This document shows, piece after piece, positions 1 through 64,000 of a DNA stretch of 64,000 bases. Each line of letters opens with the position of its first letter. The first letter of the stretch is position 1. The notes below the pieces were generated by a model that was not told where the DNA came from, did no database searches, and was given only the letters and a program-made list of their open reading frames with translations. Location: the IMG/VR virus record IMGVR_UViG_2831870349_000001. The stretch is one strand, 5' to 3'. The position numbers and the translations under genes were made by a program. The DNA is from a virus (Duplodnaviria > Caudoviricetes).

Positions 1-639
1 GCGATGATTGGCAAAGCGACAAGGCTTATCTGACGTTCACGAACGAATAACAGCGCAAAGAATTCGAGGATGCTCCCAACAATTTACAGAAAAGATGTTG
101 CATTATCACAGAATACCGCCATAACGATCAATCAGATCACTTTCGCACGTAACTAAGCTTTCGTAGTTTTTATCGATCTCGCGATAGGGAAATCCGCTGA
201 GATGGTCGCACTAATGCGCCACTTTGCCGCGAAGAGGATCCGCCTGGCGAGTCAATGATTGCGCTATCTCTTGACTAGACATTGCCTCCCTCCTTTTACT
301 ACTATCACGGCTGCTGCTATCGGCCGGCTACCCTCAGCTCCTTCTTAGAGAACTCTTGTTTTCGTAAAAAGCAGGGACATTTTATCATTCGCGTCCCGTA
401 AGGAACAATATCACTTTTCGATATATTTCTTTTCCGTTTGTTTTATGGATTGCAAGAATTCTCGGATATAATTGATTATCTGTCTTCGGCAGATGGACTG
501 CAGCGCCTCCGCAGTTCAATGCACTTCTGTACTCCAGCACTAATTAGCAATTAATCGTAATAGTTTTCACATGACTTTGCACTGCCGCTTTTCGCGGGGG
601 CGGAGGCGTGTCCACGGACTAACAGAGGAGTCTAACACC

Positions 640-1695
640 ATGTTCGTGAAGTTTCGGCCGGCGCGTGTCCGGGATTTGGGGGAGTGTTTGGGGTGTTTGC
701 GGGACGGATTTGCATATGATGATCAGGGGCGGGAGGCGCTGCTGGAGATGTGGTCGGAGCTGCTGGCGTCGGGAGCGGCGAATGGGGCGGTGATGGAGGA
801 TGTTTCGGAGCCGCTCGGCAGGCGGATTGTATTCTTTTGTTTCAAGGTGTTTGTGGGGGATGAGTATGTCCGGTTCCTGAAGTCCGAGGCGGGGCCGATG
901 GTGGGGGCGCAGGTGCTGACGGCTTGGCTGAAGGGGGCGTCGCCGTGTCTGTCGGCGTCGCAGATCCGGAAGGCGAATTCGGGGGGTGGAGTCAATATCC
1001 TGGTGCTGAATTCGGGGCTGCCGGAGCGAATGTGGGGTTCGGATCAATTGCGATATTTGGTGGATCGGATCGGGGAGTTTTCCTGCTATTTTACATCGGG
1101 GTATCGATGCAAGGAGCTGCTGGAGGAGTTTTACACGGACTTTGAGTACCAATGGGCCGCCGGGGCGGGGTTCCGTGTGCGAACGCGGTATGGGAAGTTT
1201 TTGGATCGAAGGGATTTGCCAGAGTGGGATGGGCGTGAATGGGCTCCGGTGCTTTATGGGGTGACGGCGGAAGAGGCGGCGGCGAGCGCGGGAACGCTGG
1301 CGTCGATGATGTTCGGGTATCAGGAGCCAAGGTTTTTCTTTCGGCGCTGCGAGCAGGAGCTTTTGGTAGAGGCGCTGCTGGGGGAGACGGATGAGACTCT
1401 GGCGGCGTCGCTGGGTGTGGCGGCGGTGACGGTGCGCAAGCGCTGGGACAGCATTTACTGCCGGGTGGCGGAACGCGCGCCGGAGCTGCTGTCGCGAGAG
1501 GCGGGTGGATATGGGACGTCGCGGGTGACCGAGAAGAAGCGGCTGCTGCTGAGTTATTTGAGACAGCATTTGGAGGAACTGCGGCCGGCGGAAGCGCCGG
1601 GGAAGGCGCCTGAGAAGGATGGACTGAATACTGCCGCGCCGAGGGTGTTTCGGTTGAGCAAGGGACAGAAGATCCCCGTCCCCCCCTCTCGCTGA
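640..1695 (+). CDS. Putative transcriptional regulator with C-terminal LuxR/sigma-like HTH
   Basis: Long ORF with GAGGAG RBS before ATG 640; C-terminal ETDETLAASLGVAAVTVRKRW looks like an HTH. Confidence 0.55.
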   Translation: MFVKFRPARVRDLGECLGCLRDGFAYDDQGREALLEMWSELLASGAANGAVMEDVSEPLGRRIVFFCFKVFVGDEYVRFLKSEAGPMVGAQVLTAWLKGASPCLSASQIRKANSGGGVNILVLNSGLPERMWGSDQLRYLVDRIGEFSCYFTSGYRCKELLEEFYTDFEYQWAAGAGFRVRTRYGKFLDRRDLPEWDGREWAPVLYGVTAEEAAASAGTLASMMFGYQEPRFFFRRCEQELLVEALLGETDETLAASLGVAAVTVRKRWDSIYCRVAERAPELLSREAGGYGTSRVTEKKRLLLSYLRQHLEELRPAEAPGKAPEKDGLNTAAPRVFRLSKGQKIPVPPSR

Positions 1696-1797
1696 AGCTC
1701 GTTTTTCCCCTCTCCCGGCTTTGATCTTGTGCCGGGAAGGGAGGAATCACTCTGTACCGCACGAGTTTTATCGTGGGATTTGAAGAGAGGGCTGTTG

Positions 1798-2841
1798 CTA
1801 TTTAATGGCGATGAGCTCGACTTCGAAGGTGAGGGTTGCGTTGGGTGGGATGACGCCGCCGGCGCCGTTTGCGCCGTAGCCGAGGGCGGGCGGAATGGTG
1901 AGCTTGCGCTTGCCGCCGACTTTCATGCCGGCGACGCCTTCATCCCAGCCGGGAATGACCTGGCCGGCGCCAAGACCGAATTCGAACGGGGTGTCGCCGT
2001 GATCGCGGGAGGCGTCGAATTTGGTCCCGTCCGCGAGCGTGCCGATGTAGTGAACATCGACGGTTTGGCCGGCCTTCGCAGTCGCGCCTGTTCCGACGAC
2101 GAGGTCCTGATATTGCAGACCGCTGGGAGTGGTGATGGTTTCCGGTGCGGCCGGCTTGGCGCCGGCGATGGCGTCTTTTGCGGCTTTGAGCAGAGCGTCG
2201 GAATCCACACGGACTTTGTAGTCCGGGTTTGAGTAGGCGAACTTGATGTTCCCCTGAGTGTCGAGGACGTAGGCGGCAGGAACGGGGAGCATGGGCTGTG
2301 GCTGTCCGGTGCGGTCCTTCAGATCGACGCCGAAGCCTTTGAGGGATTTATCCATGTCCGGACTGACGGAATAGGCGACACCAAAGGCGAGAGACGCGCT
2401 CATGCCGGCGTCGGTCAGCAGTTGATAGGTAAGCTTGTCCTTACCGGCCATTTCGGCCAGCAGCGGCGCTTTGTCTGGGGAGATGGCGAGCACCTGGTAG
2501 CCGAGCTTGGTCAAATCGGGCTCGATCTTTTGCAGTGACGATAGATGGGCGTTACAGTAGGGGCACCAGCCGCCACGGAAAAAGATCAAGATGGTCGGTT
2601 TGGAGGCGATCGCTTTGTCGAGATCGAACCGTTTGCCATTGGCGTCGATTAGCGAAAGCAGTTTCGGCGTGGTGTCGCCCGCTTTGAGTGGATGCGTGTC
2701 TTGCGGGGACGCGGGAACAGCGTAGGCGGGATCAGCGATGACGGGCGCTGGGGTGGCCGCGTACGCGGCGATTTGCGGTGTGGACAGAACGCCGGCGGCG
2801 AGCGCGGCGAGTGTAATGGTTTTCAGCGATGAATGGCGCAT
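1798..2841 (-). CDS. Secreted peroxiredoxin-like (AhpC/TSA) domain fused to FKBP-type peptidyl-prolyl isomerase
   Basis: Signal peptide; [11 protein letters not shown] redoxin motif; C-terminal [16 protein letters not shown]...[10 protein letters not shown]...PPALGYG...[12 protein letters not shown] signature. Confidence 0.9.
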
Positions 2842-2955
2842 AGGGGATCTCCGGGAGGGTAAAGCGTTGGTTCCCTCTATATAGCATAATTGCGGGAGGT
2901 TTAGTTCCACGCGCGCACGCCTTTTCCATATGGAAAAGAGTTTATGCCGGAAGGG

Positions 2956-2987
2956 TAGATATACGAACATATGTGCGGTATTATAAT
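2956..2987 (+). promoter_or_regulatory. Sigma70-like promoter with overlapping LexA/SOS-box-like site
   Basis: TAGATA-17nt-TATTAT (also TATAAT at 2982); spacer contains CGAACATATGTGCG, one mismatch from CGAAC-N4-GTTCG. Confidence 0.45.
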
Positions 2988-3183
2988 ATTGTGATCGAAA
3001 CTTCTCCTCCTCTTTTTGGGGCGGCGGGGCGTATCTCCACGTTCCGCCGCCTCAATCTTGATGGAGAAGCAATATTAAAGATCCATTGTGCTGCTGGGTG
3101 AGAGATCGTCATTCTCACGCTCGCTTTTTTATGTCGGACACCGCCTGGGCAGGCGGTTTATTTTTTACTCAGGAGTGAATCAT

Positions 3184-3504
3184 ATGTCTACTTTTGCGGA
3201 GCACCGGCGGAATTTGATGCGGGCTTTGGCGGGTGAGCGGGCACAGCGGGATTTGCTGAAGGTGGCTTGTGCGGAGGCAGGGGCGGAGTATCGGGTGGTG
3301 CATGTGCCGCCGGATGACGCGGGGACGGGAGCGCCGGACCGGGATACGGTGCGGCGGTGGCCGACGGAGGCGTACGCGGGGCGTCCCTATCAACTGCGCG
3401 CGGACGACCGGCCACTGCTGCAGTGTCCTCCTGGAGCGATTGAGCAGATGGTGAAGAAGCGTGCCCCAGCCGCAAATCCAGTCGAACGGAGTGCGGACTT
3501 CTGA
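3184..3504 (+). CDS. Hypothetical protein
   Basis: AGGAG RBS before ATG 3184; host-like codon usage. Confidence 0.6.
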   Translation: MSTFAEHRRNLMRALAGERAQRDLLKVACAEAGAEYRVVHVPPDDAGTGAPDRDTVRRWPTEAYAGRPYQLRADDRPLLQCPPGAIEQMVKKRAPAANPVERSADF

Positions 3505-3511
3505 GTTTGTC

Positions 3512-3766
3512 TTACTGGGAACGGTCGTTGGATACTTGCACCGCCGATGGCAGAGTGCGTCCTGGTTTCTCGGTCGGAAGTAGTGTGAAAGGCGAGAGCG
3601 CGATTTTGTCCGCAAGGATCGGTGTTTGCAGAGTGCGATGCAGCGACATGGCGCGGCGCTTGACTGCGGCTTTTTTATGGCCGGTCGCGGGGGCGGCGTG
3701 GACGCAGGGCAGCGTGAGGGTGGAAACGGTCAAAATCGCGGCGATGACGCCATGGAACTTGATCAT
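3512..3766 (-). CDS. Small secreted protein (paralog of 3948-4181)
   Basis: Signal peptide ending VHA; shared ALSxFTLLP motif; GAGG RBS. Confidence 0.55.
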   Translation of the reverse strand: MIKFHGVIAAILTVSTLTLPCVHAAPATGHKKAAVKRRAMSLHRTLQTPILADKIALSPFTLLPTEKPGRTLPSAVQVSNDRSQ

Positions 3767-3947
3767 GATGTGGCTACCTCTGTGTTGGCGTGCAAGAGCA
3801 AATGTTGCTGGTCGGTAACCTTCCTTGCAGAATCCATGCCAGGATGAGTTGAGACTTCCTGAAATACTGAAGCTTTTCTCTCAAGGAAGCGGTCGTAATG
3901 TCATGTTTACACTTGACGATCGGCTGCCTCAACTGAGTTACTGCTGC

Positions 3948-4181
3948 TTAGTGCTTGGAGGTTTGGAGTATTTGGCTGGAGGCTGCCAGGACGCGCAAAG
4001 TAGGGCTCATCGGGAGCAAGGTGAAGCCGGAGAGGGCGACTTGCGGTCGCGGCGTCGTGTTCGGGCGCCGGGCGGTCGTTTTGACTTTCGCATGGCGCAC
4101 CGGAGCGCCGGCGTGGGCGGTGGCGGCGATTGCGGCGAACGCCAAAACCGCGAATATCGTGCGATGGAGATGGTTCATCAT
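3948..4181 (-). CDS. Small secreted protein (paralog of 3512-3766)
   Basis: Signal peptide ending AHA; ALSGFTLLP motif. Confidence 0.55.
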   Translation of the reverse strand: MMNHLHRTIFAVLAFAAIAATAHAGAPVRHAKVKTTARRPNTTPRPQVALSGFTLLPMSPTLRVLAASSQILQTSKH

Positions 4182-4313
4182 GTTTTCTACCCCTGGCTGG
4201 CGGACGCTGAGATAGTACTATTCTCGGCTCGATTGCATGGGGAACATATGGTTTTGGAGCAGTCAAGGCAAAATCCAGTAATTTCGCTGGCATTACGAAT
4301 GGGGTGGAAAGTA

Positions 4314-4832
4314 ATGACGGATAGTGCTCCGGGCAAGAAAGACGGCGGGGCGGCGCGTAAGCGTCCCAGCAGCGGCGGCAGATATCGCGCGCTGCAAAGC
4401 GAGAGGCTGAAGGAGCTTGCGGCCAGGCATGCGGGGGATTTGGAGCCGCTGGATCTGCTGCCGGAGCTGGCGTTGCTGCGGGCGCTGCTGACGGATTATG
4501 TGGAGCGCTATGACCGGTTTTCGGCGGCGCTGATCGCGTGGCATGAATCGTTCGGGAACCCGGAGCGGCCGGCGAAACCGGTGAAGATTTTGGATGTGGC
4601 GGCGGCGGGATCGCTGCTGGCGCAGGTGGGGACGCTCGCGCTGAGGATCGAGAAGCAGAAGAGCGCGGGCGCGATCGGGCTGGCGGCGCTGGACGCGGTG
4701 ATGGGACAGATGGGCGCGGCGCTGGTGCAGGCCGCGCAGGAGACGATTGACGACGATGACACGCGCACCAAACTCCTTGACTTTGTGGAACGCCGATGGG
4801 GAGCGATCGACATCCAGCCCCAGCGCGTCTAG
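4314..4832 (+). CDS. Probable terminase small subunit (resident element)
   Basis: Directly upstream of and overlapping terL; GGRY followed by helical ELALLRALL pattern. Confidence 0.55.
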   Translation: MTDSAPGKKDGGAARKRPSSGGRYRALQSERLKELAARHAGDLEPLDLLPELALLRALLTDYVERYDRFSAALIAWHESFGNPERPAKPVKILDVAAAGSLLAQVGTLALRIEKQKSAGAIGLAALDAVMGQMGAALVQAAQETIDDDDTRTKLLDFVERRWGAIDIQPQRV

Positions 4833-6357
4833 CGGCGGAAGGACGGCGTCAAAGAGTGAAAGCCCCGCGTCAAAAGCGTTGCGGCGGGAGCGGGATCGGG
4901 CGCCAGTGGGACTTCCTCCACCGCAGCCGGGGCCGCAGACGGATTTTTACAACAGTCGCGCGGATATCGTGATTTTTGGCGGGGCGGCGGGCGGCGGCAA
5001 GACCTTTGGGCTGCTGCTGGAGTGTCTGCGTCATCGGAATAATCCTTACTTTAACTTCGTGATTTTTCGTCGCACGTCGCCGCCGATTACGGCGAATGGG
5101 GGCTTGTGGGATGCGTCGCTAAAGCTTTTTCCAAGGACTGGCGCGAAGCCGAACTTGACGACTTTGAGCTGGAAGTTTCCGAGCGGGGCAAAAGGAAAAA
5201 TGGCTCATTTGCAGCGCGCGGATACTGTCCATGACTGGCAGGGGACGGAGATTCCGCTCATTTGTTTTGATGAGCTGACGCACTTCACGGAAGACCAGTT
5301 CTTCTATTTGCTGTCGCGCAATCGATCAACAAGCGGCGTGCGGCCTTATGTGCGGGCGACGACGAATCCGAAGGCGGGCTCGTGGGTGAAGAAGTTTCTG
5401 GCGCCGTGGCTGGATAAGAACCGTCTGGACCGGGCGGCGCATGGAGAGCTGCGCTGGTTTACTCGGGTGAATGGCGAGATCGTTTGGGTGGACGAAAACT
5501 GGCGTGATGAGGAAGGGCTGCCTGGAAAGTCCGTCACGTTTATCTTCTCCAGTGTTTACGACAACAAGCTTCTCTTAGAGATCGATCCGCACTATCTGGT
5601 GAATTTGAAGTCGCTTCCGGAAGTCGAGCAGGCGCGATTGCTGCGCGGCGACTGGGATGTTCAAGAAGGCGCGTACTTCTCCGAGTGGTCGGAGGCGAAG
5701 CATGTGCGGCTCTCGGTGGAGATTCCCACGTGGTATCGCTTTTTTGGAGGATTGGATTATGGCAAGGCCGCTCCGTTTTGCTTTCTTTTGATGGCGAGTG
5801 ACGACGCCGGCAATGTGACGGTGATGGATGAGGTGTATGAAACCCGTCTGACGCCGGGGGAGCAGGCGGTGAAAGTCGCGCAGGTTTTGGAGCGCTATGG
5901 GATCGCGCCAAAGTCATGCCCGATCTATGCGGACCCATCGATCTTCCCGCCGCAAGAGGCGAAGGCGCGGGCGGGGCATCCGGGCAAATATATCGCCGAG
6001 GAGTATTGGAGTGAAGGTCTCAATGTCATCCGGGCCAATAACGACCGCGTGAACGGCTGGGCGCGGGTGCGCGAATATCTGCACGAACCGGGCGCGCTGA
6101 CAGTGTTCCAAGGCCGCTGTCCGAATCTGATTCGGACGATTGGGACACTGGGGCCGGATCCGAGGGACTTGGAAGATCTGGATACGACGGCGGAGGATCA
6201 CGGTGCCGACTCCTTGAGATACGGATTGCTTTCGAGACCCGCGCGGGCAAAGCGGCCGGATTCGGACGAGGAGCGTGTGCTGAAGTATCGGGGTGTGAAG
6301 GTGATCGACCCGAAGCGGCTGCCGCATGCGCTGATGGAGAGTGAGGATGAGTGGTAG
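4747..6357 (+). CDS. terL: Terminase large subunit (Terminase_6 type)
   Basis: PQPGPQ adenine-binding motif, Walker A GGAAGGGKT, Walker B ICFDE, ATTNP coupling motif, nuclease GLDYG and DHGADSLRY. Confidence 0.92.
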   Translation: MTTMTRAPNSLTLWNADGERSTSSPSASSGGRTASKSESPASKALRRERDRAPVGLPPPQPGPQTDFYNSRADIVIFGGAAGGGKTFGLLLECLRHRNNPYFNFVIFRRTSPPITANGGLWDASLKLFPRTGAKPNLTTLSWKFPSGAKGKMAHLQRADTVHDWQGTEIPLICFDELTHFTEDQFFYLLSRNRSTSGVRPYVRATTNPKAGSWVKKFLAPWLDKNRLDRAAHGELRWFTRVNGEIVWVDENWRDEEGLPGKSVTFIFSSVYDNKLLLEIDPHYLVNLKSLPEVEQARLLRGDWDVQEGAYFSEWSEAKHVRLSVEIPTWYRFFGGLDYGKAAPFCFLLMASDDAGNVTVMDEVYETRLTPGEQAVKVAQVLERYGIAPKSCPIYADPSIFPPQEAKARAGHPGKYIAEEYWSEGLNVIRANNDRVNGWARVREYLHEPGALTVFQGRCPNLIRTIGTLGPDPRDLEDLDTTAEDHGADSLRYGLLSRPARAKRPDSDEERVLKYRGVKVIDPKRLPHALMESEDEW

Positions 6358-6383
6358 GGGGCGAGCCCACAAAGGAGAAGCCA

Positions 6384-6677
6384 ATGGATGATTTTGTCGT
6401 CGGAGTGCTTGCTGGGACGTTGATGGGGCTGTTGTTGCTGCGCAGTCGGCGTGTGGCGGGTGAGGCGCCAGCGGAAGCTGACGAGGCTGAGACGCAAGGG
6501 CCGAAATTGGAGCTTGTGGAGACGGCGGAGCCGGATGCTTATGAGGATCCGGGGAAGGTGGAGCGTCAGCAGCAATTGGAGCGGTATCGACGGCTGCTGC
6601 GTGAGGAGTTTGGGGTGGATCATGCGGGGAGCCTGGTCGACCCGATGACGGGAGAGGAAGCGGCGACGCATGGCTGA
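6384..6677 (+). CDS. Small membrane-anchored phage protein
   Basis: AAGGAG RBS, N-terminal hydrophobic helix, lies between terL and portal. Confidence 0.6.
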   Translation: MDDFVVGVLAGTLMGLLLLRSRRVAGEAPAEADEAETQGPKLELVETAEPDAYEDPGKVERQQQLERYRRLLREEFGVDHAGSLVDPMTGEEAATHG

Positions 6678-8848
6678 GCAAATTCCGAAGAAGAAGGCGC
6701 GGGCGACGGTGACGCTGCGGGACCCGTCGAACGTGGATAGCGAATTGTCGGCGGACGATGTGATTCGGACGCCGACGATGCCCGGGGAAGATGAGATTGC
6801 GCTGGCGCGGCTGGTGGACGAGAGATATAACAGCGCGGCGGATAATCGTCGAATCCATGAGCCGGCGTGGTTTGAGAGCCTGGCGTTTTATCTGGGCAAC
6901 CAATGGGTGAGCTGGTCGAATGCGCATGGAATACTGCGGTCGATGCGCGATCCTCGGCGCCCGCATCAGGTCTACGCCGTGCGCAATAAGATCCGGCCGA
7001 AGATCAAGAAGCTGCTGGCGCGGGGACTGAGCGCGTCGCCGGACGCGGGGGTGGCGCCGCTCACGGCGTCGGATCTGGACCGAGCGGCGGCGGCTGAGGC
7101 GCGGGCGCTGATCGAGCATCTGGACAATATCTGGCGGCGTCCCCATCAGGTGAAGAGATTGGCGCGGTTCGCGCTGACGACATCGACGGCGTTTTTGAAG
7201 ATTTACTGGGACCCGGACCGGCGCGCGGAAGTTCCAAAATTCGATGCGGCCGGGGCGATCGTGGGATCGTCCACGGCGGCGATCGGCGATATCTGCGAGG
7301 ACATCGCGCCGATCTTCGAGATCTATCTGGATCCGAAGGCGCGTGAGTGGGAGGACGTGGCGTGGCTGATCCACGCGAAAGTCCGATCGCTGGAAGAGCT
7401 GCGGGCGAAGTATGGGGACAGGGCTCTGGACATTGAGGGCGACGCCGGCGGCGGAGTTGGCGGATATGTCGAGAGCCGACTGGCGTCGGTGGTCGGGGAA
7501 TATGGGCGCGGCTCGGAGCCGGGGCAGTCGCAGAAGAGCGTGCTGGTGAAGGAGCTGTGGGAGAAGCCTACGCTGCGCTTTCCTGAAGGGCGATTGATTA
7601 CGGTGGCCGGCGGACGCGTGCTGCGCGATGATCCATGGCCGTACGCTAAGAAGGATGATTTCCCGTTTGTCCCATTATCGTTTGAAGATGGGCAAAGCAC
7701 GGTGTATGGGCTTAACGCCGTCTCCGATTTGATCTCGGCCCAGCGGTCGTACAATGAAGGGATTTCGCGGACGATCGAGCATCGCAAGACGGCCTGGGGA
7801 AAGATCCTCGCCCAGGAGGGCAGCGAGATTGGGGTGGACGCCTTCGACAGCGCCGCGCCGGGCGAGGTGATCTATTACAAGCAGGGCAGCGTGCCGCCAC
7901 AGCATATCCCCGCGCCGCCGCTGCCTCCGTTTCTACTGCAAATGCTTCAGATGGACGAGGGGGATATGAACGATATCTCTGGAGTGCATGAAGTCTCCGA
8001 AGGCGGGGTGCCGGCCGGGGTGACGGCGGCGTCGGCGATTCAGCAACTGCTGGAATCGGATACGACGCAGATGGCGGACTTTATCGAGAATATCGAAACG
8101 TGGCATCAGAGGCGCGCGGAGTGGGAGATTGCGCTGGCGGCGCAGTTTTACAAAGAGCCGAGACTGGTTTGGGTTTCGGAAGGGACGGGGGCTGGGCCTC
8201 ATCCGGCGCTGAAGCGCCACCCTCTCCCAATTCTGGGAGAGGATTTGGATGCTCCTCGGCCCCCAGTGGGGGAGCAGGCGATCGGGGCGGGTGGGGGTGG
8301 CTCGCTGCCGAATGGGCTTGCTTCTCCCGATTCCCTGGGGCGAGCGATGGGGGCGGGGAACGGAGGCGCGCCTTTGGCGTCTTCGCCTCCGCCTCCGCCG
8401 GCGGACGGATGGCTGGCGCCGGTGATGCAGGCGCGTTCGTTCGGGAGACCCGACGGCGGCGAAGATCCTGCTGGAAGAGCTGGAGTACACGAATCCGGAC
8501 ACGGTCTACGAGACGATGCTCCAGGCGCGGATGGATGCGCTGGCGATCGCGAAGGCGTCGCAGCCCGATCCCGAGCAAGCGGCGGCAATGCAGCAGCAGC
8601 ATGCGGCTGAGATGGCGCAGGCCCAGCAGCAACATGCGGCAGAGCTCGCGGCGATCCAGCATCAGCAGGAGGAGACGGCGGCGCGCACCCAGATGGAGCA
8701 CGAGGCGCAGCTCAAGGCGATCGACCATCAGCACGCGATGGATCTGGAGACGCACAAGGCTCAGTTGGAGATCGAGAAGTGGCGCGCGGAGCATTCGGCG
8801 GAAGCGAATGGGGGGCCGTCACAGACGATACCGGGGGTGTCGGATTAA
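6670..8848 (+). pseudogene. P22-like portal protein with a frameshift or deletion near 8440
   Basis: Portal-like N-terminus (FYLGNQW, NKIRP, GVHEVSEG, SAIQQLLE); after QARSF the portal-like text (GDPTAAKILLEELEY...QQQ coiled coil) continues in another frame to TAA 8848. Confidence 0.75.
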
Positions 8849-8921
8849 TTTATGGTTGTGTGGAGATTTGCCTGTCGCGCCTTCCTGTTTGCCCGTTTTC
8901 CTTGATGTGTGGAACGCCCAT

Positions 8922-9455
8922 TCAGGACGTCGTAAGGACGTTGGAATTGTGATGCAGTAATCGGTCGAGAAGGGGTTGTGGGAATTTCGACGTGGTTGCC
9001 CGTGATTCGCCGGCGCTGGTAAAAATTTCAACGTTGGCGCATCCGAAACAGATCACCAAGTCCACGGATTGGCCATGGAATGTCGCGCGAACGCCATGAT
9101 GCGGCTCAAAGCAGCCGGCGCCAAGCTCGTTCGCGGTCAGCCCCCTTTCGAGCTCCGCGACGATTTCACGGCGCTTTACCGCATTGCGGATTGTCAGAGA
9201 GCTGGCAAGTCGATATCCATGAAATGCATGCCTTTTGGCGGATCCGCCGGGCGCGATTGGGACGATCTCAGGATCCAGCGAGAAAAGAGTGAGGTGATTA
9301 CAATGCTCGAGAATATACTGCGCACGGCGCGACATGACCTGATCCATTGTGTTACTTCTTGGTTTCGTCAGATCGCCGCCGCTTGCAGGAATACATAAGC
9401 CGCTAAGTAGTAGCGCAGCCGTAAGCCTGCTCCACATTTGCGAGTGAATTTTCAT
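8922..9455 (-). CDS. Hypothetical exported protein inserted against the operon direction
   Basis: Signal-peptide-like N-terminus; CFEPHHGVR...ICFGC motif. Confidence 0.6.
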   Translation of the reverse strand: MKIHSQMWSRLTAALLLSGLCIPASGGDLTKPRSNTMDQVMSRRAQYILEHCNHLTLFSLDPEIVPIAPGGSAKRHAFHGYRLASSLTIRNAVKRREIVAELERGLTANELGAGCFEPHHGVRATFHGQSVDLVICFGCANVEIFTSAGESRATTSKFPQPLLDRLLHHNSNVLTTS

Positions 9456-9502
9456 AACGTCAGTGTACCAGCAGAAATCAAATCTATGTCAGGAGATCTA
9501 CT

Positions 9503-9823
9503 ATGGCGAAACGAATGATCGATCCTCATCTGACGCCGCATCCCGTATTGCCGGGACGCGCGGTGTCTGGGCGTATCCTGCCGAGTGTGACGGCAATGAC
9601 TGGGGCGGTCCCTCCGCTCGACGCTCCGATCACGAAGATCCACCCCCGGGCCGCTGCGGCAATTAGTGGAGGCGGGGCGCATCTTTTGCCGGCGCTGCCA
9701 CCGGTGATGATTGCGTCGGTGAAGCCGCGCGCAGCGCGTCCGGCGTCGAAGCCGTATTCGATCAAGGCGAAGCCCGCAGCGGCGAAGGCCAAGACGGCGT
9801 GTCGGCCGCGCGGTAAGAAATAG
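9503..9823 (+). CDS. Basic Pro/Ala/Lys-rich small protein
   Basis: AGGAG RBS; lies in the head operon. Confidence 0.5.
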   Translation: MAKRMIDPHLTPHPVLPGRAVSGRILPSVTAMTGAVPPLDAPITKIHPRAAAAISGGGAHLLPALPPVMIASVKPRAARPASKPYSIKAKPAAAKAKTACRPRGKK

Positions 9824-9849
9824 GCGTTTTCGAGGGGACTTATACATCC

Positions 9850-10632
9850 ATGGATGATTTTAATGAAGGGGCGTTAAACGACGGAGCCGACGCGTCGCCC
9901 GCGGACGGCATGGAGATTGCGGACTGGTACGCTTCACCCGAGGATTCGGAAGAGGTCGCCGCTCTTTCGGAAGATGACGACATCGATCAGGCGTTAAATG
10001 AGGATGCCGACGAGGATGAAGCGCGGGGGCCGGTGCCGTACGAGCGGTTCCATCAGGTCAATGAGCGCTATCAGGAGCTCAACCGGTGGTCGCCGATCCT
10101 GGAGGCGCTTCGCGCTGAAGGATATGATAGTCCCGAGGCTGTGCAGGAGGCGTTGGAGCAGCGCGCCCTGGAGGCCGAACAAACGCAAGTGGCGGCCGCG
10201 TATCAGCAGCAGGTCGACCAGGGCCTGCTGGATCCGCAGGTCGCAAGTCAGCGTCTGCGGGCGGAGCTGGAGCATCGCGCGCTGCAGCGGGAGCGCGAGC
10301 AGCTGGCGGGGTGGATGCGCGAGCAAGACCTCGCCGCCGTGAGCCGCCGCTACCCCGAGGCGGACACGGATTATGTGCGGGCGATGGCCGCCGCAACGGG
10401 CCGGCCGGTCGCGGACCTCGCGCGAGAGTCGCACGAGCAGCGGACGGCTTACCGTGAGCGGGTGATCGCGGACTATCACAACCAGAAGGAAGGGGACCGA
10501 AGGCGCGGCGCTCCCGAGGGCGGCGGCGGCAAAAACGCCCCGCGCCGGGGCGGCGTGCCGGAGATCAACTCCCCCGACTTCGACAAATGGTACGAACAAG
10601 AGCTGCGTAAGACGCTGCAAACATATCGGTAG
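9850..10632 (+). CDS. Probable capsid scaffolding protein
   Basis: Acidic N-terminus, VPYERFHQVN motif, coiled coil; immediately upstream of the capsid gene. Confidence 0.7.
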   Translation: MDDFNEGALNDGADASPADGMEIADWYASPEDSEEVAALSEDDDIDQALNEDADEDEARGPVPYERFHQVNERYQELNRWSPILEALRAEGYDSPEAVQEALEQRALEAEQTQVAAAYQQQVDQGLLDPQVASQRLRAELEHRALQREREQLAGWMREQDLAAVSRRYPEADTDYVRAMAAATGRPVADLARESHEQRTAYRERVIADYHNQKEGDRRRGAPEGGGGKNAPRRGGVPEINSPDFDKWYEQELRKTLQTYR

Positions 10633-10636
10633 ATCG

Positions 10637-10783
10637 GCCCTCACCCCCCTGCCCCCTCTCCCTATTTTGGGAGAGGGGGAGTCAGAGGGAGTGATAAGGT
10701 CTTTTGGATCACAGATCCAAATCTTGATCTCATCTTAACCCTCTCCCCGAATAAAGAGAGTTGGCGAAGGGCCGGGTGAGGGC
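10637..10783. repeat. REP-like palindromic element pair
   Basis: Outer IR GCCCTCACCC/GGGTGAGGGC and inner CCCCCTCTCCC...GGGAGAGGGGG; related CCCCTCTCCC...GGGAAGGG at about 1675-1745. Confidence 0.6.
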
Positions 10784-10848
10784 TTTTCAGCGTGCGGCCA
10801 GTGGGGCCGGGCGCTTCTTTTATGACACAGTAAGGACTGTAACTAGCC

Positions 10849-11286
10849 ATGGCGACGACACATGTATTTGGACCGGGGACAACTCCCGGCGCGGGCGGCA
10901 GCTTGCCGGCGGAAGTGCGGATCGCGTATGATCGGCGGCTTCTCAAGGCGGCGCGCCCAAATTTGATCCACGCGCAGTTTGCGGACGATCGGCCGATTGA
11001 CAAGAACGCCGGAACGACCATGCAGATGCGGCGTTTTGAGCTGCTGAGTCCCGCGACTTCGCCGCTCTCCGAAGGCGTTACGCCGACGGGCAACAACTTG
11101 ACGGTAACGCCGGTGACGGTAGGCATCGCGCAGTACGGAGACTTTATTCAGGTCTCGGACGTGCTGACGTGGTCGGCGATCGATCCCATTCTGACTCAGG
11201 CGGCCGATATCCTCGGCTTCCAGGCCGGACAAACGATCGATCAGCTCGCGCGTGATTTCATGAGCACCGGCACCAATGTGCATTAC
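10849..11286 (+). pseudogene. N4-gp56-family major capsid protein, 5' half only (disrupted by prophage insertion)
   Basis: YDRRLL...LSEGVTP...QYGDFIQVSD...AIDP...LGFQAGQTID...GTNVHY; capsid-like text stops after about 146 aa and the frame reads through to TAA 11373. Confidence 0.85.
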
Positions 11287-11308
11287 CGAATACATCAAGT
11301 TGATTGGT
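11272..11308. other. Putative attL of the serine-integrase prophage
   Basis: Junction where capsid similarity ends; imperfect IRs ACCAAT...ATTGGT and ATGTGCATT/AATACAT around 11285-11288; about 100 bp from the integrase 3' end. Confidence 0.6.
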
Positions 11309-11384
11309 CGCGGCGCGGAGTGGTGATTTTAGCTGTTCAAGCTGGGGATTTCAGGTGGCGTCGAGGGAGTTAATATTTTTCGCA

Positions 11385-12962
11385 CTACAGCTGAGGAATG
11401 CGGAAATCCACCAACTTTTTGTCAGCGGAAACCAGGATCCCAGCAAGCCAATCCTGAAGGAATGCGCGCTTTTCCTCGGTGGTGTGCTGATTGCTCTGGA
11501 TCATCACGAGCAGGCGATGGGCGTCGAAAGGCTTCAGGAGCTTCAGTGGACGCGCGGTCTCGGCGATCGCGAGCTGCTCCAGCAGCAGTGTCTTCGTGCG
11601 CTCGATTTCGGCGATGGCGTTTCCCATCTGATCGAGCGTAATGTAGCCGCGCTGGTTCTGATCGGAGAGGGCCATGATGCGTGTTGGGATCAGGTCAAGC
11701 TCTTTGCGTATGATTTGCGGGTCGGGGTGCGGGGACGGCGCCTCAAGCGGCGGCGGCTCCAGGAGGCGTTCGGCGAGATGTGGATGCTCGGCGAGCAGTT
11801 CCACGATCCCGCCCTCGTTCCGGATCCGTTCCAGGCTTTCAATAACCATTCGCCTAATCTTACCCTCCATGATGTTGAAACCCGGACACTCCTGCGATGG
11901 GGCAAGTCCGGATCCCTTCGCGCGGTACATTCCCATGCGAACGGAGCAGACGTAGCAGGCTTCGCGCTTGCCCGTTTTTGGACTGCGGATATGGGTGTGC
12001 AGGACGCTCTTGCGTCCTGCTTCGACGCAGTGCGGGCAGAGCAGGAGACCGCCGGCGAACATGGCGTCAATCTCCGAGATCTTCCCAGGGCGGCGGGCCT
12101 CTACGAGGATTTGGGCCTGGGCGAAGGTCTCGGCGGTGATGATGGCCGGATGGGCGCCGGGAAAGACATCGCCATTCAATTTACACTGGCCGGTATAGAC
12201 GATGTTTCGGAGCATGTGGGAGATCGTTTGCGCCTGCCAGCCGTCGAGGTAAACGTTGCGGCGCGCGCCGTTCGTGCCGGGTGGACGGATCTTCATGGCG
12301 TTCAGCTGCCGGGCGAGATCGACGAGCATGGCGCGCTGTCCGACGTACGTCTCGAATATCCATTTGACCCAGCGCGCGGCCTCATCGTCGAGCGCCCAGC
12401 CGGCGCCGCGCACGCCGGGCTCGGCATAACGGTAACCATAGACGGGCGGACCGTGCTGGCGACCTTTATTGGCGGCCGCGCTGTGGATTCCCTTTTTGAG
12501 TTCCGTCGAAAGATTATCGCTGTGAAATTCCGAGACGCACTCCATAACGCCTTCGATCAGCTTCTCGGAGGGATCGTCCCCGCCCACCCATGGCTCGGTG
12601 ACGCTTTCCACCTTCACGCCATATTGCTTGAGGAGATGCTTGTATGTAACAGCGTGCGTACGGTACCGAAAAACGCGATCGGATTTATGGATTAGAAAGA
12701 CATCGTACTCGCCGGCCTTGGCGCAGGTGATCGCCTTTTGGAACTCGGCGCGCTGATCGCCCTTCTCTCCCCAGGCGCTGATACCTCCGTCCTGGAAGTT
12801 GTGCGTGACCACGCCGCCGCGCGCCGCGACATAGGCGATCTGCTGCGCTTCCTGCTCGGGAAGGGAGAGATCGCGCTCGACCTGGCTTTCTTTGCTGACG
12901 CGGCGGTAAATGCAGTACCGAAGCGGGGTGAAGGAAAGGTGGACTTGTTTCCTCGTGGTCAT
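11385..12962 (-). CDS. int: Large serine recombinase (phage integrase)
   Basis: Catalytic YRRVS, DGGISA, DRVFR; recombinase domain (PVYGY, NIVYTG, HPAII); Zn ribbon CPHC/YVC; coiled coil. Confidence 0.95.
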   Translation of the reverse strand: MTTRKQVHLSFTPLRYCIYRRVSKESQVERDLSLPEQEAQQIAYVAARGGVVTHNFQDGGISAWGEKGDQRAEFQKAITCAKAGEYDVFLIHKSDRVFRYRTHAVTYKHLLKQYGVKVESVTEPWVGGDDPSEKLIEGVMECVSEFHSDNLSTELKKGIHSAAANKGRQHGPPVYGYRYAEPGVRGAGWALDDEAARWVKWIFETYVGQRAMLVDLARQLNAMKIRPPGTNGARRNVYLDGWQAQTISHMLRNIVYTGQCKLNGDVFPGAHPAIITAETFAQAQILVEARRPGKISEIDAMFAGGLLLCPHCVEAGRKSVLHTHIRSPKTGKREACYVCSVRMGMYRAKGSGLAPSQECPGFNIMEGKIRRMVIESLERIRNEGGIVELLAEHPHLAERLLEPPPLEAPSPHPDPQIIRKELDLIPTRIMALSDQNQRGYITLDQMGNAIAEIERTKTLLLEQLAIAETARPLKLLKPFDAHRLLVMIQSNQHTTEEKRAFLQDWLAGILVSADKKLVDFRIPQL

Positions 12963-13051
12963 TTAGGGGAATCCGTGCGATATTTAAAATTAAAACGGCC
13001 TCCCGTATTGGAAGGCCGAGTAAGTAAAATTGCCGTTATTGTCTGAACAAT

Positions 13052-13774
13052 TTATTTTGGAGGTGTCGGATATTCAGCTTCCCATCGCAGTGACGTCATT
13101 ATGGAATGATACACGTTGAAGATGAAGGACTGAACCAACACCACCATATAAAAAAACACGGATGATACAAACACTATCCCGATCTGAGCCAAATACCGCT
13201 TGCATTCTCCAGGGTCTATCAATACGCGATTGACGAAAATTGAGAGTAGGCCAGATGGAAGAGCAAATGCCTTTACCAGATAACAGGTGAATATAAAGAA
13301 CAAGATCACGGTAAAGATCTTAATAAACCTGAAGAAGGAACCCTTCAAATAACTGAGACCCGTTTTCTTGTCAATGTGCTGCGCCATCTGTAGGAAAAGC
13401 TCAGGCTTTACCAGAGTAGCGAAGATCGTAAATCCAGCTATGAGGAAACCAAGCAGTGACGCTCCAAAGTTCAGCCCAAGATCTGACCAGCTTCGGACCT
13501 TATCCGCCAGAACGTGAGTGGACTCAGGGGTATATACGGCATATAAAACGTTCAAGAAGACAATTAGCCAAGTCGATGAAACATTGAACTTGCTTTCCTT
13601 GATATGCCGTATCTGAACCCAAATGTCCCACAGATCTTTTTCTTCTGTCAGGCTGGCAGGGTTGAACGGTCTATCTTTACCCGGCTCCGATGTTGAATTG
13701 TTCTTGGACAGCCGCAATTTTGGATTCAATGATTTGTGCGTCTGCTTCAGGGGTCTCATCAATGTGAACTCCAC
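13052..13774 (-). CDS. Four-TM membrane protein, candidate defence effector (start uncertain)
   Basis: Several hydrophobic helices (ASLLGFLIAGFTIF); low GC; overlaps the upstream gene. Confidence 0.7.
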   Translation of the reverse strand: MEFTLMRPLKQTHKSLNPKLRLSKNNSTSEPGKDRPFNPASLTEEKDLWDIWVQIRHIKESKFNVSSTWLIVFLNVLYAVYTPESTHVLADKVRSWSDLGLNFGASLLGFLIAGFTIFATLVKPELFLQMAQHIDKKTGLSYLKGSFFRFIKIFTVILFFIFTCYLVKAFALPSGLLSIFVNRVLIDPGECKRYLAQIGIVFVSSVFFYMVVLVQSFIFNVYHSIMTSLRWEAEYPTPPK

Positions 13775-14783
13775 GCCTCACGAAGGCTCCGAATGCGGAA
13801 AGCATTCGCCGCATTAAGATTCCGGCGTTTTCGGTTCGGGAAATAACATTTCCTTCCACGTCCGGACTGCCGCCATCTCTATTTTCGCGGCTTTCGAGCG
13901 GCAATGTGATTCGGGTCTTGTAATCCGTCGCGCCCCCACGAATCTCAACCCCCGCTTCGTCAAAACCGACCACCGAGATATGTGAATTACCTTGGGCTGT
14001 CGCCGCGCTCAACTGGTTGATTGCCTCCTCACGATTCAGACCTTCGGTGTTTTCGTGAGACAAAGCCGTCCTGTCCGATCCTATTGCTTCTTTCTTCTCC
14101 CGGACATCGTCAAAGAACGGATCATTGTCGTTTTCATCATTTGTGTCCACCAGTTCAATTCGAACGGAAACGAGCCGGGACATCTGCTGAATGTAGGCCC
14201 TGAAGTCATCTTCACTTGAGAGAGAGATAATTTCCAGGGTGAATCGGCCATACGTTCGGCGCGTAGCGCTCTTGGCCGCGTTGATTGCGGTCTTGGTAGG
14301 ATTCTTTCTAGATTGTACCTCAGCGGCAGCTTCGGCTATCCGATCATCAACATACTGCTTGTAATACCGTCGAATGTTTCGGGTTACGACGTTCTTGAAG
14401 GATCCAAGAGGAGGCGCCTCGGGGGTCTCATGGTAGTAGAGAAGCTTATGGTTCCTTAATATCAGGACAAAGGAAGCGGAGGTCGCATAAGGAGTTTCAC
14501 TAAGGCTTTCCACCAATCCAAGCTCAGGGTCAAAGACTTGTACGCTCCGATGCCTCGTGTCTTGGATAAAAGTGCCGACCAAACACAGTTCATCGCGGCC
14601 GTCAAAGGGCAACATCTCTAATCGGGTTTCATAGAGAAAATATGTGCTCGACATGAACTCATATTTTTCAGGATGCGAAAGTAGGGCTGGCAGGACGACA
14701 TCGTTAGCGAGATCAAGAAGATTGGTGTCTTCGCCAAACTTACAAATGAAATTTGCGAATTCTACGTAAGGTTCCCATGCCAT
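13677..14783 (-). CDS. DUF4747-like soluble protein, candidate defence partner
   Basis: 368 aa with SFVLILRNHKLLY motif; paired with a TM gene in a low-GC moron next to the integrase. Confidence 0.55.
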   Translation of the reverse strand: MAWEPYVEFANFICKFGEDTNLLDLANDVVLPALLSHPEKYEFMSSTYFLYETRLEMLPFDGRDELCLVGTFIQDTRHRSVQVFDPELGLVESLSETPYATSASFVLILRNHKLLYYHETPEAPPLGSFKNVVTRNIRRYYKQYVDDRIAEAAAEVQSRKNPTKTAINAAKSATRRTYGRFTLEIISLSSEDDFRAYIQQMSRLVSVRIELVDTNDENDNDPFFDDVREKKEAIGSDRTALSHENTEGLNREEAINQLSAATAQGNSHISVVGFDEAGVEIRGGATDYKTRITLPLESRENRDGGSPDVEGNVISRTENAGILMRRMLSAFGAFVRRGVHIDETPEADAQIIESKIAAVQEQFNIGAG

Positions 14784-14825
14784 AAATCAATTATATTCCT
14801 TCTGAAGGTAACCGTCACAGGTTAA

Positions 14826-14845
14826 ATTATTGATCGATCAATATT
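14826..14845. promoter_or_regulatory. Dispersed palindrome copy 1 (ATTATTGATCGATCAATATT)
   Basis: Intergenic; matches four other copies. Confidence 0.75.
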
Positions 14846-15121
14846 TCAGCGCTTCTGCATCGCCTTATTCATGGCGTCGATATCTTTTTGATTGTTCCGT
14901 TCCATCGTTTGCTGATTGAGCGGCGCCCCTGGGCCTGAAATTGCCTGTTGCATCAGAAGCACAGCATCTTTGAGTGTTGGACGGTGCATGTGCGGCCCGA
15001 GAATGGCCGACGCGATCAGGCCCGTCGCCCAGGTCGCAATCTTGCGCTTGGACCAGCGTTCGCCGCGCTTCAGGAGCCGCGCGGCCCAGCGTTCAATAAA
15101 ATCTGGATTGATCATATTCAT
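14846..15121 (-). CDS. Small hypothetical membrane-associated protein
   Basis: ATG overlaps the upstream stop; one hydrophobic segment. Confidence 0.5.
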   Translation of the reverse strand: MNMINPDFIERWAARLLKRGERWSKRKIATWATGLIASAILGPHMHRPTLKDAVLLMQQAISGPGAPLNQQTMERNNQKDIDAMNKAMQKR

Positions 15122-15837
15122 TACCTGGGTGAAACGTAGCCGCCTTCGAATAACAATGGGCCTCGGCAGTGAGCGCATGTCATTTCGCGGCGATCCTCGT
15201 TAGCGATCAGGACGATCGAACCATTGCAGATCGGGCATAAACCGATATGCATATTTCGCCAGCGATATCTCTCCCCAGCTAACTCCTTCTCGTCGAGAGA
15301 GCCAACCCGGCCGAGGAGCGGCTTCCCTATGCCCTCATAGATCGCCCACAAAAAGGCGCCGCAGAGCGGGATCCCGAGTATCGACCAGATGCCTCCAACG
15401 TAAACAAGGAAGGGTCCAATAAGTCCTGCCCACCAGAATATCCAGATTGGGACGATGGTGAAACCTCCGGATCTTTCCTTCGTCGCTTCCCGAATCGAAC
15501 GTGTCGCCTGCTCGTCAATCTGCTGAGGTGTGGCCTGGTTGAACTTTACGGCTCCCGGACGCCACGCGCTAACAGTCTTCTCAAGGGGGTCTGCTGGCGA
15601 GACAAGAAGCGCGGTCGGTGCGTGAACGACAATGAGTGGAGAACCCGTGAGGGGCGCGTTACATTGCTTGCAAATCTCAGTTCCGGCATCGTTCAGCAGT
15701 CCGCAGGTTGAGCAATGGTTATCCTGTGGGGTAACGGCTGGCGCAGCGGCCTTGGCCGCCGGCTTCCCATATTTCTGACACCGCGCGCAGTCGAGATCGA
15801 ACGCCGTCATGATATAGCCGCAGTCGGGACATTCCAT
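15121..15837 (-). CDS. Zinc-ribbon membrane protein
   Basis: Multiple CxxC pairs and two TM helices; GAGG RBS; typical of the immunity region. Confidence 0.7.
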   Translation of the reverse strand: MECPDCGYIMTAFDLDCARCQKYGKPAAKAAAPAVTPQDNHCSTCGLLNDAGTEICKQCNAPLTGSPLIVVHAPTALLVSPADPLEKTVSAWRPGAVKFNQATPQQIDEQATRSIREATKERSGGFTIVPIWIFWWAGLIGPFLVYVGGIWSILGIPLCGAFLWAIYEGIGKPLLGRVGSLDEKELAGERYRWRNMHIGLCPICNGSIVLIANEDRREMTCAHCRGPLLFEGGYVSPR

Positions 15838-15854
15838 ACGGTCGACCTCTGATA

Positions 15855-16253
15855 TTACCTCACTGCAAGCTTGCATAGGATGTGGCGAATTTGGGCCGCG
15901 TCAAGCCCTGGCTGAAGCGGAAGATGATCTCCCCATAATCCATGATCACATTCGTAATCCAGGCAGGCGCCCGCCCAGAGCAAATGGTGGGCGATCTCGT
16001 GCCGGATACCGTGAGCGATGGTGGTCGGCGCGTAGTGAAAGTTAATCACGATGCATCCACGATCAGTAGGAGTGTAAAAAGCAGCCCCATATCTAGGATT
16101 TCTGTCTGCGACCATTTCGATCCCAAGCCCACGCGCCACTCTGATGCCTGACATGACTTCGTCGGCGACATAGCCGTCATACAACATTTCGAGCTTCCGA
16201 TGCAGGTTCTTCCCGATACAATCCAGGTCAATCCCGTATACATCCATGTGCAA
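15855..16253 (-). CDS. ImmA/IrrE-family metallopeptidase (anti-repressor protease)
   Basis: HEIAH zinc motif; directly downstream of the repressor. Confidence 0.75.
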   Translation of the reverse strand: MHMDVYGIDLDCIGKNLHRKLEMLYDGYVADEVMSGIRVARGLGIEMVADRNPRYGAAFYTPTDRGCIVINFHYAPTTIAHGIRHEIAHHLLWAGACLDYECDHGLWGDHLPLQPGLDAAQIRHILCKLAVR

Positions 16254-16256
16254 CGC

Positions 16257-16709
16257 TTACTCACCCTCCGTACCGTCCTCAAAGTCATCATCGAATTTTG
16301 AGCGGTGTCCGATTGCCGTATCTGAATCGCTTTCCAAGATTGCCCTGAGGACATTCTTCGCCAGCGGAATTTTGTCTTGGCGTCCACTAAGCTGTTCGAA
16401 GAGATGATCGAGTTCAGCGTCACGCTTTCGGGTAATTATTCGCTGTTCAACTTTAAAGCCAGCAGCATCTAAACCGGAAGCTATAAGGGCCTGAACAAAA
16501 TCTACATCTGAGCCGGGCGGGGCCAGCGCCCTAGCGAGTTTTTCGACAACTTTTTTTGAAGGCGCCCGAGCGCCTCGTTCCAGGGCAGATGCGTAGCCTT
16601 GGGTGATATTAGCCATATCGGCCAAATCATCTTGGGATAACTTTTCAGGGTATTGGCGACGCTGCTCGGCCAACCATAGGCTGAACGTGCTTGCGTTTTC
16701 CTTGCTCAT
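16257..16709 (-). CDS. XRE-family prophage repressor
   Basis: LSQDDLADMANITQGYASALERG HTH; divergent from the early operon. Confidence 0.88.
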   Translation of the reverse strand: MSKENASTFSLWLAEQRRQYPEKLSQDDLADMANITQGYASALERGARAPSKKVVEKLARALAPPGSDVDFVQALIASGLDAAGFKVEQRIITRKRDAELDHLFEQLSGRQDKIPLAKNVLRAILESDSDTAIGHRSKFDDDFEDGTEGE

Positions 16710-16771
16710 AAAGTCAATCTCAATTTCTAAACAGGCTATCATTTTGTCTCCTAATGGAGATAGACACAGTA

Positions 16772-16848
16772 TAAAACAATTTGTTGCAAAAATAAAGCGA
16801 CAAATTGTTTTAAAACATATTGCTATCCCCAATACAATATGTTATAAT
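16772..16848 (+). promoter_or_regulatory. Switch region: operators and rightward promoter
   Basis: AACAATTTGT/ACAAATTGTT palindromes; TTGCTA(16820)-17nt-TATAAT(16843), ATG 6 nt after the -10. Confidence 0.75.
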
Positions 16849-16854
16849 CCCTCC

Positions 16855-17112
16855 ATGCCTAAGCAATTAGAAGTCTATTCGGAATTGCGAAAGCTCCGCG
16901 ACGCCATGAATAACGGCAAGGGGTGCAGCGCACAAGAATTTGCCAACATGGTGGCCGCCATCCTTGGAGAGAAGGAGCGCAGCGGCGGATCCATCATCGC
17001 GATCGAGAACCGTGGCGTAAAAGATTATTACGTGATCCGTGCCCTCGCGTCGATCCATGGGATGACGAATGAGGAGATGGCAGAATTGGTGAACCCTGAC
17101 AAAATTAAATAA
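16855..17112 (+). CDS. Cro-like HTH regulator, probably leaderless
   Basis: First gene divergent from the repressor; SAQEFANMVA...SIIAIENRG HTH-like. Confidence 0.7.
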   Translation: MPKQLEVYSELRKLRDAMNNGKGCSAQEFANMVAAILGEKERSGGSIIAIENRGVKDYYVIRALASIHGMTNEEMAELVNPDKIK

Positions 17113-17159
17113 CAAATTGTTCTAAAAATCTTGCTATTTTTAGAACAATTTGTTATAAT
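17110..17159 (+). promoter_or_regulatory. Second early promoter within a 20-bp inverted repeat (two operators)
   Basis: TAACAAATTGTTCTAAAAAT...ATTTTTAGAACAATTTGTTA; TTGCTA(17131)-17nt-TATAAT(17154). Confidence 0.8.
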
Positions 17160-17193
17160 ATCCTCAGTCCACTCTACTGAGGAGCAAAAAAAG

Positions 17194-17574
17194 ATGTCCG
17201 CCGCCGCATATTTCCGCAATCTGGTCGAGGTGAATAACGAAGTTGCCGCCTTTGAGCGCCGAACCCGGGAGATCGAAGCCTCGCACCGCGCGCAGCTCCT
17301 CAGCGAGCAGGTGGCGGCAATCCAGAGCGACTACGAAATCACGGTCTCGGACGATCACATGCTGCTGACGCACATGATGGAGCAGGACGACTTCGCGAAG
17401 GTCTTCCGGGTTCCCGGCACAACCGACGTGGACCGCGACCGAACCCAGGTCGGTCACCGCACCCCGTTCCTGGCGCGCGCCTTCGAAGTCGTGATCGAGC
17501 AGCGGATCGAGGCGAATCGCCGGGAGCGCCTGGCGGCTCAGAAAATGAACGCCAGCCGAAAGGCGGCGGCGTAA
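17194..17574 (+). CDS. Hypothetical early phage protein
   Basis: GAGGAG RBS; coupled to the next gene. Confidence 0.7.
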   Translation: MSAAAYFRNLVEVNNEVAAFERRTREIEASHRAQLLSEQVAAIQSDYEITVSDDHMLLTHMMEQDDFAKVFRVPGTTDVDRDRTQVGHRTPFLARAFEVVIEQRIEANRRERLAAQKMNASRKAAA

Positions 17575-17888
17575 TGGGAACGGCTGCTCAGGCGCTTGGC
17601 GTGATGGTCCCGGCGGGCGTCACGGAGTTTGACGCGGACCTCGATCTGCTCGCGATCCTCATCTTCCATGGGGCGTTGACGCAAGACGAGGCGATGGAGG
17701 AGCGGGAGGCGCTGTCGCTTCGCATGAACGCCTACTTCGCCGATCAGATGAACGCCTACTTCGCCGATCAGATGAACGCCGACGGCGGCGAGTGCGATCT
17801 GGTTCTTCGGTTCTCGTCGGGACATTGCGGTACGGACGAGGAAGCCGCTGCTGAACCATTCTTTTGTGAACTGCCGCTCGCGGCTTAA
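17574..17888 (+). CDS. Hypothetical protein with in-frame 24-bp duplication
   Basis: TAATG coupling; MNAYFADQ repeated twice. Confidence 0.6.
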   Translation: MGTAAQALGVMVPAGVTEFDADLDLLAILIFHGALTQDEAMEEREALSLRMNAYFADQMNAYFADQMNADGGECDLVLRFSSGHCGTDEEAAAEPFFCELPLAA

Positions 17889-17939
17889 TTGATTTTGTAA
17901 TTATCTTCTGATTGATTTTGAGAGTGTGGGGAGACGTCA

Positions 17940-18161
17940 ATGAAGCAGCCTTTGCGGGTTACATTGTCAACGGCGGACGGGCGGGTGATCATGGAGAGTT
18001 CCGCTCCGGGCGAGCGAATCATCCACGATCGCCTGGAATACCAGATCGCGCTCGCCAGGGAGCTTTTCGCGGCGCGCGGGATCCGCTTCACTGCGGAAGA
18101 CCGCGCCATCATGACACGAAATCACGAGCAGAGGATGCAGGCGGCGGCGAAGGCCGCATAG
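17940..18161 (+). CDS. Hypothetical protein
   Basis: GGAG RBS; phage-like codon usage. Confidence 0.6.
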   Translation: MKQPLRVTLSTADGRVIMESSAPGERIIHDRLEYQIALARELFAARGIRFTAEDRAIMTRNHEQRMQAAAKAA

Positions 18162-18218
18162 CGCGAGTGGAGACGAAGGGCGAATTGCACATTTGAGTTC
18201 GCAGTTTGGGAGGGTTTG

Positions 18219-18452
18219 ATGGCAAAGCAAGCGACGACCGGGCAGTCTCTGACCCGTCAGGAGCGGAACATGCTTCGGATGGCGGCGACAGGCCTGATCA
18301 ACAGAGAAATCGCCAGCCGCGAGGGCGTCTCCAAGCGAACGGTGGACTTTCACCTCTACAACACTTACGAGAAGCTGGGCGTTTCGAACCGGATCCAGGC
18401 GATCAATATTGCGCGCAGCCGTGGGCTGCTGGAGATCTCAGCAGCGGCGTAG
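18219..18452 (+). CDS. Stand-alone LuxR/GerE-type HTH regulator
   Basis: LTRQE...GLINREIA...VSKRTVDFHLYNTYEKLGVSNR. Confidence 0.9.
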   Translation: MAKQATTGQSLTRQERNMLRMAATGLINREIASREGVSKRTVDFHLYNTYEKLGVSNRIQAINIARSRGLLEISAAA

Positions 18453-18570
18453 GGTTGGTTTTAGGATTGGTTAGAGGATTAGTTAGAGGATTAGTTACGG
18501 GCCCGACAAAACAAAACGACCCGGTCAAGCGCTGTGGCAACAGCTCCCGGGTCGTAAGGATCATACGAAA

Positions 18571-19401
18571 ATGACTATACCCCAAAATTCCAATTGCAAT
18601 ACAAATACTGTCCAAAAACCGGTATTTGACCCCAATAAGCACCTGATCGCGGTTCAGGGCGGCCGGAAATATCTTCCCGTGTCCGCCCGCGTCCAGTGGT
18701 TCCGATCCGAGCATCCGGACTGGACAATCGAGACCAACCCGCTCACCATCGACAACGACAAGCAGTTCGCCATCTTCCAGGCGAAGATCTTCAACGCCGA
18801 CGGCCGCCTGATGGCGATGGGCACGAAGAAGGAAGACATCAAGGGCTTCGGCGACTATATCGAGAAGGCCGAGACCGGAAGCGTCGGCCGCGCACTGGCG
18901 CTTTGCGGCTACGGTACGCAGTTCGCACCCGAGCTTGACGAAGTCGCCGGCGGCCGCTTCGCTGACACTCCACAAGGGAGCCGGCATGGCGACGCTGCCC
19001 AGGCGGGACGCTACGGCGACTCGTCGCGCGGCGGACAGGGCCGTGGACAGCGCTCAGGTCATCCCGCCGCACGCCCCGCTTCGGAGTTTACGCGACAGGA
19101 TGAGCAGCCAGAGAGCAGCGAGACCACCGAGGCTCCTGCCGTGAGCACGTCCTGCGCCTCCTGCGACCGAACGCTCAGCAAATCCCAGGCGGACTTCTCC
19201 AAACACAATTACGGCGACGCGCTTTGCCCGGCCTGCCAGCGCGAACGCGGCGCGGCCGAGTCGCCCTCGCCGGCCGCCACGTTTGCGACGCGCCCCGCGC
19301 AATCCTCGACACGTCCCGCGCAATCCTCGACGCGACCACAGGACCGCGAGTTTGAGAGCCAGCGCCGCGAGCGCCTGGAGCGGGAAGGGGGCCGCGCGTG
19401 A
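18571..19401 (+). CDS. Putative single-strand annealing recombinase (Rad52/Erf-like) with C-terminal Zn finger
   Basis: KYLPVSARVQWFR and EKAETGSVGRALALCGYG motifs; CASC...CPAC. Confidence 0.65.
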   Translation: MTIPQNSNCNTNTVQKPVFDPNKHLIAVQGGRKYLPVSARVQWFRSEHPDWTIETNPLTIDNDKQFAIFQAKIFNADGRLMAMGTKKEDIKGFGDYIEKAETGSVGRALALCGYGTQFAPELDEVAGGRFADTPQGSRHGDAAQAGRYGDSSRGGQGRGQRSGHPAARPASEFTRQDEQPESSETTEAPAVSTSCASCDRTLSKSQADFSKHNYGDALCPACQRERGAAESPSPAATFATRPAQSSTRPAQSSTRPQDREFESQRRERLEREGGRA

Positions 19402-19766
19402 ACGCCACTTCCAAAATTCTCAACGTCATGATGGCGATCGGCAAGGCGACGGCGGGCATGGTCATCGCGGAAACATCGCTCTGCCTCGGTCGCGGCTCCA
19501 TGGACGAGTGCCTGACCGCCTACGAGAAGGTTCTCGCGCTCAAACTGATGCTCCACCATCTGCACCTGGAAAAGCATCGCGAAGAGAAGAGCGGCGCCGC
19601 CCCGACCGCGCACGAAGTCGTCCACTCTGCCCAAAACGAGCAACAAAGAAATGATGAGCAGCGGATCAACGACGAAGCGTTCGCGGCGCTCATGTGGCCA
19701 GATCTCGCCGCCGGCGTGGATACGGTTTACGTGCTGCCAAAGCGCCTGCTTCATTCCCAGAATTAA
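19398..19766 (+). CDS. Hypothetical protein
   Basis: GTGA overlap with the upstream stop. Confidence 0.55.
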   Translation: MNATSKILNVMMAIGKATAGMVIAETSLCLGRGSMDECLTAYEKVLALKLMLHHLHLEKHREEKSGAAPTAHEVVHSAQNEQQRNDEQRINDEAFAALMWPDLAAGVDTVYVLPKRLLHSQN

Positions 19767-19790
19767 CGCACCGGCCGAGCGGCCGAGAAA

Positions 19791-20312
19791 ATGGAGATCG
19801 CGATGGAGTTCCTGGATCCCTCACTCGAAAAATCGGATTTATCGGAGACCGATTTTTCAAAATCGAATGCGCCAAAGACCGAGTCGCCGCATCTGGTCAT
19901 GGTTCGCTCAATTCAGAGCTCGCCGGATGTTTTCGCGCATATCGCGTTCAGCGACCGCGTGATGTACTGTCTGGCGGGATGCTCGCTCGCGCTTTCGGCC
20001 GCTTGTGGCCTCGCCGGCGGCGCACTCTTCTACTGGCTCGCGGCGGGGTTCCTGATCCAGGCGCTGATCTTCGCCGTGGCGCCGTGGGAGAACCGGTCGC
20101 ACAAAGCGCGCCTCGCCGCCTGGCGCGAGGAGCAGTCGGCGCTGACGCTGATGGTTGAGATCGCGGAGCCGGTCTCCGAAGAGGATGCGCAGAAAGTTGC
20201 GGGCCCCGTCTTCGTCGAACTTCCGACCTCCTGCCGCCGTCCCGAAGTCTCCGCGATCCGCTCGTTCAAATGCGGCACCCGTCCGGCTGGCAAGAACGGA
20301 GACTGGCGATAA
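19791..20312 (+). CDS. Hypothetical two-TM membrane protein
   Basis: Two hydrophobic helices; in operon. Confidence 0.6.
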   Translation: MEIAMEFLDPSLEKSDLSETDFSKSNAPKTESPHLVMVRSIQSSPDVFAHIAFSDRVMYCLAGCSLALSAACGLAGGALFYWLAAGFLIQALIFAVAPWENRSHKARLAAWREEQSALTLMVEIAEPVSEEDAQKVAGPVFVELPTSCRRPEVSAIRSFKCGTRPAGKNGDWR

Positions 20313-20314
20313 CC

Positions 20315-22798
20315 ATGCTTGCTGAAATCGATACTAAAATTCAGACAGTCGGTCAACTCGCGCCAAGAGAGGCCGGCGAAGGCGAGGATCTGAAGATCTC
20401 CGACAAACTGCGCGTTCTGGCGAACGGGATGCAGGCGGCCATCGATGTCAAGCTTGCCCCTCGCCTTGCCAACACACCCAAGCGTATCCGTGAGGCGGAG
20501 GATGCCGAGCGCGACGCGAAGCGGATGCAGCGCGTCCAGGCATCACTGCAATATCTGGCGGATGCCCACGACGCTGGCACGGTTCCTCTGGTCGTCTCCC
20601 GAATCAAGACGAAGTCGGTCATCGAAAACATTCTCTTCAATACGAAGTTCCCGGACTGGATCGGATCCAGCAGCGAGCAGGGGCGACTACTCGCTGCTGG
20701 CATCGCGACCGCAGCGGATTTTGATGAAGCGAAGAAGATTCTGGAGGCCGCCGCCGAGGACGCCGGCGGGGAATCGAAAGAAGCACTGAAGTTGCGCAAG
20801 CTGATGCGCGGGCTGGTCGGCGTCAACATCCCCGGCTACTTCCCGACGCCGGACGGATTGGTGACGCGCCTTTTGGAGCTTGCCGAGATCGAAGCGGGAA
20901 TGAGGACGTGCGAGCCCCAGGCAGGCAGCGGCCATATCGCCGACCGGATCCGCGCCGAACATCCCGACGTCCCGCTCACGGTGATTGAGATCAACCTTCA
21001 GCTTCGCGAGATCTTATCGGCCAAAGGTTATCCGATTGCGGGGTCCGATTTCCTCGAATGGCGCTCGGAAGAGCTCTTCGATCGATTTGTCTGCAATCCA
21101 CCGTTCGAGCGCGGCGTCGATATCGATCATGTCCGTCACGCGTATGAGTTGCTGGCGCCGGGCGGGCGCCTTGTATCCGTGATGTCCGACGGCGCGTTCT
21201 TTCGGTCCGATAAGAAGGCATCGCTCTTCCAGCAGTGGTTCCGGGTCAATGACGGCGAGGCGTTCGAAGTTCCCCACGGCTCCTTCCTGGAGAGCGATAA
21301 GAAGACGGCCGTCAGCACGAAGATCATCGTTCTGAATAAGCCGGCGGCTCCTGTCTTGACACTGGTCACATCCGTGGGAGAAGCGCGCATCGAAAATAAT
21401 TCGTCAGGCTCTGAGAATTATTCATCGATCAATAATGCTGTCGGCCCTGACACGCAAGATATTCCGCTTGAGAATCTCCTTCCCAATCCTTTTCAGCCGC
21501 GTGACATATTCGCTCAAAAACCGCTGGAGGACCTGGCGCGCAGCCTGACCATAAACAAGCAACTCCAGCCGATTGTCGTCCGCCATGCCGCAAAAGACGC
21601 CGGCAAGTTCGAGATCGCCTGCGGCGAGCGGCGCTTCCGCGCGGCGAAGATCGCGGGACTTGCTTCATTGCGCGCTGAAGTCGCTGTCTACGATGATTTG
21701 CAGATGGCGCGTATCGCGACGGCCGAAAACGATGAGCGTGAGCCTCTCAATCCCCTGGAGCGCGCTCGTGGATATGCGAACCGCGTGAAACTCGGTCAGA
21801 CACAGGCGGAAATTGAGGCGGAGACTGGCGTCGATCAATCTTCCATCAGTCAAACGCTGAACTTACTCACGCTTCCTGAAAGTGTCCAGGATCATCTTCG
21901 CCACGGGCGCATCTCCGCCACGCACGGTTTCAAATTGCTGAAGCTGCGTAAGCTACAGGGGACCGAAGCGTCGATGATCAAGTTCGCTGGAGACGCTTTC
22001 GCCGCGTCCTGGTCCGTCAGCAAATTGGATCAGGTAATTACCGATCATATCGCCGACCTTCAGCGCTCGGCCGCGTCTCCCTACTTCAATGTGGTGGCGC
22101 CAACAATTTCGGCCACCGTCTTCTCTGAGCCGGGACCGATCCCCGCCGCCGAAGTCGAAGCGCCTCCGGCGCCGGCAATGTCAGAACGATCCCCAAATAG
22201 CAACGAGGAGGAAATTGATGGCAGTCATGAGATGGTCGCACAGGACGTATTTTCGTCCGGAGATCCCGTGCCGGTGGTGGCCGCTGCTGGAGCGACTGAG
22301 CATGCAGCGCACGAAGACGCGCCAGCTTCATCATCTGCGGACGACGCGCCTTGCGAAGTACGATCATCTGCACCACATGACACAGTGGACGCACAGGCAG
22401 CCTCAGTACCGGAGGCCGCTACACCGACCGGGCCGGTCGAGGTGCTGATCGGAGAGGATATCCCCTCGATTTGCCACCATTGTCCGCTCAGCGCGGCGAC
22501 GATGGTGAACATTCGTGACGGCGTTCGAGCATCGATGCAGGGGGCGCAGGCTGCCGATCAGACCGATGACCGCACCGTGACACTCTCAAAGGACAGCACG
22601 GACGCGCTCTGGGAAATGGGTCTGACGGCGGATCAGGCAATTGCGGAGCTGCTCGAATACCGCCTTGTCCCAAAGGCCAAGAATGCGCTTCGCATGCTTA
22701 CGGACGCCTATAACGAAAACCATGCTGAAAATATCAATCTGTCCGAGCGCCTGAGCTCCATCGTGCTGACACGCGCCACACAGTCGGAGGGCTTCTAA
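20315..22798 (+). CDS. N6-adenine DNA methyltransferase fused to ParB/Spo0J CTPase-HTH
   Basis: YFPTP, EPQAGSG (SAM binding), NPPF (catalytic), LAPGGRLV; then PNPFQPR, LQPIVVR, GERRFRA, AENDERE and an HTH. Confidence 0.9.
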   Translation: MLAEIDTKIQTVGQLAPREAGEGEDLKISDKLRVLANGMQAAIDVKLAPRLANTPKRIREAEDAERDAKRMQRVQASLQYLADAHDAGTVPLVVSRIKTKSVIENILFNTKFPDWIGSSSEQGRLLAAGIATAADFDEAKKILEAAAEDAGGESKEALKLRKLMRGLVGVNIPGYFPTPDGLVTRLLELAEIEAGMRTCEPQAGSGHIADRIRAEHPDVPLTVIEINLQLREILSAKGYPIAGSDFLEWRSEELFDRFVCNPPFERGVDIDHVRHAYELLAPGGRLVSVMSDGAFFRSDKKASLFQQWFRVNDGEAFEVPHGSFLESDKKTAVSTKIIVLNKPAAPVLTLVTSVGEARIENNSSGSENYSSINNAVGPDTQDIPLENLLPNPFQPRDIFAQKPLEDLARSLTINKQLQPIVVRHAAKDAGKFEIACGERRFRAAKIAGLASLRAEVAVYDDLQMARIATAENDEREPLNPLERARGYANRVKLGQTQAEIEAETGVDQSSISQTLNLLTLPESVQDHLRHGRISATHGFKLLKLRKLQGTEASMIKFAGDAFAASWSVSKLDQVITDHIADLQRSAASPYFNVVAPTISATVFSEPGPIPAAEVEAPPAPAMSERSPNSNEEEIDGSHEMVAQDVFSSGDPVPVVAAAGATEHAAHEDAPASSSADDAPCEVRSSAPHDTVDAQAASVPEAATPTGPVEVLIGEDIPSICHHCPLSAATMVNIRDGVRASMQGAQAADQTDDRTVTLSKDSTDALWEMGLTADQAIAELLEYRLVPKAKNALRMLTDAYNENHAENINLSERLSSIVLTRATQSEGF
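21417..21436. promoter_or_regulatory. Dispersed palindrome copy 2 (ATTATTCATCGATCAATAAT), in the MTase-ParB linker
   Basis: AT-rich island within a GC-rich CDS; encodes NYSSINN. Confidence 0.75.
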
Positions 22799-22802
22799 AT
22801 CC

Positions 22803-24677
22803 ATGACTCCTAAGAAGCCATTTGTTTGCGTGGATCTCTTTTGCGGGGCCGGCGGGATCAGTCAAGGTCTGCGCAATGCCGCCAAGAAGGTTGGCTATAC
22901 GGCGGCGCTTCTCGCGATCAACCACTGGCCAGTCGCGATCGATTCGCATACGCTCAATCATCCAGAGGCCACACATATTTGCGCTCCGGTGGACGGCGCC
23001 AATCCTCGCGAGCTTGTCCCAGGCGGGATTGTCCATCTTCTTTGCGCGGCGCCGGAATGCACCCATCACTCCAATGCGCGCGGGGGTAAGCCCAAGAGCG
23101 AACAAAAGCGATCAAGCGCCTGGGACATCCTTCGATGGGCAGACGCGCTGTATGTTCACCACATCTTGATTGAGAACGTGCCGGAATTCCAGAAATGGGG
23201 GCCGCTTCATCCCTGCACTTGTGGGGTGGAGGAAGGCGCTGAGCACCTGAAATCCTGCTTGATCGGGAAGCCGATCAAAGAAGAGGAAGGCCGCTTCTTC
23301 CGAAACTTTATCCGCAACTTGGAGGAGCTTGGCTATACCGTCGAATTCAAGGTGCTTACCTGCTGCGAATATGGCGATCCAACCAGCCGCAAACGCCTGT
23401 TCATCCAGGCCCGGCTCGGCGGTATCGCGCCTGCCTGGCCGGAAATTACGCACGTTCCCGCCGCTGAAGTCGCGTCGCGTCCAGGGAAGAAGGCTCAGCT
23501 TGTCGCCCGTGACATCATCGACTGGAAACTGAAGGGCACATCGATCTACGATCGGCCGGCTCAGGGCAAAAAAAACCTCGTTGCCGCGACGATGAAGCGC
23601 ATCCACGCCGGTGTTTACAAATTCGCGGGATTGCCATTCCTTGTTCCGAATTTCGGGGAGCGAGAAGGGCAGCAGCCGCGTACGCACTCGATTTATTCGC
23701 CATTGTCCGCCGTCACCAGCCACGGCGCCGGAGCGATCTGCCAGCCGTTTCTCGTCGTGCTCCAGAACCATCGTGATGGTTACAGCCTGGAGAAACCGTT
23801 CCCAACGATCATGACGCGCCGGCAGTTCGGTGTCGCCGAGCCCTACATCGCGCCGATCACGCACACGGGATCCGGGAATCGATGCCGGGGCGTGGATAAG
23901 CCGCTCTTCACCGTTACTGGAGCCAAACGTGGGGAACTGGCGTTACTGGAGCCCTATATGGTGGTCAATCGCAAGAATGCGGACGCACATCCGATGGATG
24001 TTCCCATGCGCGCGCTGACGACCGGTAACATCATGGGAGTTGCGGAGCCTCAGATCGTAACCGACTCGGTTAACGCCTTCCTCGTGAAATATTACGAAGG
24101 AAGTGACGCCGCCTCGCTCGACGCCCCGCTGCCAGCGGTCACCTCGAATTATGAACATCTGGCGCTGATCGAAACTGTTCCTGAATGGAACGAGACGATG
24201 CCGGCGTTCATGACGAAATATCATGGCTCGCACCAGGGGCGAAACGACGGTGATGGGCGCGTACTTTCGGTTGGCTCGCCGCTCCCTGCTCTCGACACTT
24301 CGAATTGCCTGGGTATCGCTGAGCCTAATCTTGTAATCCGACAACATACGCCATTCCTGATCAATTATAACGGGACCGGCGGCGCGCATTCGGTGGACGA
24401 GCCGCTGCTCTCCGCGACGGGGAACGACCGGTTCGCCCTGGTGGCGCCCGAATATCATCACTTGATCGACAAAGGCGACGTCGTCGGCTACCTCGACATT
24501 CTTTACCGGATGCTCCAGCCGCACGAGCTCGCTGGCGGCCAGGGATTTCCGAAGTCGTATATTTTCACCGGGACGCGCGAGGCGCAAATCAAGCAGATTG
24601 GCAATGCGGTTCCTGTTGCGACCGCAGAGGCGCTTTGCACAACGATCTTCAAGACGTTGATGGCGGTGGCTGTATGA
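22803..24677 (+). CDS. DNA cytosine-C5 methyltransferase (long phage type)
   Basis: DLFCGAGG, PECTHHS catalytic motif, ENV, RKRLF, QGFP, QIGNAV; repeated xxPLxTxT units in the variable region. Confidence 0.93.
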   Translation: MTPKKPFVCVDLFCGAGGISQGLRNAAKKVGYTAALLAINHWPVAIDSHTLNHPEATHICAPVDGANPRELVPGGIVHLLCAAPECTHHSNARGGKPKSEQKRSSAWDILRWADALYVHHILIENVPEFQKWGPLHPCTCGVEEGAEHLKSCLIGKPIKEEEGRFFRNFIRNLEELGYTVEFKVLTCCEYGDPTSRKRLFIQARLGGIAPAWPEITHVPAAEVASRPGKKAQLVARDIIDWKLKGTSIYDRPAQGKKNLVAATMKRIHAGVYKFAGLPFLVPNFGEREGQQPRTHSIYSPLSAVTSHGAGAICQPFLVVLQNHRDGYSLEKPFPTIMTRRQFGVAEPYIAPITHTGSGNRCRGVDKPLFTVTGAKRGELALLEPYMVVNRKNADAHPMDVPMRALTTGNIMGVAEPQIVTDSVNAFLVKYYEGSDAASLDAPLPAVTSNYEHLALIETVPEWNETMPAFMTKYHGSHQGRNDGDGRVLSVGSPLPALDTSNCLGIAEPNLVIRQHTPFLINYNGTGGAHSVDEPLLSATGNDRFALVAPEYHHLIDKGDVVGYLDILYRMLQPHELAGGQGFPKSYIFTGTREAQIKQIGNAVPVATAEALCTTIFKTLMAVAV

Positions 24678-25564
24678 AATCAGATCTCATGAACGCAGAC
24701 GCCAAATGCCGACGCCCTGTCCTGAGATATCACGGTGGGAAATGGCGTCTTGCGTCGTGGATCATCAGCCAAATGCCGCCTCATCGCGTTTACGTCGAGC
24801 CGTATTGCGGAGCCGCGTCCGTCCTTCTCCAGAAGCCGCGCGCCTTCGGCGAGGTGATCAACGATCTGGACGGGGAGGTCGTCAATCTGTTCCGCGTGCT
24901 GCGCGAACCGGCGGCCGCGAAGGATCTGATCAATGCGATCCGCCTGACGCCGTTCGCGCGCGCCGAATTCGACACCGCTTACGATCGCAATATCCTGGAT
25001 CCCGTGGAGCGCGCTCGCCGCCTGATGGTCCGGTCTTTCATGGGTTTTTCGTCCAGTGCGTCGGGCAAGGGTAGCAAAACAGGATTTCGATCCTATGCCT
25101 ACCGCTCCTACATGACGCCGGCGGCGGACTGGGCGGGATTGCCGGCCGCGCTGCCAGCCGTGGTGCAGCGGCTGCGCGGCGTGACGATCGAGAACCGGAG
25201 TGCGATTGAACTCGTTCAATCGCACTCCACTCCCGAGACGCTGCTTTATTGCGATCCTCCCTATGTGCGCAGCACCAGGTCTTCGCTACGCTGGCCAGGG
25301 GAGAAAGCGTACGCGCATGAGATGACCGATGACGATCACCGAACCATGGCGGCGGCCCTGAGCTCGAGCGCGGCAATGGTGATCGTGAGCGGATATCGAT
25401 GCGACCTTTACGATGAGATCTTCAACAACTGGATCCGATGTGACCGCGCCGGCGTGATCGCGAGCAATACCGGAAGCGCAACGCGCATGGAATCTCTGTG
25501 GCTTAATCCTGCTGCGGCCCAGGCCCGTGGTCAGCAATCTTTAGAGCTCGAGGTGAGAGCGTGA
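24674..25564 (+). CDS. Dam-like (D12 class) DNA adenine methyltransferase
   Basis: RYHGGK, EPYCGAAS, NDLD, DPPY. Confidence 0.92.
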   Translation: MKSDLMNADAKCRRPVLRYHGGKWRLASWIISQMPPHRVYVEPYCGAASVLLQKPRAFGEVINDLDGEVVNLFRVLREPAAAKDLINAIRLTPFARAEFDTAYDRNILDPVERARRLMVRSFMGFSSSASGKGSKTGFRSYAYRSYMTPAADWAGLPAALPAVVQRLRGVTIENRSAIELVQSHSTPETLLYCDPPYVRSTRSSLRWPGEKAYAHEMTDDDHRTMAAALSSSAAMVIVSGYRCDLYDEIFNNWIRCDRAGVIASNTGSATRMESLWLNPAAAQARGQQSLELEVRA

Positions 25565-26040
25565 GAACCGCCGCGCTTTTCACGCCGGCGGAGAGCGGAC
25601 TGGTCCGCGTCTCAGATCACTGGTACCGAGCCAAAAGCTGCGATGTGAATGTAGTTCCGCTCTTCCAGCGGCATTATAGCTGCCCGAAGCCTAAGGATAC
25701 GCACTATACCTCCGGAATCGCGGGGCCCGGCGAGGACATGACACTGATCACCGCGACCGGTGACGCGCTATTCGTCTGGCGCAGCGAGGAGTTTCGCAAA
25801 GACGACCAGTGGGGCGTGGAGTGCAGCGTATTCCGCAATGAAGGATCCGTGCAGTCCAGTTTGATGATCCGCGAGGCAGTGGAAGCGGCGGTAGTGAAAT
25901 GGAAACCGCAACGGTTCTTCACCTTCGTCAACGCGGAGAAAGTACAGAGCGCAAACCCTGGATACTGCTTCAAGATGGCCGGATGGAGTTTCTGCGGTTT
26001 CACGAAAGCAGGCCTTCATATTCTCGAATATAGGAATTAA
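25561..26040 (+). CDS. Mom-like (GNAT-fold) DNA modification protein
   Basis: RHYS...FRNEG...FTFVNAE...NPGYCFKMAGW resembles the Mu Mom family. Confidence 0.6.
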   Translation: MRTAALFTPAESGLVRVSDHWYRAKSCDVNVVPLFQRHYSCPKPKDTHYTSGIAGPGEDMTLITATGDALFVWRSEEFRKDDQWGVECSVFRNEGSVQSSLMIREAVEAAVVKWKPQRFFTFVNAEKVQSANPGYCFKMAGWSFCGFTKAGLHILEYRN

Positions 26041-26261
26041 AGAAATCTTGAATTTGCGATTTCAGGCGGGGCGGCGGCCTGGATAAATCTAAACGAGCAG
26101 CGCCAGACCGGGGGATTGAGGCGCCCCGGCGAGCAGATGGAACGCCGGCGGATTCTAGTAACACTCGCGGGCCGCAAGAAGTGGGAGCCTCGCCGGGGAT
26201 GCGGCCCGCGAGAACAGATTTCGGACACGAGTCTTGATTTTGGTGATAGGACGACATCGAC

Positions 26262-26729
26262 ATGGCAGGCATCGACATTCGAGACATCGATAAGTACGGG
26301 ACGAAGGCGGCGGAGCAGATCCGCGCACAGATGGGCGTCGCCGCTATTCCACTCCCTGCCAGCAAGTCGGGAAGCGCGCGCACGGATCCTACAGGCGCTC
26401 AGACGGACGTGGATAAGAAGCCTAAATACCGCAATGAACCGGTGGAAATCGACGGCTATACATTCGCATCCAAGCGTGAGGGTAATCGCTACCGACTGCT
26501 GAAAGCGATGCAGATCGCGGGCAGTATTTCGGGACTGGAGATGCAGGTCCCATATCGCTTTTTCGAAGGCGAGCGGCTGATCTTCGAATACATCGCCGAC
26601 TTCCGCTACACCTGGATCGAGAGCGGACAGAAGAGAGTGGAAGATGCGAAGGGTATTCGAACAGCCGTCTTCATGCTGAAGAAGCGCCTGATTGAAGCGC
26701 GACACGGCATCACGATCGAGGAGGTCTAA
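26262..26729 (+). CDS. DUF1064-family PD-(D/E)XK nuclease / Holliday junction resolvase-like
   Basis: KYRN...DGYTFASKREG...YIADFRY...VEDAKG. Confidence 0.85.
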   Translation: MAGIDIRDIDKYGTKAAEQIRAQMGVAAIPLPASKSGSARTDPTGAQTDVDKKPKYRNEPVEIDGYTFASKREGNRYRLLKAMQIAGSISGLEMQVPYRFFEGERLIFEYIADFRYTWIESGQKRVEDAKGIRTAVFMLKKRLIEARHGITIEEV

Positions 26730-26731
26730 GG

Positions 26732-27120
26732 TGACCCGAAAGCCCTGGCCATGCGAGGAAATCGTCAACTGGACGGAGCGGTATCTGCGCACCCGCGACA
26801 GCGATCTCGTGCTTTGGCCGTGGATCGATTTCGAGAAGCAGCCCGCGTGTACGATCGGCAGACAGCCCGGGGCGAAGGGCGCGGTGGTTCCTGGGACCGT
26901 GACGCCCGAAGACTGGACGCGCCAGCTGCTGCGCCACTGGGCGCGCACGGTCGACGCCTACACGAGAGGCGACTTCGACCCGGCAACGTTTGAGGGCAAG
27001 GTGATCGCGCTGAACGCGCTTCCGGCGGAGCGTCTGCTCTTTGCGTATCGTCGGGTCGTGGAAGATAAGAGACGGAGCGCGCCGGCGGCGGCTCAGGAAA
27101 GGGAACTCGTTTACGGCTGA
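26732..27120 (+). CDS. Hypothetical protein
   Basis: GGAGG followed by a GTG start; in operon. Confidence 0.55.
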
Positions 27121-27219
27121 AGCGCCGTGCAGCAAATCACTGTACAATCCTGTGCCCAGAGACCTCTGCCCGATGGGAATGTACAGGGCCGGAAAGTGAA
27201 ATATCGCTTGCTTGCTTAG

Positions 27220-27654
27220 ATGACGCAAGCATATCCAAATGCCGAAGGTCCTGCGTTGAAGGAGATTTTATTGAGCGAAATCATCACCCGCCGCTATTAC
27301 CGCGCGGCGAAGCATCGCACCTGGCACATCGCCGGCGAGGACGGCCTGCCGGTCTGCGGCGTCCAGACAAAGCCGGGCGGAACGCATAAGACGGATTTGA
27401 CGCTGGTCGATCGCGGATGGGCCTGTCGCAAATGCCATCACCGCGTGAGCGCGAAGCCATTCGTTCCGCGTCCGCCGATCTCGGAAGCGCCGCCGTCGTC
27501 GGTCTTCCTGACACAGCCGCGCAAGCGCAGCGCGGACCTCGCGACGACGGGGCAGCAGTGTTACCTGCTTCGCTACGGACATGCGACGGCGATGCAGGCG
27601 GCGGGGATGACAGTCTCTGAGGCGTCCGCGATCATCGACGCGGCGGGAGCGTGA
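27220..27654 (+). CDS. Hypothetical Zn-binding protein
   Basis: H...C...CRKC pattern. Confidence 0.5.
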   Translation: MTQAYPNAEGPALKEILLSEIITRRYYRAAKHRTWHIAGEDGLPVCGVQTKPGGTHKTDLTLVDRGWACRKCHHRVSAKPFVPRPPISEAPPSSVFLTQPRKRSADLATTGQQCYLLRYGHATAMQAAGMTVSEASAIIDAAGA

Positions 27655-27655
27655 T

Positions 27656-28081
27656 ATGTCAAAGGCAGTCATCAATATCGGATATTTCTGCGCGAACCTA
27701 CATTCAGTCGTGAATGCTCATCTCAACGGCTTCAGCGCGCAGCTTCTGGCGGAAAGCTATGGGGACCAGATTGAGCGGTTTCCGGAGGGCGGAATCGCCT
27801 TCACGTGTGAGGATCATTCGCATCGAGCCATTTACGTGACGATCAGTACGGAAGCCCCGGTGAGTTTGGAAAGCGACGAGCAAGTCGACCGGCATGCGCG
27901 CTGGCTTGCAGATGAGTATTATCGCCGCCGAATCCCACTCAACGACAATGAGCCAACGGGTTTTGATGATTGCGGACCCATGCTGCAGTGGAGCTATCGC
28001 AACCGAGCCCGCCTGTTCCTGGGCGTCCCAGAGGTGCGATGGGAGGAGGCGCTAGAGAATTCCCGGAGGCGGTCGCCATGA
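27656..28081 (+). CDS. Hypothetical protein
   Basis: Coupled operon gene. Confidence 0.55.
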   Translation: MSKAVINIGYFCANLHSVVNAHLNGFSAQLLAESYGDQIERFPEGGIAFTCEDHSHRAIYVTISTEAPVSLESDEQVDRHARWLADEYYRRRIPLNDNEPTGFDDCGPMLQWSYRNRARLFLGVPEVRWEEALENSRRRSP

Positions 28082-28554
28082 CGCCTACGGTCTACACGAT
28101 GGGCTACGAGGGACGCAAGCCGGCGGACCTATTGATGATCGCGGAGCGCCTGGACGCGACGATTGTGGACATCCGGTACCGCGCCTGGAGCGCGCATCCG
28201 CAATGGCGGCATGGAGCCCTTCGCGAGTTTCTCGGCGATCGTTATGCGCGCTGCGTGCAGCTTGGCAATAAGCGCTACCGGGAGCCCGCGAACGCGGACG
28301 GAAGCCGCCAGATCGAATTGGTCGACGCCGCCGCCGGAGCGCAGTATGTCCTTGAGCATCCGCATTCCGTGATTTTGATGTGTGGGTGCCGGAACGCGGA
28401 GACATGCCACCGATCCAACGTTGCGCGATTATTGATCGATCAATACGATCAGCGAGTTTTTGAAATCATGTGGGCGCGCGGGGCTAACGCCTCTGGGATT
28501 CTCTGGGCGGCTTACGACTGGGCGGAAGTCGATTCGTGGGCGGGAAAGGATTGA
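28078..28554 (+). CDS. DUF488-family protein
   Basis: VYTMGYEGR, VDIR, LGN, LMC...CHR. Confidence 0.8.
   Translation: MTPTVYTMGYEGRKPADLLMIAERLDATIVDIRYRAWSAHPQWRHGALREFLGDRYARCVQLGNKRYREPANADGSRQIELVDAAAGAQYVLEHPHSVILMCGCRNAETCHRSNVARLLIDQYDQRVFEIMWARGANASGILWAAYDWAEVDSWAGKD
28428..28447. promoter_or_regulatory. Dispersed palindrome copy 3 (ATTATTGATCGATCAATACG), inside the DUF488 CDS
   Basis: 18 of 20 positions match the consensus. Confidence 0.7.
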
Positions 28555-28555
28555 T

Positions 28556-29155
28556 ATGATCGCGGCTTTGTATACGGATGGCGGTGTCATCCGCAAGAAC
28601 CCATCTCTGATCGGCGGAACCTGGGCATGGGCACAGGTGGACGCGAGCGGCGAGCGCATTCACAGCGAATGCGGCGTGGTGAAGCCCTTTATGAAGGATG
28701 AGCTTGGCTTCTATCTTCCGGTCACGAACAACAATACCGAGATGATTGCGCTGACGAAAGGCCTTCTCTCGCTTCCCGAAGGCTGGAGTGGTACCGTTTA
28801 CTGCGACAGTAAGATCGCGCTCGGCTGGACGTTCTGGGAGTACAACGCCGAAAACGTGCCGGCGCCGCTGATCGCAAAGGCCCGCCTTGCCGTCACGCGC
28901 CTCGGACAGATCGAGACTGTTCTGCTGGACGGGCATCCAACGGCCGCGCACCTCGCCGCGAACAAAGGCAAGCGCGGCGGTCCGGTGAGCGTTCATAACC
29001 AGCACTGCGACGAAGAGTGTGGGCGGATCGGGCGCGAATACTTGCTTGCGAACGGAGATCTGCTGGAAGCGATGGGGTTAAAGCCTGAGGCAACACGTGA
29101 CACTGTCCGCAAACGGCGCGTTCTTACTGCTGTTGCTTCGACGGACATGACTTGA
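28556..29155 (+). CDS. Ribonuclease HI-like protein
   Basis: YTDGG, TNNNTE, VYCDSK, GH, N..CD acidic active-site pattern. Confidence 0.82.
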   Translation: MIAALYTDGGVIRKNPSLIGGTWAWAQVDASGERIHSECGVVKPFMKDELGFYLPVTNNNTEMIALTKGLLSLPEGWSGTVYCDSKIALGWTFWEYNAENVPAPLIAKARLAVTRLGQIETVLLDGHPTAAHLAANKGKRGGPVSVHNQHCDEECGRIGREYLLANGDLLEAMGLKPEATRDTVRKRRVLTAVASTDMT

Positions 29156-29209
29156 TATTGACGACGCCGGCCTAGCCCGGCCTTTTTGACGGAAAGGAAA
29201 TTTGAAATT

Positions 29210-29629
29210 ATGTTCGACGATTCATTCACAAAAGAGCAGATCGCGGAGGCGCGCGACGGCTGTCAGCAGGCACTGGAGGCCATGCTGTATTCCAAGAATA
29301 TCGCGGAATCGATGCGCGCCGCCGGCGAAGCGGCTGACGCAGCGGCTGACCGCCAGTACTGCGCCTTTCTTCACCGATCGCAATTATTCGAGCGACATTT
29401 GCAGGGCGAAGCCGATCTCGCCGAGCTGATCGAGGCGGAGCAAGAGAGCCGCGCCTGCACCGAGGCGTTCCACCTGGCGATGATTGAAGTTCGAACGATT
29501 CATCGGCAAGGTTACGAGCACAGCAGCAGTCTGATCTCCCGTCAGATCGAGGAGTTGCAGCGGCAACTGGACTCGATCAACGCGCTTGTCCCGCGCCGCG
29601 AAGCTCCCAACCCGCCCCACATACACTGA
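29210..29629 (+). CDS. Hypothetical coiled-coil protein
   Basis: AAGGA RBS. Confidence 0.55.
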   Translation: MFDDSFTKEQIAEARDGCQQALEAMLYSKNIAESMRAAGEAADAAADRQYCAFLHRSQLFERHLQGEADLAELIEAEQESRACTEAFHLAMIEVRTIHRQGYEHSSSLISRQIEELQRQLDSINALVPRREAPNPPHIH

Positions 29630-29656
29630 CCTTTGCCGCCGGAGAGGAACAAGACC

Positions 29657-29992
29657 ATGAAAATCATGCGCGTAAAACTTGAGAACGGCGAGATGTTCGA
29701 CATCCCCGCCGAGGTCGTCGCCAGGCACCGCGCGGACAGCTACGCCATCGACGAAGGCGAGCGCGGGTCACTCGCCTACCAGAAGATGTTCGATGAGGAG
29801 TTCGCCTATACGCTGGGCAGCAATAGTGAGCTGAGCGACTGGTCCAGCAACAACATGAACTGGTCGGACCTCAGTCTTCATGCCCGGCGCGTCGAGGTCG
29901 AAAAACCGAAGCCCGATTATGAGGACCTGTGGGCCGGGGCCGAGCGCGAGTATCTGGAAGCGCCGCAGAGCGCGAAGGCGGTGCGCGCGTGA
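29657..29992 (+). CDS. Hypothetical phage protein
   Basis: GAGG RBS; DWSSNNMNWSD motif. Confidence 0.65.
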   Translation: MKIMRVKLENGEMFDIPAEVVARHRADSYAIDEGERGSLAYQKMFDEEFAYTLGSNSELSDWSSNNMNWSDLSLHARRVEVEKPKPDYEDLWAGAEREYLEAPQSAKAVRA

Positions 29993-30010
29993 TATCTGAA
30001 ATCGGATTAT

Positions 30011-30054
30011 CCAAGCTTCCCAAGGATGAGCCAAGCTTCCCAAGGATGAGCCAA
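30011..30054. repeat. 20-bp tandem duplication CCAAGCTTCCCAAGGATGAG x2
   Basis: Read directly. Confidence 0.85.
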
Positions 30055-30056
30055 TT

Positions 30057-30821
30057 TTGGTGATTGAATGGGATAACTGCCCTCCTGATGCGATCGCCAG
30101 TTATTATTTGCGCCTGCCGATCCGGAAGGGAGACGTTCGCGAGGATCGTGAGGATTTTGCGAACGGGTTCCTGCGGTTGCCGATCGGCGAAACGAAATGC
30201 AGTGGCCCTATCGAAGGCCACTACTTACGTGAACTGACCTCATACGCTGAGAAATATGAGGTGCTTACGCCGTTTCGTGAAGGCTGCCATATTGAGTGGG
30301 ATGCATTAACATTGAACCTACGGGCGTACGCGGTCTTCGAAGACCATGTGTCCAGGATCTTCCCGAATGCATCCCGGCGCGATACGCCCGCAGGCGAGAG
30401 CGAATACCTCGTGCGCATGACGGGAACGCAGGCGCGGGTCATGGATCACGCGCTCGACCTTTACGATTCCGTTCAGCGAGGAGAGATTGCCGAAGTCGAG
30501 GAGGCGATCTCCTATTCCATCCGGGACACGGTGCTGAGCACCGATCCGGACACTCCGGAAGCGATCGCGACGCGGCGAGCACAGTTCAATAATATGGCCG
30601 TCCTTCGAAGTCTGCTTCAGGGAATGCGTCTGCTGATCCCGCGACAAGATGACGGCGATCCGCGCACGATGGCCGCGCGCCGGGCAAGCGAGATGCGCCA
30701 GGCGATAAGGCAACAGTTCTGGTCCGAGCACCCCGAGCGATATGGCGACGCCTGGGACATTGTGATCGAAAGCGATCAGCCGCTCATTTCTATCGAACGA
30801 ATTCGAAAGGACACGATATGA
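30057..30821 (+). CDS. Hypothetical protein
   Basis: 254-aa ORF in operon. Confidence 0.55.
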   Translation: MVIEWDNCPPDAIASYYLRLPIRKGDVREDREDFANGFLRLPIGETKCSGPIEGHYLRELTSYAEKYEVLTPFREGCHIEWDALTLNLRAYAVFEDHVSRIFPNASRRDTPAGESEYLVRMTGTQARVMDHALDLYDSVQRGEIAEVEEAISYSIRDTVLSTDPDTPEAIATRRAQFNNMAVLRSLLQGMRLLIPRQDDGDPRTMAARRASEMRQAIRQQFWSEHPERYGDAWDIVIESDQPLISIERIRKDTI

Positions 30822-31153
30822 CATTTATTACCACACCCACTGGAACGGTGCTCCTCCAGGCGCTCTACTCCGGCAGCGACGAGACCGAGATCGTCGGCGC
30901 CTATGTCGAGGGACACATCGCCCCCGAGCAGTTCCAGGACATTCTGAGCGCCGCGCTCCACGACCGGAGCGCGAGCAGCGATTTCTGCCTGATGGAAGAG
31001 GCGGATTGCACCGTGGCCCTCGCGGCGACGTCCGCGCACGACTATTTCTGGGACGAGGATGATGAGGCGAATGACCTGGTCACCTTCCATATCGTTCCCT
31101 CAGACCATCCGGAGGCATATCCCGTCACGGTGGCCTGGTGGGGGATCGATTAG
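30818..31153 (+). CDS. Acidic hypothetical protein
   Basis: ATGA overlap. Confidence 0.55.
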   Translation: MTFITTPTGTVLLQALYSGSDETEIVGAYVEGHIAPEQFQDILSAALHDRSASSDFCLMEEADCTVALAATSAHDYFWDEDDEANDLVTFHIVPSDHPEAYPVTVAWWGID

Positions 31154-31163
31154 GAGGCCGGCG

Positions 31164-31442
31164 ATGGATCAGCTTGATCTCTTCGCAGATCCCGCGCCGG
31201 ATGTCGCCACGGTCAACGGTTGGTTGAAGGCGCCACGGTTATTACCCGGGGCACCGCCGATCCCGACACTGATCAAGGTTGCTGGAGACGATCACGACTA
31301 TGCGCCGGCGCGCTTCACGCTGGCCGGTGGCTGCGGCCTCGGGAGATGGCCTTCGCGGGATGCCTGCGTGCTGCGGCCGGACGGGCAGCGTATGACGCTC
31401 TATGACGCCGTGAACGCGCGGCTGGCGACTTTGATACGGTGA
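31164..31442 (+). CDS. Hypothetical protein
   Basis: AGGAGG RBS; MDQLDLF start resembles a clamp-binding motif. Confidence 0.55.
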   Translation: MDQLDLFADPAPDVATVNGWLKAPRLLPGAPPIPTLIKVAGDDHDYAPARFTLAGGCGLGRWPSRDACVLRPDGQRMTLYDAVNARLATLIR

Positions 31443-31455
31443 ACGAGAGGACGAT

Positions 31456-31815
31456 TTGACATTGAAGAAATCATCGGGTGGCGACGCGAAATTCAGTTGT
31501 GGCTGCCTTCTTCTGGTGATCGCGCTCGGCGTAGCTGGCGGCCTTGTCCGCAATGCGCACCGAGAAACGATTACCGCTAAAGTGGTCGACAAGGCCATCA
31601 AGCGCTCTGACCGTGACCATGACAAATACCTGATCTACACGGATCACGAGACGTTGGAAGACGAAGACTCGCTCCTGAATGGCAAGTTCAATTCCAGCGA
31701 TGTCTACGGACAGATTACCGCCGGACACACCTATCGATTTGAGGTCATCGGATGGCGAAATCCATTCTTCTCGATATATCGCAATATCATTTCGGTGCAG
31801 GAAGTTGCTAACTAA
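31456..31815 (+). CDS. Membrane-anchored phage protein (DUF1523-like)
   Basis: TM helix then KYLIYTD...DSLLNGKFNSSD...GWRNPFFSIYRNII. Confidence 0.7.
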   Translation: MTLKKSSGGDAKFSCGCLLLVIALGVAGGLVRNAHRETITAKVVDKAIKRSDRDHDKYLIYTDHETLEDEDSLLNGKFNSSDVYGQITAGHTYRFEVIGWRNPFFSIYRNIISVQEVAN

Positions 31816-31880
31816 TCAAGTGTCATCGCCGTGAATCGGCCGGCGGCGATGCAGACCGAAAGGCCGCGAAGGAGAAACAA

Positions 31881-32546
31881 ATGGCAAATAGCATCGAAGT
31901 GTCGGCAGTTGCACAAGTCTGCCATGAAGCCAATCGCGGTTTGTGTGAGGCTATCGGCGACACTAGCCAGGTCAGTTGGAACGATGCCGAGGAATGGCAG
32001 CGGCAATCGGCGGTTGCAGGCGTTCGAGCTTATCTCGATAATCCAGGCATTACATCAGCTCAAATGCACGAAAATTGGTGCGAATACAAGATCGCCGACG
32101 GTTGGGTTTATGGAGAAGTCAAGGACGCGGAGAAGAAGACACACCCCTGCCTCGTGCCATATGCCGATCTTCCCGAAGTCCAGCAATATAAAGATAAAGT
32201 CTTTTGCGCAATCGTCGGCGCGCTTCTACCGATAAACCAAAACGCTACCATATTGCCTCCTGAAAAGCCAATAACGACCGATCCCATTCCCGGCCTCACC
32301 GAAGGCCGGGTCGTTCACTACATTCTGCCGGATGGTCCAAGCGCTGGGCAAATTCGCCCCGCAATGGTCGTCCGCGTTTGGAACCGCAATTCCATAGACA
32401 AGACGTCTCGCGGCTGTGTGCAGCTTCAAGTCTTCACCGACGGGCCAAATGACGCGCTTATGAACGTCGAGTGGCGCACCAGCGTTCTCTTCGACGACAG
32501 TCCGACGCCAGCGCCAGGCACCTGGAACTGGCCGGCTCGCGCATAA
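31881..32546 (+). CDS. RyR-domain phage protein with an extra C-terminal domain
   Basis: HENW...GWVYGEVKDAEKKTHPCLVPYADLP; then GRVVHY...PAMVVRVW. Confidence 0.8.
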   Translation: MANSIEVSAVAQVCHEANRGLCEAIGDTSQVSWNDAEEWQRQSAVAGVRAYLDNPGITSAQMHENWCEYKIADGWVYGEVKDAEKKTHPCLVPYADLPEVQQYKDKVFCAIVGALLPINQNATILPPEKPITTDPIPGLTEGRVVHYILPDGPSAGQIRPAMVVRVWNRNSIDKTSRGCVQLQVFTDGPNDALMNVEWRTSVLFDDSPTPAPGTWNWPARA

Positions 32547-32604
32547 GCGGGCGAACGCCGGAGCGGCCGCCGCTGCTCCGGCAAGACGTCCTGGATCGCA
32601 ACAT

Positions 32605-33252
32605 ATGAATCAGAAAGAGGACGGGAGAGTCATGGACTTTGGACAGCAGGCGGATATCGATCTGGCGGAGGCGAACGCAGCCATTGAGCAACGGGATCAA
32701 GCATTGGAGCAGGCGCAGCAGAAAATCCGAGACCTGGAAGCCCAGATCGAGGATAATCGGCGCACGCACACAAAGGACTTCAACGCCATCTGGGAGATCG
32801 TCTACCCTGGCCATCCTGGTCTGTGGGACTATCCGGGCATGGTCGTCCGGCATATTAAGGCGTTTCTGGAAGAGAAGCAGATCCTGATCGACGATCTGGT
32901 GCGCATGCTGCGTGATGAGCGTGCCCTGCGGACGCCGCCGGAGATCCCAATTGATAAGCTCGACGAAACCGCGCACGTACTGCTTGCAATTCACGGCTTC
33001 ACACCAGAGAATATCCAGCGCATGCATCCGCGCGACTACGAGGGCTATCTCACCGATGCGGACCGCCTGCTCTGCGACTATGTCCTGCTGACCCGCGCCG
33101 AGCACAACGAGCTGCTTCGCCACGCGCGCACTCCGGACGGCGTCAGGAAACGCATGGCGGATATGGCGGACGCCCTGCTCGCATTGAACGTCGGCGAGGC
33201 GCTGGAAGCGGCGCTGGACCAGCCGACGACTACGGAAGGAACGGTGGGTTGA
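32605..33252 (+). CDS. Hypothetical coiled-coil protein
   Basis: Operon gene. Confidence 0.6.
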   Translation: MNQKEDGRVMDFGQQADIDLAEANAAIEQRDQALEQAQQKIRDLEAQIEDNRRTHTKDFNAIWEIVYPGHPGLWDYPGMVVRHIKAFLEEKQILIDDLVRMLRDERALRTPPEIPIDKLDETAHVLLAIHGFTPENIQRMHPRDYEGYLTDADRLLCDYVLLTRAEHNELLRHARTPDGVRKRMADMADALLALNVGEALEAALDQPTTTEGTVG

Positions 33253-33572
33253 TGGCGCTCAGAACTCAATCGGAGATCGACCTGGCCGAGGCCCGGAAGA
33301 AGATCGAAAGCCTTAACGCCGAAATCACCTCTCTTCAGATGCAAATCCTCGACGCTGCGGACGAGGACGAGGATGACCCGGATGCGGTGCGAGGCGGCGT
33401 CGACCACGTTCGCCTGTCCGAGAATTTCACGCTGATGTGCGATCACTGCGGCGACTCGTACCGGGTCAACAGTCCGGTCGAGATCAGTATCATGGTCGCC
33501 ACCATGCGCGCCTACGGGAAACTGCATCGTTCTTGTCCGGCCAACCGGAAGGAGCCGCGCCGTGATCATTAA
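33249..33572 (+). CDS. Hypothetical Zn-binding protein
   Basis: CDHC...HRSC. Confidence 0.55.
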   Translation: MMALRTQSEIDLAEARKKIESLNAEITSLQMQILDAADEDEDDPDAVRGGVDHVRLSENFTLMCDHCGDSYRVNSPVEISIMVATMRAYGKLHRSCPANRKEPRRDH

Positions 33573-34080
33573 CCCGCCAGTCAAACCCCGCTTCATCCCT
33601 GCGACTTCGCTCTGGAACCCGTGGGCAATGCTGATGGCGCTCGAAGAAAAGCGCAACGAGACGCGCCACTGGTCAACCACGTACCGAGGGCCGATTGTCA
33701 TCCACGCCGCCCAGCGGTTCCAACCGGGCGAGCGCCTGAAGTGCGCCGAACAACCGTTCAAGGAAGTCTTCCTCGCGACGATTCTGAAGGACGTGGATTG
33801 GGACGCGCTCGGCGGACGGACAGCGGCCGCCTACGACAAGGTCATTCGGGATCTGATGCCCTGCTCCGCGCTTCTCTGCATCGTGAATATTGTGGACTGC
33901 CGCGAGACGACCTCGAAGGCGGCGGCGCGCCACCGATACGGCGACTACGAGGAGGCGTTCGGCGACTATAACCCTGGTCGATACGCCTTCGTGACCGAAA
34001 TGGTGCGCGTGTTCGAGGAGCCGATCCCCTACAGCGGCAAGCAGGGCTGGTTCCATGTCCCAGAGGAACTCGTGCTTTGA
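33562..34080 (+). CDS. ASCH-domain protein
   Basis: SLWNPWA, KRNETRHWST.YRGPIVIHA, PIPYSGKQGWF. Confidence 0.88.
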   Translation: MIINPPVKPRFIPATSLWNPWAMLMALEEKRNETRHWSTTYRGPIVIHAAQRFQPGERLKCAEQPFKEVFLATILKDVDWDALGGRTAAAYDKVIRDLMPCSALLCIVNIVDCRETTSKAAARHRYGDYEEAFGDYNPGRYAFVTEMVRVFEEPIPYSGKQGWFHVPEELVL

Positions 34081-34208
34081 AGTTTTTCTTAACGGCGCTC
34101 TTTGCTGGTAAGCGCCTGACGGCGCGGATCCAGCATCGGCGCGGTGGCCGGCGTTCCCGGTCCATACGGTGAGCCCCGATAAACCTCTTTATTTTACGGA
34201 GACTGAAG

Positions 34209-35012
34209 ATGACGACCGCCGACGTTATGGCGCTTCTGCGCGCCCGTTACCCGAAAAACGAATACGCCTTCATGGAGCAAGTACGCAGTTCCACCGGCAA
34301 CAGCTTCGCCCGCAGCGCCGATGCGCTGGTAATGTCGTTCTGGCAAAGCCGTGGAATTCATCTTTCTGGGATCGAAGTTAAGACATTCCGTAATGACTGG
34401 CTCCGCGAACTGAAGAAACCTGAGAAAGCCGACGAGATCGCCCGTTACTGCGATTATTGGTGGGTCGTCGCTGGCGACGACCAAATCGTAAAGGATGCGG
34501 AACTGCCGGCGACATGGGGGCTGATGGTCGTTCAGAACGGCAAGCTTGTGATCAAAGTCAAGGCGCCTAAAATGGATCCACTGCCGATGTCCCGGCCCAT
34601 GCTAGCCGGCATTCTACGACAGGCGCAAAACTTCTCGCCGGCGACACAAGATTTGTACGCTGTGGAAAGCGCGGCGCGCGAGCAGGGAAGGCTGCTGGGA
34701 TTCGAGCGTGCGGAAAAAGACTGGAAAGAGAAGTGCTCAGGTATCGAGGAAGGCCACAAGCAGCTTCAGAGCAGCCTTGACGCGTTCGAACAAGTCTCGG
34801 GTATCCGGATCGACCATTACAACGGGCATCGGATCGGCGAAATCGTACGGACACTAAGCCTTATCGACGGCAAGGTCATGCGTCGAAACCTTACCCGCGC
34901 CCACGAGGATATACGCGCGGCGGCGCGTGCGATGAATGATGCTCTTACAGCGCTCGAAAACATGGCGGCGATGCAGCCGCTCGTAGCGGACCAACCAACG
35001 AAGATTTCCTAA
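34209..35012 (+). CDS. PD-(D/E)XK nuclease-like (MmcB-like) protein
   Basis: ADAL...GIEVKTFRNDWLREL...CDYWW...ELPATWGL. Confidence 0.7.
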   Translation: MTTADVMALLRARYPKNEYAFMEQVRSSTGNSFARSADALVMSFWQSRGIHLSGIEVKTFRNDWLRELKKPEKADEIARYCDYWWVVAGDDQIVKDAELPATWGLMVVQNGKLVIKVKAPKMDPLPMSRPMLAGILRQAQNFSPATQDLYAVESAAREQGRLLGFERAEKDWKEKCSGIEEGHKQLQSSLDAFEQVSGIRIDHYNGHRIGEIVRTLSLIDGKVMRRNLTRAHEDIRAAARAMNDALTALENMAAMQPLVADQPTKIS

Positions 35013-35039
35013 TATCAGTCCAGCAGACAGGCATAACTA

Positions 35040-36200
35040 ATGGCGCGCAAGATTTTTATCACGAACGATATGAGCGAGGACGACTCGCTAACCGAAATCA
35101 TTGAGACCGAGGAGTGCCCGATGGCGGCGCTCTTCTGGCCATGGTTTCTGACGTTCTTCGACGACTGGGGACGCGCGCCGGCATCGGCCGCGCGCGTCAA
35201 GGCTCGGATCGTGCCGATGAATCCGCTGGTAGGTATCCCCGAGATTGCATCTTTCATTGAGATCTACGCGCGCCAGGGGCTCATAGGCCTCTACGAAGTC
35301 GACAATAAAAAGTACATGGCCATCCATCCGGACAAATGGTTCTCCTTCCAGACTCATATCCGGACCGCCAAGCGTATGTGCGATCAGTCCAAGTTTCCGG
35401 CGAACCCCGCATGGCCCGCGCTTCCGAGCGCAAAGGGTGTAAGTGGAGCGCAGAATTCCGAGGATGATGACGACAGCGCGCAAGTGCGCGCATTTGCGCG
35501 CGATGACGCGCACTTGCCGTCAAATGATAACCCACGCGGGCGTTGTTCTCCTTCTCCTTCACTTTCGAATCAGGAATCTCTCACTCTCTCTATGGGGGAT
35601 GAGGCAGGCGCTTCTCATGGGGAGAACGGATCTCAGTCCGAAGCGCCGCAGGAAGAGACTTCCAGGATTGGGCTTGGCGATCGACCGGGATCCGCCGATG
35701 AGGCGTGGCCGGGGATGCCAGGAGAGACTGCTGCGCCGCCGCCGAGGTCGCCCGTCCGCGCCGCTTCAGGAGTACCGCGGCACGAGCCGCAGGCGTTCGA
35801 GAGTTTTCGGTTGAAGTATCCCCGGCAGCAGGCGCCTCACCAGATCGCCGCCGCCTGGGATCAGGTGCAGCCATCGCACGAGCAGATCGCGCAGATCGAG
35901 ATGCACCTGGCGCCGTTCTCGGCGAGGCCGCCGACGCAAAGCGAGATGCGCTGTATCAAAGCGCCGGCGAAGTGGCTGACGGATTTCGATTTCGTCAGCA
36001 ACGTTCCGTTCAACGCGCTCGACATTGAGCGCAGCAAGACCGACTCACAGAACAAGGCGGAGAAAGGCAAGACCAGTGGGAAACCAGGTGATTTCAAATC
36101 CAGCAGTAACGGCAGACACGACCCAGGCCGAGGTTGCGGAGCAAGTCCAGCGCCGCGCCGCGACCATTTCGCCCATCTCCGGCCAGAAGCGTCACCGTGA
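35040..36200 (+). CDS. Phage replication initiator
   Basis: DDWGR N-terminal domain, low-complexity linker, FESFRLKYPR...PAKWL C-terminus; upstream of a DnaC-like loader. Confidence 0.75.
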   Translation: MARKIFITNDMSEDDSLTEIIETEECPMAALFWPWFLTFFDDWGRAPASAARVKARIVPMNPLVGIPEIASFIEIYARQGLIGLYEVDNKKYMAIHPDKWFSFQTHIRTAKRMCDQSKFPANPAWPALPSAKGVSGAQNSEDDDDSAQVRAFARDDAHLPSNDNPRGRCSPSPSLSNQESLTLSMGDEAGASHGENGSQSEAPQEETSRIGLGDRPGSADEAWPGMPGETAAPPPRSPVRAASGVPRHEPQAFESFRLKYPRQQAPHQIAAAWDQVQPSHEQIAQIEMHLAPFSARPPTQSEMRCIKAPAKWLTDFDFVSNVPFNALDIERSKTDSQNKAEKGKTSGKPGDFKSSSNGRHDPGRGCGASPAPRRDHFAHLRPEASP

Positions 36201-37098
36201 CGGCCTGTGCGTCGGGACTTACACTCGGCCCCAAAGAACGCTCAAGGACTATGAAGACGAGATCTATGCGATGGCGGACAAGGGCATGATCAAGCCATTT
36301 GCTGCGGACAAGCTTGTCTACCACACCCGGATTGTCCATCAAAGTAACCTCGGAATCAGGCGCAAAGGCGATGATGATATTCAAAGACGTCGTGAGCAGC
36401 GGGTCGCGGGGCTCGTGCATACGGCGATGGAGGACGCACGGATTCCGCCTCACTTCCGCAAGGCCAATTTCGAGGCGACGGAGTTTTTGGGGCCGCTGCG
36501 GATCGACGACGGGAACCGCCTCGCGCATGGTCTCTGCAAGCGCCTCGCCGAGGAGTGGACACCCGGGCACAAGGGCCTGACGCTGACGGGACGGAGCGGT
36601 GTGGGGAAGACTTATCTCGCGTTCGCAACACTTTGCTCGATCATCCGCCGGCATGGCCGCGACGTGAACGCCCGGTATATCACCGAGCAGGAGCTGCTGC
36701 GCTACTACCGCGATTCGTTCAGCCGGACCGAGGGCCAGACGGATGTGCCGAGCACGACCCAGCTTCGTAAATGGTTCGTGGAGCGGCCACAGTTTTTGGT
36801 CCTCGACGATCTGGGCGCGGAGCCAGTGAGCACCAGAGGCGAATGGGCGCGCGGACAGATCATGGAGCTGCTGGAGCATCGGTGGCGCATGCAGAAAACG
36901 ACGTTCGTGACCACCAATCTCTCGGTGGACGAGCTGACGGATCGATATGACGAGCGGATCGTCAGCCGGCTTTACGGTCGCTGTCCGCTCATCTCTATCG
37001 CCGGCAGCGACCACCGCCAGCAGGTGCTTCCCGACAGCGAGGATCCGTTTTGGGATCCGAACTTCACCGATGACGGCCGCCCGAAGGCGACGCGTTGA
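36025..37098 (+). CDS. DnaC/IstB-like AAA+ helicase loader (start uncertain)
   Basis: GRSGVGKT, LVLDDLGAE, TTN, RIVSRL. Confidence 0.9.
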   Translation: MSAARPTHRTRRRKARPVGNQVISNPAVTADTTQAEVAEQVQRRAATISPISGQKRHRDGLCVGTYTRPQRTLKDYEDEIYAMADKGMIKPFAADKLVYHTRIVHQSNLGIRRKGDDDIQRRREQRVAGLVHTAMEDARIPPHFRKANFEATEFLGPLRIDDGNRLAHGLCKRLAEEWTPGHKGLTLTGRSGVGKTYLAFATLCSIIRRHGRDVNARYITEQELLRYYRDSFSRTEGQTDVPSTTQLRKWFVERPQFLVLDDLGAEPVSTRGEWARGQIMELLEHRWRMQKTTFVTTNLSVDELTDRYDERIVSRLYGRCPLISIAGSDHRQQVLPDSEDPFWDPNFTDDGRPKATR

Positions 37099-37111
37099 AA
37101 AGGATACCAAA

Positions 37112-37555
37112 TTGACCAAAGAAGAGTTTTTGGCGCGGTGCGCGATGATCTACGACCTGGGCCTTGCGGCGCCGGAGACGCTGACGTCGCTGGAGCGCGG
37201 CGCGGACGTGCTGAACCGACTGGCCGACAGCGCGGCGCGCGGGGCCATCCGGATCGAATCCGACGCGCCAGGACAAGCGCATGCTAAGCAGCGCTGGATC
37301 GCGGCGCAACTGGTCATCGAGGAGGGAAACCGCATTCAGGCGGCGAGGCAGGATCGATTCACTTTGATGACGCTCGCGAGTGATCCGGTTGGATATGGGG
37401 CGGTTCGGATCGCCGCCATTTTGAACCACTCTTGCCAGCAGTGCGCCACGGATCCATTACTTATGCATACGAGGTCGGGACTCTGCGCGCACCGCGATCA
37501 GCTAAACGAGAAAGTCATGATGATAGAGAATGAGGTGATGATTGAACCTTCTTGA
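37112..37555 (+). CDS. Hypothetical protein
   Basis: AGGA then TTG start; CQQC...HTR...C. Confidence 0.5.
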   Translation: MTKEEFLARCAMIYDLGLAAPETLTSLERGADVLNRLADSAARGAIRIESDAPGQAHAKQRWIAAQLVIEEGNRIQAARQDRFTLMTLASDPVGYGAVRIAAILNHSCQQCATDPLLMHTRSGLCAHRDQLNEKVMMIENEVMIEPS

Positions 37556-38090
37556 AGCCAGGGCGCACGCCGGCGTTCAGCGCCTGATTTTTAACGTGCG
37601 CCTGATCCTGGTGCCGATGTACGTTTTGCTCTCGCTCTCCGTGGTGGCGTTTCTACTGATGTTCGTTAAGACGCTCTGGGGACTGATGCGCCACTTCCAT
37701 AATCTGGATGCGGAGCTGACGATGCTAAACGTGCTCTCACAGCTCGACCAGGTCATGGTGGCGAACCTGATCGTTATGATCATCCAGGGGTCGTATTCCA
37801 CCTTCGTCGAAGAACTGAAGATCCCCAGCGGCGAGAAGAAGCCGAGCTGGCTCAGCCACATGAGCGCGGGACTGCTCAAGGTGAAAATGAGTATGTCCCT
37901 GATGGGTGTCAGCGCGGTCGGACTGCTGCCCGTCTTCCTGGAGCCGAGCAAATATAGTAGCCACGAAGTCGTCGTCAAAGTCGCGGTGCACATCGTGCTC
38001 ATGGTTTCCACGCTCGTTCTCTGGGCGGTTACGCGCGAGGAAGTTATTCACAAGCCCGAAGGTTTACTCGAAGGTCATACACATGAATAA
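37542..38090 (+). CDS. YqhA/UPF0114 (TIGR00645-like) membrane protein
   Basis: RLILVPMY, VLSQLDQVMVANLIVMI, SYSTFV, LKVKMSMSLMGVS. Confidence 0.85.
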   Translation: MNLLEARAHAGVQRLIFNVRLILVPMYVLLSLSVVAFLLMFVKTLWGLMRHFHNLDAELTMLNVLSQLDQVMVANLIVMIIQGSYSTFVEELKIPSGEKKPSWLSHMSAGLLKVKMSMSLMGVSAVGLLPVFLEPSKYSSHEVVVKVAVHIVLMVSTLVLWAVTREEVIHKPEGLLEGHTHE

Positions 38091-38736
38091 AAATTCGAAT
38101 AATGGTGCGTTTACAGGTTTTTCCTACGGGTTGATTGGTTTCTTCCTGCTGGTCGTTGTGCTGATTGTCGTCGTCGTCTGTGTCTCTCGCGGCACGGAGC
38201 AGGGAGCCTATCCCCCGCCGCAGCCGCTCTATTACCACACGTATGGCAGCCTCTTCTACGACGATCAGCGATACCTCTACACGCGCACGCCGAACAATCA
38301 GTACTATCGCTATGAAGTCAATAACCGGCCATACACGATGCCGGGGCGGCCGCCAAGCGCCATGGCTCCGATCAGCCTTCCGAGGTCAGGGGCGTGGGGA
38401 GCGGTGTCCGCCGCGCCGTCGGCGCCGATACCGATGGATCAGAAAGTATCGATCAACGTTCCGAAGGATCCGACTAAGGAGCCGCTGACGGACGAGGAAC
38501 TCGCGGAGAAGGGTGAGAAGGCCGATCTGGATCCGCAGGACAAGGAGACGTCGGAGGGGGAGACGCCGCCTGGCGAGGGAGATAAAACTCCGACGGAAGC
38601 GCCCGAAGCAACGCCACCGCCGGACGTAGCGCCAAATGAAACCTCAAGTGAATCGGACGCCCCGTCCTCCAGCGATTCCTCATCGCCGTCGAGTGAGAGC
38701 GGGGCCACTAGCGATAGCGGAAGCTCATCGGAGTAG
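38083..38736 (+). CDS. Membrane-anchored protein with Tyr-rich and Ser/Glu-rich tails
   Basis: N-terminal TM; low-complexity C-terminus. Confidence 0.65.
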   Translation: MNKNSNNGAFTGFSYGLIGFFLLVVVLIVVVVCVSRGTEQGAYPPPQPLYYHTYGSLFYDDQRYLYTRTPNNQYYRYEVNNRPYTMPGRPPSAMAPISLPRSGAWGAVSAAPSAPIPMDQKVSINVPKDPTKEPLTDEELAEKGEKADLDPQDKETSEGETPPGEGDKTPTEAPEATPPPDVAPNETSSESDAPSSSDSSSPSSESGATSDSGSSSE

Positions 38737-38750
38737 GGAAGGAGATCCTG

Positions 38751-38948
38751 ATGGTCGAGAAAGCAAAACGTCGCTTTTGTGAATGCGCCGAGATCAAATG
38801 CATCTGCGATGACGACGAAATCGAGACGACAATCGACGGCCAAGGCAAGATCGGTATGTGCTGCGGATGCGGCGCCAGCTACTCGCCGAGCCGAACGAAA
38901 ATCGTAAACGGCGTTGAGTACGGGCCTTGTTGCCTGGGGGATTGGTAA
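38751..38948 (+). CDS. Small Cys-rich protein
   Basis: AAGGAG RBS; many cysteines. Confidence 0.55.
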   Translation: MVEKAKRRFCECAEIKCICDDDEIETTIDGQGKIGMCCGCGASYSPSRTKIVNGVEYGPCCLGDW

Positions 38949-39653
38949 ATGAGCGATCTGACGACGGAGCAGGCGGCGGACTTTCAACCGCGTGAGAAAT
39001 TATACCATCGCGAATTCGGTCTATGCTCTCTTGAGTTAATTGATAATGATCCCGATGATGCCCCGTACTCGCATAAAGTTAATTGGTATGACGAGAGGCC
39101 GGGTTACGTTGATCCGAAAGACCTTTCGCGCGTGCCGTGGCCTGATCCACTCCAAGCCCTGCGCGCCGTCGCGGCGGCGGAACGAGTGCGGGCGGAAGCT
39201 GCGGTGGCACAAAATCAATTGTTAAGAACGGCGATGGCCGTCGCAATTGGCCCTCTCAACGTAATCCAGGCAAATGCTTCCATGATTGTTCGGCGCTTTG
39301 ATGAGGCGGATGTGGACCCGGTGGAGTGCTGCAAAAAGATACAGCAGTGGCGATTGAAGGCGCACGACGGATTGATGACAGCTCTGCGGCAAACGGTTGA
39401 TGCTGATGAGGCGCCTCAGACGGAGCAGGATGCGACAGCAAACCAGGATATGGTAATTGGGCGCGGGCTGGCGCAGGTGTTCAGCGTAAAACCGAAAGCG
39501 CCGCAAACCTTCATGGGTGTGCCTATCGTAATCGATGAAACATTGCCAACTGGAACAATCTCGGTTACAGATCCTGTAAGTGGGCGCCGAGAGGTTTGGC
39601 GAATAATATCTTCGACGCACCCGTTCCCGACTTGCGAGGAGCGTGACGAATGA
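38949..39653 (+). CDS. Hypothetical protein
   Basis: Coupled operon gene. Confidence 0.55.
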   Translation: MSDLTTEQAADFQPREKLYHREFGLCSLELIDNDPDDAPYSHKVNWYDERPGYVDPKDLSRVPWPDPLQALRAVAAAERVRAEAAVAQNQLLRTAMAVAIGPLNVIQANASMIVRRFDEADVDPVECCKKIQQWRLKAHDGLMTALRQTVDADEAPQTEQDATANQDMVIGRGLAQVFSVKPKAPQTFMGVPIVIDETLPTGTISVTDPVSGRREVWRIISSTHPFPTCEERDE

Positions 39654-40150
39654 TGCTAGAAAACGAACATCCCGCCGAGCAGAGCAGCGCGGAACTCTCC
39701 GAATGCCGCCAATACCGATATGTCCTGCGCCGTGTCTGGGACGCTTCCAAAGCGCCGGTCATGTTTATTGGCTTGAACCCGTCTACTGCGGACGAGACCG
39801 AAGACGACGCCACCATTTGCAAATGCCGCGCCTACGCTAAGCGATGGGGCTTCGGCGGCCTTTTCATGGTGAATGTCTTTGCCTTCCGTGCGCGCCATCC
39901 GGAGGCGATGAAGGGCGCAGCGGATCCCATCGGACCAATAAATGATGAAGTGCTGCTCTCCCAGGCGGCTCTGGCGGGAATGATCATCGCCGCATGGGGA
40001 GCGCACGGTGCGCACCGCAACGGGGCGCACCGTGTCCAAACGTTACTGACTTCCAACGGGTATCGCCTGCACTATCTGGACCTGACGAAAGATGGTGAGC
40101 CGCGCCACCCGCTTTATCTGCCAGGCGACCTAACGCCGAAGCCGCTCTGA
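39650..40150 (+). CDS. DUF1643-family protein
   Basis: YRYVLRRVW, FIGLNPSTAD, NVFAFRA, AWG, PRHPLY. Confidence 0.9.
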   Translation: MMLENEHPAEQSSAELSECRQYRYVLRRVWDASKAPVMFIGLNPSTADETEDDATICKCRAYAKRWGFGGLFMVNVFAFRARHPEAMKGAADPIGPINDEVLLSQAALAGMIIAAWGAHGAHRNGAHRVQTLLTSNGYRLHYLDLTKDGEPRHPLYLPGDLTPKPL

Positions 40151-40165
40151 CGGAAACCGAAATCT

Positions 40166-40672
40166 ATGTTGCTCATCATGAAAGAAATCACCCCTGGGAG
40201 TCGTCCAACGCCGGAGCAGATCGAGGAGGCGACGCAGACCGGCGAACTGCCAGTGCCGCCGCCCTACGTCGAACGCGCGGACGTTTTCGACAAGTGGTAT
40301 CTCTATCTCGTCTACAAACGAACGAAGGCCGGCGAGTTCGACGTGCGGCCATCGCTGGGCGAGCTGATGCAGTCGGGCCTGAAACGAAGTTTCTGCTTCT
40401 CCGAGCGTAAAAAGACCGAGCGCATCATGGGCAAGCCGAAACCCGTGGCCGTGCGCGGCGCCAGCACGCCGCATCCACTCGTTTATGTGAGCGCCTACGA
40501 AGTCTTCAAAGTGCATTATCTCTACCATACGAACCGCCGAAACGTAGAGCGGCGATTCATGACGCGGCCGTCGGTAGACGAACTGGCGCGGACCAGCAAC
40601 ATCCCGGAACGTACATGCGAAGAGTACCGAGAGCGTTACGAGGGTGAGTTCGAGGCGATGATGGCGGCCTAA
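40166..40672 (+). CDS. Possible late-gene activator or antiterminator
   Basis: Last early gene before the late promoter; C-terminal SVDELARTSNIPERT HTH-like. Confidence 0.45.
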   Translation: MLLIMKEITPGSRPTPEQIEEATQTGELPVPPPYVERADVFDKWYLYLVYKRTKAGEFDVRPSLGELMQSGLKRSFCFSERKKTERIMGKPKPVAVRGASTPHPLVYVSAYEVFKVHYLYHTNRRNVERRFMTRPSVDELARTSNIPERTCEEYRERYEGEFEAMMAA

Positions 40673-40709
40673 TATACGTTATGTAATGTAATATAAAGTA
40701 CGCCTATGC

Positions 40710-40741
40710 TGTTGAAAATGTGGGTGACCCACATTTTCAAC
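40710..40741. terminator. Perfect hairpin TGTTGAAAATGTGGGT-G-ACCCACATTTTCAACA
   Basis: Long perfect IR after the early operon; terminator or binding site. Confidence 0.55.
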
Positions 40742-40762
40742 ATACCAAATGAGCTTACACTA

Positions 40763-40791
40763 TAGACAGATACGAACAGGCGTGTGATAAT
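40763..40791 (+). promoter_or_regulatory. Putative late promoter with SOS-box-like spacer
   Basis: TAGACA-17nt-GATAAT; contains CGAACAGGCGTGTG. Confidence 0.5.
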
Positions 40792-41061
40792 GAAATCACT
40801 CCAGCATTAGGACGGCCCTTCACCCACGCGGAAGGCTCGCCGTTCCTGGAGGAAACCGTGACAGTCACCCAACAAAAAGGGGCGGCGACAATTTCCGAAC
40901 CGTGGCGAGGTCACGTAACTAGGATCAGTGCGCCGCCCCGCTAGATTTAGATCAATGGATATTAAGATTTAACCGAATACCCCATCAGGAGCGCGAACGC
41001 CGACGTCTCCGTACAGAGAAATCCTAACCAGGGCGTGACAGCGGGAGAGACTGCACTTTAT

Positions 41062-41140
41062 CCTTGGGTAGCTCAGCCTGGTAGAGCGCACGGCCTTGAA
41101 AACCGTGAGGTCGGGGGTTCAAATCCTTCCCCTCGGACCA
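41062..41140 (+). tRNA. Atypical tRNA with 9-nt anticodon loop (Phe-GAA-like or TGA)
   Basis: TAGCTCAG..TGGTAGAGC D arm, CACGG/CCGTG stem with loop CCTTGAAAA, GGTTCAAATCC T arm, CCA end; two acceptor-stem mismatches. Confidence 0.7.
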
Positions 41141-41212
41141 GCGCCTTGCATGAAAAGTGCAATCCGGAGTGACGGACTTCGCGGGCCGTTCCTGGTAACC
41201 GGAATCATTTAT

Positions 41213-41289
41213 GCCTGCGTAGCTCAATATAGTAGAGCGCCCGATTTGTCATCGGGAAGATGGTTGCTCACAGCGGCCCGCGGGCCCCA
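41213..41289 (+). tRNA. Atypical tRNA-Thr(TGT)-like gene
   Basis: Acceptor GCCTGCG/CGCGGGC, D stem GCTC/GAGC, anticodon stem CCCGA/TCGGG with loop TTTGTCA, CCA end; non-canonical T loop CTCACAG and no D-loop GG. Confidence 0.65.
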
Positions 41290-41291
41290 GA

Positions 41292-41311
41292 ATTATTGAT
41301 CGATCAATAAT
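41292..41311. promoter_or_regulatory. Dispersed palindrome copy 4 (perfect ATTATTGATCGATCAATAAT)
   Basis: Perfect 20-bp palindrome just after the tRNA cluster. Confidence 0.8.
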
Positions 41312-41483
41312 CGATCCGTTCACCTTCCTTCACTGCACAATCACATATCAGACGTCGAGAGAGCTAGACGTAAAATTGGCTGCTGCTGGACGCACTTTAC
41401 GGTTATACGCCGTAAGTGTGTCCTTTTTGTTTGTCCTTGCTCATTTCATCCCCGATCTTCTTCCTTGCATCTGTGAGGCTCTC

Positions 41484-41960
41484 ATGACAGCAAATCAAAT
41501 CGTGCAAGCGCATCCCAATATCACCGCTGAGGGAATGGCGCTCTTTATGAAGCTTCCCGTGGACCGCGCGCGCAAAGTCCTCGCCGCCGCAAAAGCCTGG
41601 AACGCGGCGCCAATGACGCGGCGCCTGGAGGGCATGCGCCGGATCGCAGCCAAAGAAGTCAGCCTTCACGTCGAGAGCGTGGCCACCTCGCGCAGCTACC
41701 AGAAGCACGTTCGCCGCTACACCGAAGTTGAGGCCGAGCGGCATGATCTTTGCCGGCGAAGCGCGCCCGACCCGATGATGAAGCTCGATGTCAAGGACCA
41801 CACGACACTGATCGACGGTTTTGACGACGTGACTGTCGCTCCGTGCGTTCTCGGTAAGCAGGTAGCAGACAAATCGCGCGTTCAGTTTTTCTGCGACCAC
41901 AACGGCGTCATCGGGGACCTGATCACCCGCGCGAAGGCCGAGCGCAAGGCGGCCGTATGA
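41484..41960 (+). CDS. Hypothetical protein
   Basis: GAGG RBS. Confidence 0.6.
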   Translation: MTANQIVQAHPNITAEGMALFMKLPVDRARKVLAAAKAWNAAPMTRRLEGMRRIAAKEVSLHVESVATSRSYQKHVRRYTEVEAERHDLCRRSAPDPMMKLDVKDHTTLIDGFDDVTVAPCVLGKQVADKSRVQFFCDHNGVIGDLITRAKAERKAAV

Positions 41961-42070
41961 GCGTCTTCTCTGCAACTATCGGCATTCTCGCCGCCGTCAT
42001 GCTGCTGGCCGTCCTCTGGTGCGCCTGGCCGCGCGGCGGCGGATCTTGATTTCAAATCGCGTGCACTACC

Positions 42071-42265
42071 ATGAACTCTGCTGTCTGGATGCGCTTTGTC
42101 CGCGACGGAGTGAGGCCGGAGACGGCGGCGATCCTGCTCGGATGCACGACGGAGTACGCGGCGGCGGAGATGAAGCGAGTCGAGAAGCGCGAGGCGGATC
42201 GCCAGGCGCGGGACGAGGCGGACCATCAACTGCAAAGCACCTGGAATAAACTTCGTAAACGGTAG
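42071..42265 (+). CDS. Hypothetical protein
   Basis: Short helical ORF. Confidence 0.5.
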   Translation: MNSAVWMRFVRDGVRPETAAILLGCTTEYAAAEMKRVEKREADRQARDEADHQLQSTWNKLRKR

Positions 42266-42272
42266 GAATATT

Positions 42273-42623
42273 ATGAACGCACGAACATTGCACGCAATTA
42301 CGGCGCTGGGCGCACTGGCCGGTGTGATGCCGAGACGGTTGCTGATCGATCAGCCGCGAAGTTATAACAAGGTCTCCACTCGTCTTGTCAGGCGAATGCC
42401 ATCGCAGAACAAATGGCCTTTTACTGGCGCGACGGGATTTTCGCTGGAGTCGCTTCGCGGCGCCCACGCCAAGCGGCTTTCGCGACAAGTTCGGAACCTG
42501 CGGCATGCCGCGCGCGGCGGATACGGCAAACTGGACCAGAGAACCGACGCACAGAAGCGCCAGGACGCCGAGGGTTTCTACGGCTACGGCGTCAATCCCC
42601 TAGTCGCTGCCGGCTCTGACTGA
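42273..42623 (+). CDS. Basic hypothetical protein
   Basis: AGGA RBS. Confidence 0.5.
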   Translation: MNARTLHAITALGALAGVMPRRLLIDQPRSYNKVSTRLVRRMPSQNKWPFTGATGFSLESLRGAHAKRLSRQVRNLRHAARGGYGKLDQRTDAQKRQDAEGFYGYGVNPLVAAGSD

Positions 42624-42684
42624 ACGTCTGATGTGCGGCGCGCGCGGCGGATAGGGATTGAGACGCGATGAAAATGTACTCGCT

Positions 42685-42747
42685 GCTCCGTGGGCGCTCC
42701 TGACGCCTGCGGAGTAAACATTTCAGGAGACGCCTCAGGAGGGCGTC
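42685..42747 (+). ncRNA. Candidate kissing-loop cis-regulatory RNA, copy A
   Basis: 12-bp hairpin with loop CTCCTGA, complementary to loop TCAGGAG of a second hairpin that holds the RBS. Confidence 0.65.
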
Positions 42748-42751
42748 AAAT

Positions 42752-43303
42752 ATGCCAAGTTATCCTGGAGACGACGGATCTCTCATTCTACATTTCGGTT
42801 CTGGCGATATTGCGATCTGTCCTAGCAAAGGTCTTGACCGCGAATGTGAAGACGAAATCGCATTCATAGTCCATGAGCCGGGAGAAGTCGGACGCTATTA
42901 CGGTGAATGGAAAGGAAAGTCCACGTCAGAACTCAACACGCCGGTTCGGATGATCTTCGATACCGTTGACGCGCTGGATGTTGTGGTCGAACAGCTGACG
43001 ACACTGCGTTTCAAGATGACTGGAGATGAGCAGCCAACGTGCCAAGTACAGGCAGGTTTCGCCTGGACGGACATGGCGGCGAGCGCATACCGCGCCTACG
43101 CTGCATCAACCGGCAACAAGAACTTTCGCGGTGAGCCTATGCCAGCGTTTGATGACCTGCCAGTCGCCATTCAAACAGCGTGGGAGGCGGCTGTTCGGCA
43201 TGTCGGCAACGCGATTGAGAACCCCCGTGCTTTGAATTCCACTAAAGAGCAAAGCTGGCAACACTGGGTTCGTCCACAGGATAAGGAAGCAAACCATGTG
43301 TAA
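42752..43303 (+). CDS. Hypothetical two-domain phage protein
   Basis: AGGAGG RBS; C-terminal AYRAYAAST..KNFRG.PMP.FDDLP..IQ.AW motif. Confidence 0.65.
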   Translation: MPSYPGDDGSLILHFGSGDIAICPSKGLDRECEDEIAFIVHEPGEVGRYYGEWKGKSTSELNTPVRMIFDTVDALDVVVEQLTTLRFKMTGDEQPTCQVQAGFAWTDMAASAYRAYAASTGNKNFRGEPMPAFDDLPVAIQTAWEAAVRHVGNAIENPRALNSTKEQSWQHWVRPQDKEANHV

Positions 43304-43577
43304 GTGCACCCCCGGGATCCGGACCCCGTTTTGCGGCAAGCCTGGCTGTACGTGGACCGATGATCCTGAGGAGGTCGATCCTAAATCGCTGGCTGCTGAG
43401 AAAGCCGACTTCCTGCGCGCCGAAATGCAGAAAATCATCACTGTAGCTCGCGACTGCAAAAGCACGGGCCTCCTGTATAACCGCGAGCTTTCGGAAGCTA
43501 TTACCTGTGCGGAGACGGCGTATCTCTGGTTGGAGCAGTTACCCGGCGGGAGTAAGTCGCTAGAGTTTGGCGGCTGA
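43296..43577 (+). CDS. Hypothetical protein
   Basis: CKCTPGIRTPFCG N-terminus; RELSEAITCAETAYLW. Confidence 0.55.
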   Translation: MCKCTPGIRTPFCGKPGCTWTDDPEEVDPKSLAAEKADFLRAEMQKIITVARDCKSTGLLYNRELSEAITCAETAYLWLEQLPGGSKSLEFGG

Positions 43578-43615
43578 GACGTTCACCCTCATCAGAATCT
43601 ACCCCCATATAGCAC

Positions 43616-44275
43616 ATGCTAGCCACCAAACGACAAATCGAGCGCGCGATGCTGTCGCGGCCGCTTCCGCCATCTCGCCTGTCGGACGAAGGGCGGATGG
43701 TGACGCGGTTCGAACCGGCCGAGGACCTTGCCGAGTGGGTCATGCGCGCGATCATCGACGAGGATGGGCCGCTCGCCAATCCCGCACACCAGCATCTGCG
43801 GACGGCGTCGATCGGGTTCCTCTGGACGAATGCGCCGAACTTTCGCGGCGGCCATGCGGTCGCCGGCATGACCGAGAAGCCGATCTGCCAGGGCAATCGC
43901 TGGCAAAAGGCGCGCCACGATCTTCAGCTGTCCGCATGGTTTCCCCGAAATCTCGATTTCCTGATCACCTTGGATGCTGTGTTCGCCGCCGAGAACCCCG
44001 ACGTCAATTTTTGCGCGCTGGTCGAGCACGAACTTTACCATATTGCTCACGCCAAAGATCAATTCCGGATTAAGAAATTCAGCAAATCGACCGGCAAACC
44101 GATCCTGGCGCTCCGAGGCCATGATGTCGAGGAGTTTGTCGGTGTCGCCGAGCGGTACGGCGCCGGGGCGTGCGCCGGCGCGACGGCGGAGCTGGTGCGC
44201 GTCTCGAACCTGCCGCCGCTGATCGGTGAGGCGTCGATTCGGGCCGCGTGCGGCAATTGTCTGCGAATGGTTTAG
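43616..44275 (+). CDS. Putative phage metallopeptidase
   Basis: LVEHELYH...GHDVEEFVGV.ERYG; upstream of terminase. Confidence 0.8.
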   Translation: MLATKRQIERAMLSRPLPPSRLSDEGRMVTRFEPAEDLAEWVMRAIIDEDGPLANPAHQHLRTASIGFLWTNAPNFRGGHAVAGMTEKPICQGNRWQKARHDLQLSAWFPRNLDFLITLDAVFAAENPDVNFCALVEHELYHIAHAKDQFRIKKFSKSTGKPILALRGHDVEEFVGVAERYGAGACAGATAELVRVSNLPPLIGEASIRAACGNCLRMV

Positions 44276-44282
44276 GTGTGCG

Positions 44283-44927
44283 ATGGGACGACCTAGGAAA
44301 GATGCGGCGAAGCCGCCGGTGGCGGCCAAGGGGGGTGTGGCGAAAGCCGACTCGCCGAAGGTGTCGGCTTCCACCGTGCCAGGTCCCAAAACGCTGCCAT
44401 CAGATATCGTTACTTATATCATCGACCGGTTGGCGCAGTACGCTGGGCCAACAGAGATACGCTCCGAGATTATGGATTTGTTCGGACGGGATGTGCCGAA
44501 GGCGACGATCAATCGCTACAACCCTAACACGGTGCAGGGCGAAAAGGAAATGGCGGAAGCGCTGAAGGCTTTGTTTTTCGAGCGACGAGCTCGGTACCTG
44601 GACCGCCTTGACGACATCCCGATCGCGAATCCCGCTGTGCGGCTCCAAAAGATCCAGTCAGTTGTCGATCGCTGCGAAATCAACGGGAACGACGTCCTTC
44701 TCCTCCAGGCGGCAAAGCAGGCGGCGGAAGAGCGCGGCGGCGCTTATACGAACCGGCGCGAACTGACAGGCAAGGATGGCGGCGCGATCGCTCTCAAGAA
44801 CGAACCGCCGGTGGAGCTCTCAAAGCTCAGCGAGGAGAGGTTCAAATTGCTTGAAAGCATCTATGCCGAAGCCGGCTCTGGAGATCTGGACACCGGCACA
44901 AATCCGAGCGGAGCGACGTCGGCGTGA
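44283..44927 (+). CDS. terS: Terminase small subunit (DUF2280-like)
   Basis: IPIAN..VRL, QAAEERGGAYTNRRELTGKDGG; overlaps terL. Confidence 0.75.
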   Translation: MGRPRKDAAKPPVAAKGGVAKADSPKVSASTVPGPKTLPSDIVTYIIDRLAQYAGPTEIRSEIMDLFGRDVPKATINRYNPNTVQGEKEMAEALKALFFERRARYLDRLDDIPIANPAVRLQKIQSVVDRCEINGNDVLLLQAAKQAAEERGGAYTNRRELTGKDGGAIALKNEPPVELSKLSEERFKLLESIYAEAGSGDLDTGTNPSGATSA

Positions 44928-46437
44928 TATAGCCGCATGCCGCGCGCATCTGCGTGACTTTGTTCAGCATTCATGGCACATCATTGAGCCGGGAATGCCG
45001 CTGATCAACAACTGGCATGTGGACTGTATCTGTGATCATCTGGAGGCGGTGACTTTAGGTCACATCCGTGACCTGCTCATTAATATCCCACCCGGGCATA
45101 TGAAGTCGCTCCTAGTTAGTGTCTTCTGGCCGGCATGGGAATGGATCCAAAATCCGCGCGAACGCTCTCTATTCTCGTCCTACGCCGTGGATCTTGCAAT
45201 CCGTGATAGCGTTCGTTGCCGAGACCTGATCACTTCCGACTGGTACCAGGAGTGGTTCGAGCCGGACTGGAAAATGAAGGGCGACCAGAACGTTAAGTCC
45301 TGGTTTCAGAACGATAAGACCGGTTTTCGGTTTTCGATGTCCGTCGGCGGCCGCGCTACTGGTTTTCGCGGAAACAAGATCGTGGTCGACGACCCTTTGA
45401 ACGCCAAGGAAATGCATTCGAAGGCGACCCGCGACGAGTGCATCTTCTGGTGGGACAAAGTGATGCCCACGCGGATCAATGATCCGCGTGGCGGCAAGCG
45501 CGTCGTGATCATGCAGCGTTTGCATGAAGAAGATCTGTCCGGACATATACTTGCGAAGGGCGGCTTCGAGCATCTTTGCCTGCCGTCGGAATTTGAGCCG
45601 GAGCGCCGTTCGCGTACATTCATCTTCTCCAAGGATAATGATCTTAATGATGGCGAAGACGAAATGCGCACTGAATTCTGGTCAGATCCGCGGACTGAGC
45701 ATGGGGATCTCTTGTTCCCGGAGATGTTCACGAAGCAAGTACTCAGTCAGCTGAAAAAGGATCTGGGCGAAACGGATTTTGCCGGGCAGCATCAGCAGTC
45801 GCCGCGACCCGCCGCCGGCATCATCTTCAAAAGCCATTGGTGGCGCTACTGGGTTCCCAAAGGTCTGCTCGGCAAACTCCCGCCGATTACCATTGTCCTG
45901 GAGGACGGCTCATTCTTTGACAGCCCCGTCATCGAGATCCCTGAGGGATTTGAAACACTCCTCCAGTCCTGGGATATGTCGTTCAAAGACAGCAAGGGCG
46001 CGGACTTCGTCGCCGGGCAGGTCTGGGCTCAGGTCAAAGCCGATTGCTTCCTGCTCGATCAAGTTTGTGAACGCATGGATTTCACGGCCACGATCGCGGC
46101 CGTTCGCGCGATGACGGAGAAGTGGCCGCTGGCGCTCGCGAAACTCGTTGAGGATAAGGCAAACGGACCTGCGGTAATTTCCTCGCTGAAAAAAGAGATC
46201 CCGGGGCTCATCCCTATCGAACCCGAAGGTGATAAAGTCTCCCGCGCTCATGCCGTCACTCCGATGTGCGAGTCCGGAAATGTGTATCTTCCGCACCCTG
46301 CGCTTTATCCATGGATCAAGGTAACCCTCGACCGGCTGACAGCATTCCCAAACGCCGCCAAAGACGACGATGTAGACGCACTCACGCAGGCGCTCCGGCG
46401 CATGAGCAAAAAGAAACGCGTTTTCAAGTTGATGTAG
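44863..46437 (+). CDS. terL: Terminase large subunit
   Basis: NIPPGHMKS, VDDP, IMQRLHEEDL, SWD, VEDKANG, DDDVDALTQA. Confidence 0.95.
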   Translation: MPKPALEIWTPAQIRAERRRRDIAACRAHLRDFVQHSWHIIEPGMPLINNWHVDCICDHLEAVTLGHIRDLLINIPPGHMKSLLVSVFWPAWEWIQNPRERSLFSSYAVDLAIRDSVRCRDLITSDWYQEWFEPDWKMKGDQNVKSWFQNDKTGFRFSMSVGGRATGFRGNKIVVDDPLNAKEMHSKATRDECIFWWDKVMPTRINDPRGGKRVVIMQRLHEEDLSGHILAKGGFEHLCLPSEFEPERRSRTFIFSKDNDLNDGEDEMRTEFWSDPRTEHGDLLFPEMFTKQVLSQLKKDLGETDFAGQHQQSPRPAAGIIFKSHWWRYWVPKGLLGKLPPITIVLEDGSFFDSPVIEIPEGFETLLQSWDMSFKDSKGADFVAGQVWAQVKADCFLLDQVCERMDFTATIAAVRAMTEKWPLALAKLVEDKANGPAVISSLKKEIPGLIPIEPEGDKVSRAHAVTPMCESGNVYLPHPALYPWIKVTLDRLTAFPNAAKDDDVDALTQALRRMSKKKRVFKLM

Positions 46438-46455
46438 ACCTGGACAAGTACACCT

Positions 46456-46584
46456 ATGACGCCATTCAAATTGTTCGAATATGCGACGGCTGTCGCCGGC
46501 GGCGTCGCCGAACTGGGCGTCGTCCTGATCGTGCTCGCGCTGGGCTCTCTGGCCGCGATCGCGTACTTCAAGAAGCCGGAATAA
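46456..46584 (+). CDS. 42-aa single-TM protein
   Basis: Hand translation MTPFKLFEYATAVAGGVAELGVVLIVLALGSLAAIAYFKKPE. Confidence 0.5.
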   Translation: MTPFKLFEYATAVAGGVAELGVVLIVLALGSLAAIAYFKKPE

Positions 46585-46593
46585 CAATCCCTT

Positions 46594-47952
46594 ATGGCAG
46601 TCTTCAAGGCCGGAAAACTAAATACCGGGAAGCTGCCGGGCCTCCGCCAGCAGATCCGTCGGGGTTTGAACGCGGTCCTGTCCATTAAGGATGGCGGCGT
46701 GACGGCCGAAGGCGACGCCGGATGGAGTGTGCTCTCCGGGCGCAATCATCAGTATTACCGGGGCAGCGTCCGCAACTGGCAAAACGAGGCGGGACCGCTC
46801 TGGGAAAACCCGGCGATCTCGATCGGAATCCAATATATCTTCAACAAGGTCGCGGAGCCGCGCCTTCAAGTCGTCTCGGATCCCGACGGAACGCCCACGC
46901 CGATCCCCGGGCACGCACTGATTCAGCTGCTTCGCAGGCCCAACGGCGAATACAGCTGGCGCGCGATGCTCCAGGCCTGCGCTGCGTCCTATAAGCTGGA
47001 CGGAAACGCCTATATCGTCAAGGTGCGCGGGTCCGGTGGGTACGGGTCCGTTCAGCAGCTCTGGTATATCGCGCACTGGCAGATGGAGCCTCTGGCGCCG
47101 CTCGGGAACGGGCCGACCGAGTTCTACAAGCGCACGCTCCCAAATGGTAAGACGGAAGTCTATGCGCGCGCCAACGTCATCCACTTCAAGAACGGTCTCG
47201 ATCTGGAGAACAACCGGAAGGGCTACGCCCCCTTCCGCGCTGAGTTCCGCGAAGTCGTCTCCGACAACGAGATCGCGACGTTCACCGCGTCGATCCTGAA
47301 AAACCTCGGCGTCGCGATCATGATCTCCCCCGTCGGCGACGACGCCGAGATGGACACGGATACGGTCGACGAGCTGAAAGACAAGGTCCGGGTAGGTATT
47401 TCGGCGGACAACCGGGGCGGCCTGGTCATGCCCTCGATTCCCGTACGCGCCGATCGCATAGGATCCACCCCGCAGGAAATGGCGCTCGACACCATCGGGG
47501 ACCGTCCGGAGTCGCGGATCTTCGCCACGCTCGGCATCGAGCCGATGGCGGTCGGACTTCCCTCCGGCAACACGAAGTACGCGAACAAAAAAGAGGCGCG
47601 CGAGGCGTCCTACGAAAACGGCATCATCCCGATGCTTTCCGTGTTCGGGGAGACACTCACGGATGAATTGCTGCCCGATTTTCACGCCGGGCAAAAGAGT
47701 GCGCCGGACGAGGTCGTCGCGTTCAACTACGACAAAGTCCGTGACCTTCAGCCGGACCTCGACGCCAAGCACAAACGCTTCTGGGGCGACTTCAAGAACG
47801 GTATCGGCAAACTGAGCGAAGCGCGCGCCGGTCTTGGTTACGAGAAGGACGAGCAGATTGACGGATATTATTTCGAGTTGATGCCGGCAAAAACCGCAAC
47901 GCCCGACGGATCCCAGGGCGTCAGCGACGATCCTGACGCCGCCGACAAGTAG
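46594..47952 (+). CDS. HK97-family portal protein
   Basis: LLRRPN, GNAYI, VIHFK, EARAGLGY; follows terL. Confidence 0.9.
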   Translation: MAVFKAGKLNTGKLPGLRQQIRRGLNAVLSIKDGGVTAEGDAGWSVLSGRNHQYYRGSVRNWQNEAGPLWENPAISIGIQYIFNKVAEPRLQVVSDPDGTPTPIPGHALIQLLRRPNGEYSWRAMLQACAASYKLDGNAYIVKVRGSGGYGSVQQLWYIAHWQMEPLAPLGNGPTEFYKRTLPNGKTEVYARANVIHFKNGLDLENNRKGYAPFRAEFREVVSDNEIATFTASILKNLGVAIMISPVGDDAEMDTDTVDELKDKVRVGISADNRGGLVMPSIPVRADRIGSTPQEMALDTIGDRPESRIFATLGIEPMAVGLPSGNTKYANKKEAREASYENGIIPMLSVFGETLTDELLPDFHAGQKSAPDEVVAFNYDKVRDLQPDLDAKHKRFWGDFKNGIGKLSEARAGLGYEKDEQIDGYYFELMPAKTATPDGSQGVSDDPDAADK

Positions 47953-48049
47953 ATCTATCGTAAGAGTAGATCTGCCGAGAGAATAGATCTGTCGTAAGAA
48001 TAGATCTGTCGTAAGAATAGATCTGTCGTAAGAATAGATCTGTCGTGAG
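47948..48049. repeat. Six tandem 17-bp units (consensus AATAGATCTGTCGTAAG)
   Basis: Read directly; every unit contains AGATCT. Confidence 0.92.
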
Positions 48050-48097
48050 ATCGGAACTCTTTGATTCTCACGACATTCCCCCGACGAAAGCCTTCCC

Positions 48098-49537
48098 ATG
48101 AGTGACATCACAGTCGTGAATAATCTCACGCGCGTTGACAAATTCTTCAATCTGAAGGCTGCCAACACGTCCATCGAAGACAACTATATCGATTCCGTGC
48201 CTTCGGTCATGGGCGTGATGGATGAAGGCGCGGATGTGATCTTCCCGGGCGCGTTCACGAAGAGCGGGGCGCTGGAAAGCTTCCTGAAGCGTGGATTCGT
48301 CCCTACCGACCACAAATGGGAGTGGACGGAGATCGTCGCGATGCCGATTTCCGCGAAGGAGGACGGCAACAAGCTCGTCAGCCGCGCGGTCTTCCACACC
48401 ACGCAGAAGGCGCAGGACGCCCGCACGATCTGCATGGAGCGCCTGGCGCAGGGACTTTGGATCGGCGAGTCCGTCGGCTTTGGCATGTACGCCGGCGATT
48501 ACAAATGGTTTGCCTCCGGACAGGCGCTGCTGACCTGGGCTGAGGCGAATGGATACGACCTGTCCCTTTTTGATGCGGATGGGATCAAGTCCTGGAAGAC
48601 GACGTGCCGGGGCATCATCAATATCCCCGAGCTTTATGAATATAGCATTGTCCCGGTCGGCATGAACCGCTGGGCGGAGGCGGTCGACGTGAAATCAGAC
48701 AATCAAAAATCCGGACAGATCACCCTTGCCGCCTTGCCGGCCTTGCTCAAGGAGCTCTCCGACGCCGGCGCGCCGATCACGCTGCCTGACGGAACCGTGC
48801 TCGTCCCGAAATCGGCGCCGGCGCCGGGCGGAGCGCGCGAACTGGTGGCGATCGCCAAAGACGGCAAGGTGACGCTGAAGGGCGAGTACCTGGGCGATAT
48901 CGAGATCGATATGACGCTGAGCGCCGCCTACGATCTGTGCTACACGATGTACTACATCGTCGCCGCGCAGCTGCGCGGCAACTGGTCCTGGGACGATGTC
49001 GCCGGAGACTATGTCCGCGTGCGCCCTCCGCTCGCCGATGCGCTGGTCGCCATTGAAGGCGCCGCAGGTGAGTTCACGGACGTACTGCTCCGTGTGATCG
49101 AAGCCATTATGTCCGGCGTCGAAGGCGCGCAGGACGCCGAAGAAGTCGAGGTCGAACTCGAAGCGATGGCGGGCGGCCCCGACGTCAAACAATTGTCCGA
49201 TTCCCTGCATGCCGGGGAATCGTTTCAAAAACAGCTGGGAACGGTGCGTGCTGCCGTGAAGAGCTGCTCCGATCGCGCGAAGGCGATCCATCTCATCCGC
49301 GTCAAGGAAGGGCGGGCGCTGTCGGAAACCAACCGGCAGAAGCTCACCTCGCACCGCGACGCGCTGGCGGACTGCGTCAAGGCGATCGACGATCTGCTGG
49401 AGGAGACAAAGAACAACGCGGAAGAGGCGACTGAAAAGTCACTTGAAGTAAGTGAAAAGCTTGCTCCGGCCGCGTCCGTTCTCAAGGCTCGGCGTGATTT
49501 CCTGATCCAGGAGCTGGCGGGAGTCCTCGGCGAGTAA
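48098..49537 (+). CDS. HK97-type prohead protease with long C-terminal extension
   Basis: DVIFPGAF, DH, SVGF, LYEYSIVPVGMN; later KEGRALSETN. Confidence 0.85.
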   Translation: MSDITVVNNLTRVDKFFNLKAANTSIEDNYIDSVPSVMGVMDEGADVIFPGAFTKSGALESFLKRGFVPTDHKWEWTEIVAMPISAKEDGNKLVSRAVFHTTQKAQDARTICMERLAQGLWIGESVGFGMYAGDYKWFASGQALLTWAEANGYDLSLFDADGIKSWKTTCRGIINIPELYEYSIVPVGMNRWAEAVDVKSDNQKSGQITLAALPALLKELSDAGAPITLPDGTVLVPKSAPAPGGARELVAIAKDGKVTLKGEYLGDIEIDMTLSAAYDLCYTMYYIVAAQLRGNWSWDDVAGDYVRVRPPLADALVAIEGAAGEFTDVLLRVIEAIMSGVEGAQDAEEVEVELEAMAGGPDVKQLSDSLHAGESFQKQLGTVRAAVKSCSDRAKAIHLIRVKEGRALSETNRQKLTSHRDALADCVKAIDDLLEETKNNAEEATEKSLEVSEKLAPAASVLKARRDFLIQELAGVLGE

Positions 49538-49638
49538 AGTCTCGGCAGAAAAATTCACAAAACCAGCGAACCATTCTTGATATGGTCCGCAGCACTCACA
49601 TTTCCCGATAGACAGCACAAAATAGCAGCCTTTGACCG

Positions 49639-49680
49639 AAGGAGCCCGGCGCGGATAGCGCGCCTGGGCTCCTTTTGTTT
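49639..49680 (+). terminator. Rho-independent terminator-like hairpin
   Basis: AAGGAGCCCGGCGCG...CGCGCCTGGGCTCCTTTTGTTT. Confidence 0.55.
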
Positions 49681-49749
49681 TGGGCTGCTTTTTCATGTGC
49701 CTGTCTTCGCATTTCCCGGCGGCGCTCACGGCGCCGCGAGACACAATCC

Positions 49750-51147
49750 ATGAAAACACTGCAAGAGAAGATGGCGGCGCGCGAGCTGCTGGTCAAGCAG
49801 GTCAAAGACCTGTTCGCGAAGGCTGAGCAGACCACCGAGGACCTGGACGCTATCGAAAAAGCCAACGACGAGATCAAGGCGCTGGACGCCGAGATCGTCC
49901 GCTTGAAGAGCATTGAAGATATCCGCAAGGCGAACGCCGAGCGGGAAGCCGAGATCGCGACTCTGGGCCAGCGCCCGGAACTTGGCAACAGCGCGCCGAC
50001 CTTCGCGGAAAAGACCGGCATCGTCCCCGTGGAGTTTAAACTCTCCCGCCCTGAGAACTTCCTCAAGATCACGAACGATCTGGAGAAGGCGCAGACCAAG
50101 GCGTATCGCATGGGCCACTTCCTGCTGGCGACCCTTGGCAACAACGCCAAGTCCCAGGCGTGGTGCGCGAAGAACGGGATCGAGCTTCGCTCCCAGAGCG
50201 AGACCGATAACGCCGCCGGCGGCTTCCTGGTGCCGGCTGAGTTCGACAACGATTTGATCGTCCTCCGCGAAATCTACGGCGTCTTCCGCAAGTATGCGAA
50301 GAAGTCGACCATGCGCAGCGACACCAAGATGGTTCCGCGCCGCACCGGCGGCCTGAAGGCGTACTGGGTCACCGACGGGCAAGGAATCACCGAGAGCCAA
50401 AAAGGCTGGGACATGGTGACCTTGATCGCGAAGAAGCTCGCGTGCCTTGCGCTCTATTCGAGCGAGCTGAACGAAGACGCGATCATCGACATTACGAACG
50501 ACCTGGCCGGCGAGATCGCGTACGCGTTCGCGCTGACCGAGGACTTCGCGGGCTTCGTCGGCGACGCCACGAGCGCTTACGGCGGCATCACGGGCGTCAC
50601 GAATAAGTTCCTGGGTCTCAGCGCAACCGTCGCCAATATCGCCGGCCTCTATGTGGCGAGCGGCGCCGGCTACGCGAATAACTGGGACAGCATCACGCTG
50701 AAGGACTTTGGCAAGCTGAAGGGTCTCTGCCCGCAGTACGCGCTCCAGAAGGACGCGGCCTGGTACTGCTCCCAGGCGTTCTACTCGGACGTCATGGAAG
50801 CACTGATGCTCGCCGCCGGCGGCGTCACCGCGATGGAAGTGGCGATGGGCCGCAAGGAGCTGACGTTCATGGGCTATCCCGTGCGCATCAGCCAGGCGAT
50901 GCCCCAGTCCTCGGCGCAGAACCAGATCCCGGTCTTCTTCGGAGACCTGAGCCTGGCCGCGCTGTTTGGCGATCGCCGCGAGACCACGATCGCCACGTCG
51001 AGCGAGTACCGCTTCGCGAACGACCAGCTTGCCATCAAGGGCACTGAGCGCGTCGATATCATCGTGCATGACATCGGCAACGCGGACGCCGTCGCGGCCA
51101 ACCGCAAGGTCGGCCCGCTCGTCGCGATGATCACGCCGAACGCGTAA
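49750..51147 (+). CDS. HK97-fold major capsid protein with N-terminal delta domain
   Basis: Coiled-coil N-terminus, GGFLVP, SSELNED, MGYPV, FGDLS, RVD. Confidence 0.93.
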   Translation: MKTLQEKMAARELLVKQVKDLFAKAEQTTEDLDAIEKANDEIKALDAEIVRLKSIEDIRKANAEREAEIATLGQRPELGNSAPTFAEKTGIVPVEFKLSRPENFLKITNDLEKAQTKAYRMGHFLLATLGNNAKSQAWCAKNGIELRSQSETDNAAGGFLVPAEFDNDLIVLREIYGVFRKYAKKSTMRSDTKMVPRRTGGLKAYWVTDGQGITESQKGWDMVTLIAKKLACLALYSSELNEDAIIDITNDLAGEIAYAFALTEDFAGFVGDATSAYGGITGVTNKFLGLSATVANIAGLYVASGAGYANNWDSITLKDFGKLKGLCPQYALQKDAAWYCSQAFYSDVMEALMLAAGGVTAMEVAMGRKELTFMGYPVRISQAMPQSSAQNQIPVFFGDLSLAALFGDRRETTIATSSEYRFANDQLAIKGTERVDIIVHDIGNADAVAANRKVGPLVAMITPNA

Positions 51148-51289
51148 TCATCGGCCCCGTCCTCGTCCTAAACAGACCTCGCCTTTGACCAAAATCCTCC
51201 GCTCCATCCGCCCACGCGCACCGCCCACGGCGGTGCGCGTGGGCGGCGGGGCGGATTATCTACGGCGCGCCTGCTGGCGCCGGGAGAGA

Positions 51290-51745
51290 ATGAATATGAT
51301 CGGTACTCACAACTTTAAGAAGGTCGTCGCAATCGCGCCGGCGTCCTTCACCAACGGCGCGACCGCGTCGGGGATCATCGATACCGCCGGTTTCGACGCG
51401 ATGACGCTGGATCTAATCACGTCGCCGGCCAATAACGCCACCAACTCGCCGACGGTCCTCAAGCTCCAGGAAGCGGATGTGACCAACGCCACATCGTTCA
51501 CCGACATTCCCCAGTTTGTCGGCGGCGGCGCGGGCGGCTTCGCCATCCCGAATGAGAAGACCGTGGCTAGCACCGCCCCGTTTGCCTCGTTCAACGTGGA
51601 CCTTCGGAGTCGCAAGCGCTATATCCAGGTCGTGGACGTTCCGCAGACCACGCAGATCGTCAGCGCGATCGCGCAGCTCGGCCGCGCGGAGCAGACGCCC
51701 GTCGGCGCGGCGTCGCAGAACGTTGCTGTCGTTGTTACTGGCTAA
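51290..51745 (+). CDS. Capsid-associated (decoration-like) protein
   Basis: IDTAGFD...LQEAD...KRYIQV; directly after the capsid gene. Confidence 0.65.
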   Translation: MNMIGTHNFKKVVAIAPASFTNGATASGIIDTAGFDAMTLDLITSPANNATNSPTVLKLQEADVTNATSFTDIPQFVGGGAGGFAIPNEKTVASTAPFASFNVDLRSRKRYIQVVDVPQTTQIVSAIAQLGRAEQTPVGAASQNVAVVVTG

Positions 51746-51765
51746 CTGGTCTGCTGAAATCAAAT

Positions 51766-51796
51766 GCAGGCTAAGACCAATACAGTCTTAGCCTGC
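51766..51796 (+). terminator. Hairpin GCAGGCTAAGAC...GTCTTAGCCTGC
   Basis: 12-bp perfect IR after the capsid genes. Confidence 0.55.
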
Positions 51797-51842
51797 GCTT
51801 AAAAGCGCATTCATTTTCCAGGTTCCTCGGGAGGGAGCAATT

Positions 51843-52178
51843 ATGGACGATCAAACTACAACGGCCTCTAAAGAGCCAAAAGATTTTAACAGCGATGGTC
51901 CCGTTCAAGAAAACATCACAACTCAGGCAGTCGCAAAGCGAGCCTTAGAAGTGATGAAGTGGGCAGGATGTGCATGCGGATGGTATGACCACACCGCTGA
52001 GGGCGGTCCAACAGTCGAAAAAATGGAGAGCGATCTCCTATTTCTAGAAGCCGTGGCTGATGGTGACGACGAAAAGACCATTCACAAAAAAATAGTTGCC
52101 CTGCGCGCTAAGCAATTAGGAGATGACTTTAAAGTCCTTCTTTATAAAGCTGAGTTGCCGACAAGTTATGACAGATAG
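51843..52178 (+). CDS. Hypothetical moron protein
   Basis: Lower GC; GGAGG RBS. Confidence 0.55.
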   Translation: MDDQTTTASKEPKDFNSDGPVQENITTQAVAKRALEVMKWAGCACGWYDHTAEGGPTVEKMESDLLFLEAVADGDDEKTIHKKIVALRAKQLGDDFKVLLYKAELPTSYDR

Positions 52179-52213
52179 GCGAAAGCCAAAAAATAGGCTT
52201 CGGCCAAACCATA

Positions 52214-52277
52214 GCCCTGCGAGCGCTCCCGACGCTCGCAGGGTGAAATTGTATCGGGGGCGTCTCGGGAGGGCGTC
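52214..52277 (+). ncRNA. Candidate kissing-loop cis-regulatory RNA, copy B
   Basis: 12-bp hairpin with loop CTCCCGA, complementary to loop TCGGGAG; covaries with copy A. Confidence 0.65.
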
Positions 52278-52282
52278 AGCAG

Positions 52283-53029
52283 ATGGCATTAACAGAGCAA
52301 GAAGTCGCGGAGATCAATTCTCTGCTCGCTGAGTCGGGCAAGAGAGCCGCGCGCAAGATTTTCCTGGAAGTGGAAGCGAAGAGACTCCTCGAGGAATCGA
52401 TGGCGGCCAACGAAGAACTAAACAATCTGCGTTTTGACTATTGTCCCGCACAGCAGCGGATTAATGAAATTCTTCGCGACGCTTCAATTCGTGAATCTGC
52501 GTGCCCAGGCGAAGTTCCGGGGCGTGTTGTAGAAAACGCCATCGCATGTGGGGACGACAACCAGGCGCTTGCTGAAGACGAACGCCCGCTGAATCGCTAT
52601 GCAGTGGATTATGAGTTTGGGGCAGCAAAGTTCTACACACGATCTATCGACATAGACGAAGCGCGGCTCGAATTTTATGACTGCGCCAACGAATGCTTCG
52701 GTATTCGTAAGTCGATTGGAGACGTAAAAATCAACCTTGAGGCGGAGAACGTCCACCTGCCTGTCCAGGATGCGAAACAGATCTCCTATTTCACTCACGC
52801 ACTTCTATACGGCCAAACTTCAGGTATCGGAGACGAAGTCATTTTCGACCGGCGTTATAAGACGGCAAGCGGTGAGGGGTGGAAACTTCAAAACGAGAGC
52901 GGAGAGCGTTGCACCTGCGCGACGCGTGGCAGCGCCGAACTTGCCTGCGAAGTGCATCACTTCTGGGTTGAAAATCATAACCACGTCTGCCCATGCACCA
53001 ATCCGTCGTGGGAGGCGCCGCACAAATGA
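52283..53029 (+). CDS. Hypothetical moron protein
   Basis: 248-aa ORF with Cys/His-rich C-terminus. Confidence 0.6.
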   Translation: MALTEQEVAEINSLLAESGKRAARKIFLEVEAKRLLEESMAANEELNNLRFDYCPAQQRINEILRDASIRESACPGEVPGRVVENAIACGDDNQALAEDERPLNRYAVDYEFGAAKFYTRSIDIDEARLEFYDCANECFGIRKSIGDVKINLEAENVHLPVQDAKQISYFTHALLYGQTSGIGDEVIFDRRYKTASGEGWKLQNESGERCTCATRGSAELACEVHHFWVENHNHVCPCTNPSWEAPHK

Positions 53030-54543
53030 ATCCTCAAAACCTCCTTTTGAATCTAGGCTCTGGGGATCTTCCACTTCGCGGCCACATCAATATCGACCGC
53101 AAATACGAAAAGGATGTCCTTCACGTGGACGAAGACACCATTCTCTGGCGCGGCGAAGTCTACCCACTGGCTTTCGATGATGAAAGCGTCTGCGGCGTGC
53201 GCGCCTCACACGTGTTGGAGCATTTCAGCCATCGCGAGACGATGGCGGTCCTGGCCGACTGGGTTCGCGTCTTGAAGCCGGGCGGGCTTCTCTGTGTCGC
53301 CGTCCCGAACTTCGAATGGATCGCAAGGCGCTACCTCGAATCCCTCACCAATTCCGCCGCCGCCGCGCTTCCGCTGGAAGGGTATCTGATGGGCGGGCAT
53401 GTGGATGATAATGATCACCACGGCGCCATTTTTGATGAGCAGAGCCTGCGCGCGGCAATGGAGCATCTGGGACTGGTCAACATCTACACATGGGATTCCG
53501 AAGTCGCGGACTGCGCCTCGCTTCCCGTTTCGCTGAACCTGGTGGGGATGAAACCTCTTCCGGCGGATTATTCATCGATCAATAATCCTGCTCCTGGACG
53601 AATAGAGAACCCACACGGGTTTGCTGTGGGCGATCAAGTTTGGGACAATTCCGGCGACTGTGGAAACGGCTTTGGCGATGTCTTGGAGATCTACGAAAAG
53701 CACCCCAATTGCGTCAAAGTGTATTGGGAGAATGAAGGCAATCTTTGTGTGGTCCATTGCTCAATTCTAGATCATGTCGCTGATGTTAAGACAGTTCCAC
53801 AGGACAGCGTGAAAGCATCATCAGGTCCGGATTTGCGCTTTGCCTCCATCGTCATCAAGCCCGGCGACGTCGCGGCCGTGGCTACCGTACCGCGCCTTGG
53901 CTTCACGGACACGCAGTTCTGCATTATCCGCGCCGTCTGCGCCCATCCGATCAGCTTCGAGCAGAGCGGCGGCGTATTCTGGGACCAGGGGATGACACGC
54001 GTCTTCGAAAGCCATATGGACGACGGGACGAAGTATCTCCTGGCGATCGATTATGATTCGCTTTTCACCGCTGAGGATGTGCGGACGCTGTATGGCGTCA
54101 TGGAAGCGCGGCCCGACATTGACGCGCTTTGCCCGGTCCAGATCCGGCGCGAGAACGATCATTCGCTCTTTACCGTGGAAGGCGACGACGGCAAGAGCGC
54201 AACCGAGATCGATTATTCACGTTTCGAGACGGACGTTCTGAAGATCCGAACCGGCCATTTTGGCCTGACGATGATCCGCGTGGACGCGCTGCGCCGCCTG
54301 CCGCGTCCCTGGTTCCATGCCCGGCCCGACGACGCCGGCCGCTGGGGCGACGGGCGCGTGGACAGCGACGTCGCCTTCTGGCTCCAGTGGGCCGAGGCGG
54401 GCAACTCGCTGTACCTGGCGAACCGTGTCCCGATCGGTCACCTCCAGCTCATGGCAACCTGGCCGAGTGAGGAACTTGGTTTGAAGACTCAGTATGTCAG
54501 TGACTGGCTGAAGACAGGGAAGCCGGCGGGCGCGTGGCAATGA
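53026..54543 (+). CDS. Class I SAM methyltransferase - GT-A glycosyltransferase fusion
   Basis: LNLGSG, NID, SHVLEH, RVLKPGG; C-terminal IDYD (DxD), GHFGLTMIR, DSDVAFW, IGH. Confidence 0.8.
   Translation: MNPQNLLLNLGSGDLPLRGHINIDRKYEKDVLHVDEDTILWRGEVYPLAFDDESVCGVRASHVLEHFSHRETMAVLADWVRVLKPGGLLCVAVPNFEWIARRYLESLTNSAAAALPLEGYLMGGHVDDNDHHGAIFDEQSLRAAMEHLGLVNIYTWDSEVADCASLPVSLNLVGMKPLPADYSSINNPAPGRIENPHGFAVGDQVWDNSGDCGNGFGDVLEIYEKHPNCVKVYWENEGNLCVVHCSILDHVADVKTVPQDSVKASSGPDLRFASIVIKPGDVAAVATVPRLGFTDTQFCIIRAVCAHPISFEQSGGVFWDQGMTRVFESHMDDGTKYLLAIDYDSLFTAEDVRTLYGVMEARPDIDALCPVQIRRENDHSLFTVEGDDGKSATEIDYSRFETDVLKIRTGHFGLTMIRVDALRRLPRPWFHARPDDAGRWGDGRVDSDVAFWLQWAEAGNSLYLANRVPIGHLQLMATWPSEELGLKTQYVSDWLKTGKPAGAWQ
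53567..53586. promoter_or_regulatory. Dispersed palindrome copy 5 (ATTATTCATCGATCAATAAT), in the MTase-GT linker
   Basis: Identical to copy 2; encodes DYSSINN. Confidence 0.75.
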
Positions 54544-54935
54544 AAATCCCTCACAATCACGCACGGGCACTTCAAAAGTATCGGTGGGAAACGATCCCGC
54601 TTCAGATCGTGAAGATTGATCAGAACGCTCACGATGCATTGATGCCGTTCCTACTTTCGGAAAGGGACGTTCGCGAGCATCCGGATTGGCCGCAGTGGTT
54701 TCCCTACAAGCTCGCCGAGCCGCACCAGCGCCAGGCGATGGTAAACCATGGGCAGACGCTCCGGCGTCTTGCCGAGCGCGGCGGCCTCGGCCACCGAGAA
54801 CTTTACCATATTCTGCGCGACGAGCGGTTCCGCCATACCGGCCACCCTGGCGCCGTCTCCGACGAAGTCGCCGCGCTTTATCTGCAAGAACTGATTGAGG
54901 GCTATGAGCCCTCAATCGAAGGACATCAGCCATGA
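54540..54935 (+). CDS. Hypothetical phage protein
   Basis: PHQRQAMVNHGQTLRRLAERGGL motif. Confidence 0.65.
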   Translation: MKIPHNHARALQKYRWETIPLQIVKIDQNAHDALMPFLLSERDVREHPDWPQWFPYKLAEPHQRQAMVNHGQTLRRLAERGGLGHRELYHILRDERFRHTGHPGAVSDEVAALYLQELIEGYEPSIEGHQP

Positions 54936-55117
54936 TCATCAAACTGAACGAAAAATGGGACGGGAAGAACCGGGGCGATGTGGTGGAAGTCGGCGCCGGC
55001 GTCGGGCAGCTTCTGGTCGGACGCGGCGCGGCGGAGGAACTGCCTGCGCCGGCCGGCAAGTCCGTGAAGGCGCCGCCCGTCGACAAGATGGTGCGCGGGC
55101 CTCAGGAAACAAAGTAA
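54932..55117 (+). CDS. Small head-region protein
   Basis: GDVVEV...PPVDKMVRGP..K, typical of small genes after the capsid. Confidence 0.65.
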   Translation: MIIKLNEKWDGKNRGDVVEVGAGVGQLLVGRGAAEELPAPAGKSVKAPPVDKMVRGPQETK

Positions 55118-55149
55118 AAGCGGCGAAAAGCCATAGAGGAGACGAAATA

Positions 55150-55770
55150 ATGGACACCGGGTACCCCGACGCCTCCGACTTCCGCAAGTTCCTGCTGGGC
55201 GCAGGGCAGCGTATTCCCGATGATCTGGATGTGGAAACGAAGATCTTCTCGGCCATCACGGAGTGGGAGGACGGGACCGGTTTCGCGCCGTTCCTCGCGG
55301 ACGACACCACGGTCGGCTCGCGCTCCTTTGATCCGCCCAGGACCTCGCGCGATCTGGACCTTGGCGCCGGTCTCGTGGAGCTAACCTCGCTGACCGTCGC
55401 GGGAACGCCGTTTGTTCTGGGGCGAGATTTCTACGCGTATCCGCAGAACGCGCTCGCGAAGGGTAAGCCGATCACGTACCTGCGTTTTTACTCGCGGCCC
55501 GGGTCGTCGATCATGCAATCGATCGTTGTGACGGGCAAATGGGGCTTCACGACGGCGCTGCGCGCGAACGTACGCAATGCGATCCTGTGTAAGGCGGCGC
55601 TGCTATCGGCGCCGGAACTCGAATTCTCCATTACGAACGGTGTGGCCGTGGCGGAAGACATCAAATTCGCAAGCGGTAATTTCAAGCCCATCGGCACTCT
55701 AATCGAAGAATGGAGACGGATCTTCAAAGAGACGCTTCATGGTGGCGGCTACCGACGCATTAGTGTCTAG
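55150..55770 (+). CDS. Head-tail connector/adaptor protein
   Basis: RSFD...DL...VVTGKWGF...VRNAIL; position in operon. Confidence 0.75.
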   Translation: MDTGYPDASDFRKFLLGAGQRIPDDLDVETKIFSAITEWEDGTGFAPFLADDTTVGSRSFDPPRTSRDLDLGAGLVELTSLTVAGTPFVLGRDFYAYPQNALAKGKPITYLRFYSRPGSSIMQSIVVTGKWGFTTALRANVRNAILCKAALLSAPELEFSITNGVAVAEDIKFASGNFKPIGTLIEEWRRIFKETLHGGGYRRISV

Positions 55771-55785
55771 CTAGCGGAGAGACTG

Positions 55786-56520
55786 ATGCTAAACCCGCCC
55801 GTCGTCAACAGATTAGGCGCAAATATTGCCCGGCAAAAACTGCACCATATCGTCGCATACGGATCTATGGCGACGGTCGGCGCTGTCAAGACGCACGCGA
55901 AGCGCAAACCGATCGCGCTGACGTCCGTGGCGCAGCACTTCTCCAGCCGGGACGGCGGCGGACCGATCATCGATCCTGCAATCTACGAAGTCCCTTCCCT
56001 CGATTTCCTGATCAATGGCGTGCAGATCGATCCCCAGCCGCTACAAACATTGATCTGGCATGGCGGGACGAATAAAGTGCATCGGGTCGATGCCGATCTG
56101 ATCGCGGATACCCTGATCACTTATCACCTGGTCGCTTGCCGAGCGCTACTCGCCGTCGATGCCAACAATAACCCGTTGTCTCCCTGCGAGACGGTTCACC
56201 ACTGGACGCCGCAGACGCAGGCCCAGCGCACGGACTCGGTCACCAAGAAGCTGAAGGACACAGGCTTTACGGACGCCGGCAAGGTTATCGCCTATCTGGA
56301 GCCGTTCACCGATACCGAGAAACTGATGGCGGGCGGCTCCATGGACACGCGCGAAGTGCGAGTCTTCACGAGCATTCCCCTAGCGCTCAAGGATGTGATC
56401 GTGCGCGCCGACGGCACGGCCTGGGCGATGAATGGGCCCAGCGAAGTTTTTCCGTCCACGGGAGATCAGCGCGGTATCGCGCGCCATCTCGCGCAGGTTC
56501 CCGCCGGCGTCAGCTTCTGA
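55786..56520 (+). CDS. Probable head-closure protein
   Basis: Synteny after the adaptor. Confidence 0.5.
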   Translation: MLNPPVVNRLGANIARQKLHHIVAYGSMATVGAVKTHAKRKPIALTSVAQHFSSRDGGGPIIDPAIYEVPSLDFLINGVQIDPQPLQTLIWHGGTNKVHRVDADLIADTLITYHLVACRALLAVDANNNPLSPCETVHHWTPQTQAQRTDSVTKKLKDTGFTDAGKVIAYLEPFTDTEKLMAGGSMDTREVRVFTSIPLALKDVIVRADGTAWAMNGPSEVFPSTGDQRGIARHLAQVPAGVSF

Positions 56521-56543
56521 GCGTGCTTCGGATTGGATTCCAT

Positions 56544-57041
56544 ATGGCCATCGCTTTCAACGTCTCCGGCGCGATCAATTTGTTCGCGGCCATTATCGTC
56601 GATGTGCTGACGATCGCCGGCGAGACCGTGACGGCGCTTCCTCAGATCACCTCCGTCCAGCAGGTGGAGTTCGAAGGGGCAAGTCTGCCGCTGACGGTCC
56701 TGGAGTACGGCGACGCGGTGAGCGAGCAGCAGGGAACAGGGGAGCTCATCAGCGTTCCGATCACTGTTCATCATATTCGCGCACTGGAAGCCGGGACCGG
56801 AAACGCGGCGGATACGATCCTGGCGCGCCTCCAGGCGATCGCGCAGCGAGTGCGATCGGATTACCGGCTCCAAAGTGTGACGGTGATGGGCTCGCCCTAT
56901 ATTGAAGGCGTCGAGGAGATCAGTATGGCGCTCGGCGATAAGAGCGAGATGCAGAAGATGCTAAACGGCACCGACCAGCAGGAGAGTCTGGCCGCCGCAT
57001 CGCTCGGTGTCGTGGTCAAGTGGTTCGAATACTGGACGTGA
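56544..57041 (+). CDS. Probable tail terminator protein
   Basis: Synteny and size. Confidence 0.5.
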   Translation: MAIAFNVSGAINLFAAIIVDVLTIAGETVTALPQITSVQQVEFEGASLPLTVLEYGDAVSEQQGTGELISVPITVHHIRALEAGTGNAADTILARLQAIAQRVRSDYRLQSVTVMGSPYIEGVEEISMALGDKSEMQKMLNGTDQQESLAAASLGVVVKWFEYWT

Positions 57042-57169
57042 TTACTCCCCGTGAAACCTAAGGACCGGCTTTCGGTTTTTTTTGAATATTGTTGTAGACC
57101 CTCGCGACCTTGCTGGAAATTCCAGCAAGGTCGCTTTCTTGTGGAGCCCAGGCTCCGGAGCATAGACCC

Positions 57170-57478
57170 ATGATGAAAGACTGCGTGTGCGGAACGCCGC
57201 ACCGGCTGCCCGATGTCCCGAGCTTAATTCCCTCAAGCTACGGATGCGCATTTTGCGGAGCCCAGTACGCAAACGGGGAGTTCGTCAAATCGAGCGCGCC
57301 GGCTGCGACGGTGGAAATCGATCCGAACTCCCCTCTGACCGGCGGAGCGCCGCTCAGCACTCCTGTGCAGATCAACAGCACTGCGGTACCGACCAACAAC
57401 TCCGCGCAGTCCACCAGTCCGAATCTATCCACCAGTCCAGATCAATCCGCCAAGCCCGCTGCGGGAAAGGAAAACTAA
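57170..57478 (+). CDS. Small Zn-finger protein with Ser/Thr-rich tail
   Basis: CVCG...CAFCG; GGAG RBS. Confidence 0.5.
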   Translation: MMKDCVCGTPHRLPDVPSLIPSSYGCAFCGAQYANGEFVKSSAPAATVEIDPNSPLTGGAPLSTPVQINSTAVPTNNSAQSTSPNLSTSPDQSAKPAAGKEN

Positions 57479-57481
57479 GCC

Positions 57482-57952
57482 ATGCCTGGACCAGTACTAG
57501 CGCATCAAAAGCGCCATCAGATGCGGGATGTGACGGTTATGTCCTGCACCGGCTTCTCAGGCGGCACAGCGGGGACAACAATCGCCTTCATCGCACTCGC
57601 GGAAACGTGTACGATCAAGCCTCCCAAGCGTATGTATGGCGATACCACGTCGAGCGCAGATACGGTGGAATCGTCACGCCCGCTTCGGTGGGGAACAGGA
57701 TCGGTGACGCTGGTCGGTTTTTCGGACTATGACGCGAACCAATTCACGGCGATCTTTGTTCAGGGCGCTTACGCGACATTCCAATTCACATCGTCGACGA
57801 CCGGTGAATCCTGGCAGCTCCTTTGCCGCTGCGAGGACCTCGATATCGCGCTCGGAAAAGATCAGACCAAAAACACGCTGACCCTCACGGTCGAAGGCGC
57901 GCCGTTCTACGCGGCGAGCGGCAGCACGCTCGCGATCGTCTCGCTCGACTAA
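57482..57952 (+). CDS. Probable major tail tube protein
   Basis: Beta-rich 156 aa directly upstream of the tail chaperone. Confidence 0.6.
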   Translation: MPGPVLAHQKRHQMRDVTVMSCTGFSGGTAGTTIAFIALAETCTIKPPKRMYGDTTSSADTVESSRPLRWGTGSVTLVGFSDYDANQFTAIFVQGAYATFQFTSSTTGESWQLLCRCEDLDIALGKDQTKNTLTLTVEGAPFYAASGSTLAIVSLD

Positions 57953-57994
57953 AGCCCACGGCTATAAAATCCCTATCAAGGACGGTTACGAACA

Positions 57995-58614
57995 ATGTAT
58001 CTGACTAAAGAGCAGTTATTGGCCTACAAAAGCCCTGAGCCACTTGAGGAGGATTTTCTCGTGGAGGAGCTTGGAGGTAGCGCTCATATCCGTGGCGTTA
58101 CTAAGAAAGACGAGCTTGAGGCCGTGAATGCGGAAATAGAGCACTTGAAGAGGTTGCCAATTCCCGTGACGCACCCGGTTACCGGGCAAGTCTACAAGCC
58201 GGACCACGGCGATATCAAAGCGGCGTGCTGGGTGTCTGCGTGCGTCACGGAACCAAAATTGACAGCGCTTGAATGGCTTCAGTTCGCGGCGGAAGGATTC
58301 GCATTTCTGGGCGCCCTCCATGTCCGGGCCTGGGTTTGCTCACGCCTTATTTCTGATCCGCTAAAGCCTGGAGATGAGGAAGTTCCTGACGGTATCGGCG
58401 CTGCCAAGGCTGAGATCAACGAAGGGGAAGAGGGCGGCGACCCTTTGGAGTAAGGTGGCGCGCTTTCTGCCTGAAGACGCTCCACACGACTCCAGAGGCA
58501 TACAATCGAATGAATCCAGGTATCCCGCTAACGGAAATGTATCGTAACCTCGCAATGGAAGAAATTTTGATTGAGAGTAAGTCACAGACTTGGGATGATG
58601 TATTTGATCAATAG
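57995..58614 (+). CDS. Tail assembly chaperone (stop 58453) with -1 frameshift extension (stop 58614)
   Basis: LTKEQLL...VEELGG N-terminus; slippery C CCT TTG at 58441-58447; -1 frame open to TAG 58612-58614. Confidence 0.75.
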
Positions 58615-58630
58615 CGCCAGGATGAAGTAA

Positions 58631-59248
58631 ATGGCATTCGTGACCAATGCGGGGGCTCTTGCCGCTCGAAAACGTATCCTGGCCGGTAATATCGAAGCTC
58701 GTTTCCGAACGGCTGCAAAACTGCATGCAACCGAAATGAAAAGAGTGGCGGAAAATCTCTCGCATGGCAGCCTTACGAAAAAGGACTTGAGAGATAAAGG
58801 CAATCCGTACGCCACTCGTCTGCCGGCTGGCAGCGCAGGATTTCCTGACTACCTGATCAATATTGGTGGCGGCGATTTCGCGAACTCGTGGCGGACGCGG
58901 GTTCAGCAGTCGGGAAACCGGTGGACGGTATCAATTTGGAACGATTCTCAACACGCGAAGTTCATGGTCGGCACCGTCCGGGAGCGCAAGCGCGATATCA
59001 TGCGCGTCGTCGTCCTGAAAACGACGAAATCGTTCCACGATGCTGTCGATAAAGAAATCAAACGCGGGATTGCGGAGAACAATCGCTCTTCCGCTCCGGT
59101 GAGCGGGTCTACGGGCAGTTTTGGCGCAATGGGAGAAGGTTCGGCGAGCGTAGGCGGATACAGCGCCTTTAGCGCTGTATCGATAGGTGTCACTGCGGGA
59201 TTATTCGCGGCCGCTGGCGCGGTGTATGATGGGGTGTCGGAGAATTGA
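58631..59248 (+). CDS. HK97 gp10-like tail completion protein
   Basis: GDFANSW...NDSQHAKFMVGTVR. Confidence 0.55.
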   Translation: MAFVTNAGALAARKRILAGNIEARFRTAAKLHATEMKRVAENLSHGSLTKKDLRDKGNPYATRLPAGSAGFPDYLINIGGGDFANSWRTRVQQSGNRWTVSIWNDSQHAKFMVGTVRERKRDIMRVVVLKTTKSFHDAVDKEIKRGIAENNRSSAPVSGSTGSFGAMGEGSASVGGYSAFSAVSIGVTAGLFAAAGAVYDGVSEN

Positions 59249-59267
59249 TCGTCGCCGATGGCGCAGC

Positions 59268-59304
59268 AGAAGGACCGCTCTCCATTCGGGAGAGCGGTCC
59301 TTCT
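59268..59304. terminator. Hairpin between convergent genes
   Basis: AGAAGGACCGCTCTCC...GGAGAGCGGTCCTTCT. Confidence 0.65.
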
Positions 59305-59340
59305 ATGATGGACGGTCCTTGCCGGCCGCACCACGGCGTG

Positions 59341-59862
59341 CTAAGGAGTAGGATCGACAGGCATGAGAGTGAAAAAGGCGTCTGCTCTCAAGAGCATTTC
59401 TTCTACACTATCGAACTCGTAGATTTCGCCGAGGATCATTTTTGATCCGCTACGAGTTATCGAATCAATGACTGCCGCCTGCCATGCTGGACGACAACGC
59501 CATAACTTAAGGAGCATTGCCGTTGGGGCCGAAACACGGACAGCCACCAATTGAGCCGATACATCACTTGTGAAGCCAAGTCTGACTCTTATAGAAACAA
59601 ATTCAGGGATGATTTGGATTGCGTAGAAATATCCTTGTAGATCTGACGGGGCCATTTCCTTTTGGTGCTCCACTCCACAACCACGTAACTTTCGCACCAG
59701 TGCCGCATCTTCGTTCGTAAGAGCGGAAACTGCTTGCCCGCGCGATCCCAGCGTGCGCGGTAAGGTAATGATTTGGAACCCAGATTTCTTGATGAATTTG
59801 AGTAGACTAGATCTGTCAAGTCCCAATTCTTCAGCAAGTCGGAATATTGGTATGTGCATCAT
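59341..59862 (-). CDS. HTH plus T5orf172/GIY-YIG-like domain protein
   Basis: LAEELGLDRSSLLK HTH; GYFYAIQ...RVRLGFT. Confidence 0.6.
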   Translation of the reverse strand: MMHIPIFRLAEELGLDRSSLLKFIKKSGFQIITLPRTLGSRGQAVSALTNEDAALVRKLRGCGVEHQKEMAPSDLQGYFYAIQIIPEFVSIRVRLGFTSDVSAQLVAVRVSAPTAMLLKLWRCRPAWQAAVIDSITRSGSKMILGEIYEFDSVEEMLLRADAFFTLMPVDPTP

Positions 59863-59866
59863 CGAG

Positions 59867-60739
59867 TTACCCTGCTTTCTGGTGAAGTGTCCAAAGGTTA
59901 AACGCCCGGCTTTCAATTGCCAACGCCGGTGGGCAGTCGATCCCAAGCCCAATGAGTTCGATCCGCGCCGCCTCGCGGTAAGGCTGACGGCCTTTATCAT
60001 CCATTCCGGACCAATCCTGTTTCTTCGTGCGACGCGAAAGAGTTCTCGATTCGTGAGACACAACGACTTCGCAAACGATGTCGCCGAGGCGGCCTTTTTC
60101 TTCGTCTGTTTTTTTCTCCGGAGAAAGAGGATCAAAAAACGAAGAATCTGGAGAGAGAGTATCTTGCGCGTTAGCGCGCGATTCCGGCGCTATTTCTTCA
60201 ATTCTTTTTTCTCTTTCTTTTTTGTTTTCTTTTAGATTATCTATTATGGGGACACCTCCGTCCCTAGCGTGGTGACGTACGTGTCCCGATGACAGGACCC
60301 ACGTGTCCCTAGGGTCGGGATCTGTAGATCCCGAGGAGAGGACCTGTGGATCACTAAGGACCTGTGGATCACTAAGGACCTGTGGATCACTAAGGACCTG
60401 TGGATCACTAGGGACCTGTGGATCACTAGGGACCTGTGGATCACTAGGGACCTGCACCGTGCAGTACGTAATATAGATATGCCGTTGATTGCGACGGTCC
60501 TTGTGAACAATGCTTCGGATCATTTGGCGTTTCTCGATTTCGGACAGCAGTCTCTTGACATGGCGGTCACTGACGCCGATTCGCTTCGCGAGATAGGCGT
60601 TCGACGCCCAGCAGTAACCGTGCCCGGAAGCGAGCGAGGAGACAAGGCCGAACAAGAGTTTCTCGTTCGGCTGCAAGTCCGTTCGCGCAAGGACGGAATC
60701 CGGGACCATGATGAAGGTTTCGTCGGCCTGTTCGGACAT
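59867..60739 (-). CDS. Winged-HTH replication-initiator-like protein with internal iterons
   Basis: EKLLFG...GYCWASNAYLAKRIGVS..HVKRLL; QV(P/L)SDP repeated six times. Confidence 0.75.
   Translation of the reverse strand: MSEQADETFIMVPDSVLARTDLQPNEKLLFGLVSSLASGHGYCWASNAYLAKRIGVSDRHVKRLLSEIEKRQMIRSIVHKDRRNQRHIYITYCTVQVPSDPQVPSDPQVPSDPQVLSDPQVLSDPQVLSDPQVLSSGSTDPDPRDTWVLSSGHVRHHARDGGVPIIDNLKENKKEREKRIEEIAPESRANAQDTLSPDSSFFDPLSPEKKTDEEKGRLGDIVCEVVVSHESRTLSRRTKKQDWSGMDDKGRQPYREAARIELIGLGIDCPPALAIESRAFNLWTLHQKAG
60339..60454. repeat. Six-plus tandem 18-bp iteron-like units RGGACCTGTGGATCACTA
   Basis: Read directly; AT-rich tract at about 60190-60248 and palindrome CGGGATCT..AGATCCCG at 60316-60333 lie next to it. 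Confidence 0.9.
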
Positions 60740-60741
60740 GG

Positions 60742-61275
60742 TTAATCCTGCTGCTCGGTCCAGAATTTGGGGTTGTCCACGATGTGCTCGACCATGCGCG
60801 CGATCCGGTGATCGACGGTATCATAACGAGATCCATTAAAACCTTCGTAGTCGTCGTGATGATCGAAATCGCGCTCAAAGCTCCATTCCGTATTCCAGAG
60901 GATCGCGTGCGTCATTTCATGCGCCAGCACCCGGATCTGCTCCTTGGCGGACAGCCTCGCGTCGTAGATAATGAGGGTCGCTCGGAGCTTATTCGTGTTG
61001 TGTTCGGATGCGTTGATCTCCGGGATTTTCCAGCATATCCCGCGTGTCTTATCGACCAAATGCGCGATCTCTGGCTGCGCCGCACACCAGAAAGAAACCG
61101 TCTTCACCATCAAGGCGACGATGTGAGCCGCCCTCACCCAGTTTCTGACGTCCGAGCGGTCTCCCTTCACGAGACTTTTAATCTTGAGTGCGACAGCAGA
61201 TGCAATGTCCTGCTTCTCGCGTCGCGAAATCGTACGGAAAGTCGGCTGGTTTTGAGGATCATTTTGCAGGACCAT
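60742..61275 (-). CDS. Second ImmA/IrrE-like HExxH metallopeptidase
   Basis: IIYDARLS..EQIRVLAHEMTH. Confidence 0.65.
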   Translation of the reverse strand: MVLQNDPQNQPTFRTISRREKQDIASAVALKIKSLVKGDRSDVRNWVRAAHIVALMVKTVSFWCAAQPEIAHLVDKTRGICWKIPEINASEHNTNKLRATLIIYDARLSAKEQIRVLAHEMTHAILWNTEWSFERDFDHHDDYEGFNGSRYDTVDHRIARMVEHIVDNPKFWTEQQD

Positions 61276-61691
61276 TAGTTCACCGCCTTCTGGGCGCGGC
61301 TCATCTCAAGCCGGCGCTGAACCGCGTCGATGACGGCGGCGGCGAGATGATGGCGACGGCTCGGGCAGCGCGCGGACCATTCCAGTCCGTCGTCACCTTT
61401 CTTGCAATAGACGGTGAAGCGCGATCCATCGATCGTAACATCCATGGCGCTTTGGAGAAACTTACCGGAGAAGTCCGTGAGCGTTCCCCACTCGTTGCGA
61501 ACGAAGGACGCGCGGCTGATGATGTCTTGAACGGAATAAAAGGTCGCGGAGATTGCGGCGCCGTCGGCGGCGGCGATACGCGCGCTCTGGCGGTCCTGCT
61601 CGCGGATCCAGGATAGCTCGGCGAAATTCTTTGGGGCGGCGGCTGCAACTTTTTGTGCGCCTGTTGTGTCAAAATACATTGTGAGAGTCAT
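61275..61691 (-). CDS. Hypothetical protein
   Basis: AAGGA RBS; coupled to the next gene. Confidence 0.55.
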   Translation of the reverse strand: MTLTMYFDTTGAQKVAAAAPKNFAELSWIREQDRQSARIAAADGAAISATFYSVQDIISRASFVRNEWGTLTDFSGKFLQSAMDVTIDGSRFTVYCKKGDDGLEWSARCPSRRHHLAAAVIDAVQRRLEMSRAQKAVN

Positions 61692-61834
61692 CCTTTCGCA
61701 CTGCGCCGATCGTTACTTTTTCCAGGAGAGACGGTCGGCGTTTTTCTTTGAACTTAATATATTGTAACACATGTCGCATTATTTGTCAAGTATAAAGATG
61801 CACACGTTGCAATATATTATGCTATAATGAATCC

Positions 61835-62287
61835 ATGGTACTTATAGGAATGCCGGATGCGGCGACAAAGGCCGGAGTTTCGCGCTCAAGTATAAAAAGG
61901 GCTTTGGAGAATGCAGGAGTAAACCTTCACAAGATCAATGAGCGAGCATGGGCAGTCGAAGAGACAGACTTACAAGCCTATCTTGAACGGCGAGGTGGGT
62001 CGTTGGAGCGCGGGCGGCCCGCAGGGTCACCTAATCGCTTGAGAAAGGGACATGCCCCATCACATCTGCGTGACGCGTTCTGTGAATGGTGCGACTTGAC
62101 TGAGGAATCCAGTGTTGTGGAAGTGGGCGGAGAAGACAAGCCTATTCGTTGGCTGCTTGGTCGTCTGTGGAACTGTACAGATGTATTGGCGGCGGTGTAT
62201 TGCCAAAACCTAGAGATCCCAGTAGGCTCGACTTACGCGGTTGCGGTACGCGATGTGATGTCTAAACTGGGCGAAGAAGCAGAATAA
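61835..62287 (+). CDS. Excisionase/AlpA-like HTH protein with AT-hook, probably leaderless
   Basis: MPDAATKAGVSRSSIKR HTH, RGRP; TGCTATAAT extended -10 ends 6 nt before the ATG. Confidence 0.6.
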   Translation: MVLIGMPDAATKAGVSRSSIKRALENAGVNLHKINERAWAVEETDLQAYLERRGGSLERGRPAGSPNRLRKGHAPSHLRDAFCEWCDLTEESSVVEVGGEDKPIRWLLGRLWNCTDVLAAVYCQNLEIPVGSTYAVAVRDVMSKLGEEAE

Positions 62288-62375
62288 CGGCAGCCAAAGT
62301 TCGTAGGCTCTCCTAAAATGACGAATTTTTGAAGCTTCTCCCAGAATAGCGCGATACTGACACCAATACAAGAAA

Positions 62376-62410
62376 ACGAGCCTCGGCAACTGCCGAGGCT
62401 CTTGTTGTTT
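62376..62410 (+). terminator. Rho-independent terminator
   Basis: GAGCCTCGGCA-AC-TGCCGAGGCTC followed by TTGTTGTTT. Confidence 0.65.
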
Positions 62411-62481
62411 CCGATTGATTAATTCCCAGGCGCCAGGACTCAAAGGATTGCGTTCAGTTCTCCTGTGAAAGTGTATTCCAT

Positions 62482-64000
62482 ATGTCATTCGAGACGATGC
62501 TGACGCGCGCAATTCTTCAGGACGATTTCAGCCCGGTCCTGCGGAAAATTGCAAATAATCAAGACGAATTCGCCGGCAAGACCGCTCGCCTGAATGCCAT
62601 GGGGAATGTTTTCCTGGGCGCAGGGTCAGCCGCTCTCGCGTTTGGCGTGAAGTCCATCAAAGTTGCAGGCCAGCTCGATGAGATCAAGAAGGCAATGGCG
62701 GCGGTCGAAGGCGCCCAAAAGGCTGCGTTTGATCTCGACTTCGCCCAGAAGTACGGTCTGGCTTCCAAGGCGACATACCTCGAAATCAGTCAGGCCGCCC
62801 AGTCGCTCGTTCTTCATCAGATGAGTGTCAAGGATAATCTGAAGGACATCGCCGACCTTGCGGCGGCAACCGGGAAGCCTCTTCAGGAAGTGGCGAATCT
62901 GTGGGAGCGTCTCCAGACTGGGCGAACGGGATCCGCGCTCGGACAGCAAGGCTTCCCTCGCCTTGGCATCAGTACAGCGGCAGTCTTTGAGGCGGCCGGG
63001 TTACCGTATAAGCCAGGACAAACCGTTCAAGGCAAAATTACCCCGGAGCAGGCGTTTGCGGCGATCCGTTCGATTATGGCCAAGCGCGGGGATACCGGTC
63101 TCGACGAGAAACTATCACGGACGACATTATCCGGCAGCTCCTCCATGATCGAAGACTCGATCACCGGTCTTCAGGCGAATCTAGGAGCGGCGAAGCTAAC
63201 CACAACGATCGCAATTCTCAACAAGGTTGCGGATTCCATCAATAATGTGTCTGACGCAATAAAAAACGTTCCTGGCGCTGGAGACAAATTCCTCGGTATG
63301 GCCGCCGGACTGATCGCGGTGGGGACCGCGCTCAAAATCGCGAGCTCTCTTCGTGATTTCAGGACATCCGCCAACCTCGCGAAGATTGCCGCCGATTCCT
63401 CCGGCAAAGGATTCAAAGGTCTTGCCGGAGCCAAAAAACTTGCAGAAATCGCCGCGAAGGACGAGAACAAAGCAGAGATCGATAAGCTCGGCACTCTGGA
63501 TAAAGAAAAAGGCGAACTCGGCAGCACCATTACGAGATGGCAGGCTCTCAAGAACCTGCTTGCCTCTATGCCTGGAAAGATCGGCTTCATGGGCGCGGCG
63601 GAGGGGGCGACCGGCCGAATCGCGAAAATGGGCGGCTTCGGGCTCAAAGGAACCGGCGCCCTCGTTCCCGGTCTCATCGGCGGGGCGATACTCGCAACTC
63701 CTGCGATCATGGCGGCCGTCGGCGCATACAAAATCCTCGGCGAGCAGATGGCCGAGAACGACGCAAAGCTGCGCGGGGACGGCGTCACGGATCTATCCGC
63801 CCAGATCAACCGTATGGCCGACCTGCGCAAGAAGTTGCGCGATCATCCTAATGATCCGAAGCTTCTGCGTGAGATGGCCCAGACGCATGACATGTTCATG
63901 CGTCTGGGCGGCGCGCCGCAGCGCGCCGCGATGAAAGCCAAGGCAGCCGCTGAGGCGAAGACTGCTGGCGACATGTCGAAAGCCGATGCCGCCACTCGCG
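62482..64000 (+). CDS. Tail tape measure protein, 5' part (runs off the window)
   Basis: Hand translation MSFETMLTRAILQDDFSPVLRKI...; Ala/Gly/Lys-rich helical text; absent from the ORF track, consistent with no stop inside the window. Confidence 0.8.
   Translation, partial: MSFETMLTRAILQDDFSPVLRKIANNQDEFAGKTARLNAMGNVFLGAGSAALAFGVKSIKVAGQLDEIKKAMAAVEGAQKAAFDLDFAQKYGLASKATYLEISQAAQSLVLHQMSVKDNLKDIADLAAATGKPLQEVANLWERLQTGRTGSALGQQGFPRLGISTAAVFEAAGLPYKPGQTVQGKITPEQAFAAIRSIMAKRGDTGLDEKLSRTTLSGSSSMIEDSITGLQANLGAAKLTTTIAILNKVADSINNVSDAIKNVPGAGDKFLGMAAGLIAVGTALKIASSLRDFRTSANLAKIAADSSGKGFKGLAGAKKLAEIAAKDENKAEIDKLGTLDKEKGELGSTITRWQALKNLLASMPGKIGFMGAAEGATGRIAKMGGFGLKGTGALVPGLIGGAILATPAIMAAVGAYKILGEQMAENDAKLRGDGVTDLSAQINRMADLRKKLRDHPNDPKLLREMAQTHDMFMRLGGAPQRAAMKAKAAAEAKTAGDMSKADAATR

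Follow-up and report, generated by a model that had tools for sequence, protein, structure and literature searches.

A complete 99.8-kb temperate phage within the split capsid gene of a resident prophage, with a large serine recombinase at its end

The window analysed here is a 64,000-nucleotide stretch of a 7.6-Mb genome; positions are given on its scale and, where they extend beyond it, with the prefix w (w = 6452727 - genome coordinate). Within it, the N4-gp56-type major capsid gene of a resident prophage is split by a second phage that continues past the window end. We consider it probable that this 99.8-kb temperate phage was integrated by conservative site-specific recombination at capsid codons 142-144 of the resident. 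Its own large serine recombinase (LSR) would be the most likely enzyme, acting on a ~46-bp attP of dyad symmetry and on an asymmetric attB inside the G-T-x-V-x-Y motif of the capsid protein. In the integrated state the resident would be unable to produce full-length capsid protein, and the frame would be rebuilt on precise excision, for which a directionality factor would be needed. We read the event as a phage lysogenising within another prophage and not as a domesticated developmental switch. The capsid gene now lies in three pieces, placed by homologue alignments:

10849-11271, + strand: N4-gp56-type major capsid gene, 5' part, codons 1-141
w111054-111506, beyond the window, same strand as the 5' part: capsid gene, middle part
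w112363-112437, beyond the window: capsid gene, last 24 codons and stop

The two open reading frames at the left junction stand as the sequence-only reading of this DNA had noted them, a capsid ORF of 174 aa (10849-11373, + strand) and an LSR ORF of 525 aa (11385-12962, - strand). The former matches the Pfam family Phage_capsid_4 over profile positions 52-120 of 262 only (E 5.1e-5), with a score of 24.1 bits that falls under the 27-bit cut-off. Over its first 146 residues it shares 96% identity with P0001, a Capsulimonas sp. MAG protein of 298 aa named 'N4-gp56 family major capsid protein'. That reading had also held that capsid-like sequence is lost right after GTNVHY (about 11286). Such a loss is confirmed, with similarity in the homologue alignment ending after GTNV (w11280), ~100 bp from the 3' end of the LSR gene; the HYRIHQVDW... 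that follows is read-through of phage-end DNA. It had further proposed that the 3' half of the gene should lie at the other prophage end, where it was indeed found. Using five full-length homologues, tblastn placed the N part (w10849-11286) and the rest (genome coordinates 6341733-6341188) on the same strand, and the 3' part begins in frame at w111054 (genome 6341673, running downward), 47 kb past the window end. Identity to P0001 amounts to 132/136 residues in the N part and 144/151 in the middle part.

Codon phase matches at the two copies of the short core sequence that bounds the insert, so that rejoining at the core leaves the frame intact, as had been predicted. The conceptual product of the three pieces is 316 aa long and collinear with uninterrupted alleles: it aligns with P0185, an uninterrupted metagenomic allele of 316 aa, as a single gapless block with 305 of 316 residues identical. 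Neither part of the gene split by the prophage contains a stop or frameshift, and three near-identical alleles that lack the prophage insert exist at the protein level (P0185, P0186 and P0001). The insertion point falls in the most conserved motif of the capsid family, G-T-x-V-x-Y, of which G141, T142, V144 and Y146 are invariant across nine homologues of 60-74% identity. The split, both junctions, the restorability of the frame and the existence of uninterrupted alleles are direct observations.

The third piece of the gene is set apart by a second and much smaller interruption:

w111507-112362, beyond the window: intron-like insertion of 856 bp, with hallmarks of a group I intron

In a candidate P1 helix the exon end CUCGGGU would pair with GCCCGAG, so that the 5' splice site has a U.G pair; in a candidate P10 the adjacent UUCCA would pair with UGGAA, the first bases of the 3' exon, and the insertion ends in G. 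The minimum-energy fold contains this P1/P10 stem (z = -2.65), and none of 200 shuffles folded equally well. Rfam 15 gave no match at E <= 1 over the 2.2 kb covering the insertion; at E <= 10 it returned two unrelated weak matches only over 941 bases, with the P3-P9 core not recognised. A blastn comparison of the 856 bp with phage genomes also gave no match. Five alleles (the present one, P0001, P0186, P0008 and P0010) have a common 11-residue read-through tail after ...SG, and those free of the insertion (P0185, P0002-P0007 and P0011) continue directly as WK.T.GG. We regard it as a candidate for a mobile group I intron missed by the Rfam models.

The element whose capsid gene is split is an older and smaller, podovirus-like prophage of ~30-37 kb. 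The following genes orient the reader within it:

4747-6357, + strand: resident terminase large subunit
6670-8610, + strand: resident portal, its conserved C-terminal part lying in another frame (8444-8848)

Among nine portal homologues, the C-terminal ~120 residues of five align to w8444-8803 in a frame that differs from that of w6670-8330. The resident portal gene thus looks frameshifted, which could be a sequencing error, and the resident prophage is probably already decaying. Its capsid gene sits in the late region, between portal/scaffold genes and SU10-type adaptor genes, and no integrase, replication gene or benefit-type cargo was recognised in the element. An alignment search found no capsid relatives in IMG/VR or in genome contigs, and metagenome contigs supplied just three short loci (L018-L020, 1.3-1.9 kb, 55-71% identity). 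Against 401 genomes of the phylum the capsid gave three matches, one of them to the window's own genome and two weak ones (26-36% identity).

The insert measures 99,782 bp from core to core, its end lying at w111053, and its main landmarks are as follows:

11272-64000, + strand: portion of the inserted prophage within the window
16257-16832, - strand: cI-like HTH gene (HTH/control-protein matches)
16603-17112, + strand: putative cro-like HTH gene, assigned by reading its sequence only
44776-46437, + strand: insert terminase large subunit (PHROGs phrog_38, 1.6e-99)
46594-47952, + strand: insert portal (PHROGs phrog_2662, 3.9e-33)
48098-49537, + strand: insert protease-like gene (PHROGs phrog_3244, 1.1e-6)
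49675-51147, + strand: insert HK97-type major head protein (PHROGs phrog_10, 1.6e-52)
w103312-106539, - strand, right end beyond the window: DnaE2
w106598-107998, - strand, right end beyond the window: ImuB-like polymerase

With a terminase, portal and HK97-type capsid of its own, the insert is a prophage, as had been claimed, and a genuine temperate phage, not a satellite. The divergent cI-like/cro-like pair (16257-17112) forms a lysogeny module adjoining the LSR gene, the gene layout is of the terminase and replication-loader phage type, and two tRNAs are present. Genes of PHROG families extend into the right third of the insert, most of its tail-region proteins are unnamed by PHROGs and Pfam, and the majority of its genes are co-oriented with the late operon of the resident. 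PADLOC, run on the low-GC accessory block adjoining the LSR and three other insert genes, returned HTH matches only, for one of ten proteins. The right end also carries two SRAP genes, and the insert may be composite, because 99.8 kb is large and its right end bears cargo (DnaE2, the ImuB-like polymerase and the SRAP genes).

How the phage arrived is recorded at its two ends, where the following sites were located by sequence:

11272-11279, no strand: 8-bp common core ACCAATGT, attL copy
w111054-111061, beyond the window: 8-bp common core, attR copy
11283-11298, no strand: P' arm TTACCGAATACATCAA, 16 bp, matching the P arm perfectly in inverted orientation
w111035-111050, far prophage end, beyond the window: P arm

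Apart from itself, TTACCGAATACATCAA has a single 16/16 match in the 7.6-Mb genome, namely its reverse complement at the opposite end of the insert. Each 16-bp arm lies 3 bp inside its core, and core and inverted arms together reconstitute a 46-bp dyad of attP type that reaches position 23 on either side of its centre. The rebuilt attP is symmetric at 21 of 30 positions, a degree of symmetry with a frequency of 3e-5 among 200,000 random genomic 60-mers; attB is asymmetric (7/30), with arms unlike those of attP, and attL and attR score 10/30 and 9/30. Serine integrases usually have an asymmetric attB that differs from the attP arms, and a 46-bp dyad is a typical length for their attP and long for a tyrosine-recombinase core. 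The putative crossover dinucleotide is the AA at 11275-11276, which coincides with the dyad centre, and we infer that crossover took place there. No other attB-like site occurs in the genome. The imperfect inverted repeat that had been reported near the 3' end of the LSR gene is also present (11264-11277 and 11303-11316, 14-nt arms, 79% complementary), at ~70-120 bp from the LSR stop. A promoter and terminator scan at attL gave no signal above shuffles, and a search for att-type direct repeats bounding the resident element or a nested tyrosine-integrase island gave chance-level matches only.

In formal terms a transposon would have the same layout, its terminal inverted repeats corresponding to the inverted 16-bp repeats near the ends and its target duplication to the 8-bp direct repeat. 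Read-level evidence for the junction, moreover, is limited to the assembly's own data set, from which an independently built contig of the isolate's run (record 8, 10745-13500) spans attL. Both transposition and an assembly chimera are nonetheless extremely improbable. The inverted repeats are set 3 bp in from the duplication, with three terminal bases between core and arms that are not alike (GCA at one end, the complement of AGT at the other), no DDE transposase was found among the ~55 insert proteins scanned, and the terminase and replication-loader layout is that of a phage; a chimera, for its part, would yield neither a symmetric 46-bp site nor an in-frame split. Seven sequencing runs are represented by contigs (not raw reads); the contigs placed on this region contained no attB or attP junction, and metagenome runs held the capsid N part as 150-210-bp pieces only, at a depth of 2-4.

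Each end of the insert carries a recombinase gene close to its arm:

11385-12962, - strand: LSR, 525 aa (Pfam PF00239 and PF07508), its 3' end 87 bp from the P' arm
w109926-110981, beyond the window, + strand: Xer-like tyrosine recombinase, its stop 54 bp before the P arm

The LSR is the sole one of the genome and contains the Resolvase (PF00239, E 5.3e-20) and Recombinase (PF07508, E 2.4e-15) domains. Its catalytic motif is YRRVS, with S23 invariant in five homologues, and its catalytic domain matches that of the TP901-1 integrase, where the motif reads IYTRVS, at E 1.8e-4. Cys309, Cys312, Cys339 and Cys359 are invariant in the homologue alignment, and the zinc-ribbon model PF13408 found no match. 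A structure model is poor overall (mean pLDDT 54), with a confident helical hairpin at 415-469. The LSR may share the order of catalytic, recombinase and Cys-rich regions with a coiled coil that is seen in the TP901-1, A118/LI, Bxb1 and phiC31 integrases, and those systems, too, have an attP with a ~46-bp dyad and a non-palindromic centre. The gene is intact and collinear with homologues of 508-530 aa, and it occupies a typical int/cI/cro lysogeny module. Its closest homologues are 36-42% identical, identity to phage integrases in a phage collection is only 21-23%, and the XisF and Ccr models score far under their cut-offs. With at most 42% identity to anything found, it is by sequence comparison a new serine recombinase, in agreement with the sequence-only reading. 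No relatives were found in IMG/VR or GTDB genome contigs, and an LSR profile matched 9 of 401 genomes of the phylum Armatimonadota including the window's own, the other eight being distant (E 1e-41 to 1e-47). No RDF was recognisable by homology.

The tyrosine recombinase raises the question of whether it, and not the LSR, integrated the prophage, with the 8-bp block serving as overlap and the inverted arms as core binding sites. Lambda Int, Cre and Xer sites have such an 8-bp block between inverted repeats, the classical core layout of tyrosine recombinases, and the tyrosine recombinase gene is transcribed toward the P arm that it almost adjoins. Helper-embedded PICIs (HE-PICIs) that split capsid genes also employ tyrosine integrases (PMC10111431). 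Against this, the 46-bp dyad has the length of a serine-integrase attP, the attB arms are unlike the attP arms whereas simple tyrosine recombinases require four similar arms, the tyrosine recombinase shows no arm-binding N-terminal domain, and its gene is grouped with SOS-mutagenesis cargo whereas the LSR belongs to the lysogeny module. We consider integration by the Xer-like enzyme improbable. The LSR is the probable catalyst, although an 8-bp block between inverted arms also fits a tyrosine core.

The phage lineage could have evolved to use the conserved podovirus capsid motif as its normal attB, in an anti-competitor or 'embedded' strategy that silences a rival or ties the phage to late transcription of that rival, much as in helper-embedded satellites. 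The site sits on capsid residues invariant in nine homologues, the genome offers no other attB-like site, and the insert genes are mostly co-oriented with the resident late operon. A tyrosine-integrase precedent exists in the HE-PICIs, which are most often found in the capsid gene E (PMC10111431). Such a strategy is nevertheless unlikely, if worth entertaining: there is one instance only, and this pairing of LSR and attB was not encountered again in IMG/VR, GTDB genome contigs or 400 other Armatimonadota genomes. The closest LSR homologues are just 36-42% identical, near-identical capsid alleles occur without the insert, and a phage that must lysogenise could not rely on an attB carried by an accessory prophage's capsid gene. 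A fuller version, in which the rival capsid motif is the integrase's natural attB, lysogeny itself disarms the resident and co-orientation reports the rival's induction, strikes us as distinctly doubtful; if true, it would be a full-phage, serine-recombinase counterpart of the helper-embedded satellites.

The sequence-only reading had also raised the possibility of a switch by which excision restores particle production by the resident. In a programmed form, comparable to skin/sigK or SPbeta/spsM, regulated excision would give useful resident particles (GTA/tailocin-like) under certain conditions. The perfectly restorable frame, the freedom of both capsid parts from stops and frameshifts, and the undecayed att arms (16/16) would suit such a switch. 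It is very improbable, however, because the resident portal looks frameshifted; in addition, the resident has no recognised integrase, replication gene or benefit-type cargo, the insert is a full lytic-capable phage and not a reduced element, and close capsid alleles without the insert exist. Lysogenisation within another prophage remains the reading we prefer, and we infer that excision may still occur.

Prophages that split host genes are familiar. The skin element with SpoIVCA splits sigK, and the Listeria phage phi10403S splits comK. SPbeta with SprA splits spsM (PMC5499854). The present case resembles these three in having the LSR gene at the prophage end, insertion within coding sequence and precise excision that would rebuild the ORF; they differ in splitting host genes with demonstrated regulated excision, whereas the gene interrupted here is that of another prophage. 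HE-PICIs are mobile elements in prophage late genes, most often the major capsid gene, with a short attL/attR identity block, as is the case here (PMC10111431). They are 10-20 kb satellites of enterobacterial lambdoid prophages with no full virion gene set and one tyrosine-integrase clade, and 491 elements were mapped, which might include larger ones or other recombinase types (PMC10111431). The present insert is, at 99.8 kb, a phage that encodes a terminase, portal, protease-like protein and HK97-type capsid of its own. It probably uses a serine recombinase, and the capsid gene that it occupies, in an Armatimonadota-like genome, is of the N4-gp56 type. For E. coli STEC/EPEC, full-size prophages within prophages are reported, all host prophages studied being defective, with attB sites that are 21-121-bp segments captured from yecE, ompW and ykgJ-ecpE (PMC8112680). 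The defective hosts parallel the apparent portal frameshift here; unlike our case, those attB sites lie outside structural genes and no gene is split and restored.

Nested elements in prophage late genes (small tyrosine-integrase satellites), E. coli prophages within prophages and gene-splitting prophages are therefore already known, and in open-access papers and bioRxiv we found no report of a prophage with a serine integrase that is lodged in the capsid gene of another prophage. The present case adds a complete 100-kb phage, probably with a serine integrase, that splits a capsid gene in a little-studied phylum. The same gene holds what may be a mobile group I intron, one that escapes the Rfam models, and the insert is a natural case of one attP flanked by recombinases of two different families. 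The LSR is a candidate new enzyme with a defined ~46-bp attP and an attB, and may be a possible orthogonal tool for genome engineering. More generally, the arrangement broadens the range of known phage-against-phage and phage-on-phage relationships.

We conclude that the feature is real, and its structural interpretation is supported: a temperate prophage of 99,782 bp (hereafter the insert) sits precisely, and in a way that can be restored in frame, within the N4-gp56-type major capsid gene of a smaller podovirus-like prophage (the resident), and close alleles without the insertion exist. The window lies on the minus strand of a single 7,645,051-bp contig (G000:C1:6388727-6452726), and positions beyond base 64000 are given in extended coordinates (w = 6452727 - genome coordinate). 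A sequence-only reading had described a capsid ORF that loses capsid-like sequence near the 3′ end of a large serine recombinase (LSR), at an imperfect inverted repeat, and the ORFs, the repeat and the identity of the recombinase are all as described:

10849-11373, + strand, 5′ part of the capsid gene, 174 aa
11264-11277 / 11303-11316, imperfect inverted repeat with 14-nt arms, 79% complementary
11385-12962, - strand, LSR, leftmost gene of the insert, 525 aa, Resolvase and Recombinase domains

Pfam Phage_capsid_4 matches the 174-aa ORF over profile positions 52-120 of 262 only (E 5.1e-5, below cut-off). The first 146 residues find 21 longer relatives (291-389 aa) at E <= 1e-3 among 845 candidates, several of them named 'N4-gp56 family major capsid protein'; the top relative, P0001 from a Capsulimonas sp. 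MAG, is 96% identical over this stretch. Aligned with the family, the window ORF tracks it through ...GTNV and then departs.

Such an insertion implies a capsid 3′ half at the other prophage end, in-frame rejoining and uninterrupted alleles in relatives, and each of these was found. Genome-wide, the Pfam capsid model detected the N part alone, but tblastn with five full-length homologues located the remainder at genome 6341733-6341188, on the same strand, and the final 28-29 residues at 6340379-6340293. The 8-mer core ACCAATGT is present at both w11272-11279 and w111054-111061. Because the left core begins codon 142 of the capsid ORF and the right core is translated as TNVIYANGK... (stop at w111542), a core-to-core deletion of 99,782 bp keeps the frame. 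Joined conceptually, the three pieces encode 141 + 151 + 24 = 316 aa, and this product aligns as one gapless block, 305/316 identical, with P0185, a 316-aa metagenome-contig allele from P0001's 90%-identity cluster that carries neither interruption and, at the protein level, runs across both sites. Compared separately with P0001, the N part is identical at 132 of 136 residues and the middle part at 144 of 151; neither part contains a stop or frameshift.

The capsid gene is interrupted a second time:

w111507-112362 (L004:11639-12494, minus strand), 856-bp insertion, 46% GC, between G and W codons near the capsid 3′ end

This segment is unique in the genome. An 11-residue read-through tail at its site is common to five alleles of 60-96% identity, and other alleles run straight on. 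Intron nucleotides 42-48 (GCCCGAG) could base-pair with CUCGGGU at the end of the 5′ exon, which would place a U.G pair at the splice site; the adjoining UUCCA could likewise pair with the start of the 3′ exon (P1/P10-type pairing), the insertion ends in G, and this stem is part of its minimum-energy fold (z = -2.65). Rfam gave no match to the insertion, which resembles a mobile group I intron in these sequence hallmarks. On its reverse strand a 138-aa ORF with HTH-like repeats ends in a LAGLIDADG-like motif, which Pfam did not confirm; this ORF may be a homing endonuclease remnant.

Inverted 16-bp arms lie just inside the cores:

w11283-11298, P′ arm TTACCGAATACATCAA, 3 bases inside the left core
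w111035-111050, P arm, exact reverse complement of TTACCGAATACATCAA, 3 bases inside the right core

There are no further copies of the 16-mer elsewhere in the genome. The attP rebuilt by script from the phage-side halves is symmetric at 21/30 positions about a centre between w11275 and w11276, a level reached by 3e-5 of 200,000 random genomic 60-mers, and its central dinucleotide, AA, is non-palindromic. The rebuilt attB is symmetric at 7/30 positions, its arms are unlike those of the phage, and no second attB-like site was found in the genome; it covers G141-T142-x-V144-x-Y146, invariant across nine homologues of 60-74% identity. Judged by analogy with the serine-integrase att pairs of phiC31, Bxb1 and A118, this layout appears as expected of such a pair. 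The LSR itself has a YRRVS serine motif and four invariant cysteines, and is distantly similar to the TP901-1 integrase catalytic domain; its nearest relatives are metagenomic proteins (36-42% identical), and streptococcal phage integrases are 21-23% identical.

A second candidate enzyme is encoded at the right end of the insert:

w103312-110981, cargo block with a DnaE2-type polymerase (-), an ImuB-like Y-family polymerase (-) and two SRAP genes
within w103312-110981, + strand, 351-aa Xer-like tyrosine recombinase, stop 54 bp before the P arm

With inverted arms on either side of an 8-bp block of identity, the site would also suit a tyrosine-recombinase core, but we consider it unlikely that this enzyme did the integration. 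The LSR is favoured because the dyad spans 46 bp, because bacterial and phage arms differ, because the LSR gene belongs to the lysogeny module, and because the tyrosine enzyme, an Xer-like protein in which no arm-binding domain was detected, is placed with cargo. Once the prophage had excised and circularised, attP would lie between the two recombinase genes, both pointing towards it. The cargo block looks like an SOS-mutagenesis cassette carried by the phage.

The remainder of the insert, read from the LSR, begins with:

13052-16253, - strand, low-GC accessory block (no PADLOC hits)

Next, a cI-like HTH gene (-) and a cro-like gene (+) face each other, and beyond this pair are DNA methyltransferases, a ParB-like fusion, a DnaC-like loader and two tRNA genes. 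Three large methyltransferase genes are adjacent in this early region (20270-25564), the first fused to the ParB-like domain; tRNA-Ser(TGA) (41062-41140) and tRNA-Thr(TGT) (41213-41289) lie upstream of the terminase gene. Next is the head module (terminase large subunit, portal, protease-like protein, HK97-type major head protein), then large unnamed proteins with lectin, fn3 and acyltransferase domains, more PHROG-family genes, a methyltransferase and an HNH endonuclease. With its own terminase, portal and HK97-type capsid, the insert looks like an autonomous temperate phage and is not a satellite. A 5.9-kb tail-fibre-like region (w77485-83357) is 81.5% identical to a locus at about 1.77 Mb, a similarity that suggests a second related prophage or tailocin there.

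Left of the split, the resident carries:

4747-6357, terminase large subunit
6670-8610, portal, P22/SU10-type

A scaffold gene, assigned from position only, is probable on this side; to the right are two SU10-type adaptor proteins, a GDSL-domain protein, a 997-aa internal-virion-type protein and a weak CHAP hit. Neither an integrase nor a replication gene was recognised in the resident. It is bracketed by host genes, at 1798-2970 on one side and from w141714 on the other, so that without the insert it would be about 30-37 kb. The Bacillus megaterium podophages Pascal, Pony, Palmer, Pavlov and Pookie, at roughly 40 kb, are of comparable size, and among cultured phages their capsids are the closest to that of the resident (35-37% identity). 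An IS256-family (Mutator-type) transposase gene (E 9.1e-103) spans the window's left edge (extended w-1134 to 50). An interspersed repeat of roughly 125 bp, with 149 BLAST hits genome-wide, has two intergenic copies in the resident (10636-10760 and w~122102) and none in the 99.8-kb insert; in sequencing-run contigs it shows up as a spike in depth of several thousand. The portal gene appears broken: C-terminal parts of 5/9 close homologues align at w8444-8803, in another frame than w6670-8330. The change of frame must fall within w8427-8445, and the conserved C-terminal part is at 8444-8848. This could be a real mutation (a pseudogene) or a sequencing error.

The arrangement is a variation on already known nested and gene-splitting elements. 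HE-PICIs use a tyrosine integrase to split gene E, the capsid gene of their lambdoid helper prophages (PMC10111431), E. coli prophages nest in defective prophages at attB sites captured from the chromosome (PMC8112680), and spsM is split by SPbeta/SprA (PMC5499854). Unlike these, the present insert is a complete 100-kb phage, and in open-access papers and bioRxiv we found no description of a serine-integrase prophage in another prophage's capsid gene.

The LSR would recombine attP with attB at the central AA. That excision is a programmed switch, returning a capsid to the resident for particle production, is a reading weakened by the apparent portal frameshift, the lack of visible benefit and the fully phage-like nature of the insert. 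Because attB falls within the capsid family's most conserved motif, it is attractive to suppose that the phage uses a rival's capsid gene as attB and so disables the rival, but this is based on one case. While the phage is integrated the resident would lose capsid expression, and excision would restore it; if the 856-bp segment splices, the capsid gene is not disabled by that second interruption.

What the first reader, a model, noticed from the sequence alone, without database searches (positions are those of the whole stretch)
14826..53586. Methyltransferase-ParB fusion with five dispersed parS/operator-like palindromes: candidate sliding-clamp DNA-modification system
Seen: the 20-bp palindrome ATTATT(G/C)ATCGATCAATAAT occurs at 14826, 21417, 28428, 41292 (perfect) and 53567, all in the prophage. 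I found none by eye in the first 11 kb. It is about 80% AT in GC-rich DNA. Three copies sit inside CDSs, and two force the same peptide YSSINN into linkers of unrelated proteins, implying selection at the DNA level. One copy lies just upstream of the ParB domain of 20315-22798, an N6-adenine MTase (NPPF) fused to a full ParB (GERRFRA CTPase motif plus HTH). No ParA is visible in the window. Known: ParB CTPases load at palindromic parS sites and slide for kilobases; RK2 KorB and N15 SopB use dispersed palindromes, some intragenic. Inference: the clamp loads at these sites, 6.6-12.9 kb apart, and carries the MTase along phage DNA to mark or protect it in cis, or silences promoters at long range (copies 1 and 4 lie upstream of the moron operon and the late genes). 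The GATCGATC/ATCGAT core could make loading methylation-sensitive.
Basis: partly seen in the sequence, partly recalled or inferred. Interest (0 to 1): 0.9.

Follow-up and report, generated by a model that had tools for sequence, protein, structure and literature searches.

The report
Prophage palindromes, candidate ParB-methyltransferase docking sites
A 100-kb prophage of a Capsulimonas soil bacterium carries seven copies of a 20-base palindrome that is almost absent from the rest of the genome, and these are most likely docking sites for the phage's own ParB-type DNA clamp fused to a DNA methyltransferase, though binding has not been shown.

Summary
All five palindromes are at the stated coordinates, with none expected by chance. 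Two more perfect copies lie beyond the window end. Seven of the nine strong sites in the 7.6-Mb genome fall in one ~100-kb inserted element.

A same-genus relative (G002) carries a diverged copy of the element, with proteins about 35-85% identical. It keeps six copies of the motif, all on that contig. Four or five sit at syntenic places, one in the same linker of the fusion gene.

The fusion is a TRD-less HsdM/M.TaqI-like N6-adenine methyltransferase joined to a Spo0J/Noc-like ParB with intact CTP-binding motifs.

Binding of ParB to the palindrome is inferred, not shown. The XRE, LuxR-like and 73-aa candidate readers were not found in G002, which argues for ParB. Against it, a second prophage in this genome has its own dispersed palindrome and no detectable ParB.

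The sliding-methyltransferase idea is untested. A methylation-sensitive GATC core is not supported.

This scan reported the same pattern before on other DNA. I class it as a new variant of a known kind, interest moderate to high.

The parts
14826..14845 (.). Palindrome copy 1 (ATTATTGATCGATCAATATT, 1 mismatch). It abuts the stop codon of the 110-aa gene 14846-15178(-) and lies 43 bp upstream of the start of ORF 13677-14783(-).
   Evidence: Prophage 2 carries its own palindrome at the 3' end of the homologous gene.
21417..21436 (.). Palindrome copy 2 (perfect to the pattern). It lies inside the fusion gene, in the linker between the methyltransferase and ParB modules, and encodes YSSINN.
   Evidence: A degenerate copy sits at the same linker place in G002 (C112 31429), and YSSIN is conserved within an otherwise diverged linker.
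28428..28447 (.). Palindrome copy 3 (2 mismatches at the distal end), inside the 3' part of gene 27970-28554(+).
   Evidence: No counterpart was found at this place in G002.
41292..41311 (.). Palindrome copy 4 (perfect palindrome). It lies 3 nt after tRNA-Thr and 65 bp upstream of 41376-41960(+), at the head of the late region.
   Evidence: The syntenic copy in G002 is at C112 13057.
53567..53586 (.). Palindrome copy 5, inside 52993-54543(+). It is in the same phase as copy 2 and encodes YSSINN.
   Evidence: G002 has a copy (C112 2766) about 30 bp upstream of the homologue of 54895-55770.
20315..22798 (+). Methyltransferase-ParB fusion gene. It encodes 827 aa from M16 of the 842-aa ORF that starts at 20270.
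   Evidence: Full-length relatives number only 2 of 57 hits in the word-indexed search. In the exhaustive HMMER scan, 2 of the 150 listed proteins match end to end in one stretch.
20387..21349 (+). Methyltransferase module (aa 40-360): an N-terminal helical domain plus a Rossmann catalytic domain. Motif I is EPQAGSGHI and motif IV is NPPF. No target-recognition domain is present.
   Evidence: AF2 model with mean pLDDT 86. Top Foldseek matches are type I HsdM subunits and M.TaqI (rmsd 3.7 A over about 195 columns, 21-23% identity).
21455..22042 (+). ParB N-terminal (CTPase-fold) domain plus ParB HTH domain (aa 396-591), with GERRFRAAK, NPFQPR and ENDERE.
   Evidence: Pfam. PDB sequence hits: Spo0J 7.6e-28, Noc 3.5e-26, KorB 3.8e-9. 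AF2 block-mean pLDDT is mostly above 90 for aa 395-544.
22577..22795 (+). Conserved C-terminal domain (aa about 770-842), a candidate dimerisation domain that follows a long disordered, poorly conserved linker.
   Evidence: Conserved with G002. The AF2 model here is low-confidence and helical. The Atlas search gave no usable match.
22803..24677 (+). C5-cytosine DNA methyltransferase, immediately downstream of the fusion gene.
   Evidence: Pfam DNA_methylase, E 4e-31. It is 72% identical in G002.
24635..25564 (+). D12-class (Dam-like) N6-adenine methyltransferase.
   Evidence: Pfam MethyltransfD12, E 3e-19. Only a weak partial match exists in G002 (34% over 92 aa).
11385..12962 (-). Large serine recombinase at the left end of the element. 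attL lies at about 11286-11384, inside the capsid gene of a resident prophage.
   Evidence: Pfam Resolvase plus Recombinase. The capsid N-part is 10849-11373. Its C-part resumes at window-equivalent 111051-111542.

Best explanation
The 20-bp palindromes are the cognate, parS-like docking sites of the ParB module of the element's own methyltransferase-ParB protein.

Shown:
- The sites are specific to the element and conserved at the DNA level.
- The protein has a complete Spo0J/Noc-type nucleotide-binding domain and HTH.
- Its N-terminal module is an HsdM/M.TaqI-like N6-adenine DNA methyltransferase with no target-recognition domain of its own.

Inferred:
- Dimers load at the seven sites, close into a CTP-gated clamp and escape sideways along the DNA. 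KorB and BisD do this on other ~60-100-kb mobile elements.
- The clamp thereby carries the otherwise unaddressed methyltransferase along the element's DNA, giving cis-preferential adenine methylation for self-marking or anti-restriction.
- Because several sites lie 30-65 bp upstream of start codons, the same clamp may also modulate transcription.

It is not a ParABS partition system in this genome, because the element is integrated and has no ParA.
For: 1. Specificity. Seven of 9 strong sites in 7.645 Mb lie in the ~100-kb element, and none is expected by chance.
2. Co-occurrence. Among three Capsulimonas genomes, the two with the fusion carry motif clusters: G000 has 7, and G002 has 6 of 6 on contig C112. 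G001 has neither, but is only 69% complete.
3. Synteny. Four site positions are syntenic between G000 and G002, and a fifth is approximately so. The sites stand as conserved islands in diverged flanks.
4. A site lies inside the fusion gene, just 5' of the ParB-coding part, in both elements. It fixes YSSIN in an otherwise diverged linker.
5. Other candidate readers were not found in G002: XRE 16257-16832, the LuxR-like protein 18216-18452, the 73-aa protein 17940-18161 and the 110-aa protein.
6. The ParB module is closest to Spo0J/ParB/Noc, with boxes NPFQPR, GERRFRAAK and ENxxRE kept, and is confidently modelled.
7. My own comparison with recalled consensus sequences: the central 16 bp, TATTGATC|GATCAATA, shares the TnTT...AAnA arms and length of parS and the Noc-binding site.
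8. The methyltransferase has no TRD, so it needs an address.
9. Precedents. BisD is a ParB-like CTP clamp with a fused effector domain that loads at intragenic palindromes and spreads about 50 kb on an ICE (PMC12409273, abstract and section 20 read). KorB is a further precedent (PMC11790492, search listing with the start of its abstract). P1 DarB is a methylase-translocase that protects DNA in cis (PMC5512222, passages).
Against: - No binding, CTP or methylation data exist.
- Prophage 2 of the same genome (about 35-72 kb) has its own dispersed palindrome, tATTCCGCGCGGAATa, in 7 copies and no detectable ParB. One of its copies sits at the 3' end of the homologue of the 110-aa gene, just as copy 1 does here. 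Dispersed palindromes in these phages therefore do not require a ParB.
- The one perfect off-element site (genome 69149) lies in that ParB-less prophage, 47 bp upstream of a gene 83% identical to the element's 73-aa gene.
- C-terminal dimerisation, which a clamp needs, is not established.
- A survey found that some ParB-fold/SAM-methyltransferase fusions bind ATP rather than CTP (10.1101/2025.10.10.680097, passages).
- Two records with ParB and a related methyltransferase as neighbouring genes gave no comparable palindrome. The Streptomyces plasmid has none. L188 has only an oriented repeat.
Confidence: 0.45

Rival explanations
1. The palindromes are dispersed operators of another element-encoded regulator, not ParB. 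The reader would be a dimeric repressor or activator among the conserved proteins of unknown function. It would control promoters across the prophage, in the manner of the stoperators of cluster A mycobacteriophages or repeated repressor sites in other prophages (both recalled, not searched).
For: - Five sites lie 30-65 bp upstream of a start codon: 14826 (43 bp), 41292 (65), 87094 (53), genome 69149 (47) and G002 2766 (about 30).
- Prophage 2 has an analogous seven-copy palindrome and no ParB, with one copy at a syntenic place.
- The off-element site sits upstream of a gene shared with the element.
- L188 also shows a dispersed repeat that looks promoter-associated.
Against: - The recognisable regulators (XRE, LuxR-like) and the 73-aa protein were not found in G002, which keeps the motif.
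- Pfam found no other DNA-binding domain in the 40 window proteins scanned. Many proteins remain unannotated, however.
- Three sites are intragenic and far from starts.
- The site inside the ParB fusion gene is conserved.
Confidence: 0.3
2. ParB does bind the sites, but its main role is segregation, condensation or plasmid-state maintenance, with dispersed centromeres of the N15 SopB type. On this view the methyltransferase fusion is incidental, and the sites in the integrated G000 copy are a legacy of an episomal ancestor.
For: - The G002 element is circularly permuted relative to G000 and its 84-kb contig carries no host flank.
- In place of the serine-recombinase module, it carries a ParA (AAA_31 7.7e-55, with an N-terminal HTH).
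- N15 uses four separate IR centromere sites (PMC7205306, passages).
- P0001 and P0003 share a short conserved N-terminal peptide ahead of a variable acidic linker. This could be a ParA-contact peptide, which is my speculation.
Against: - In G002 the gene after parA encodes a protein whose C-terminus I read by eye as ribbon-helix-helix. That protein is the more likely ParA partner.
- P0001 has no [LIVF]G[KR]G[LIVF] ParA-contact motif.
- G000's element is integrated and has no ParA, yet its sites are more perfect than those of G002.
Confidence: 0.15
3. The palindromes are read by a host factor, or have a structural or recombination role unrelated to any element protein. The host factor could be one of the two chromosomal ParB paralogues or a nucleoid protein.
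For: - The host genome has no canonical parS with 1 mismatch or fewer, so the host ParB specificity is unknown.
- One near-copy (genome 1509212) lies 29 kb from chromosomal parAB.
Against: - Only 2 of 9 sites lie outside the element, and none clusters at the origin.
- The exact motif occurs as singletons only in 596 Gb of genomes, apart from the Capsulimonas contig.
- G001 of the same genus has no copy.
Confidence: 0.07

Closest known systems
BisD-bisS of ICEclc (Pseudomonas), PMC12409273
   Same: BisD is a ParB-like CTP clamp with an extra fused effector domain, encoded on a ~100-kb integrated mobile element. It loads at palindromic sites that lie inside genes and spreads over tens of kb. It has no partition role.
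   Different: The effector there is a transcription-activation domain, and there are two sites 2 kb apart. Here the effector is an N-terminal DNA methyltransferase, and there are seven sites 6.6-33.5 kb apart. Nothing is shown experimentally here.
KorB-OB of plasmid RK2 (PMC11790492; search listing with the start of its abstract only)
   Same: KorB is a ParB-family CTPase. It has many dispersed palindromic sites on one mobile element, some near promoters and some far from them (site layout recalled), and acts at long range by sliding.
   Different: KorB has a ParA partner (IncC) and a clamp-locking partner (KorA), and no enzymatic fusion. The sequence match of P0001 to KorB is weak (3.8e-9) compared with Spo0J/Noc (about 1e-27).
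Chromosomal ParB-parS and Noc-NBS
   Same: These give the best sequence and fold match for the ParB module. They use a 16-bp palindrome with TnTT...AAnA arms (consensus sequences recalled).
   Different: Here there is no ParA-contact motif, no ParA, and no membrane-targeting helix was examined. The core of the site differs (GATC|GATC). The N-terminus is replaced by a methyltransferase.
Phage ParB-CTPase-fold::methyltransferase fusions (survey 10.1101/2025.10.10.680097 / PMC12704722; Bce_0392 ParB-methylase cited in PMC5512222)
   Same: A ParB fold is fused to a DNA methyltransferase in prophages. The function is unknown, with an anti-defence role suggested.
   Different: The fusions named in the survey passages I read pair the ParB fold with N6_N4 (PF01555) or Methyltransf_23 domains. 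Here the order is methyltransferase then ParB, the methyltransferase is an HsdM/M.TaqI-like module, and the ParB part is complete with its HTH. I found no cognate sites described in the passages read.
N15 SopB with four IR centromeres (PMC7205306 passages; dispersal recalled)
   Same: Several separate palindromic ParB sites lie on a temperate phage genome.
   Different: N15 is an obligate plasmid prophage with a sopAB operon. The G000 element is integrated and has no ParA.
P1 DarB methylase-helicase (PMC5512222 passages)
   Same: A DNA adenine methylase is coupled to a DNA-tracking module and protects the phage's own DNA in cis.
   Different: The tracking module there is an SF2 ATPase delivered in the virion. 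Here it would be a site-loaded ParB clamp.

Membership tests
ParB/Spo0J/Noc/KorB CTP-gated DNA clamps | ParB N-terminal nucleotide-binding domain with box II GxxRxxA, plus boxes I and III | tested here: met
   Pfam ParB_N, E 4e-19. GERRFRAAK, NPFQPR and ENDERE align with Spo0J GERRFRAAK, NPYQPR and ENLQRE.
ParB/Spo0J/Noc/KorB CTP-gated DNA clamps | Central HTH DNA-binding domain | tested here: met
   Pfam HTH_ParB, E 3e-15. The AF2 model is confident through the N-domain and the first part of the HTH region.
ParB/Spo0J/Noc/KorB CTP-gated DNA clamps | C-terminal dimerisation domain that closes the clamp | tested here: inconclusive
   A conserved ~75-aa C-terminal domain exists. It had no Pfam hit, a low-confidence model and no usable Atlas match.
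ParB/Spo0J/Noc/KorB CTP-gated DNA clamps | Specific binding to a cognate palindrome, with CTP binding and hydrolysis | not testable with these tools
   Candidate sites were identified. There is no biochemical test.
ParABS partition system | Cognate ParA ATPase and a ParA-contact peptide on ParB | tested here: not met
   No AAA_31 hit in the element. No [LIVF]G[KR]G[LIVF] motif in P0001. G002 has a ParA, but with an RHH-like neighbour.
Gamma-class N6-adenine DNA methyltransferases (HsdM / M.TaqI type) | SAM motif I followed by catalytic NPP[YF], and a Rossmann fold like HsdM/M.TaqI | tested here: met
   EPQAGSGHI and NPPF. Foldseek top hits are HsdM subunits and M.TaqI, E about 1e-10. The Pfam MTS hit is only borderline (22.4 bits against a cutoff of 23).
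Gamma-class N6-adenine DNA methyltransferases (HsdM / M.TaqI type) | Target-recognition domain or a specificity subunit | tested here: not met
   The module ends about 80 aa after NPPF. The match to M.TaqI covers only its catalytic half (about 195 columns). I saw no HsdS-like gene next to it, but I did not search for one specifically.
Stoperator-type dispersed repressor network | A prophage repressor that co-varies with the sites, and oriented asymmetric sites | tested here: not met
   The XRE repressor 16257-16832 was not found in G002, which keeps the motif. The sites are palindromic.
N15-type dispersed centromeres | Extrachromosomal prophage with a sopAB-type operon | tested here: not met
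   The G000 element is integrated by a serine recombinase into a resident prophage's capsid gene. The G002 form may be episomal.

The most novel reading that the evidence does not exclude
A site-loaded ParB clamp serves as the target-recognition device of a TRD-less DNA adenine methyltransferase. The enzyme is loaded only at element-specific palindromes and methylates as it slides. A 100-kb phage genome would thus be marked in cis while the 7.5-Mb host chromosome is spared. This would be one-dimensional, address-dependent DNA methylation, a mode of methyltransferase targeting not yet demonstrated in bacteria. The same clamp may also set the prophage's transcription domains.
Probability: 0.15. 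Interest if true: 0.85.

Novelty: new variant of a known kind. Interest (0 to 1): 0.6.

Why it matters
ParB-fold/methyltransferase fusions are common in prophages, but their DNA targets and purpose are unknown (survey 10.1101/2025.10.10.680097). The idea that ParB homologues direct modification enzymes to specific loci is described as experimentally unconfirmed (PMC13229309, passage).

This element offers a compact test case. It has a complete ParB with an HTH, a methyltransferase with no recognition domain of its own, and seven precisely defined candidate loading sites. It also has a natural comparison pair, one integrated (G000) and one probably episomal (G002), in a cultivated genus of a little-studied phylum, Armatimonadota.

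If the sites are the address, simple experiments could show whether a sliding clamp can target an enzyme along DNA. The experiments are EMSA, ChIP-seq, and a methylome measured as a function of distance from the sites.

If the sites belong to another regulator, the finding is an ordinary dispersed operator network.

Tried and rejected
Readers considered and set aside:
- XRE repressor 16257-16832, LuxR/GerE-like protein 18216-18452, 73-aa protein 17940-18161 and 110-aa protein 14846-15178. None was found in G002's contig by tblastn at E 1e-3 or better. The 73-aa protein was not found in the whole G002 assembly, which is 88% complete.

Methylation-sensitive GATC core:
- Rejected for lack of conservation in G002, and because GATC is abundant and not avoided (937 observed against 824 expected).

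Wider occurrence of the motif:
- The exact motif gave 1 singleton stretch in viral contigs.
- It gave 6 singleton stretches in genome contigs, one of them the G002 contig.
In the rows printed, all were singletons except one locus with two copies 79 bp apart. Tblastn with the element's proteins hit only 3 of 117 loci. One of these (L117) encodes a ParB relative beside canonical-looking parS words, so I judge its motif match to be chance.

Generality test:
- The Streptomyces plasmid NZ_CP134608.1 has a 1015-aa ParB next to a related methyltransferase. It shows no dispersed palindrome in the first 100,000 of its 103,521 bases.
- IMG/VR locus L188 has a 1302-aa ParB protein followed by a methyltransferase. 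It has a nine-copy oriented 16-19-mer, not a clean palindrome.
- My near-palindrome clustering is swamped by GC-rich low complexity. It did not recover the true motif as the top family even in the positive controls. The k-mer count did recover it in the element, but not in G002.

Other fusions:
- P0107/P0211 (905 aa) and P0090 (918 aa, partial ParB) were found. Their contigs could not be fetched.

C-terminal domain:
- My by-eye reading of it as ribbon-helix-helix is not supported by the low-confidence all-helical model.

Expression:
- No RNA holder was listed.

Prophage 2's reader:
- Pfam on 9 of its early ORFs gave only DUF3987 and Beta_protein, besides the XRE found earlier.

Promoter-like hexamers near the sites gave no consistent picture.

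Supplementary files of the cited papers were closed. Supplementary Table 4 of the ParB-fold survey may list tested methyltransferase fusions that I could not see.

Full report
OBSERVATION

The pattern ATTATTSATCGATSAATAAT matches five times in the window, at 14826 (1 mismatch), 21417, 28428 (2 mismatches), 41292 and 53567. Nothing is expected in dinucleotide shuffles.

The window is the minus strand of G000:C1:6388727-6452726, in a 7,645,051-bp single-contig genome with 60% G+C. Genome-wide there are nine sites with 2 or fewer mismatches:
- the five in the window;
- two perfect copies just past the window end, at window-equivalent 87094 and 97558;
- two elsewhere, at genome 69149 (perfect) and 1509212 (1 mismatch).

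The 14-bp core occurs 8 times in the genome, 7 of them in the element. A symmetrised weight matrix built from 13 sites gives a bimodal result: nine sites score 29.4 bits or more, and the next best scores 18.6. The flanks share nothing, so this is a discrete 20-bp word and not a longer repeat.

- Three copies are intragenic.
- Copies 2 and 5 are in the same phase and both encode YSSINN.
- Copy 3 lies in 27970-28554, which is the real gene by its 62% identity to the relative.

THE ELEMENT

- Left end. This carries a large serine recombinase (11385-12962).
- Insertion site. The recombinase gene sits beside the truncated N-terminal part of a capsid gene of a resident phage-like element (10849-11373, weak Phage_capsid_4 match). 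An earlier scan note pointed to this. The C-terminal part of that capsid gene resumes at window-equivalent 111051-111542. There the frame opens with STNVIYANG. SU10-type adaptor genes follow. The insert is therefore about 100.2 kb.
- Early and modification genes:
  - an XRE repressor;
  - a 73-aa gene;
  - a LuxR/GerE-like 78-aa gene (my reading);
  - the methyltransferase-ParB gene;
  - a C5 methyltransferase;
  - a D12 methyltransferase;
  - DUF1064.
- Replication and late genes:
  - a DnaC-like loader;
  - two tRNAs;
  - late genes, which I did not scan myself beyond a phage metallopeptidase; they share homology with structural regions of the other prophages.
- Right arm:
  - an anti-sigma-like HATPase;
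  - a GH5 protein;
  - an N6_N4 methyltransferase;
  - a PAPS-reductase-family protein;
  - DUF3560;
  - a HAD_SAK_2 protein;
  - a dnaE2-imuB cassette;
  - two SRAP genes;
  - a tyrosine integrase.

- No AAA_31 ParA lies in the element. The only ParA next to a parB is chromosomal, at 1.538 Mb.

THE PROTEIN

P0001 has 842 aa from the first ATG, or 827 aa from M16. Its parts are:
- a short N-terminal peptide, conserved with the G002 protein, followed by an acidic linker;
- a methyltransferase module (aa 40-360);
- a linker that holds site 2;
- ParB_N (396-487);
- HTH_ParB (491-591);
- a disordered stretch of about 170 aa;
- a conserved C-terminal domain of about 75 aa.

The methyltransferase module models well, with pLDDT 86. 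Its best structural matches are type I HsdM subunits and the catalytic half of M.TaqI. It has motif I and NPPF but no recognition domain.

The ParB part is closest by sequence to Spo0J, ParB and Noc (E about 1e-27) and far from KorB (4e-9). The nucleotide-binding boxes are kept. It is modelled with high confidence. The C-terminal domain is not.

There is no ParA-contact motif.

HOW COMMON THE FUSION IS

- The word-indexed search of 5.8 billion proteins gave 57 hits, only 2 of them full length: the protein itself and the G002 protein.
- A search with the ParB region alone gave 8 hits and no further fusion.
- The exhaustive HMMER scan of 1.84 billion representatives gave 53,818 hits at E 0.001 or better. 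Of the 150 listed, only the same two match end to end in one stretch.
- A local ParB profile run over all 210 proteins then held found two more methyltransferase-plus-ParB proteins, P0107 (905 aa) and P0090 (918 aa, partial ParB). Their contigs could not be fetched.
- Among 401 Armatimonadota genomes, 7 have the methyltransferase module. Only G000 and G002 have the fusion.

COMPARATIVE EVIDENCE

G002 is a same-genus assembly (88% complete), and its contig's record title names a Capsulimonas MAG. It holds the relative on an 84-kb contig. Proteins are 35-85% identical and collinear, but the map is circularly permuted: window 82.6-111 kb joins, through 9 kb, to window 17.1-46.4 kb. The contig has no host flank.

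The contig carries six motif copies (2766, 6693, 13057, 31429, 59520, 67631) and one weak one (52558). In the whole G002 assembly, all 6 matches of the 18-mer pattern with 1 mismatch or fewer are on this contig. The reversed-pattern control gave 0.

Four positions are syntenic with G000:
- 41292 with 13057;
- 21417 with 31429;
- 87094 with 67631;
- 97558 with 59520.

A fifth is approximately syntenic (53567 with 2766). For three of the pairs the global alignments show the site as an island of identity in poorly alignable flanks. For the 41292 pair the aligner did not register the sites, although they lie in the equivalent intergenic region. In the fusion gene the site fixes YSSIN in an otherwise diverged linker.

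G001 (69% complete) has neither the fusion nor the motif.

The arms of the motif are the conserved part. The two central bases and the S positions vary.

WHO READS THE SITE

Points in favour of ParB:
- It co-occurs with the motif.
- A site lies inside its own gene in both elements.
- The other recognisable readers were not found in G002.
- The central 16 bp have the length and the TnTT...AAnA arms of parS and the Noc site. This is my comparison with recalled consensus sequences.

Points against:
- A genome-wide palindrome census showed that other prophages here have their own dispersed palindromes.
- Prophage 2 (about 35-72 kb) has tATTCCGCGCGGAATa in 7 copies. No ParB was detected there by Pfam at E up to 10 or by a local profile.
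- One prophage-2 copy overlaps the 3' end of the homologue of the 110-aa gene whose 3' end abuts copy 1 here. The two palindromes therefore look functionally analogous.
- Prophage 3 (1.77-1.80 Mb) has GGTTTCGCGCGAAACC in 4 copies and a 220-aa ParB_N-only protein.
- The perfect off-element copy of the present motif sits in prophage 2, 47 bp upstream of a gene 83% identical to the element's 73-aa gene.

I therefore put ParB binding at roughly even odds, taking together the best explanation and the partition rival. An unidentified conserved regulator is the main alternative.

FUNCTION

In G000 the system cannot be a ParABS partition system, because the element is integrated and has no ParA.

In G002 a ParA with an N-terminal HTH replaces the recombinase module. 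It is followed by a largely disordered protein of about 245 aa, whose C-terminus I read by eye as ribbon-helix-helix. That protein is the more likely ParA partner.

The best-supported mechanism is by analogy. BisD of ICEclc is a ParB-like CTP clamp with a fused effector domain. It loads at intragenic palindromes and spreads about 50 kb (PMC12409273; abstract and section 20 read). KorB slides from dispersed sites to silence promoters (PMC11790492; search listing with the start of its abstract).

A methyltransferase with no recognition domain, fused to such a clamp, suggests cis-addressed methylation. The notion that ParB homologues direct modification enzymes is described as unconfirmed in PMC13229309 (passages). 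That paper shows a phage ParB-like activator of a thymine dioxygenase that lacks a DNA-binding domain.

Several sites lie 30-65 bp upstream of start codons. A regulatory role is therefore equally possible.

A methylation-sensitive GATC core is not supported.

NOVELTY

ParB-fold/methyltransferase fusions in prophages are surveyed in 10.1101/2025.10.10.680097 (passages read). Bce_0392 is cited in PMC5512222. I found no description of their cognate sites in the passages read. Nor did searches 36 and 68 surface one. One search (Capsulimonas plus prophage) returned one unrelated paper.

This scan's own notes report the same pattern on at least six other genomes: dispersed palindromes, a phage ParB-methyltransferase fusion, and a site inside the fusion gene. 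I treat these as leads, not as evidence. The one claim I could test, a site inside the gene, holds in both elements.

What is new in this case:
- the reversed domain order;
- a different methyltransferase class;
- the phylum;
- the pairing of an integrated form with a probably episomal one.

VERDICT

I class the finding as a new variant of a known kind, with interest 0.6.

Noticed in passing
genome 36679-71028 (outside the window; L034, L040): A second prophage carries its own dispersed palindrome, tATTCCGCGCGGAATa, in 7 copies (one with 1 mismatch) over 34 kb, and no detectable ParB. One copy overlaps the 3' end of the homologue of the element's 110-aa gene.
   Followed up: partly
genome 1768948-1795519 and 4281809-4282369 (outside the window; L041): A third prophage has four copies of GGTTTCGCGCGAAACC, which resembles parS, and a 220-aa ParB_N-only protein at 1803329-1803988(-). 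Three further copies or variants cluster within 560 bp at 4.28 Mb.
   Followed up: partly
genome 3119040-3169565 (outside the window): aacTCTGGAATATTCCAGAgtt occurs 4 times perfectly, with variants. One copy lies just upstream of a second SRAP-dnaE2-imuB cassette, so this is a candidate SOS (LexA) box for this phylum.
   Followed up: no
whole genome G000: No canonical parS (TGTTNCACGTGNAACA, 1 mismatch or fewer) occurs anywhere, although parAB lies at 1.538 Mb near the GC-skew minimum (1.59 Mb). The host parS is therefore unknown.
   Followed up: partly
G002 contig C112 41394-43068 (L019): In the relative, a ParA with an N-terminal HTH, plus a disordered protein whose C-terminus looks ribbon-helix-helix, replaces the serine-recombinase module. 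This looks like a swap of a plasmid-maintenance module for an integration module between two versions of one phage.
   Followed up: partly
window-equivalent 103312-110981 (L025): The phage carries a dnaE2 (1075 aa) and imuB-like (466 aa) mutagenesis cassette, two SRAP genes and a tyrosine integrase at its right end. The host has three further dnaE2-imuB copies, about 50% identical for dnaE2 and 32-34% for imuB.
   Followed up: partly
window 10849-11373 and window-equivalent 111051-111542: The 100-kb element is inserted in the major capsid gene of a resident SU10/N4-like prophage. The two gene halves were found at the two junctions.
   Followed up: yes
window 10636-10784: A repeat of about 150 bp has at least eight other copies in G000 (83-89% identical) and shorter matches in many relatives. 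It looks like a REP/MITE-like element.
   Followed up: no
window 17889-17939: The 50-bp spacer upstream of the 73-aa gene holds two direct ATTGATTTTG words that resemble the palindrome's half-site core.
   Followed up: no
L188 (IMG/VR contig, 71% G+C) 2284-19322: An actinobacterial phage contig has a 1302-aa ParB protein followed by a related methyltransferase. It carries nine mostly co-oriented copies of ATAGTGACTACCCACTA(AA), three of them bracketing these two genes.
   Followed up: partly
window-equivalent 89005-89658: A fourth DNA methyltransferase (N6_N4 family) lies in the element, about 1.9 kb downstream of palindrome copy 6.
   Followed up: no

Follow-up and report, generated by a model that had tools for sequence, protein, structure and literature searches.

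A two-hairpin RNA leader with complementary loops upstream of late and cargo genes of a prophage: a candidate translational control device

Two copies of the leader in one prophage

The window analysed here is a 64,000-nucleotide stretch of viral DNA (IMG/VR record IMGVR_UViG_2831870349_000001), in which two genes of one prophage each carry the same small two-hairpin RNA leader upstream. The gene after the first leader, copy A, lies at 42752–43303 on the + strand and encodes 183 aa with weak PHROG matches only. The packaging module starts with this gene, and the large terminase gene lies downstream at 44776–46437. The gene after copy B (52283–53029, + strand) encodes 248 aa with no family match and is followed by a 516-aa ORF with an N-terminal methyltransferase domain (52993–54543, + strand). 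Searches of the downstream proteins against Pfam, PHROGs (weak matches only), NCBIfam, PADLOC and the ESM Atlas returned no family.

The leader occupies about 65 nt of the sense transcript, immediately upstream of the start codon. From 5' to 3' it consists of a first hairpin (H1), an AU-rich spacer, a linker motif (pSD), a second hairpin (H2) and the ATG. H1 is a 12-bp hairpin whose loop, L1 (CUCCYGA), is an anti-Shine-Dalgarno sequence; pSD is a linker copy of UCRGG(RR); and H2 is a 6-bp hairpin that carries the Shine-Dalgarno sequence in its loop, L2 (UCRGGAG), 4–5 nt 5' of the ATG.

Copy A spans 42685–42747 (+ strand), with the ATG at 42752. Its H1 (42685–42715) has arms at 42685–42696 and 42704–42715, forming 12 bp including three G-U pairs, and can be extended to 13 bp through T42684–A42716. 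L1 (42697–42703) reads CUCCUGA (DNA CTCCTGA), and pSD (42723–42729), UCAGGAG, pairs with it at 7/7 positions. H2 (42729–42747) pairs GACGCC (42729–42734) with GGCGTC (42742–42747) in 6 bp around the L2 sequence UCAGGAG (42735–42741); the GGAGG reaches from the loop into the first nucleotide of the 3' arm. Copy B spans 52214–52277 (+ strand), with the ATG at 52283. Its H1 (52214–52244; arms 52214–52225 and 52233–52244) also has 12 bp, with CUCCCGA (DNA CTCCCGA) as L1 at 52226–52232. Its pSD (52254–52260), UCGGGGG, pairs 7/7 with L1, including one G-U, and shares 2 nt with the 5' arm of H2. H2 of copy B (52259–52277) pairs GGCGTC (52259–52264) with GGCGTC (52272–52277) around UCGGGAG (L2, 52265–52271); since two of these six pairs are G-U, it folds only as sense-strand RNA.

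In both copies the GGAGG lies 9–10 nt 5' of the ATG. L1 and the Shine-Dalgarno loop are exact 7-nt complements on the same strand, 32–39 nt apart, and the T-A to C-G change between A and B is compensatory. No start codon follows pSD in either copy, so pSD does not serve a leader peptide as its ribosome site. The statements of the preliminary description on the two copies (stems, loops, complementarity and ATG positions) all hold.

When both strands of the 7,645,051-bp host genome were scanned with a descriptor, only copies A and B were found. A covariance model built from the two scored them at 96.8 and 91.1 bits, and the next best site in the genome reached 21.8 bits. Scanning the genome for tandem hairpins with fully complementary 7-nt loops gave 51 pairs, both strands together, most of which belong to one palindromic repeat family; a first stem of at least 12 bp was present only in copies A and B and one unrelated pair. 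The sense-strand folds of A and B had z-scores of −3.13 and −3.02 and the antisense folds were weaker (−2.45 and −1.76); the G-U pairs in H1 of A and H2 of B would become A-C mismatches on the opposite strand. Similarity between A and B ends at the borders of the element, and the flanks are not alike. The two-hairpin element thus exceeds chance expectation.

Further members and covariation of the loops

The preliminary description had proposed that a covariance model be built from both copies and taken to phage genomes; searches with models and with sequence patterns gave five more members in which the covariation is kept. Two are in related prophages, at the same place as B (G023 and G011a, which are orthologous to B), and three are on IMG/VR contigs (L040, L287 and L273), making seven members in all. 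The model that found G023 and G011a treats the Y and R positions as independent, and L040 came from a search with N allowed at both loop positions; the patterns that yielded L287 and L273 required complementarity.

L1 and L2 are complementary at 7/7 positions in 7/7 members, so that the exact match described for A and B extends to the whole family. The alternative partner of L1 in the linker, also described for A and B, is complementary in all seven, although the match is 7/7 in five members and 6/7 in the other two. The Y of L1 always matches the R of pSD and of L2, the triplet being U/A/A in A and L040 and C/G/G in the other five. Apart from Y, L1 is invariant, while the H1 stem has 2–4 pair types at each of its first seven positions and differs between members at almost every position with pairing kept. 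This pattern indicates that the loop sequence, and not the hairpin alone, is under selection. The spacers vary in length and sequence, and all invariant positions fall within L1, pSD, L2 or the H2 stem.

Of the cells in a 5-sequence alignment, 94% pair, and ten pairs change on both sides, a value reached in 0/500 shuffles, which bears out the claim that the stem differences preserve pairing; eight of the ten inner H1 pairs change on both sides. A MAFFT alignment of all seven members misaligns L273 and L287, and an anchored table took its place for pair counts. By its compensatory changes, the element is an RNA structure that is conserved and specific to one strand. The covariation of the loops may nevertheless rest on one or two independent events only, since B, G023 and G011a are orthologous and one of the seven loop pairs varies.

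Complementarity between H1 and H2 ends at the loop edges, where the closing pair in most members is G-C in H1 and C-G in H2, as expected for kissing rather than for an extended duplex. Calculated duplex energies were −9.8 to −11.3 kcal/mol for L1:L2 and −7.1 to −10.0 kcal/mol for L1:pSD. The minimum-free-energy folds of B, L040 and L273 favour other pairings.

The triplet was also scanned without regard to complementarity. With all eight Y/R/R combinations allowed, 401 genomes of the same phylum gave 25 matches; the triplet was fully complementary in 4/4 of those with an H1 stem of at least 11 bp and in 4/21 of those with a background stem of at most 2 bp. In IMG/VR, complementary triplets gave 98 matches, seven of them (five distinct sequences) with a stem of at least 6 bp, compared with 43 matches and no stem above 2 bp for non-complementary triplets (Fisher p 0.07). 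The A/U and G/C versions of the triplet gave at least 173 matches in IMG/VR, with no convincing member among the matches listed. Matches with 6–7-bp first stems and no H2 (L213, L226 and L246, which are one sequence, and L232) are possibly due to chance and were left out of the counts.

With N at both loop positions, a scan of metagenomes returned 71 loci, none with an H1 stem above 4 bp; one candidate from it (L134) was rejected, lying inside a coding sequence. The 68 loci of a genome-collection scan included as real members only those already known in G011 and G023. Over 151 genomes of the phylum, a further model (R2) gave three weak matches only, two of which (L183 and L184) were rejected for want of the anti-Shine-Dalgarno hairpin. 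The third, L182, is kept as a doubtful member: its loops are complementary at 8/8 positions, and it follows an ECF-sigma-like gene, without an adjacent start codon, in a non-phage context. Run without filters on ten loci from more distant prophages that carry a related capsid gene, R2 found no member. A blastn search with the 2-kb stretches around each copy gave no match in 50,697 phage records, and a search of IMG/VR for related loci with the capsid protein found no relative.

Genomic placement and second hairpins that stand alone

At the B site, the two related prophages have the element downstream of the major capsid gene and a phrog_5707 gene and upstream of the head-tail adaptor, but with different genes following it. 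The element sits at the exact border of conserved structural genes and variable cargo, and GC content drops to 0.543 in the region of copy B. The proposal that the leaders control moron genes is reasonable for copy B on these grounds; for copy A, whose gene heads the packaging module, it is a supposition. Between the 248-aa protein encoded after B and a 249-aa protein encoded downstream of the L040 element there is only weak similarity (20% identity over 125 aa, E 0.001 in a single comparison). The element is a portable cassette: it stands in front of unrelated genes, at the starts of late or head operons as well as in a hot spot for cargo downstream of the capsid genes.

A third hairpin with a Shine-Dalgarno loop is present 400 nt upstream of copy B, at 51822–51838 (+ strand; GUUCC / UCGGGAG / GGAGC), 4 nt 5' of a 111-aa ORF whose ATG is at 51843. 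Its design is that of H2 with a different stem, and no anti-Shine-Dalgarno hairpin adjoins it. Where the full element would have H1, here between the phrog_5707 gene and the cargo genes, there is a terminator-like region (51766–51809, + strand), with a 12-bp stem and a 7-nt loop, CAAUACA, followed by a short hairpin with a U-rich tail. In G011, hairpins of the H2 type without their own H1 precede two further genes downstream of the element, and before the third G011 gene, as at 51766–51838, a terminator-like hairpin is in the H1 position. Since such Shine-Dalgarno-loop hairpins occur without H1, H2 is a module of its own.

A possible two-state leader and its alternatives

The structure, its conservation and the three-way complementarity with covariation are established from sequence. 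They would be explained by a leader that controls translation in cis, with L1 pairing either with L2 (masked) or with pSD (free), a reading to which we give about an even chance. In the masked state, an intramolecular 7-bp loop-loop (kissing) helix between L1 and L2 would cover the ribosome-binding site. In the open state, pSD would offer L1 an alternative partner, and the resulting pseudoknot would abut H2 and leave the true Shine-Dalgarno sequence free. The two states are predicted to be of similar pairing energy. If the pairings form in the RNA and alter downstream translation, as we infer, the balance between them may be shifted by temperature, a protein or folding order. Several points count against a two-state leader, among them the small family, the minimum-free-energy folds of B, L040 and L273, and the U-rich run after H1 in G023 and L287. 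The anti-Shine-Dalgarno loop could be an addition to an architecture of insulator hairpin plus structured ribosome site, given the terminator-like hairpin at the H1 position beside lone H2 hairpins. In addition, by a rough estimate, the 11–14-nt linkers between H1 and H2 would be nearly fully stretched by a kiss over about 25 stacked bp.

It is a familiar principle that an anti-Shine-Dalgarno sequence masks a ribosome-binding site. In fold-back inhibition of the IS10 transposase mRNA and similar 'protection from outside transcription', the ribosome site pairs with upstream sequence that only read-through transcripts contain. The leader likewise has an upstream sequence complementary to the ribosome site of the gene, but IS10 uses a plain long-range stem where a loop-loop contact is predicted here, and a promoter scan detected no sigma-70-type promoter inside or just before copy A or B, linker included. 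In ROSE and fourU RNA thermometers, the Shine-Dalgarno sequence is held within a stem, hidden by intramolecular pairing that melts with temperature. Our element resembles these as a short leader predicted to hide the ribosome site by intramolecular pairing that heat could melt, but its Shine-Dalgarno sequence is exposed in a loop and would be masked only by a tertiary loop-loop helix, with an internal competitor.

The preliminary description had allowed for a match to an already described family. Rfam 15 held none, either at gathering score or at E up to 10 in the 600-nt stretches around each copy, and the Guanidine-II and C4 models did not match copies A and B. Guanidine-II (mini-ykkC) is nevertheless similar in having two small G+C-rich hairpins with a variable linker directly before the start codon, and in its kissing loops and purely translational control, which are predicted features here (as portrayed in PMC5558903, PMC9094411 and PMC10351892). 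Its two hairpins carry identical conserved tetraloops (PMC5558903), whose kissing needs guanidinium, while the loops here are of 7 nt and complementary, and one is the Shine-Dalgarno sequence. Nor is there a guanidine carboxylase or SugE-like gene downstream; the genes encode phage proteins outside any Pfam, NCBIfam or PADLOC family. A riboswitch in the small-molecule sense, one of the functions first suggested, is unlikely, since pairing or the Shine-Dalgarno sequence would explain every conserved nucleotide and no unpaired pocket is left. A search of the full-text literature on kissing loops and Shine-Dalgarno sequences found no case with loop-loop masking between adjacent hairpins, a built-in decoy and a mobile cassette. 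The leader looks like an undescribed translation-control device.

An alternative we consider unlikely is a small antisense RNA of the type of c4 in phages P1 and P7. H1, from the same transcript and perhaps cut out as a stable hairpin, would pair in cis or in trans with all matching H2 loops, so that one H1 could serve several cargo genes. Citron and Schuster (1990) reportedly found that the related phages P1 and P7 differ by compensated changes in c4; the single compensated loop position between A and B would in the same way make their circuits partly independent. The H2 hairpins with the same loop and no H1 of their own, at 51822–51838 and before the two G011 genes, also fit. However, c4 is a longer, processed RNA of about 77 nt from the immunity region, with two recognition segments complementary to its targets, whereas H1 is a 31-nt hairpin with one loop, in late and cargo regions and next to a decoy site. 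The conserved pSD right after H1 would be left unexplained, excision of H1 is postulated processing, and the Rfam searches are negative for C4 as for other families. What c4 and the leader do have in common is a phage RNA upstream in the same operon as its targets (icd and ant for c4), with loops complementary to the downstream ribosome-binding region (as c4 is described in PMC8198154).

The element could instead be punctuation between cassettes, which we also think improbable: H1 would be a terminator, an attenuator or an mRNA-stabilising hairpin, with an AU-rich spacer after it and then a strong ribosome site displayed in a loop, and the complementarity of L1 would be minor for translation or serve only a compact, nuclease-resistant fold. 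The same order of strong hairpin, U- or AU-rich stretch, H2 and gene does occur with non-anti-Shine-Dalgarno hairpins at 51766–51838 and before the third G011 gene, and a weak model match in a more distant prophage (L193) is a plain terminator plus ribosome site. A U-rich tail follows H1 in G023 and L287 only. A, B and G011a lack the U-run (the tails of H1 are AAACAUU in A and GAAAUUG in B), so the combination of a G+C-rich hairpin and a U-run that marks an intrinsic terminator is absent from A and B, where a terminator scan called nothing on the + strand. In L287, H1 terminates nothing, as the upstream gene is divergent. Furthermore, L1 is invariant on a stem free to vary and covaries with two downstream sites, and a structural hairpin needs neither.

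Binding of a protein, either host CsrA or a phage factor, to the GGA sites of pSD and the H2 loop could also block the ribosome, with L1 as competitor; the chance of this seems slight. The host genome has one CsrA gene (PF02599, 91.6 bits). CsrA sites are described as GGA in hairpin loops, with CAGGA(U/A/C)G repeats in CsrB and the SELEX consensus RUACARGGAUGU (review PMC7652899). The C-G-closed loop UCAGGAG is near these motifs, with its R at the consensus R position. Like CsrA leaders and CsrB decoys (as reviewed in PMC7652899), the element has loop-borne GGA, one overlapping the ribosome site, and two close sites, the RGGA of pSD and of the H2 loop being 11–12 nt apart in 5/7 members. This likeness is partly trivial and weakly specific, any strong Shine-Dalgarno sequence containing GGA, and very stable stems appear disadvantageous for CsrA in the account of PMC7652899, while the H2 stems are G+C-rich. 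CsrA leaders lack a conserved complementary loop, protein binding leaves the covariation of L1 with R unexplained, and no RNA-binding protein gene was recognised near copy A or B.

A site acting as DNA, with the three 7-mer copies (one inverted) as an operator or a folded single strand for cassette exchange like integron attC, would fit the position at the structural/cargo border and the sharing of the element but not the flanks between A and B, yet is very improbable. The G-U pairs make the structure specific for a single strand and for RNA; a phage with two different 7-mers would require two proteins; the window has no recombinase gene near the element; and the final repeat serves the downstream gene as its ribosome site.

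The two-state leader may also be viewed more broadly, as a portable three-part switch whose anti-Shine-Dalgarno loop toggles between a decoy and the ribosome site and gates the translation of cargo and late genes according to a trans factor or temperature. Such a switch, which phages of one or more poorly studied phyla and of some high-G+C hosts would place before unrelated genes, would be a new class of cis-regulatory RNA, acting on the ribosome site through an intramolecular kissing complex, a suggestion that we make tentatively. Its value is limited by the small size of the family and the lack of a tractable host. If the two-state model is true, the leader would be a very small, protein-free and easily re-programmable translational gate, and a single base pair already sets the A and B types apart. 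If it works in this way, the leader would also provide a first handle on the little-known gene regulation of Armatimonadota phages.

Architecture of the two leader copies

On re-examination of the sequence, copies A (42685-42747) and B (52214-52277) were both structured as the preliminary description had stated. Each runs in the order upstream hairpin (H1), AU-rich spacer of 6-9 nt, linker copy of the Shine-Dalgarno loop sequence (pSD), second hairpin (H2) and ATG. H1 has a 12-bp stem and a 7-nt anti-Shine-Dalgarno loop, L1, which is CUCCUGA in A and CUCCCGA in B. H2 has a 6-bp stem and a 7-nt Shine-Dalgarno loop, L2 (UCAGGAG in A, UCGGGAG in B), while pSD is UCAGGAG in A and UCGGGGG in B. The GGAGG runs out of L2 into the first base of the H2 3' arm and lies 9-10 nt upstream of the ATG, with H2 itself ending 4-5 nt before the start codon. 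The likeness between A and B was confined to the element, with none past its edges.

A structural descriptor matched A and B alone in the whole host genome, and a covariance model built from the two copies scored 96.8 and 91.1 bits on them, the runner-up site reaching 21.8 bits. Tandem hairpin pairs whose 7-nt loops are fully complementary number 51 in the genome, and most of them belong to one palindromic repeat family; a first stem of at least 12 bp was found only in A, B and one unrelated pair. The sole descriptor matches, the gap in covariance score and the rarity of long first stems together indicate that A and B are not chance products.

Elsewhere in the host genome, outside the window, a palindromic REP/MITE-like repeat occurs chromosome-wide in about 20 copies per strand, as two 17-nt hairpin units (loops CGTGCCG and CGGCACG) that lie about 30 nt apart and are mutual reverse complements. 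A further tandem pair outside the window, at reverse-strand index ~4,521,226, has stems of 12 and 14 bp and fully complementary loops (ACGCAAC and GTTGCGT), and is unrelated in sequence to the element.

Three G-U pairs in H1 of A and two in H2 of B become A-C mismatches on the opposite strand. Fold z-scores were -3.13 and -3.02 in the sense orientation and weaker, -2.45 and -1.76, in antisense, and the genes around both copies are all on the + strand, indicating that the element is an RNA structure of the sense transcript.

A small family with covarying loops

A search of 101 related genomes with the covariance model R1 gave a full element in the prophage-bearing genome G023 (52.7 bits), and another, G011a, was found among weaker matches in G011. 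An IMG/VR pattern scan that left both variable loop positions as N produced four matches, one of them real (contig L040). The same pattern gave 68 loci in the species-genome collection, which recovered the G011 and G023 elements and no new member, and 71 loci in metagenomes with no member. Contigs L287 and L273 were added by IMG/VR scans that required complementary triplets. The family therefore stands at seven members (A, B, G023, G011a, L040, L287 and L273) and is rare. With a second model, R2, no convincing member emerged from 151 same-phylum genomes, nor any from 10 loci in more distant prophages whose capsid gene is related.

Another genome of the phylum has a pair of hairpins at L182 1501-1576 (G172:C28:43444-43519) whose loops, UCUCCUGA and UCAGGAGA, are complementary at 8/8 positions. 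An ECF-sigma-like ORF precedes the pair and a 227-aa membrane-protein-like ORF follows about 100 nt later; the surroundings are non-phage and no start codon adjoins, and the pair may be either distantly related or coincidental. The L040 contig (14,396 bp) has the H1 region repeated at both ends (1-27 and 14253-14279) and is probably a circular or terminally redundant element, cut inside the leader.

In the five-sequence model alignment, 94% of cells pair and 10 of 24 pairs show both-sided changes; slid controls gave 42-48% pairing, and none of 500 column shuffles equalled the observed values. When all seven members were anchored on their loops, each of the first seven positions of H1 showed 2-4 standard pair types, and in H2 the inner four pairs were near-constant and the outer pairs variable. 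L1 is invariant save for its fifth base, Y, which is U with A at the counterpart position R of pSD and L2 in A and L040, and C with G in the other five. The exact loop complementarity with compensatory change claimed for A and B thus extends to the whole family, L1:L2 being complementary at 7/7 positions in all seven members with Y tracking R. L1:pSD is complementary at 7/7 positions in five members and at 6/7 in the other two. Because B, G023 and G011a are orthologous, the independent triplet switches may number only one or two.

As an unbiased check, 401 genomes of the phylum were scanned with a pattern open to all eight Y/R/R combinations, which gave 25 matches, compared with 17 for a reversed control pattern. 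Triplets were complementary in 4/4 matches with an H1 stem of at least 11 bp, but in only 4/21 whose stem did not exceed 2 bp. In IMG/VR, complementary triplets gave 98 matches, seven of them (five distinct sequences) with a stem of at least 6 bp, whereas none of the 43 non-complementary matches had a stem above 2 bp (Fisher p 0.07). No real element was present among the IMG/VR matches listed for the A/U and G/C triplet versions. A purine may be needed at R to extend pairing with 16S rRNA, which fits the missing A/U and G/C versions.

Genomic setting and the separable second hairpin

The window is the minus strand of 6,388,727-6,452,726 in a single-contig genome of 7,645,051 bp. The host most likely belongs to the Armatimonadota, and the same element is present in two genomes of its family. 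The prophage late region occupies 42-58 kb of the window and encodes the large terminase (44776-46437), portal (46594-47952), a protease-like protein (48098-49537), the major capsid protein (49675-51147), a phrog_5707 protein (51185-51745) and a head-tail adaptor-like protein (54895-55770). Two prophage-borne + strand tRNA genes, tRNA-Ser(TGA) (41062-41140) and tRNA-Thr(TGT) (41213-41289), precede the packaging module, and a promoter-like site is present at 40763-40791. The 219-aa protein encoded at 43616-44275 (+) matches Pfam PF18894, 'putative phage metallopeptidase' (E 8.5e-29), in conflict with its top PHROG, phrog_513 (E 9e-64), which is labelled 'transposase'.

The B, G023 and G011 elements occupy an equivalent site, after the capsid and phrog_5707 genes (in G023 a 134-aa ORF without family match replaces the latter) and before the head-tail adaptor-like gene. 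The genes 3' of the element at this site differ phage by phage: a 248-aa protein followed by a methyltransferase-domain protein of 516 aa in the window, a 122-aa protein in G023, and in G011 a 121-aa protein and more small genes followed by an acetyltransferase-like protein. GC content is 0.543 at 52-54 kb and 0.61 in the flanks. The B site is a cargo ('moron') hot spot. The earlier assignment of both copies to moron genes is reasonable at B, given the variable genes and the GC dip; copy A heads the packaging module. The 516-aa ORF (52993-54543, +) shares 37 nt with the 3' end of the 248-aa gene, and its SAM-methyltransferase matches are confined to the first ~165 residues, the remainder being without a family.

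On L287 the upstream neighbour of the element is a divergent gene, and downstream is an operon with a scaffold-like protein among its products; the element there is therefore a true 5' leader and not the terminator of the divergent gene. In L040, a 14-kb contig that also carries two integrase genes and a replication-initiator-like gene, the element precedes a gene for a 249-aa protein. No recognisable function was found in the downstream proteins.

H2 is a separable module: a 111-aa ORF at 51843 is preceded by a third Shine-Dalgarno-loop hairpin, which has the loop of B and a different stem, and these three are the only such hairpins upstream of start codons in the whole genome. Where H1 would stand, the third has a hairpin with a 12-bp stem, an unrelated loop of 7 nt and a U-rich tail (51766-51809). 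In G011, three consecutive genes each have H2, with H1 and pSD only at the first and a terminator-like hairpin plus U-run in the H1 position of the third.

A candidate two-state leader and its alternatives

The conserved loop on a freely varying stem, its double complementarity, the three-site covariation and the adjacency to start codons suggest RNA-RNA pairing between L1 and the ribosome site. The calculated 7-bp helix energies are alike (-9.8 to -11.3 kcal/mol for L1:L2, -7.1 to -10.0 kcal/mol for L1:pSD), which, taken with this evidence, favours a two-state cis leader in which L1 would toggle between L2 and pSD. In the masked state, an L1:L2 kissing complex would cover the ribosome site; in the open state, an L1:pSD pseudoknot would abut H2 and leave the site exposed. 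In 5/7 members pSD adjoins the H2 5' arm or overlaps it. The H1/H2 complementarity does not extend past the loops, since the closing pair is G-C in H1 and C-G in H2 in most members, and this favours loop-loop contact over an extended duplex. We give the two-state leader about an even chance. Counting against it are the small family, linkers estimated to be tight for an intramolecular kiss, H2 hairpins without H1, ordinary hairpins in the H1 position elsewhere, and minimum-free-energy folds of B, L040 and L273 that favour other pairings.

The orphan H2 hairpins would be accounted for if H1 worked as a c4-like antisense hairpin with several H2 loops as targets, but pSD is then left unexplained, and we consider this unlikely. 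Just as doubtful is an insulator hairpin followed by a structured ribosome site, which would account for the hairpin-then-H2 grammar but not for the conservation and covariation of L1. Rather unlikely, too, is a protein operator, putatively bound by, for example, host CsrA: the host has a CsrA gene, and the GGA-bearing loop resembles CsrA sites, which are GGA motifs in hairpin loops (PMC7652899), but GGA is common to every Shine-Dalgarno sequence. A DNA-level site is very improbable, because the G-U pairs are strand-specific.

Rfam 15, the comparison suggested in the preliminary description, contained no matching family, whether at gathering scores or with the E limit raised to 10. The logic of IS10 fold-back inhibition is also close to that of the element, which is no member of that system. 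The nearest logic is that of the c4 antisense RNA of P1/P7, of which the element is likewise no member (PMC8198154), and the nearest architecture is the guanidine-II riboswitch, in which the loops of two hairpins kiss before the start codon (PMC5558903, PMC9094411, PMC10351892); the hallmarks of the latter, identical tetraloops, Rfam model match and gene context, are missing from the element. A full-text literature search for kissing loops with Shine-Dalgarno or anti-Shine-Dalgarno sequences gave no phage or intramolecular anti-Shine-Dalgarno case. The element is real, conserved and undescribed, and its putative function, as judged from sequence, would be ribosome-site masking, a known principle that appears here in unusual form.
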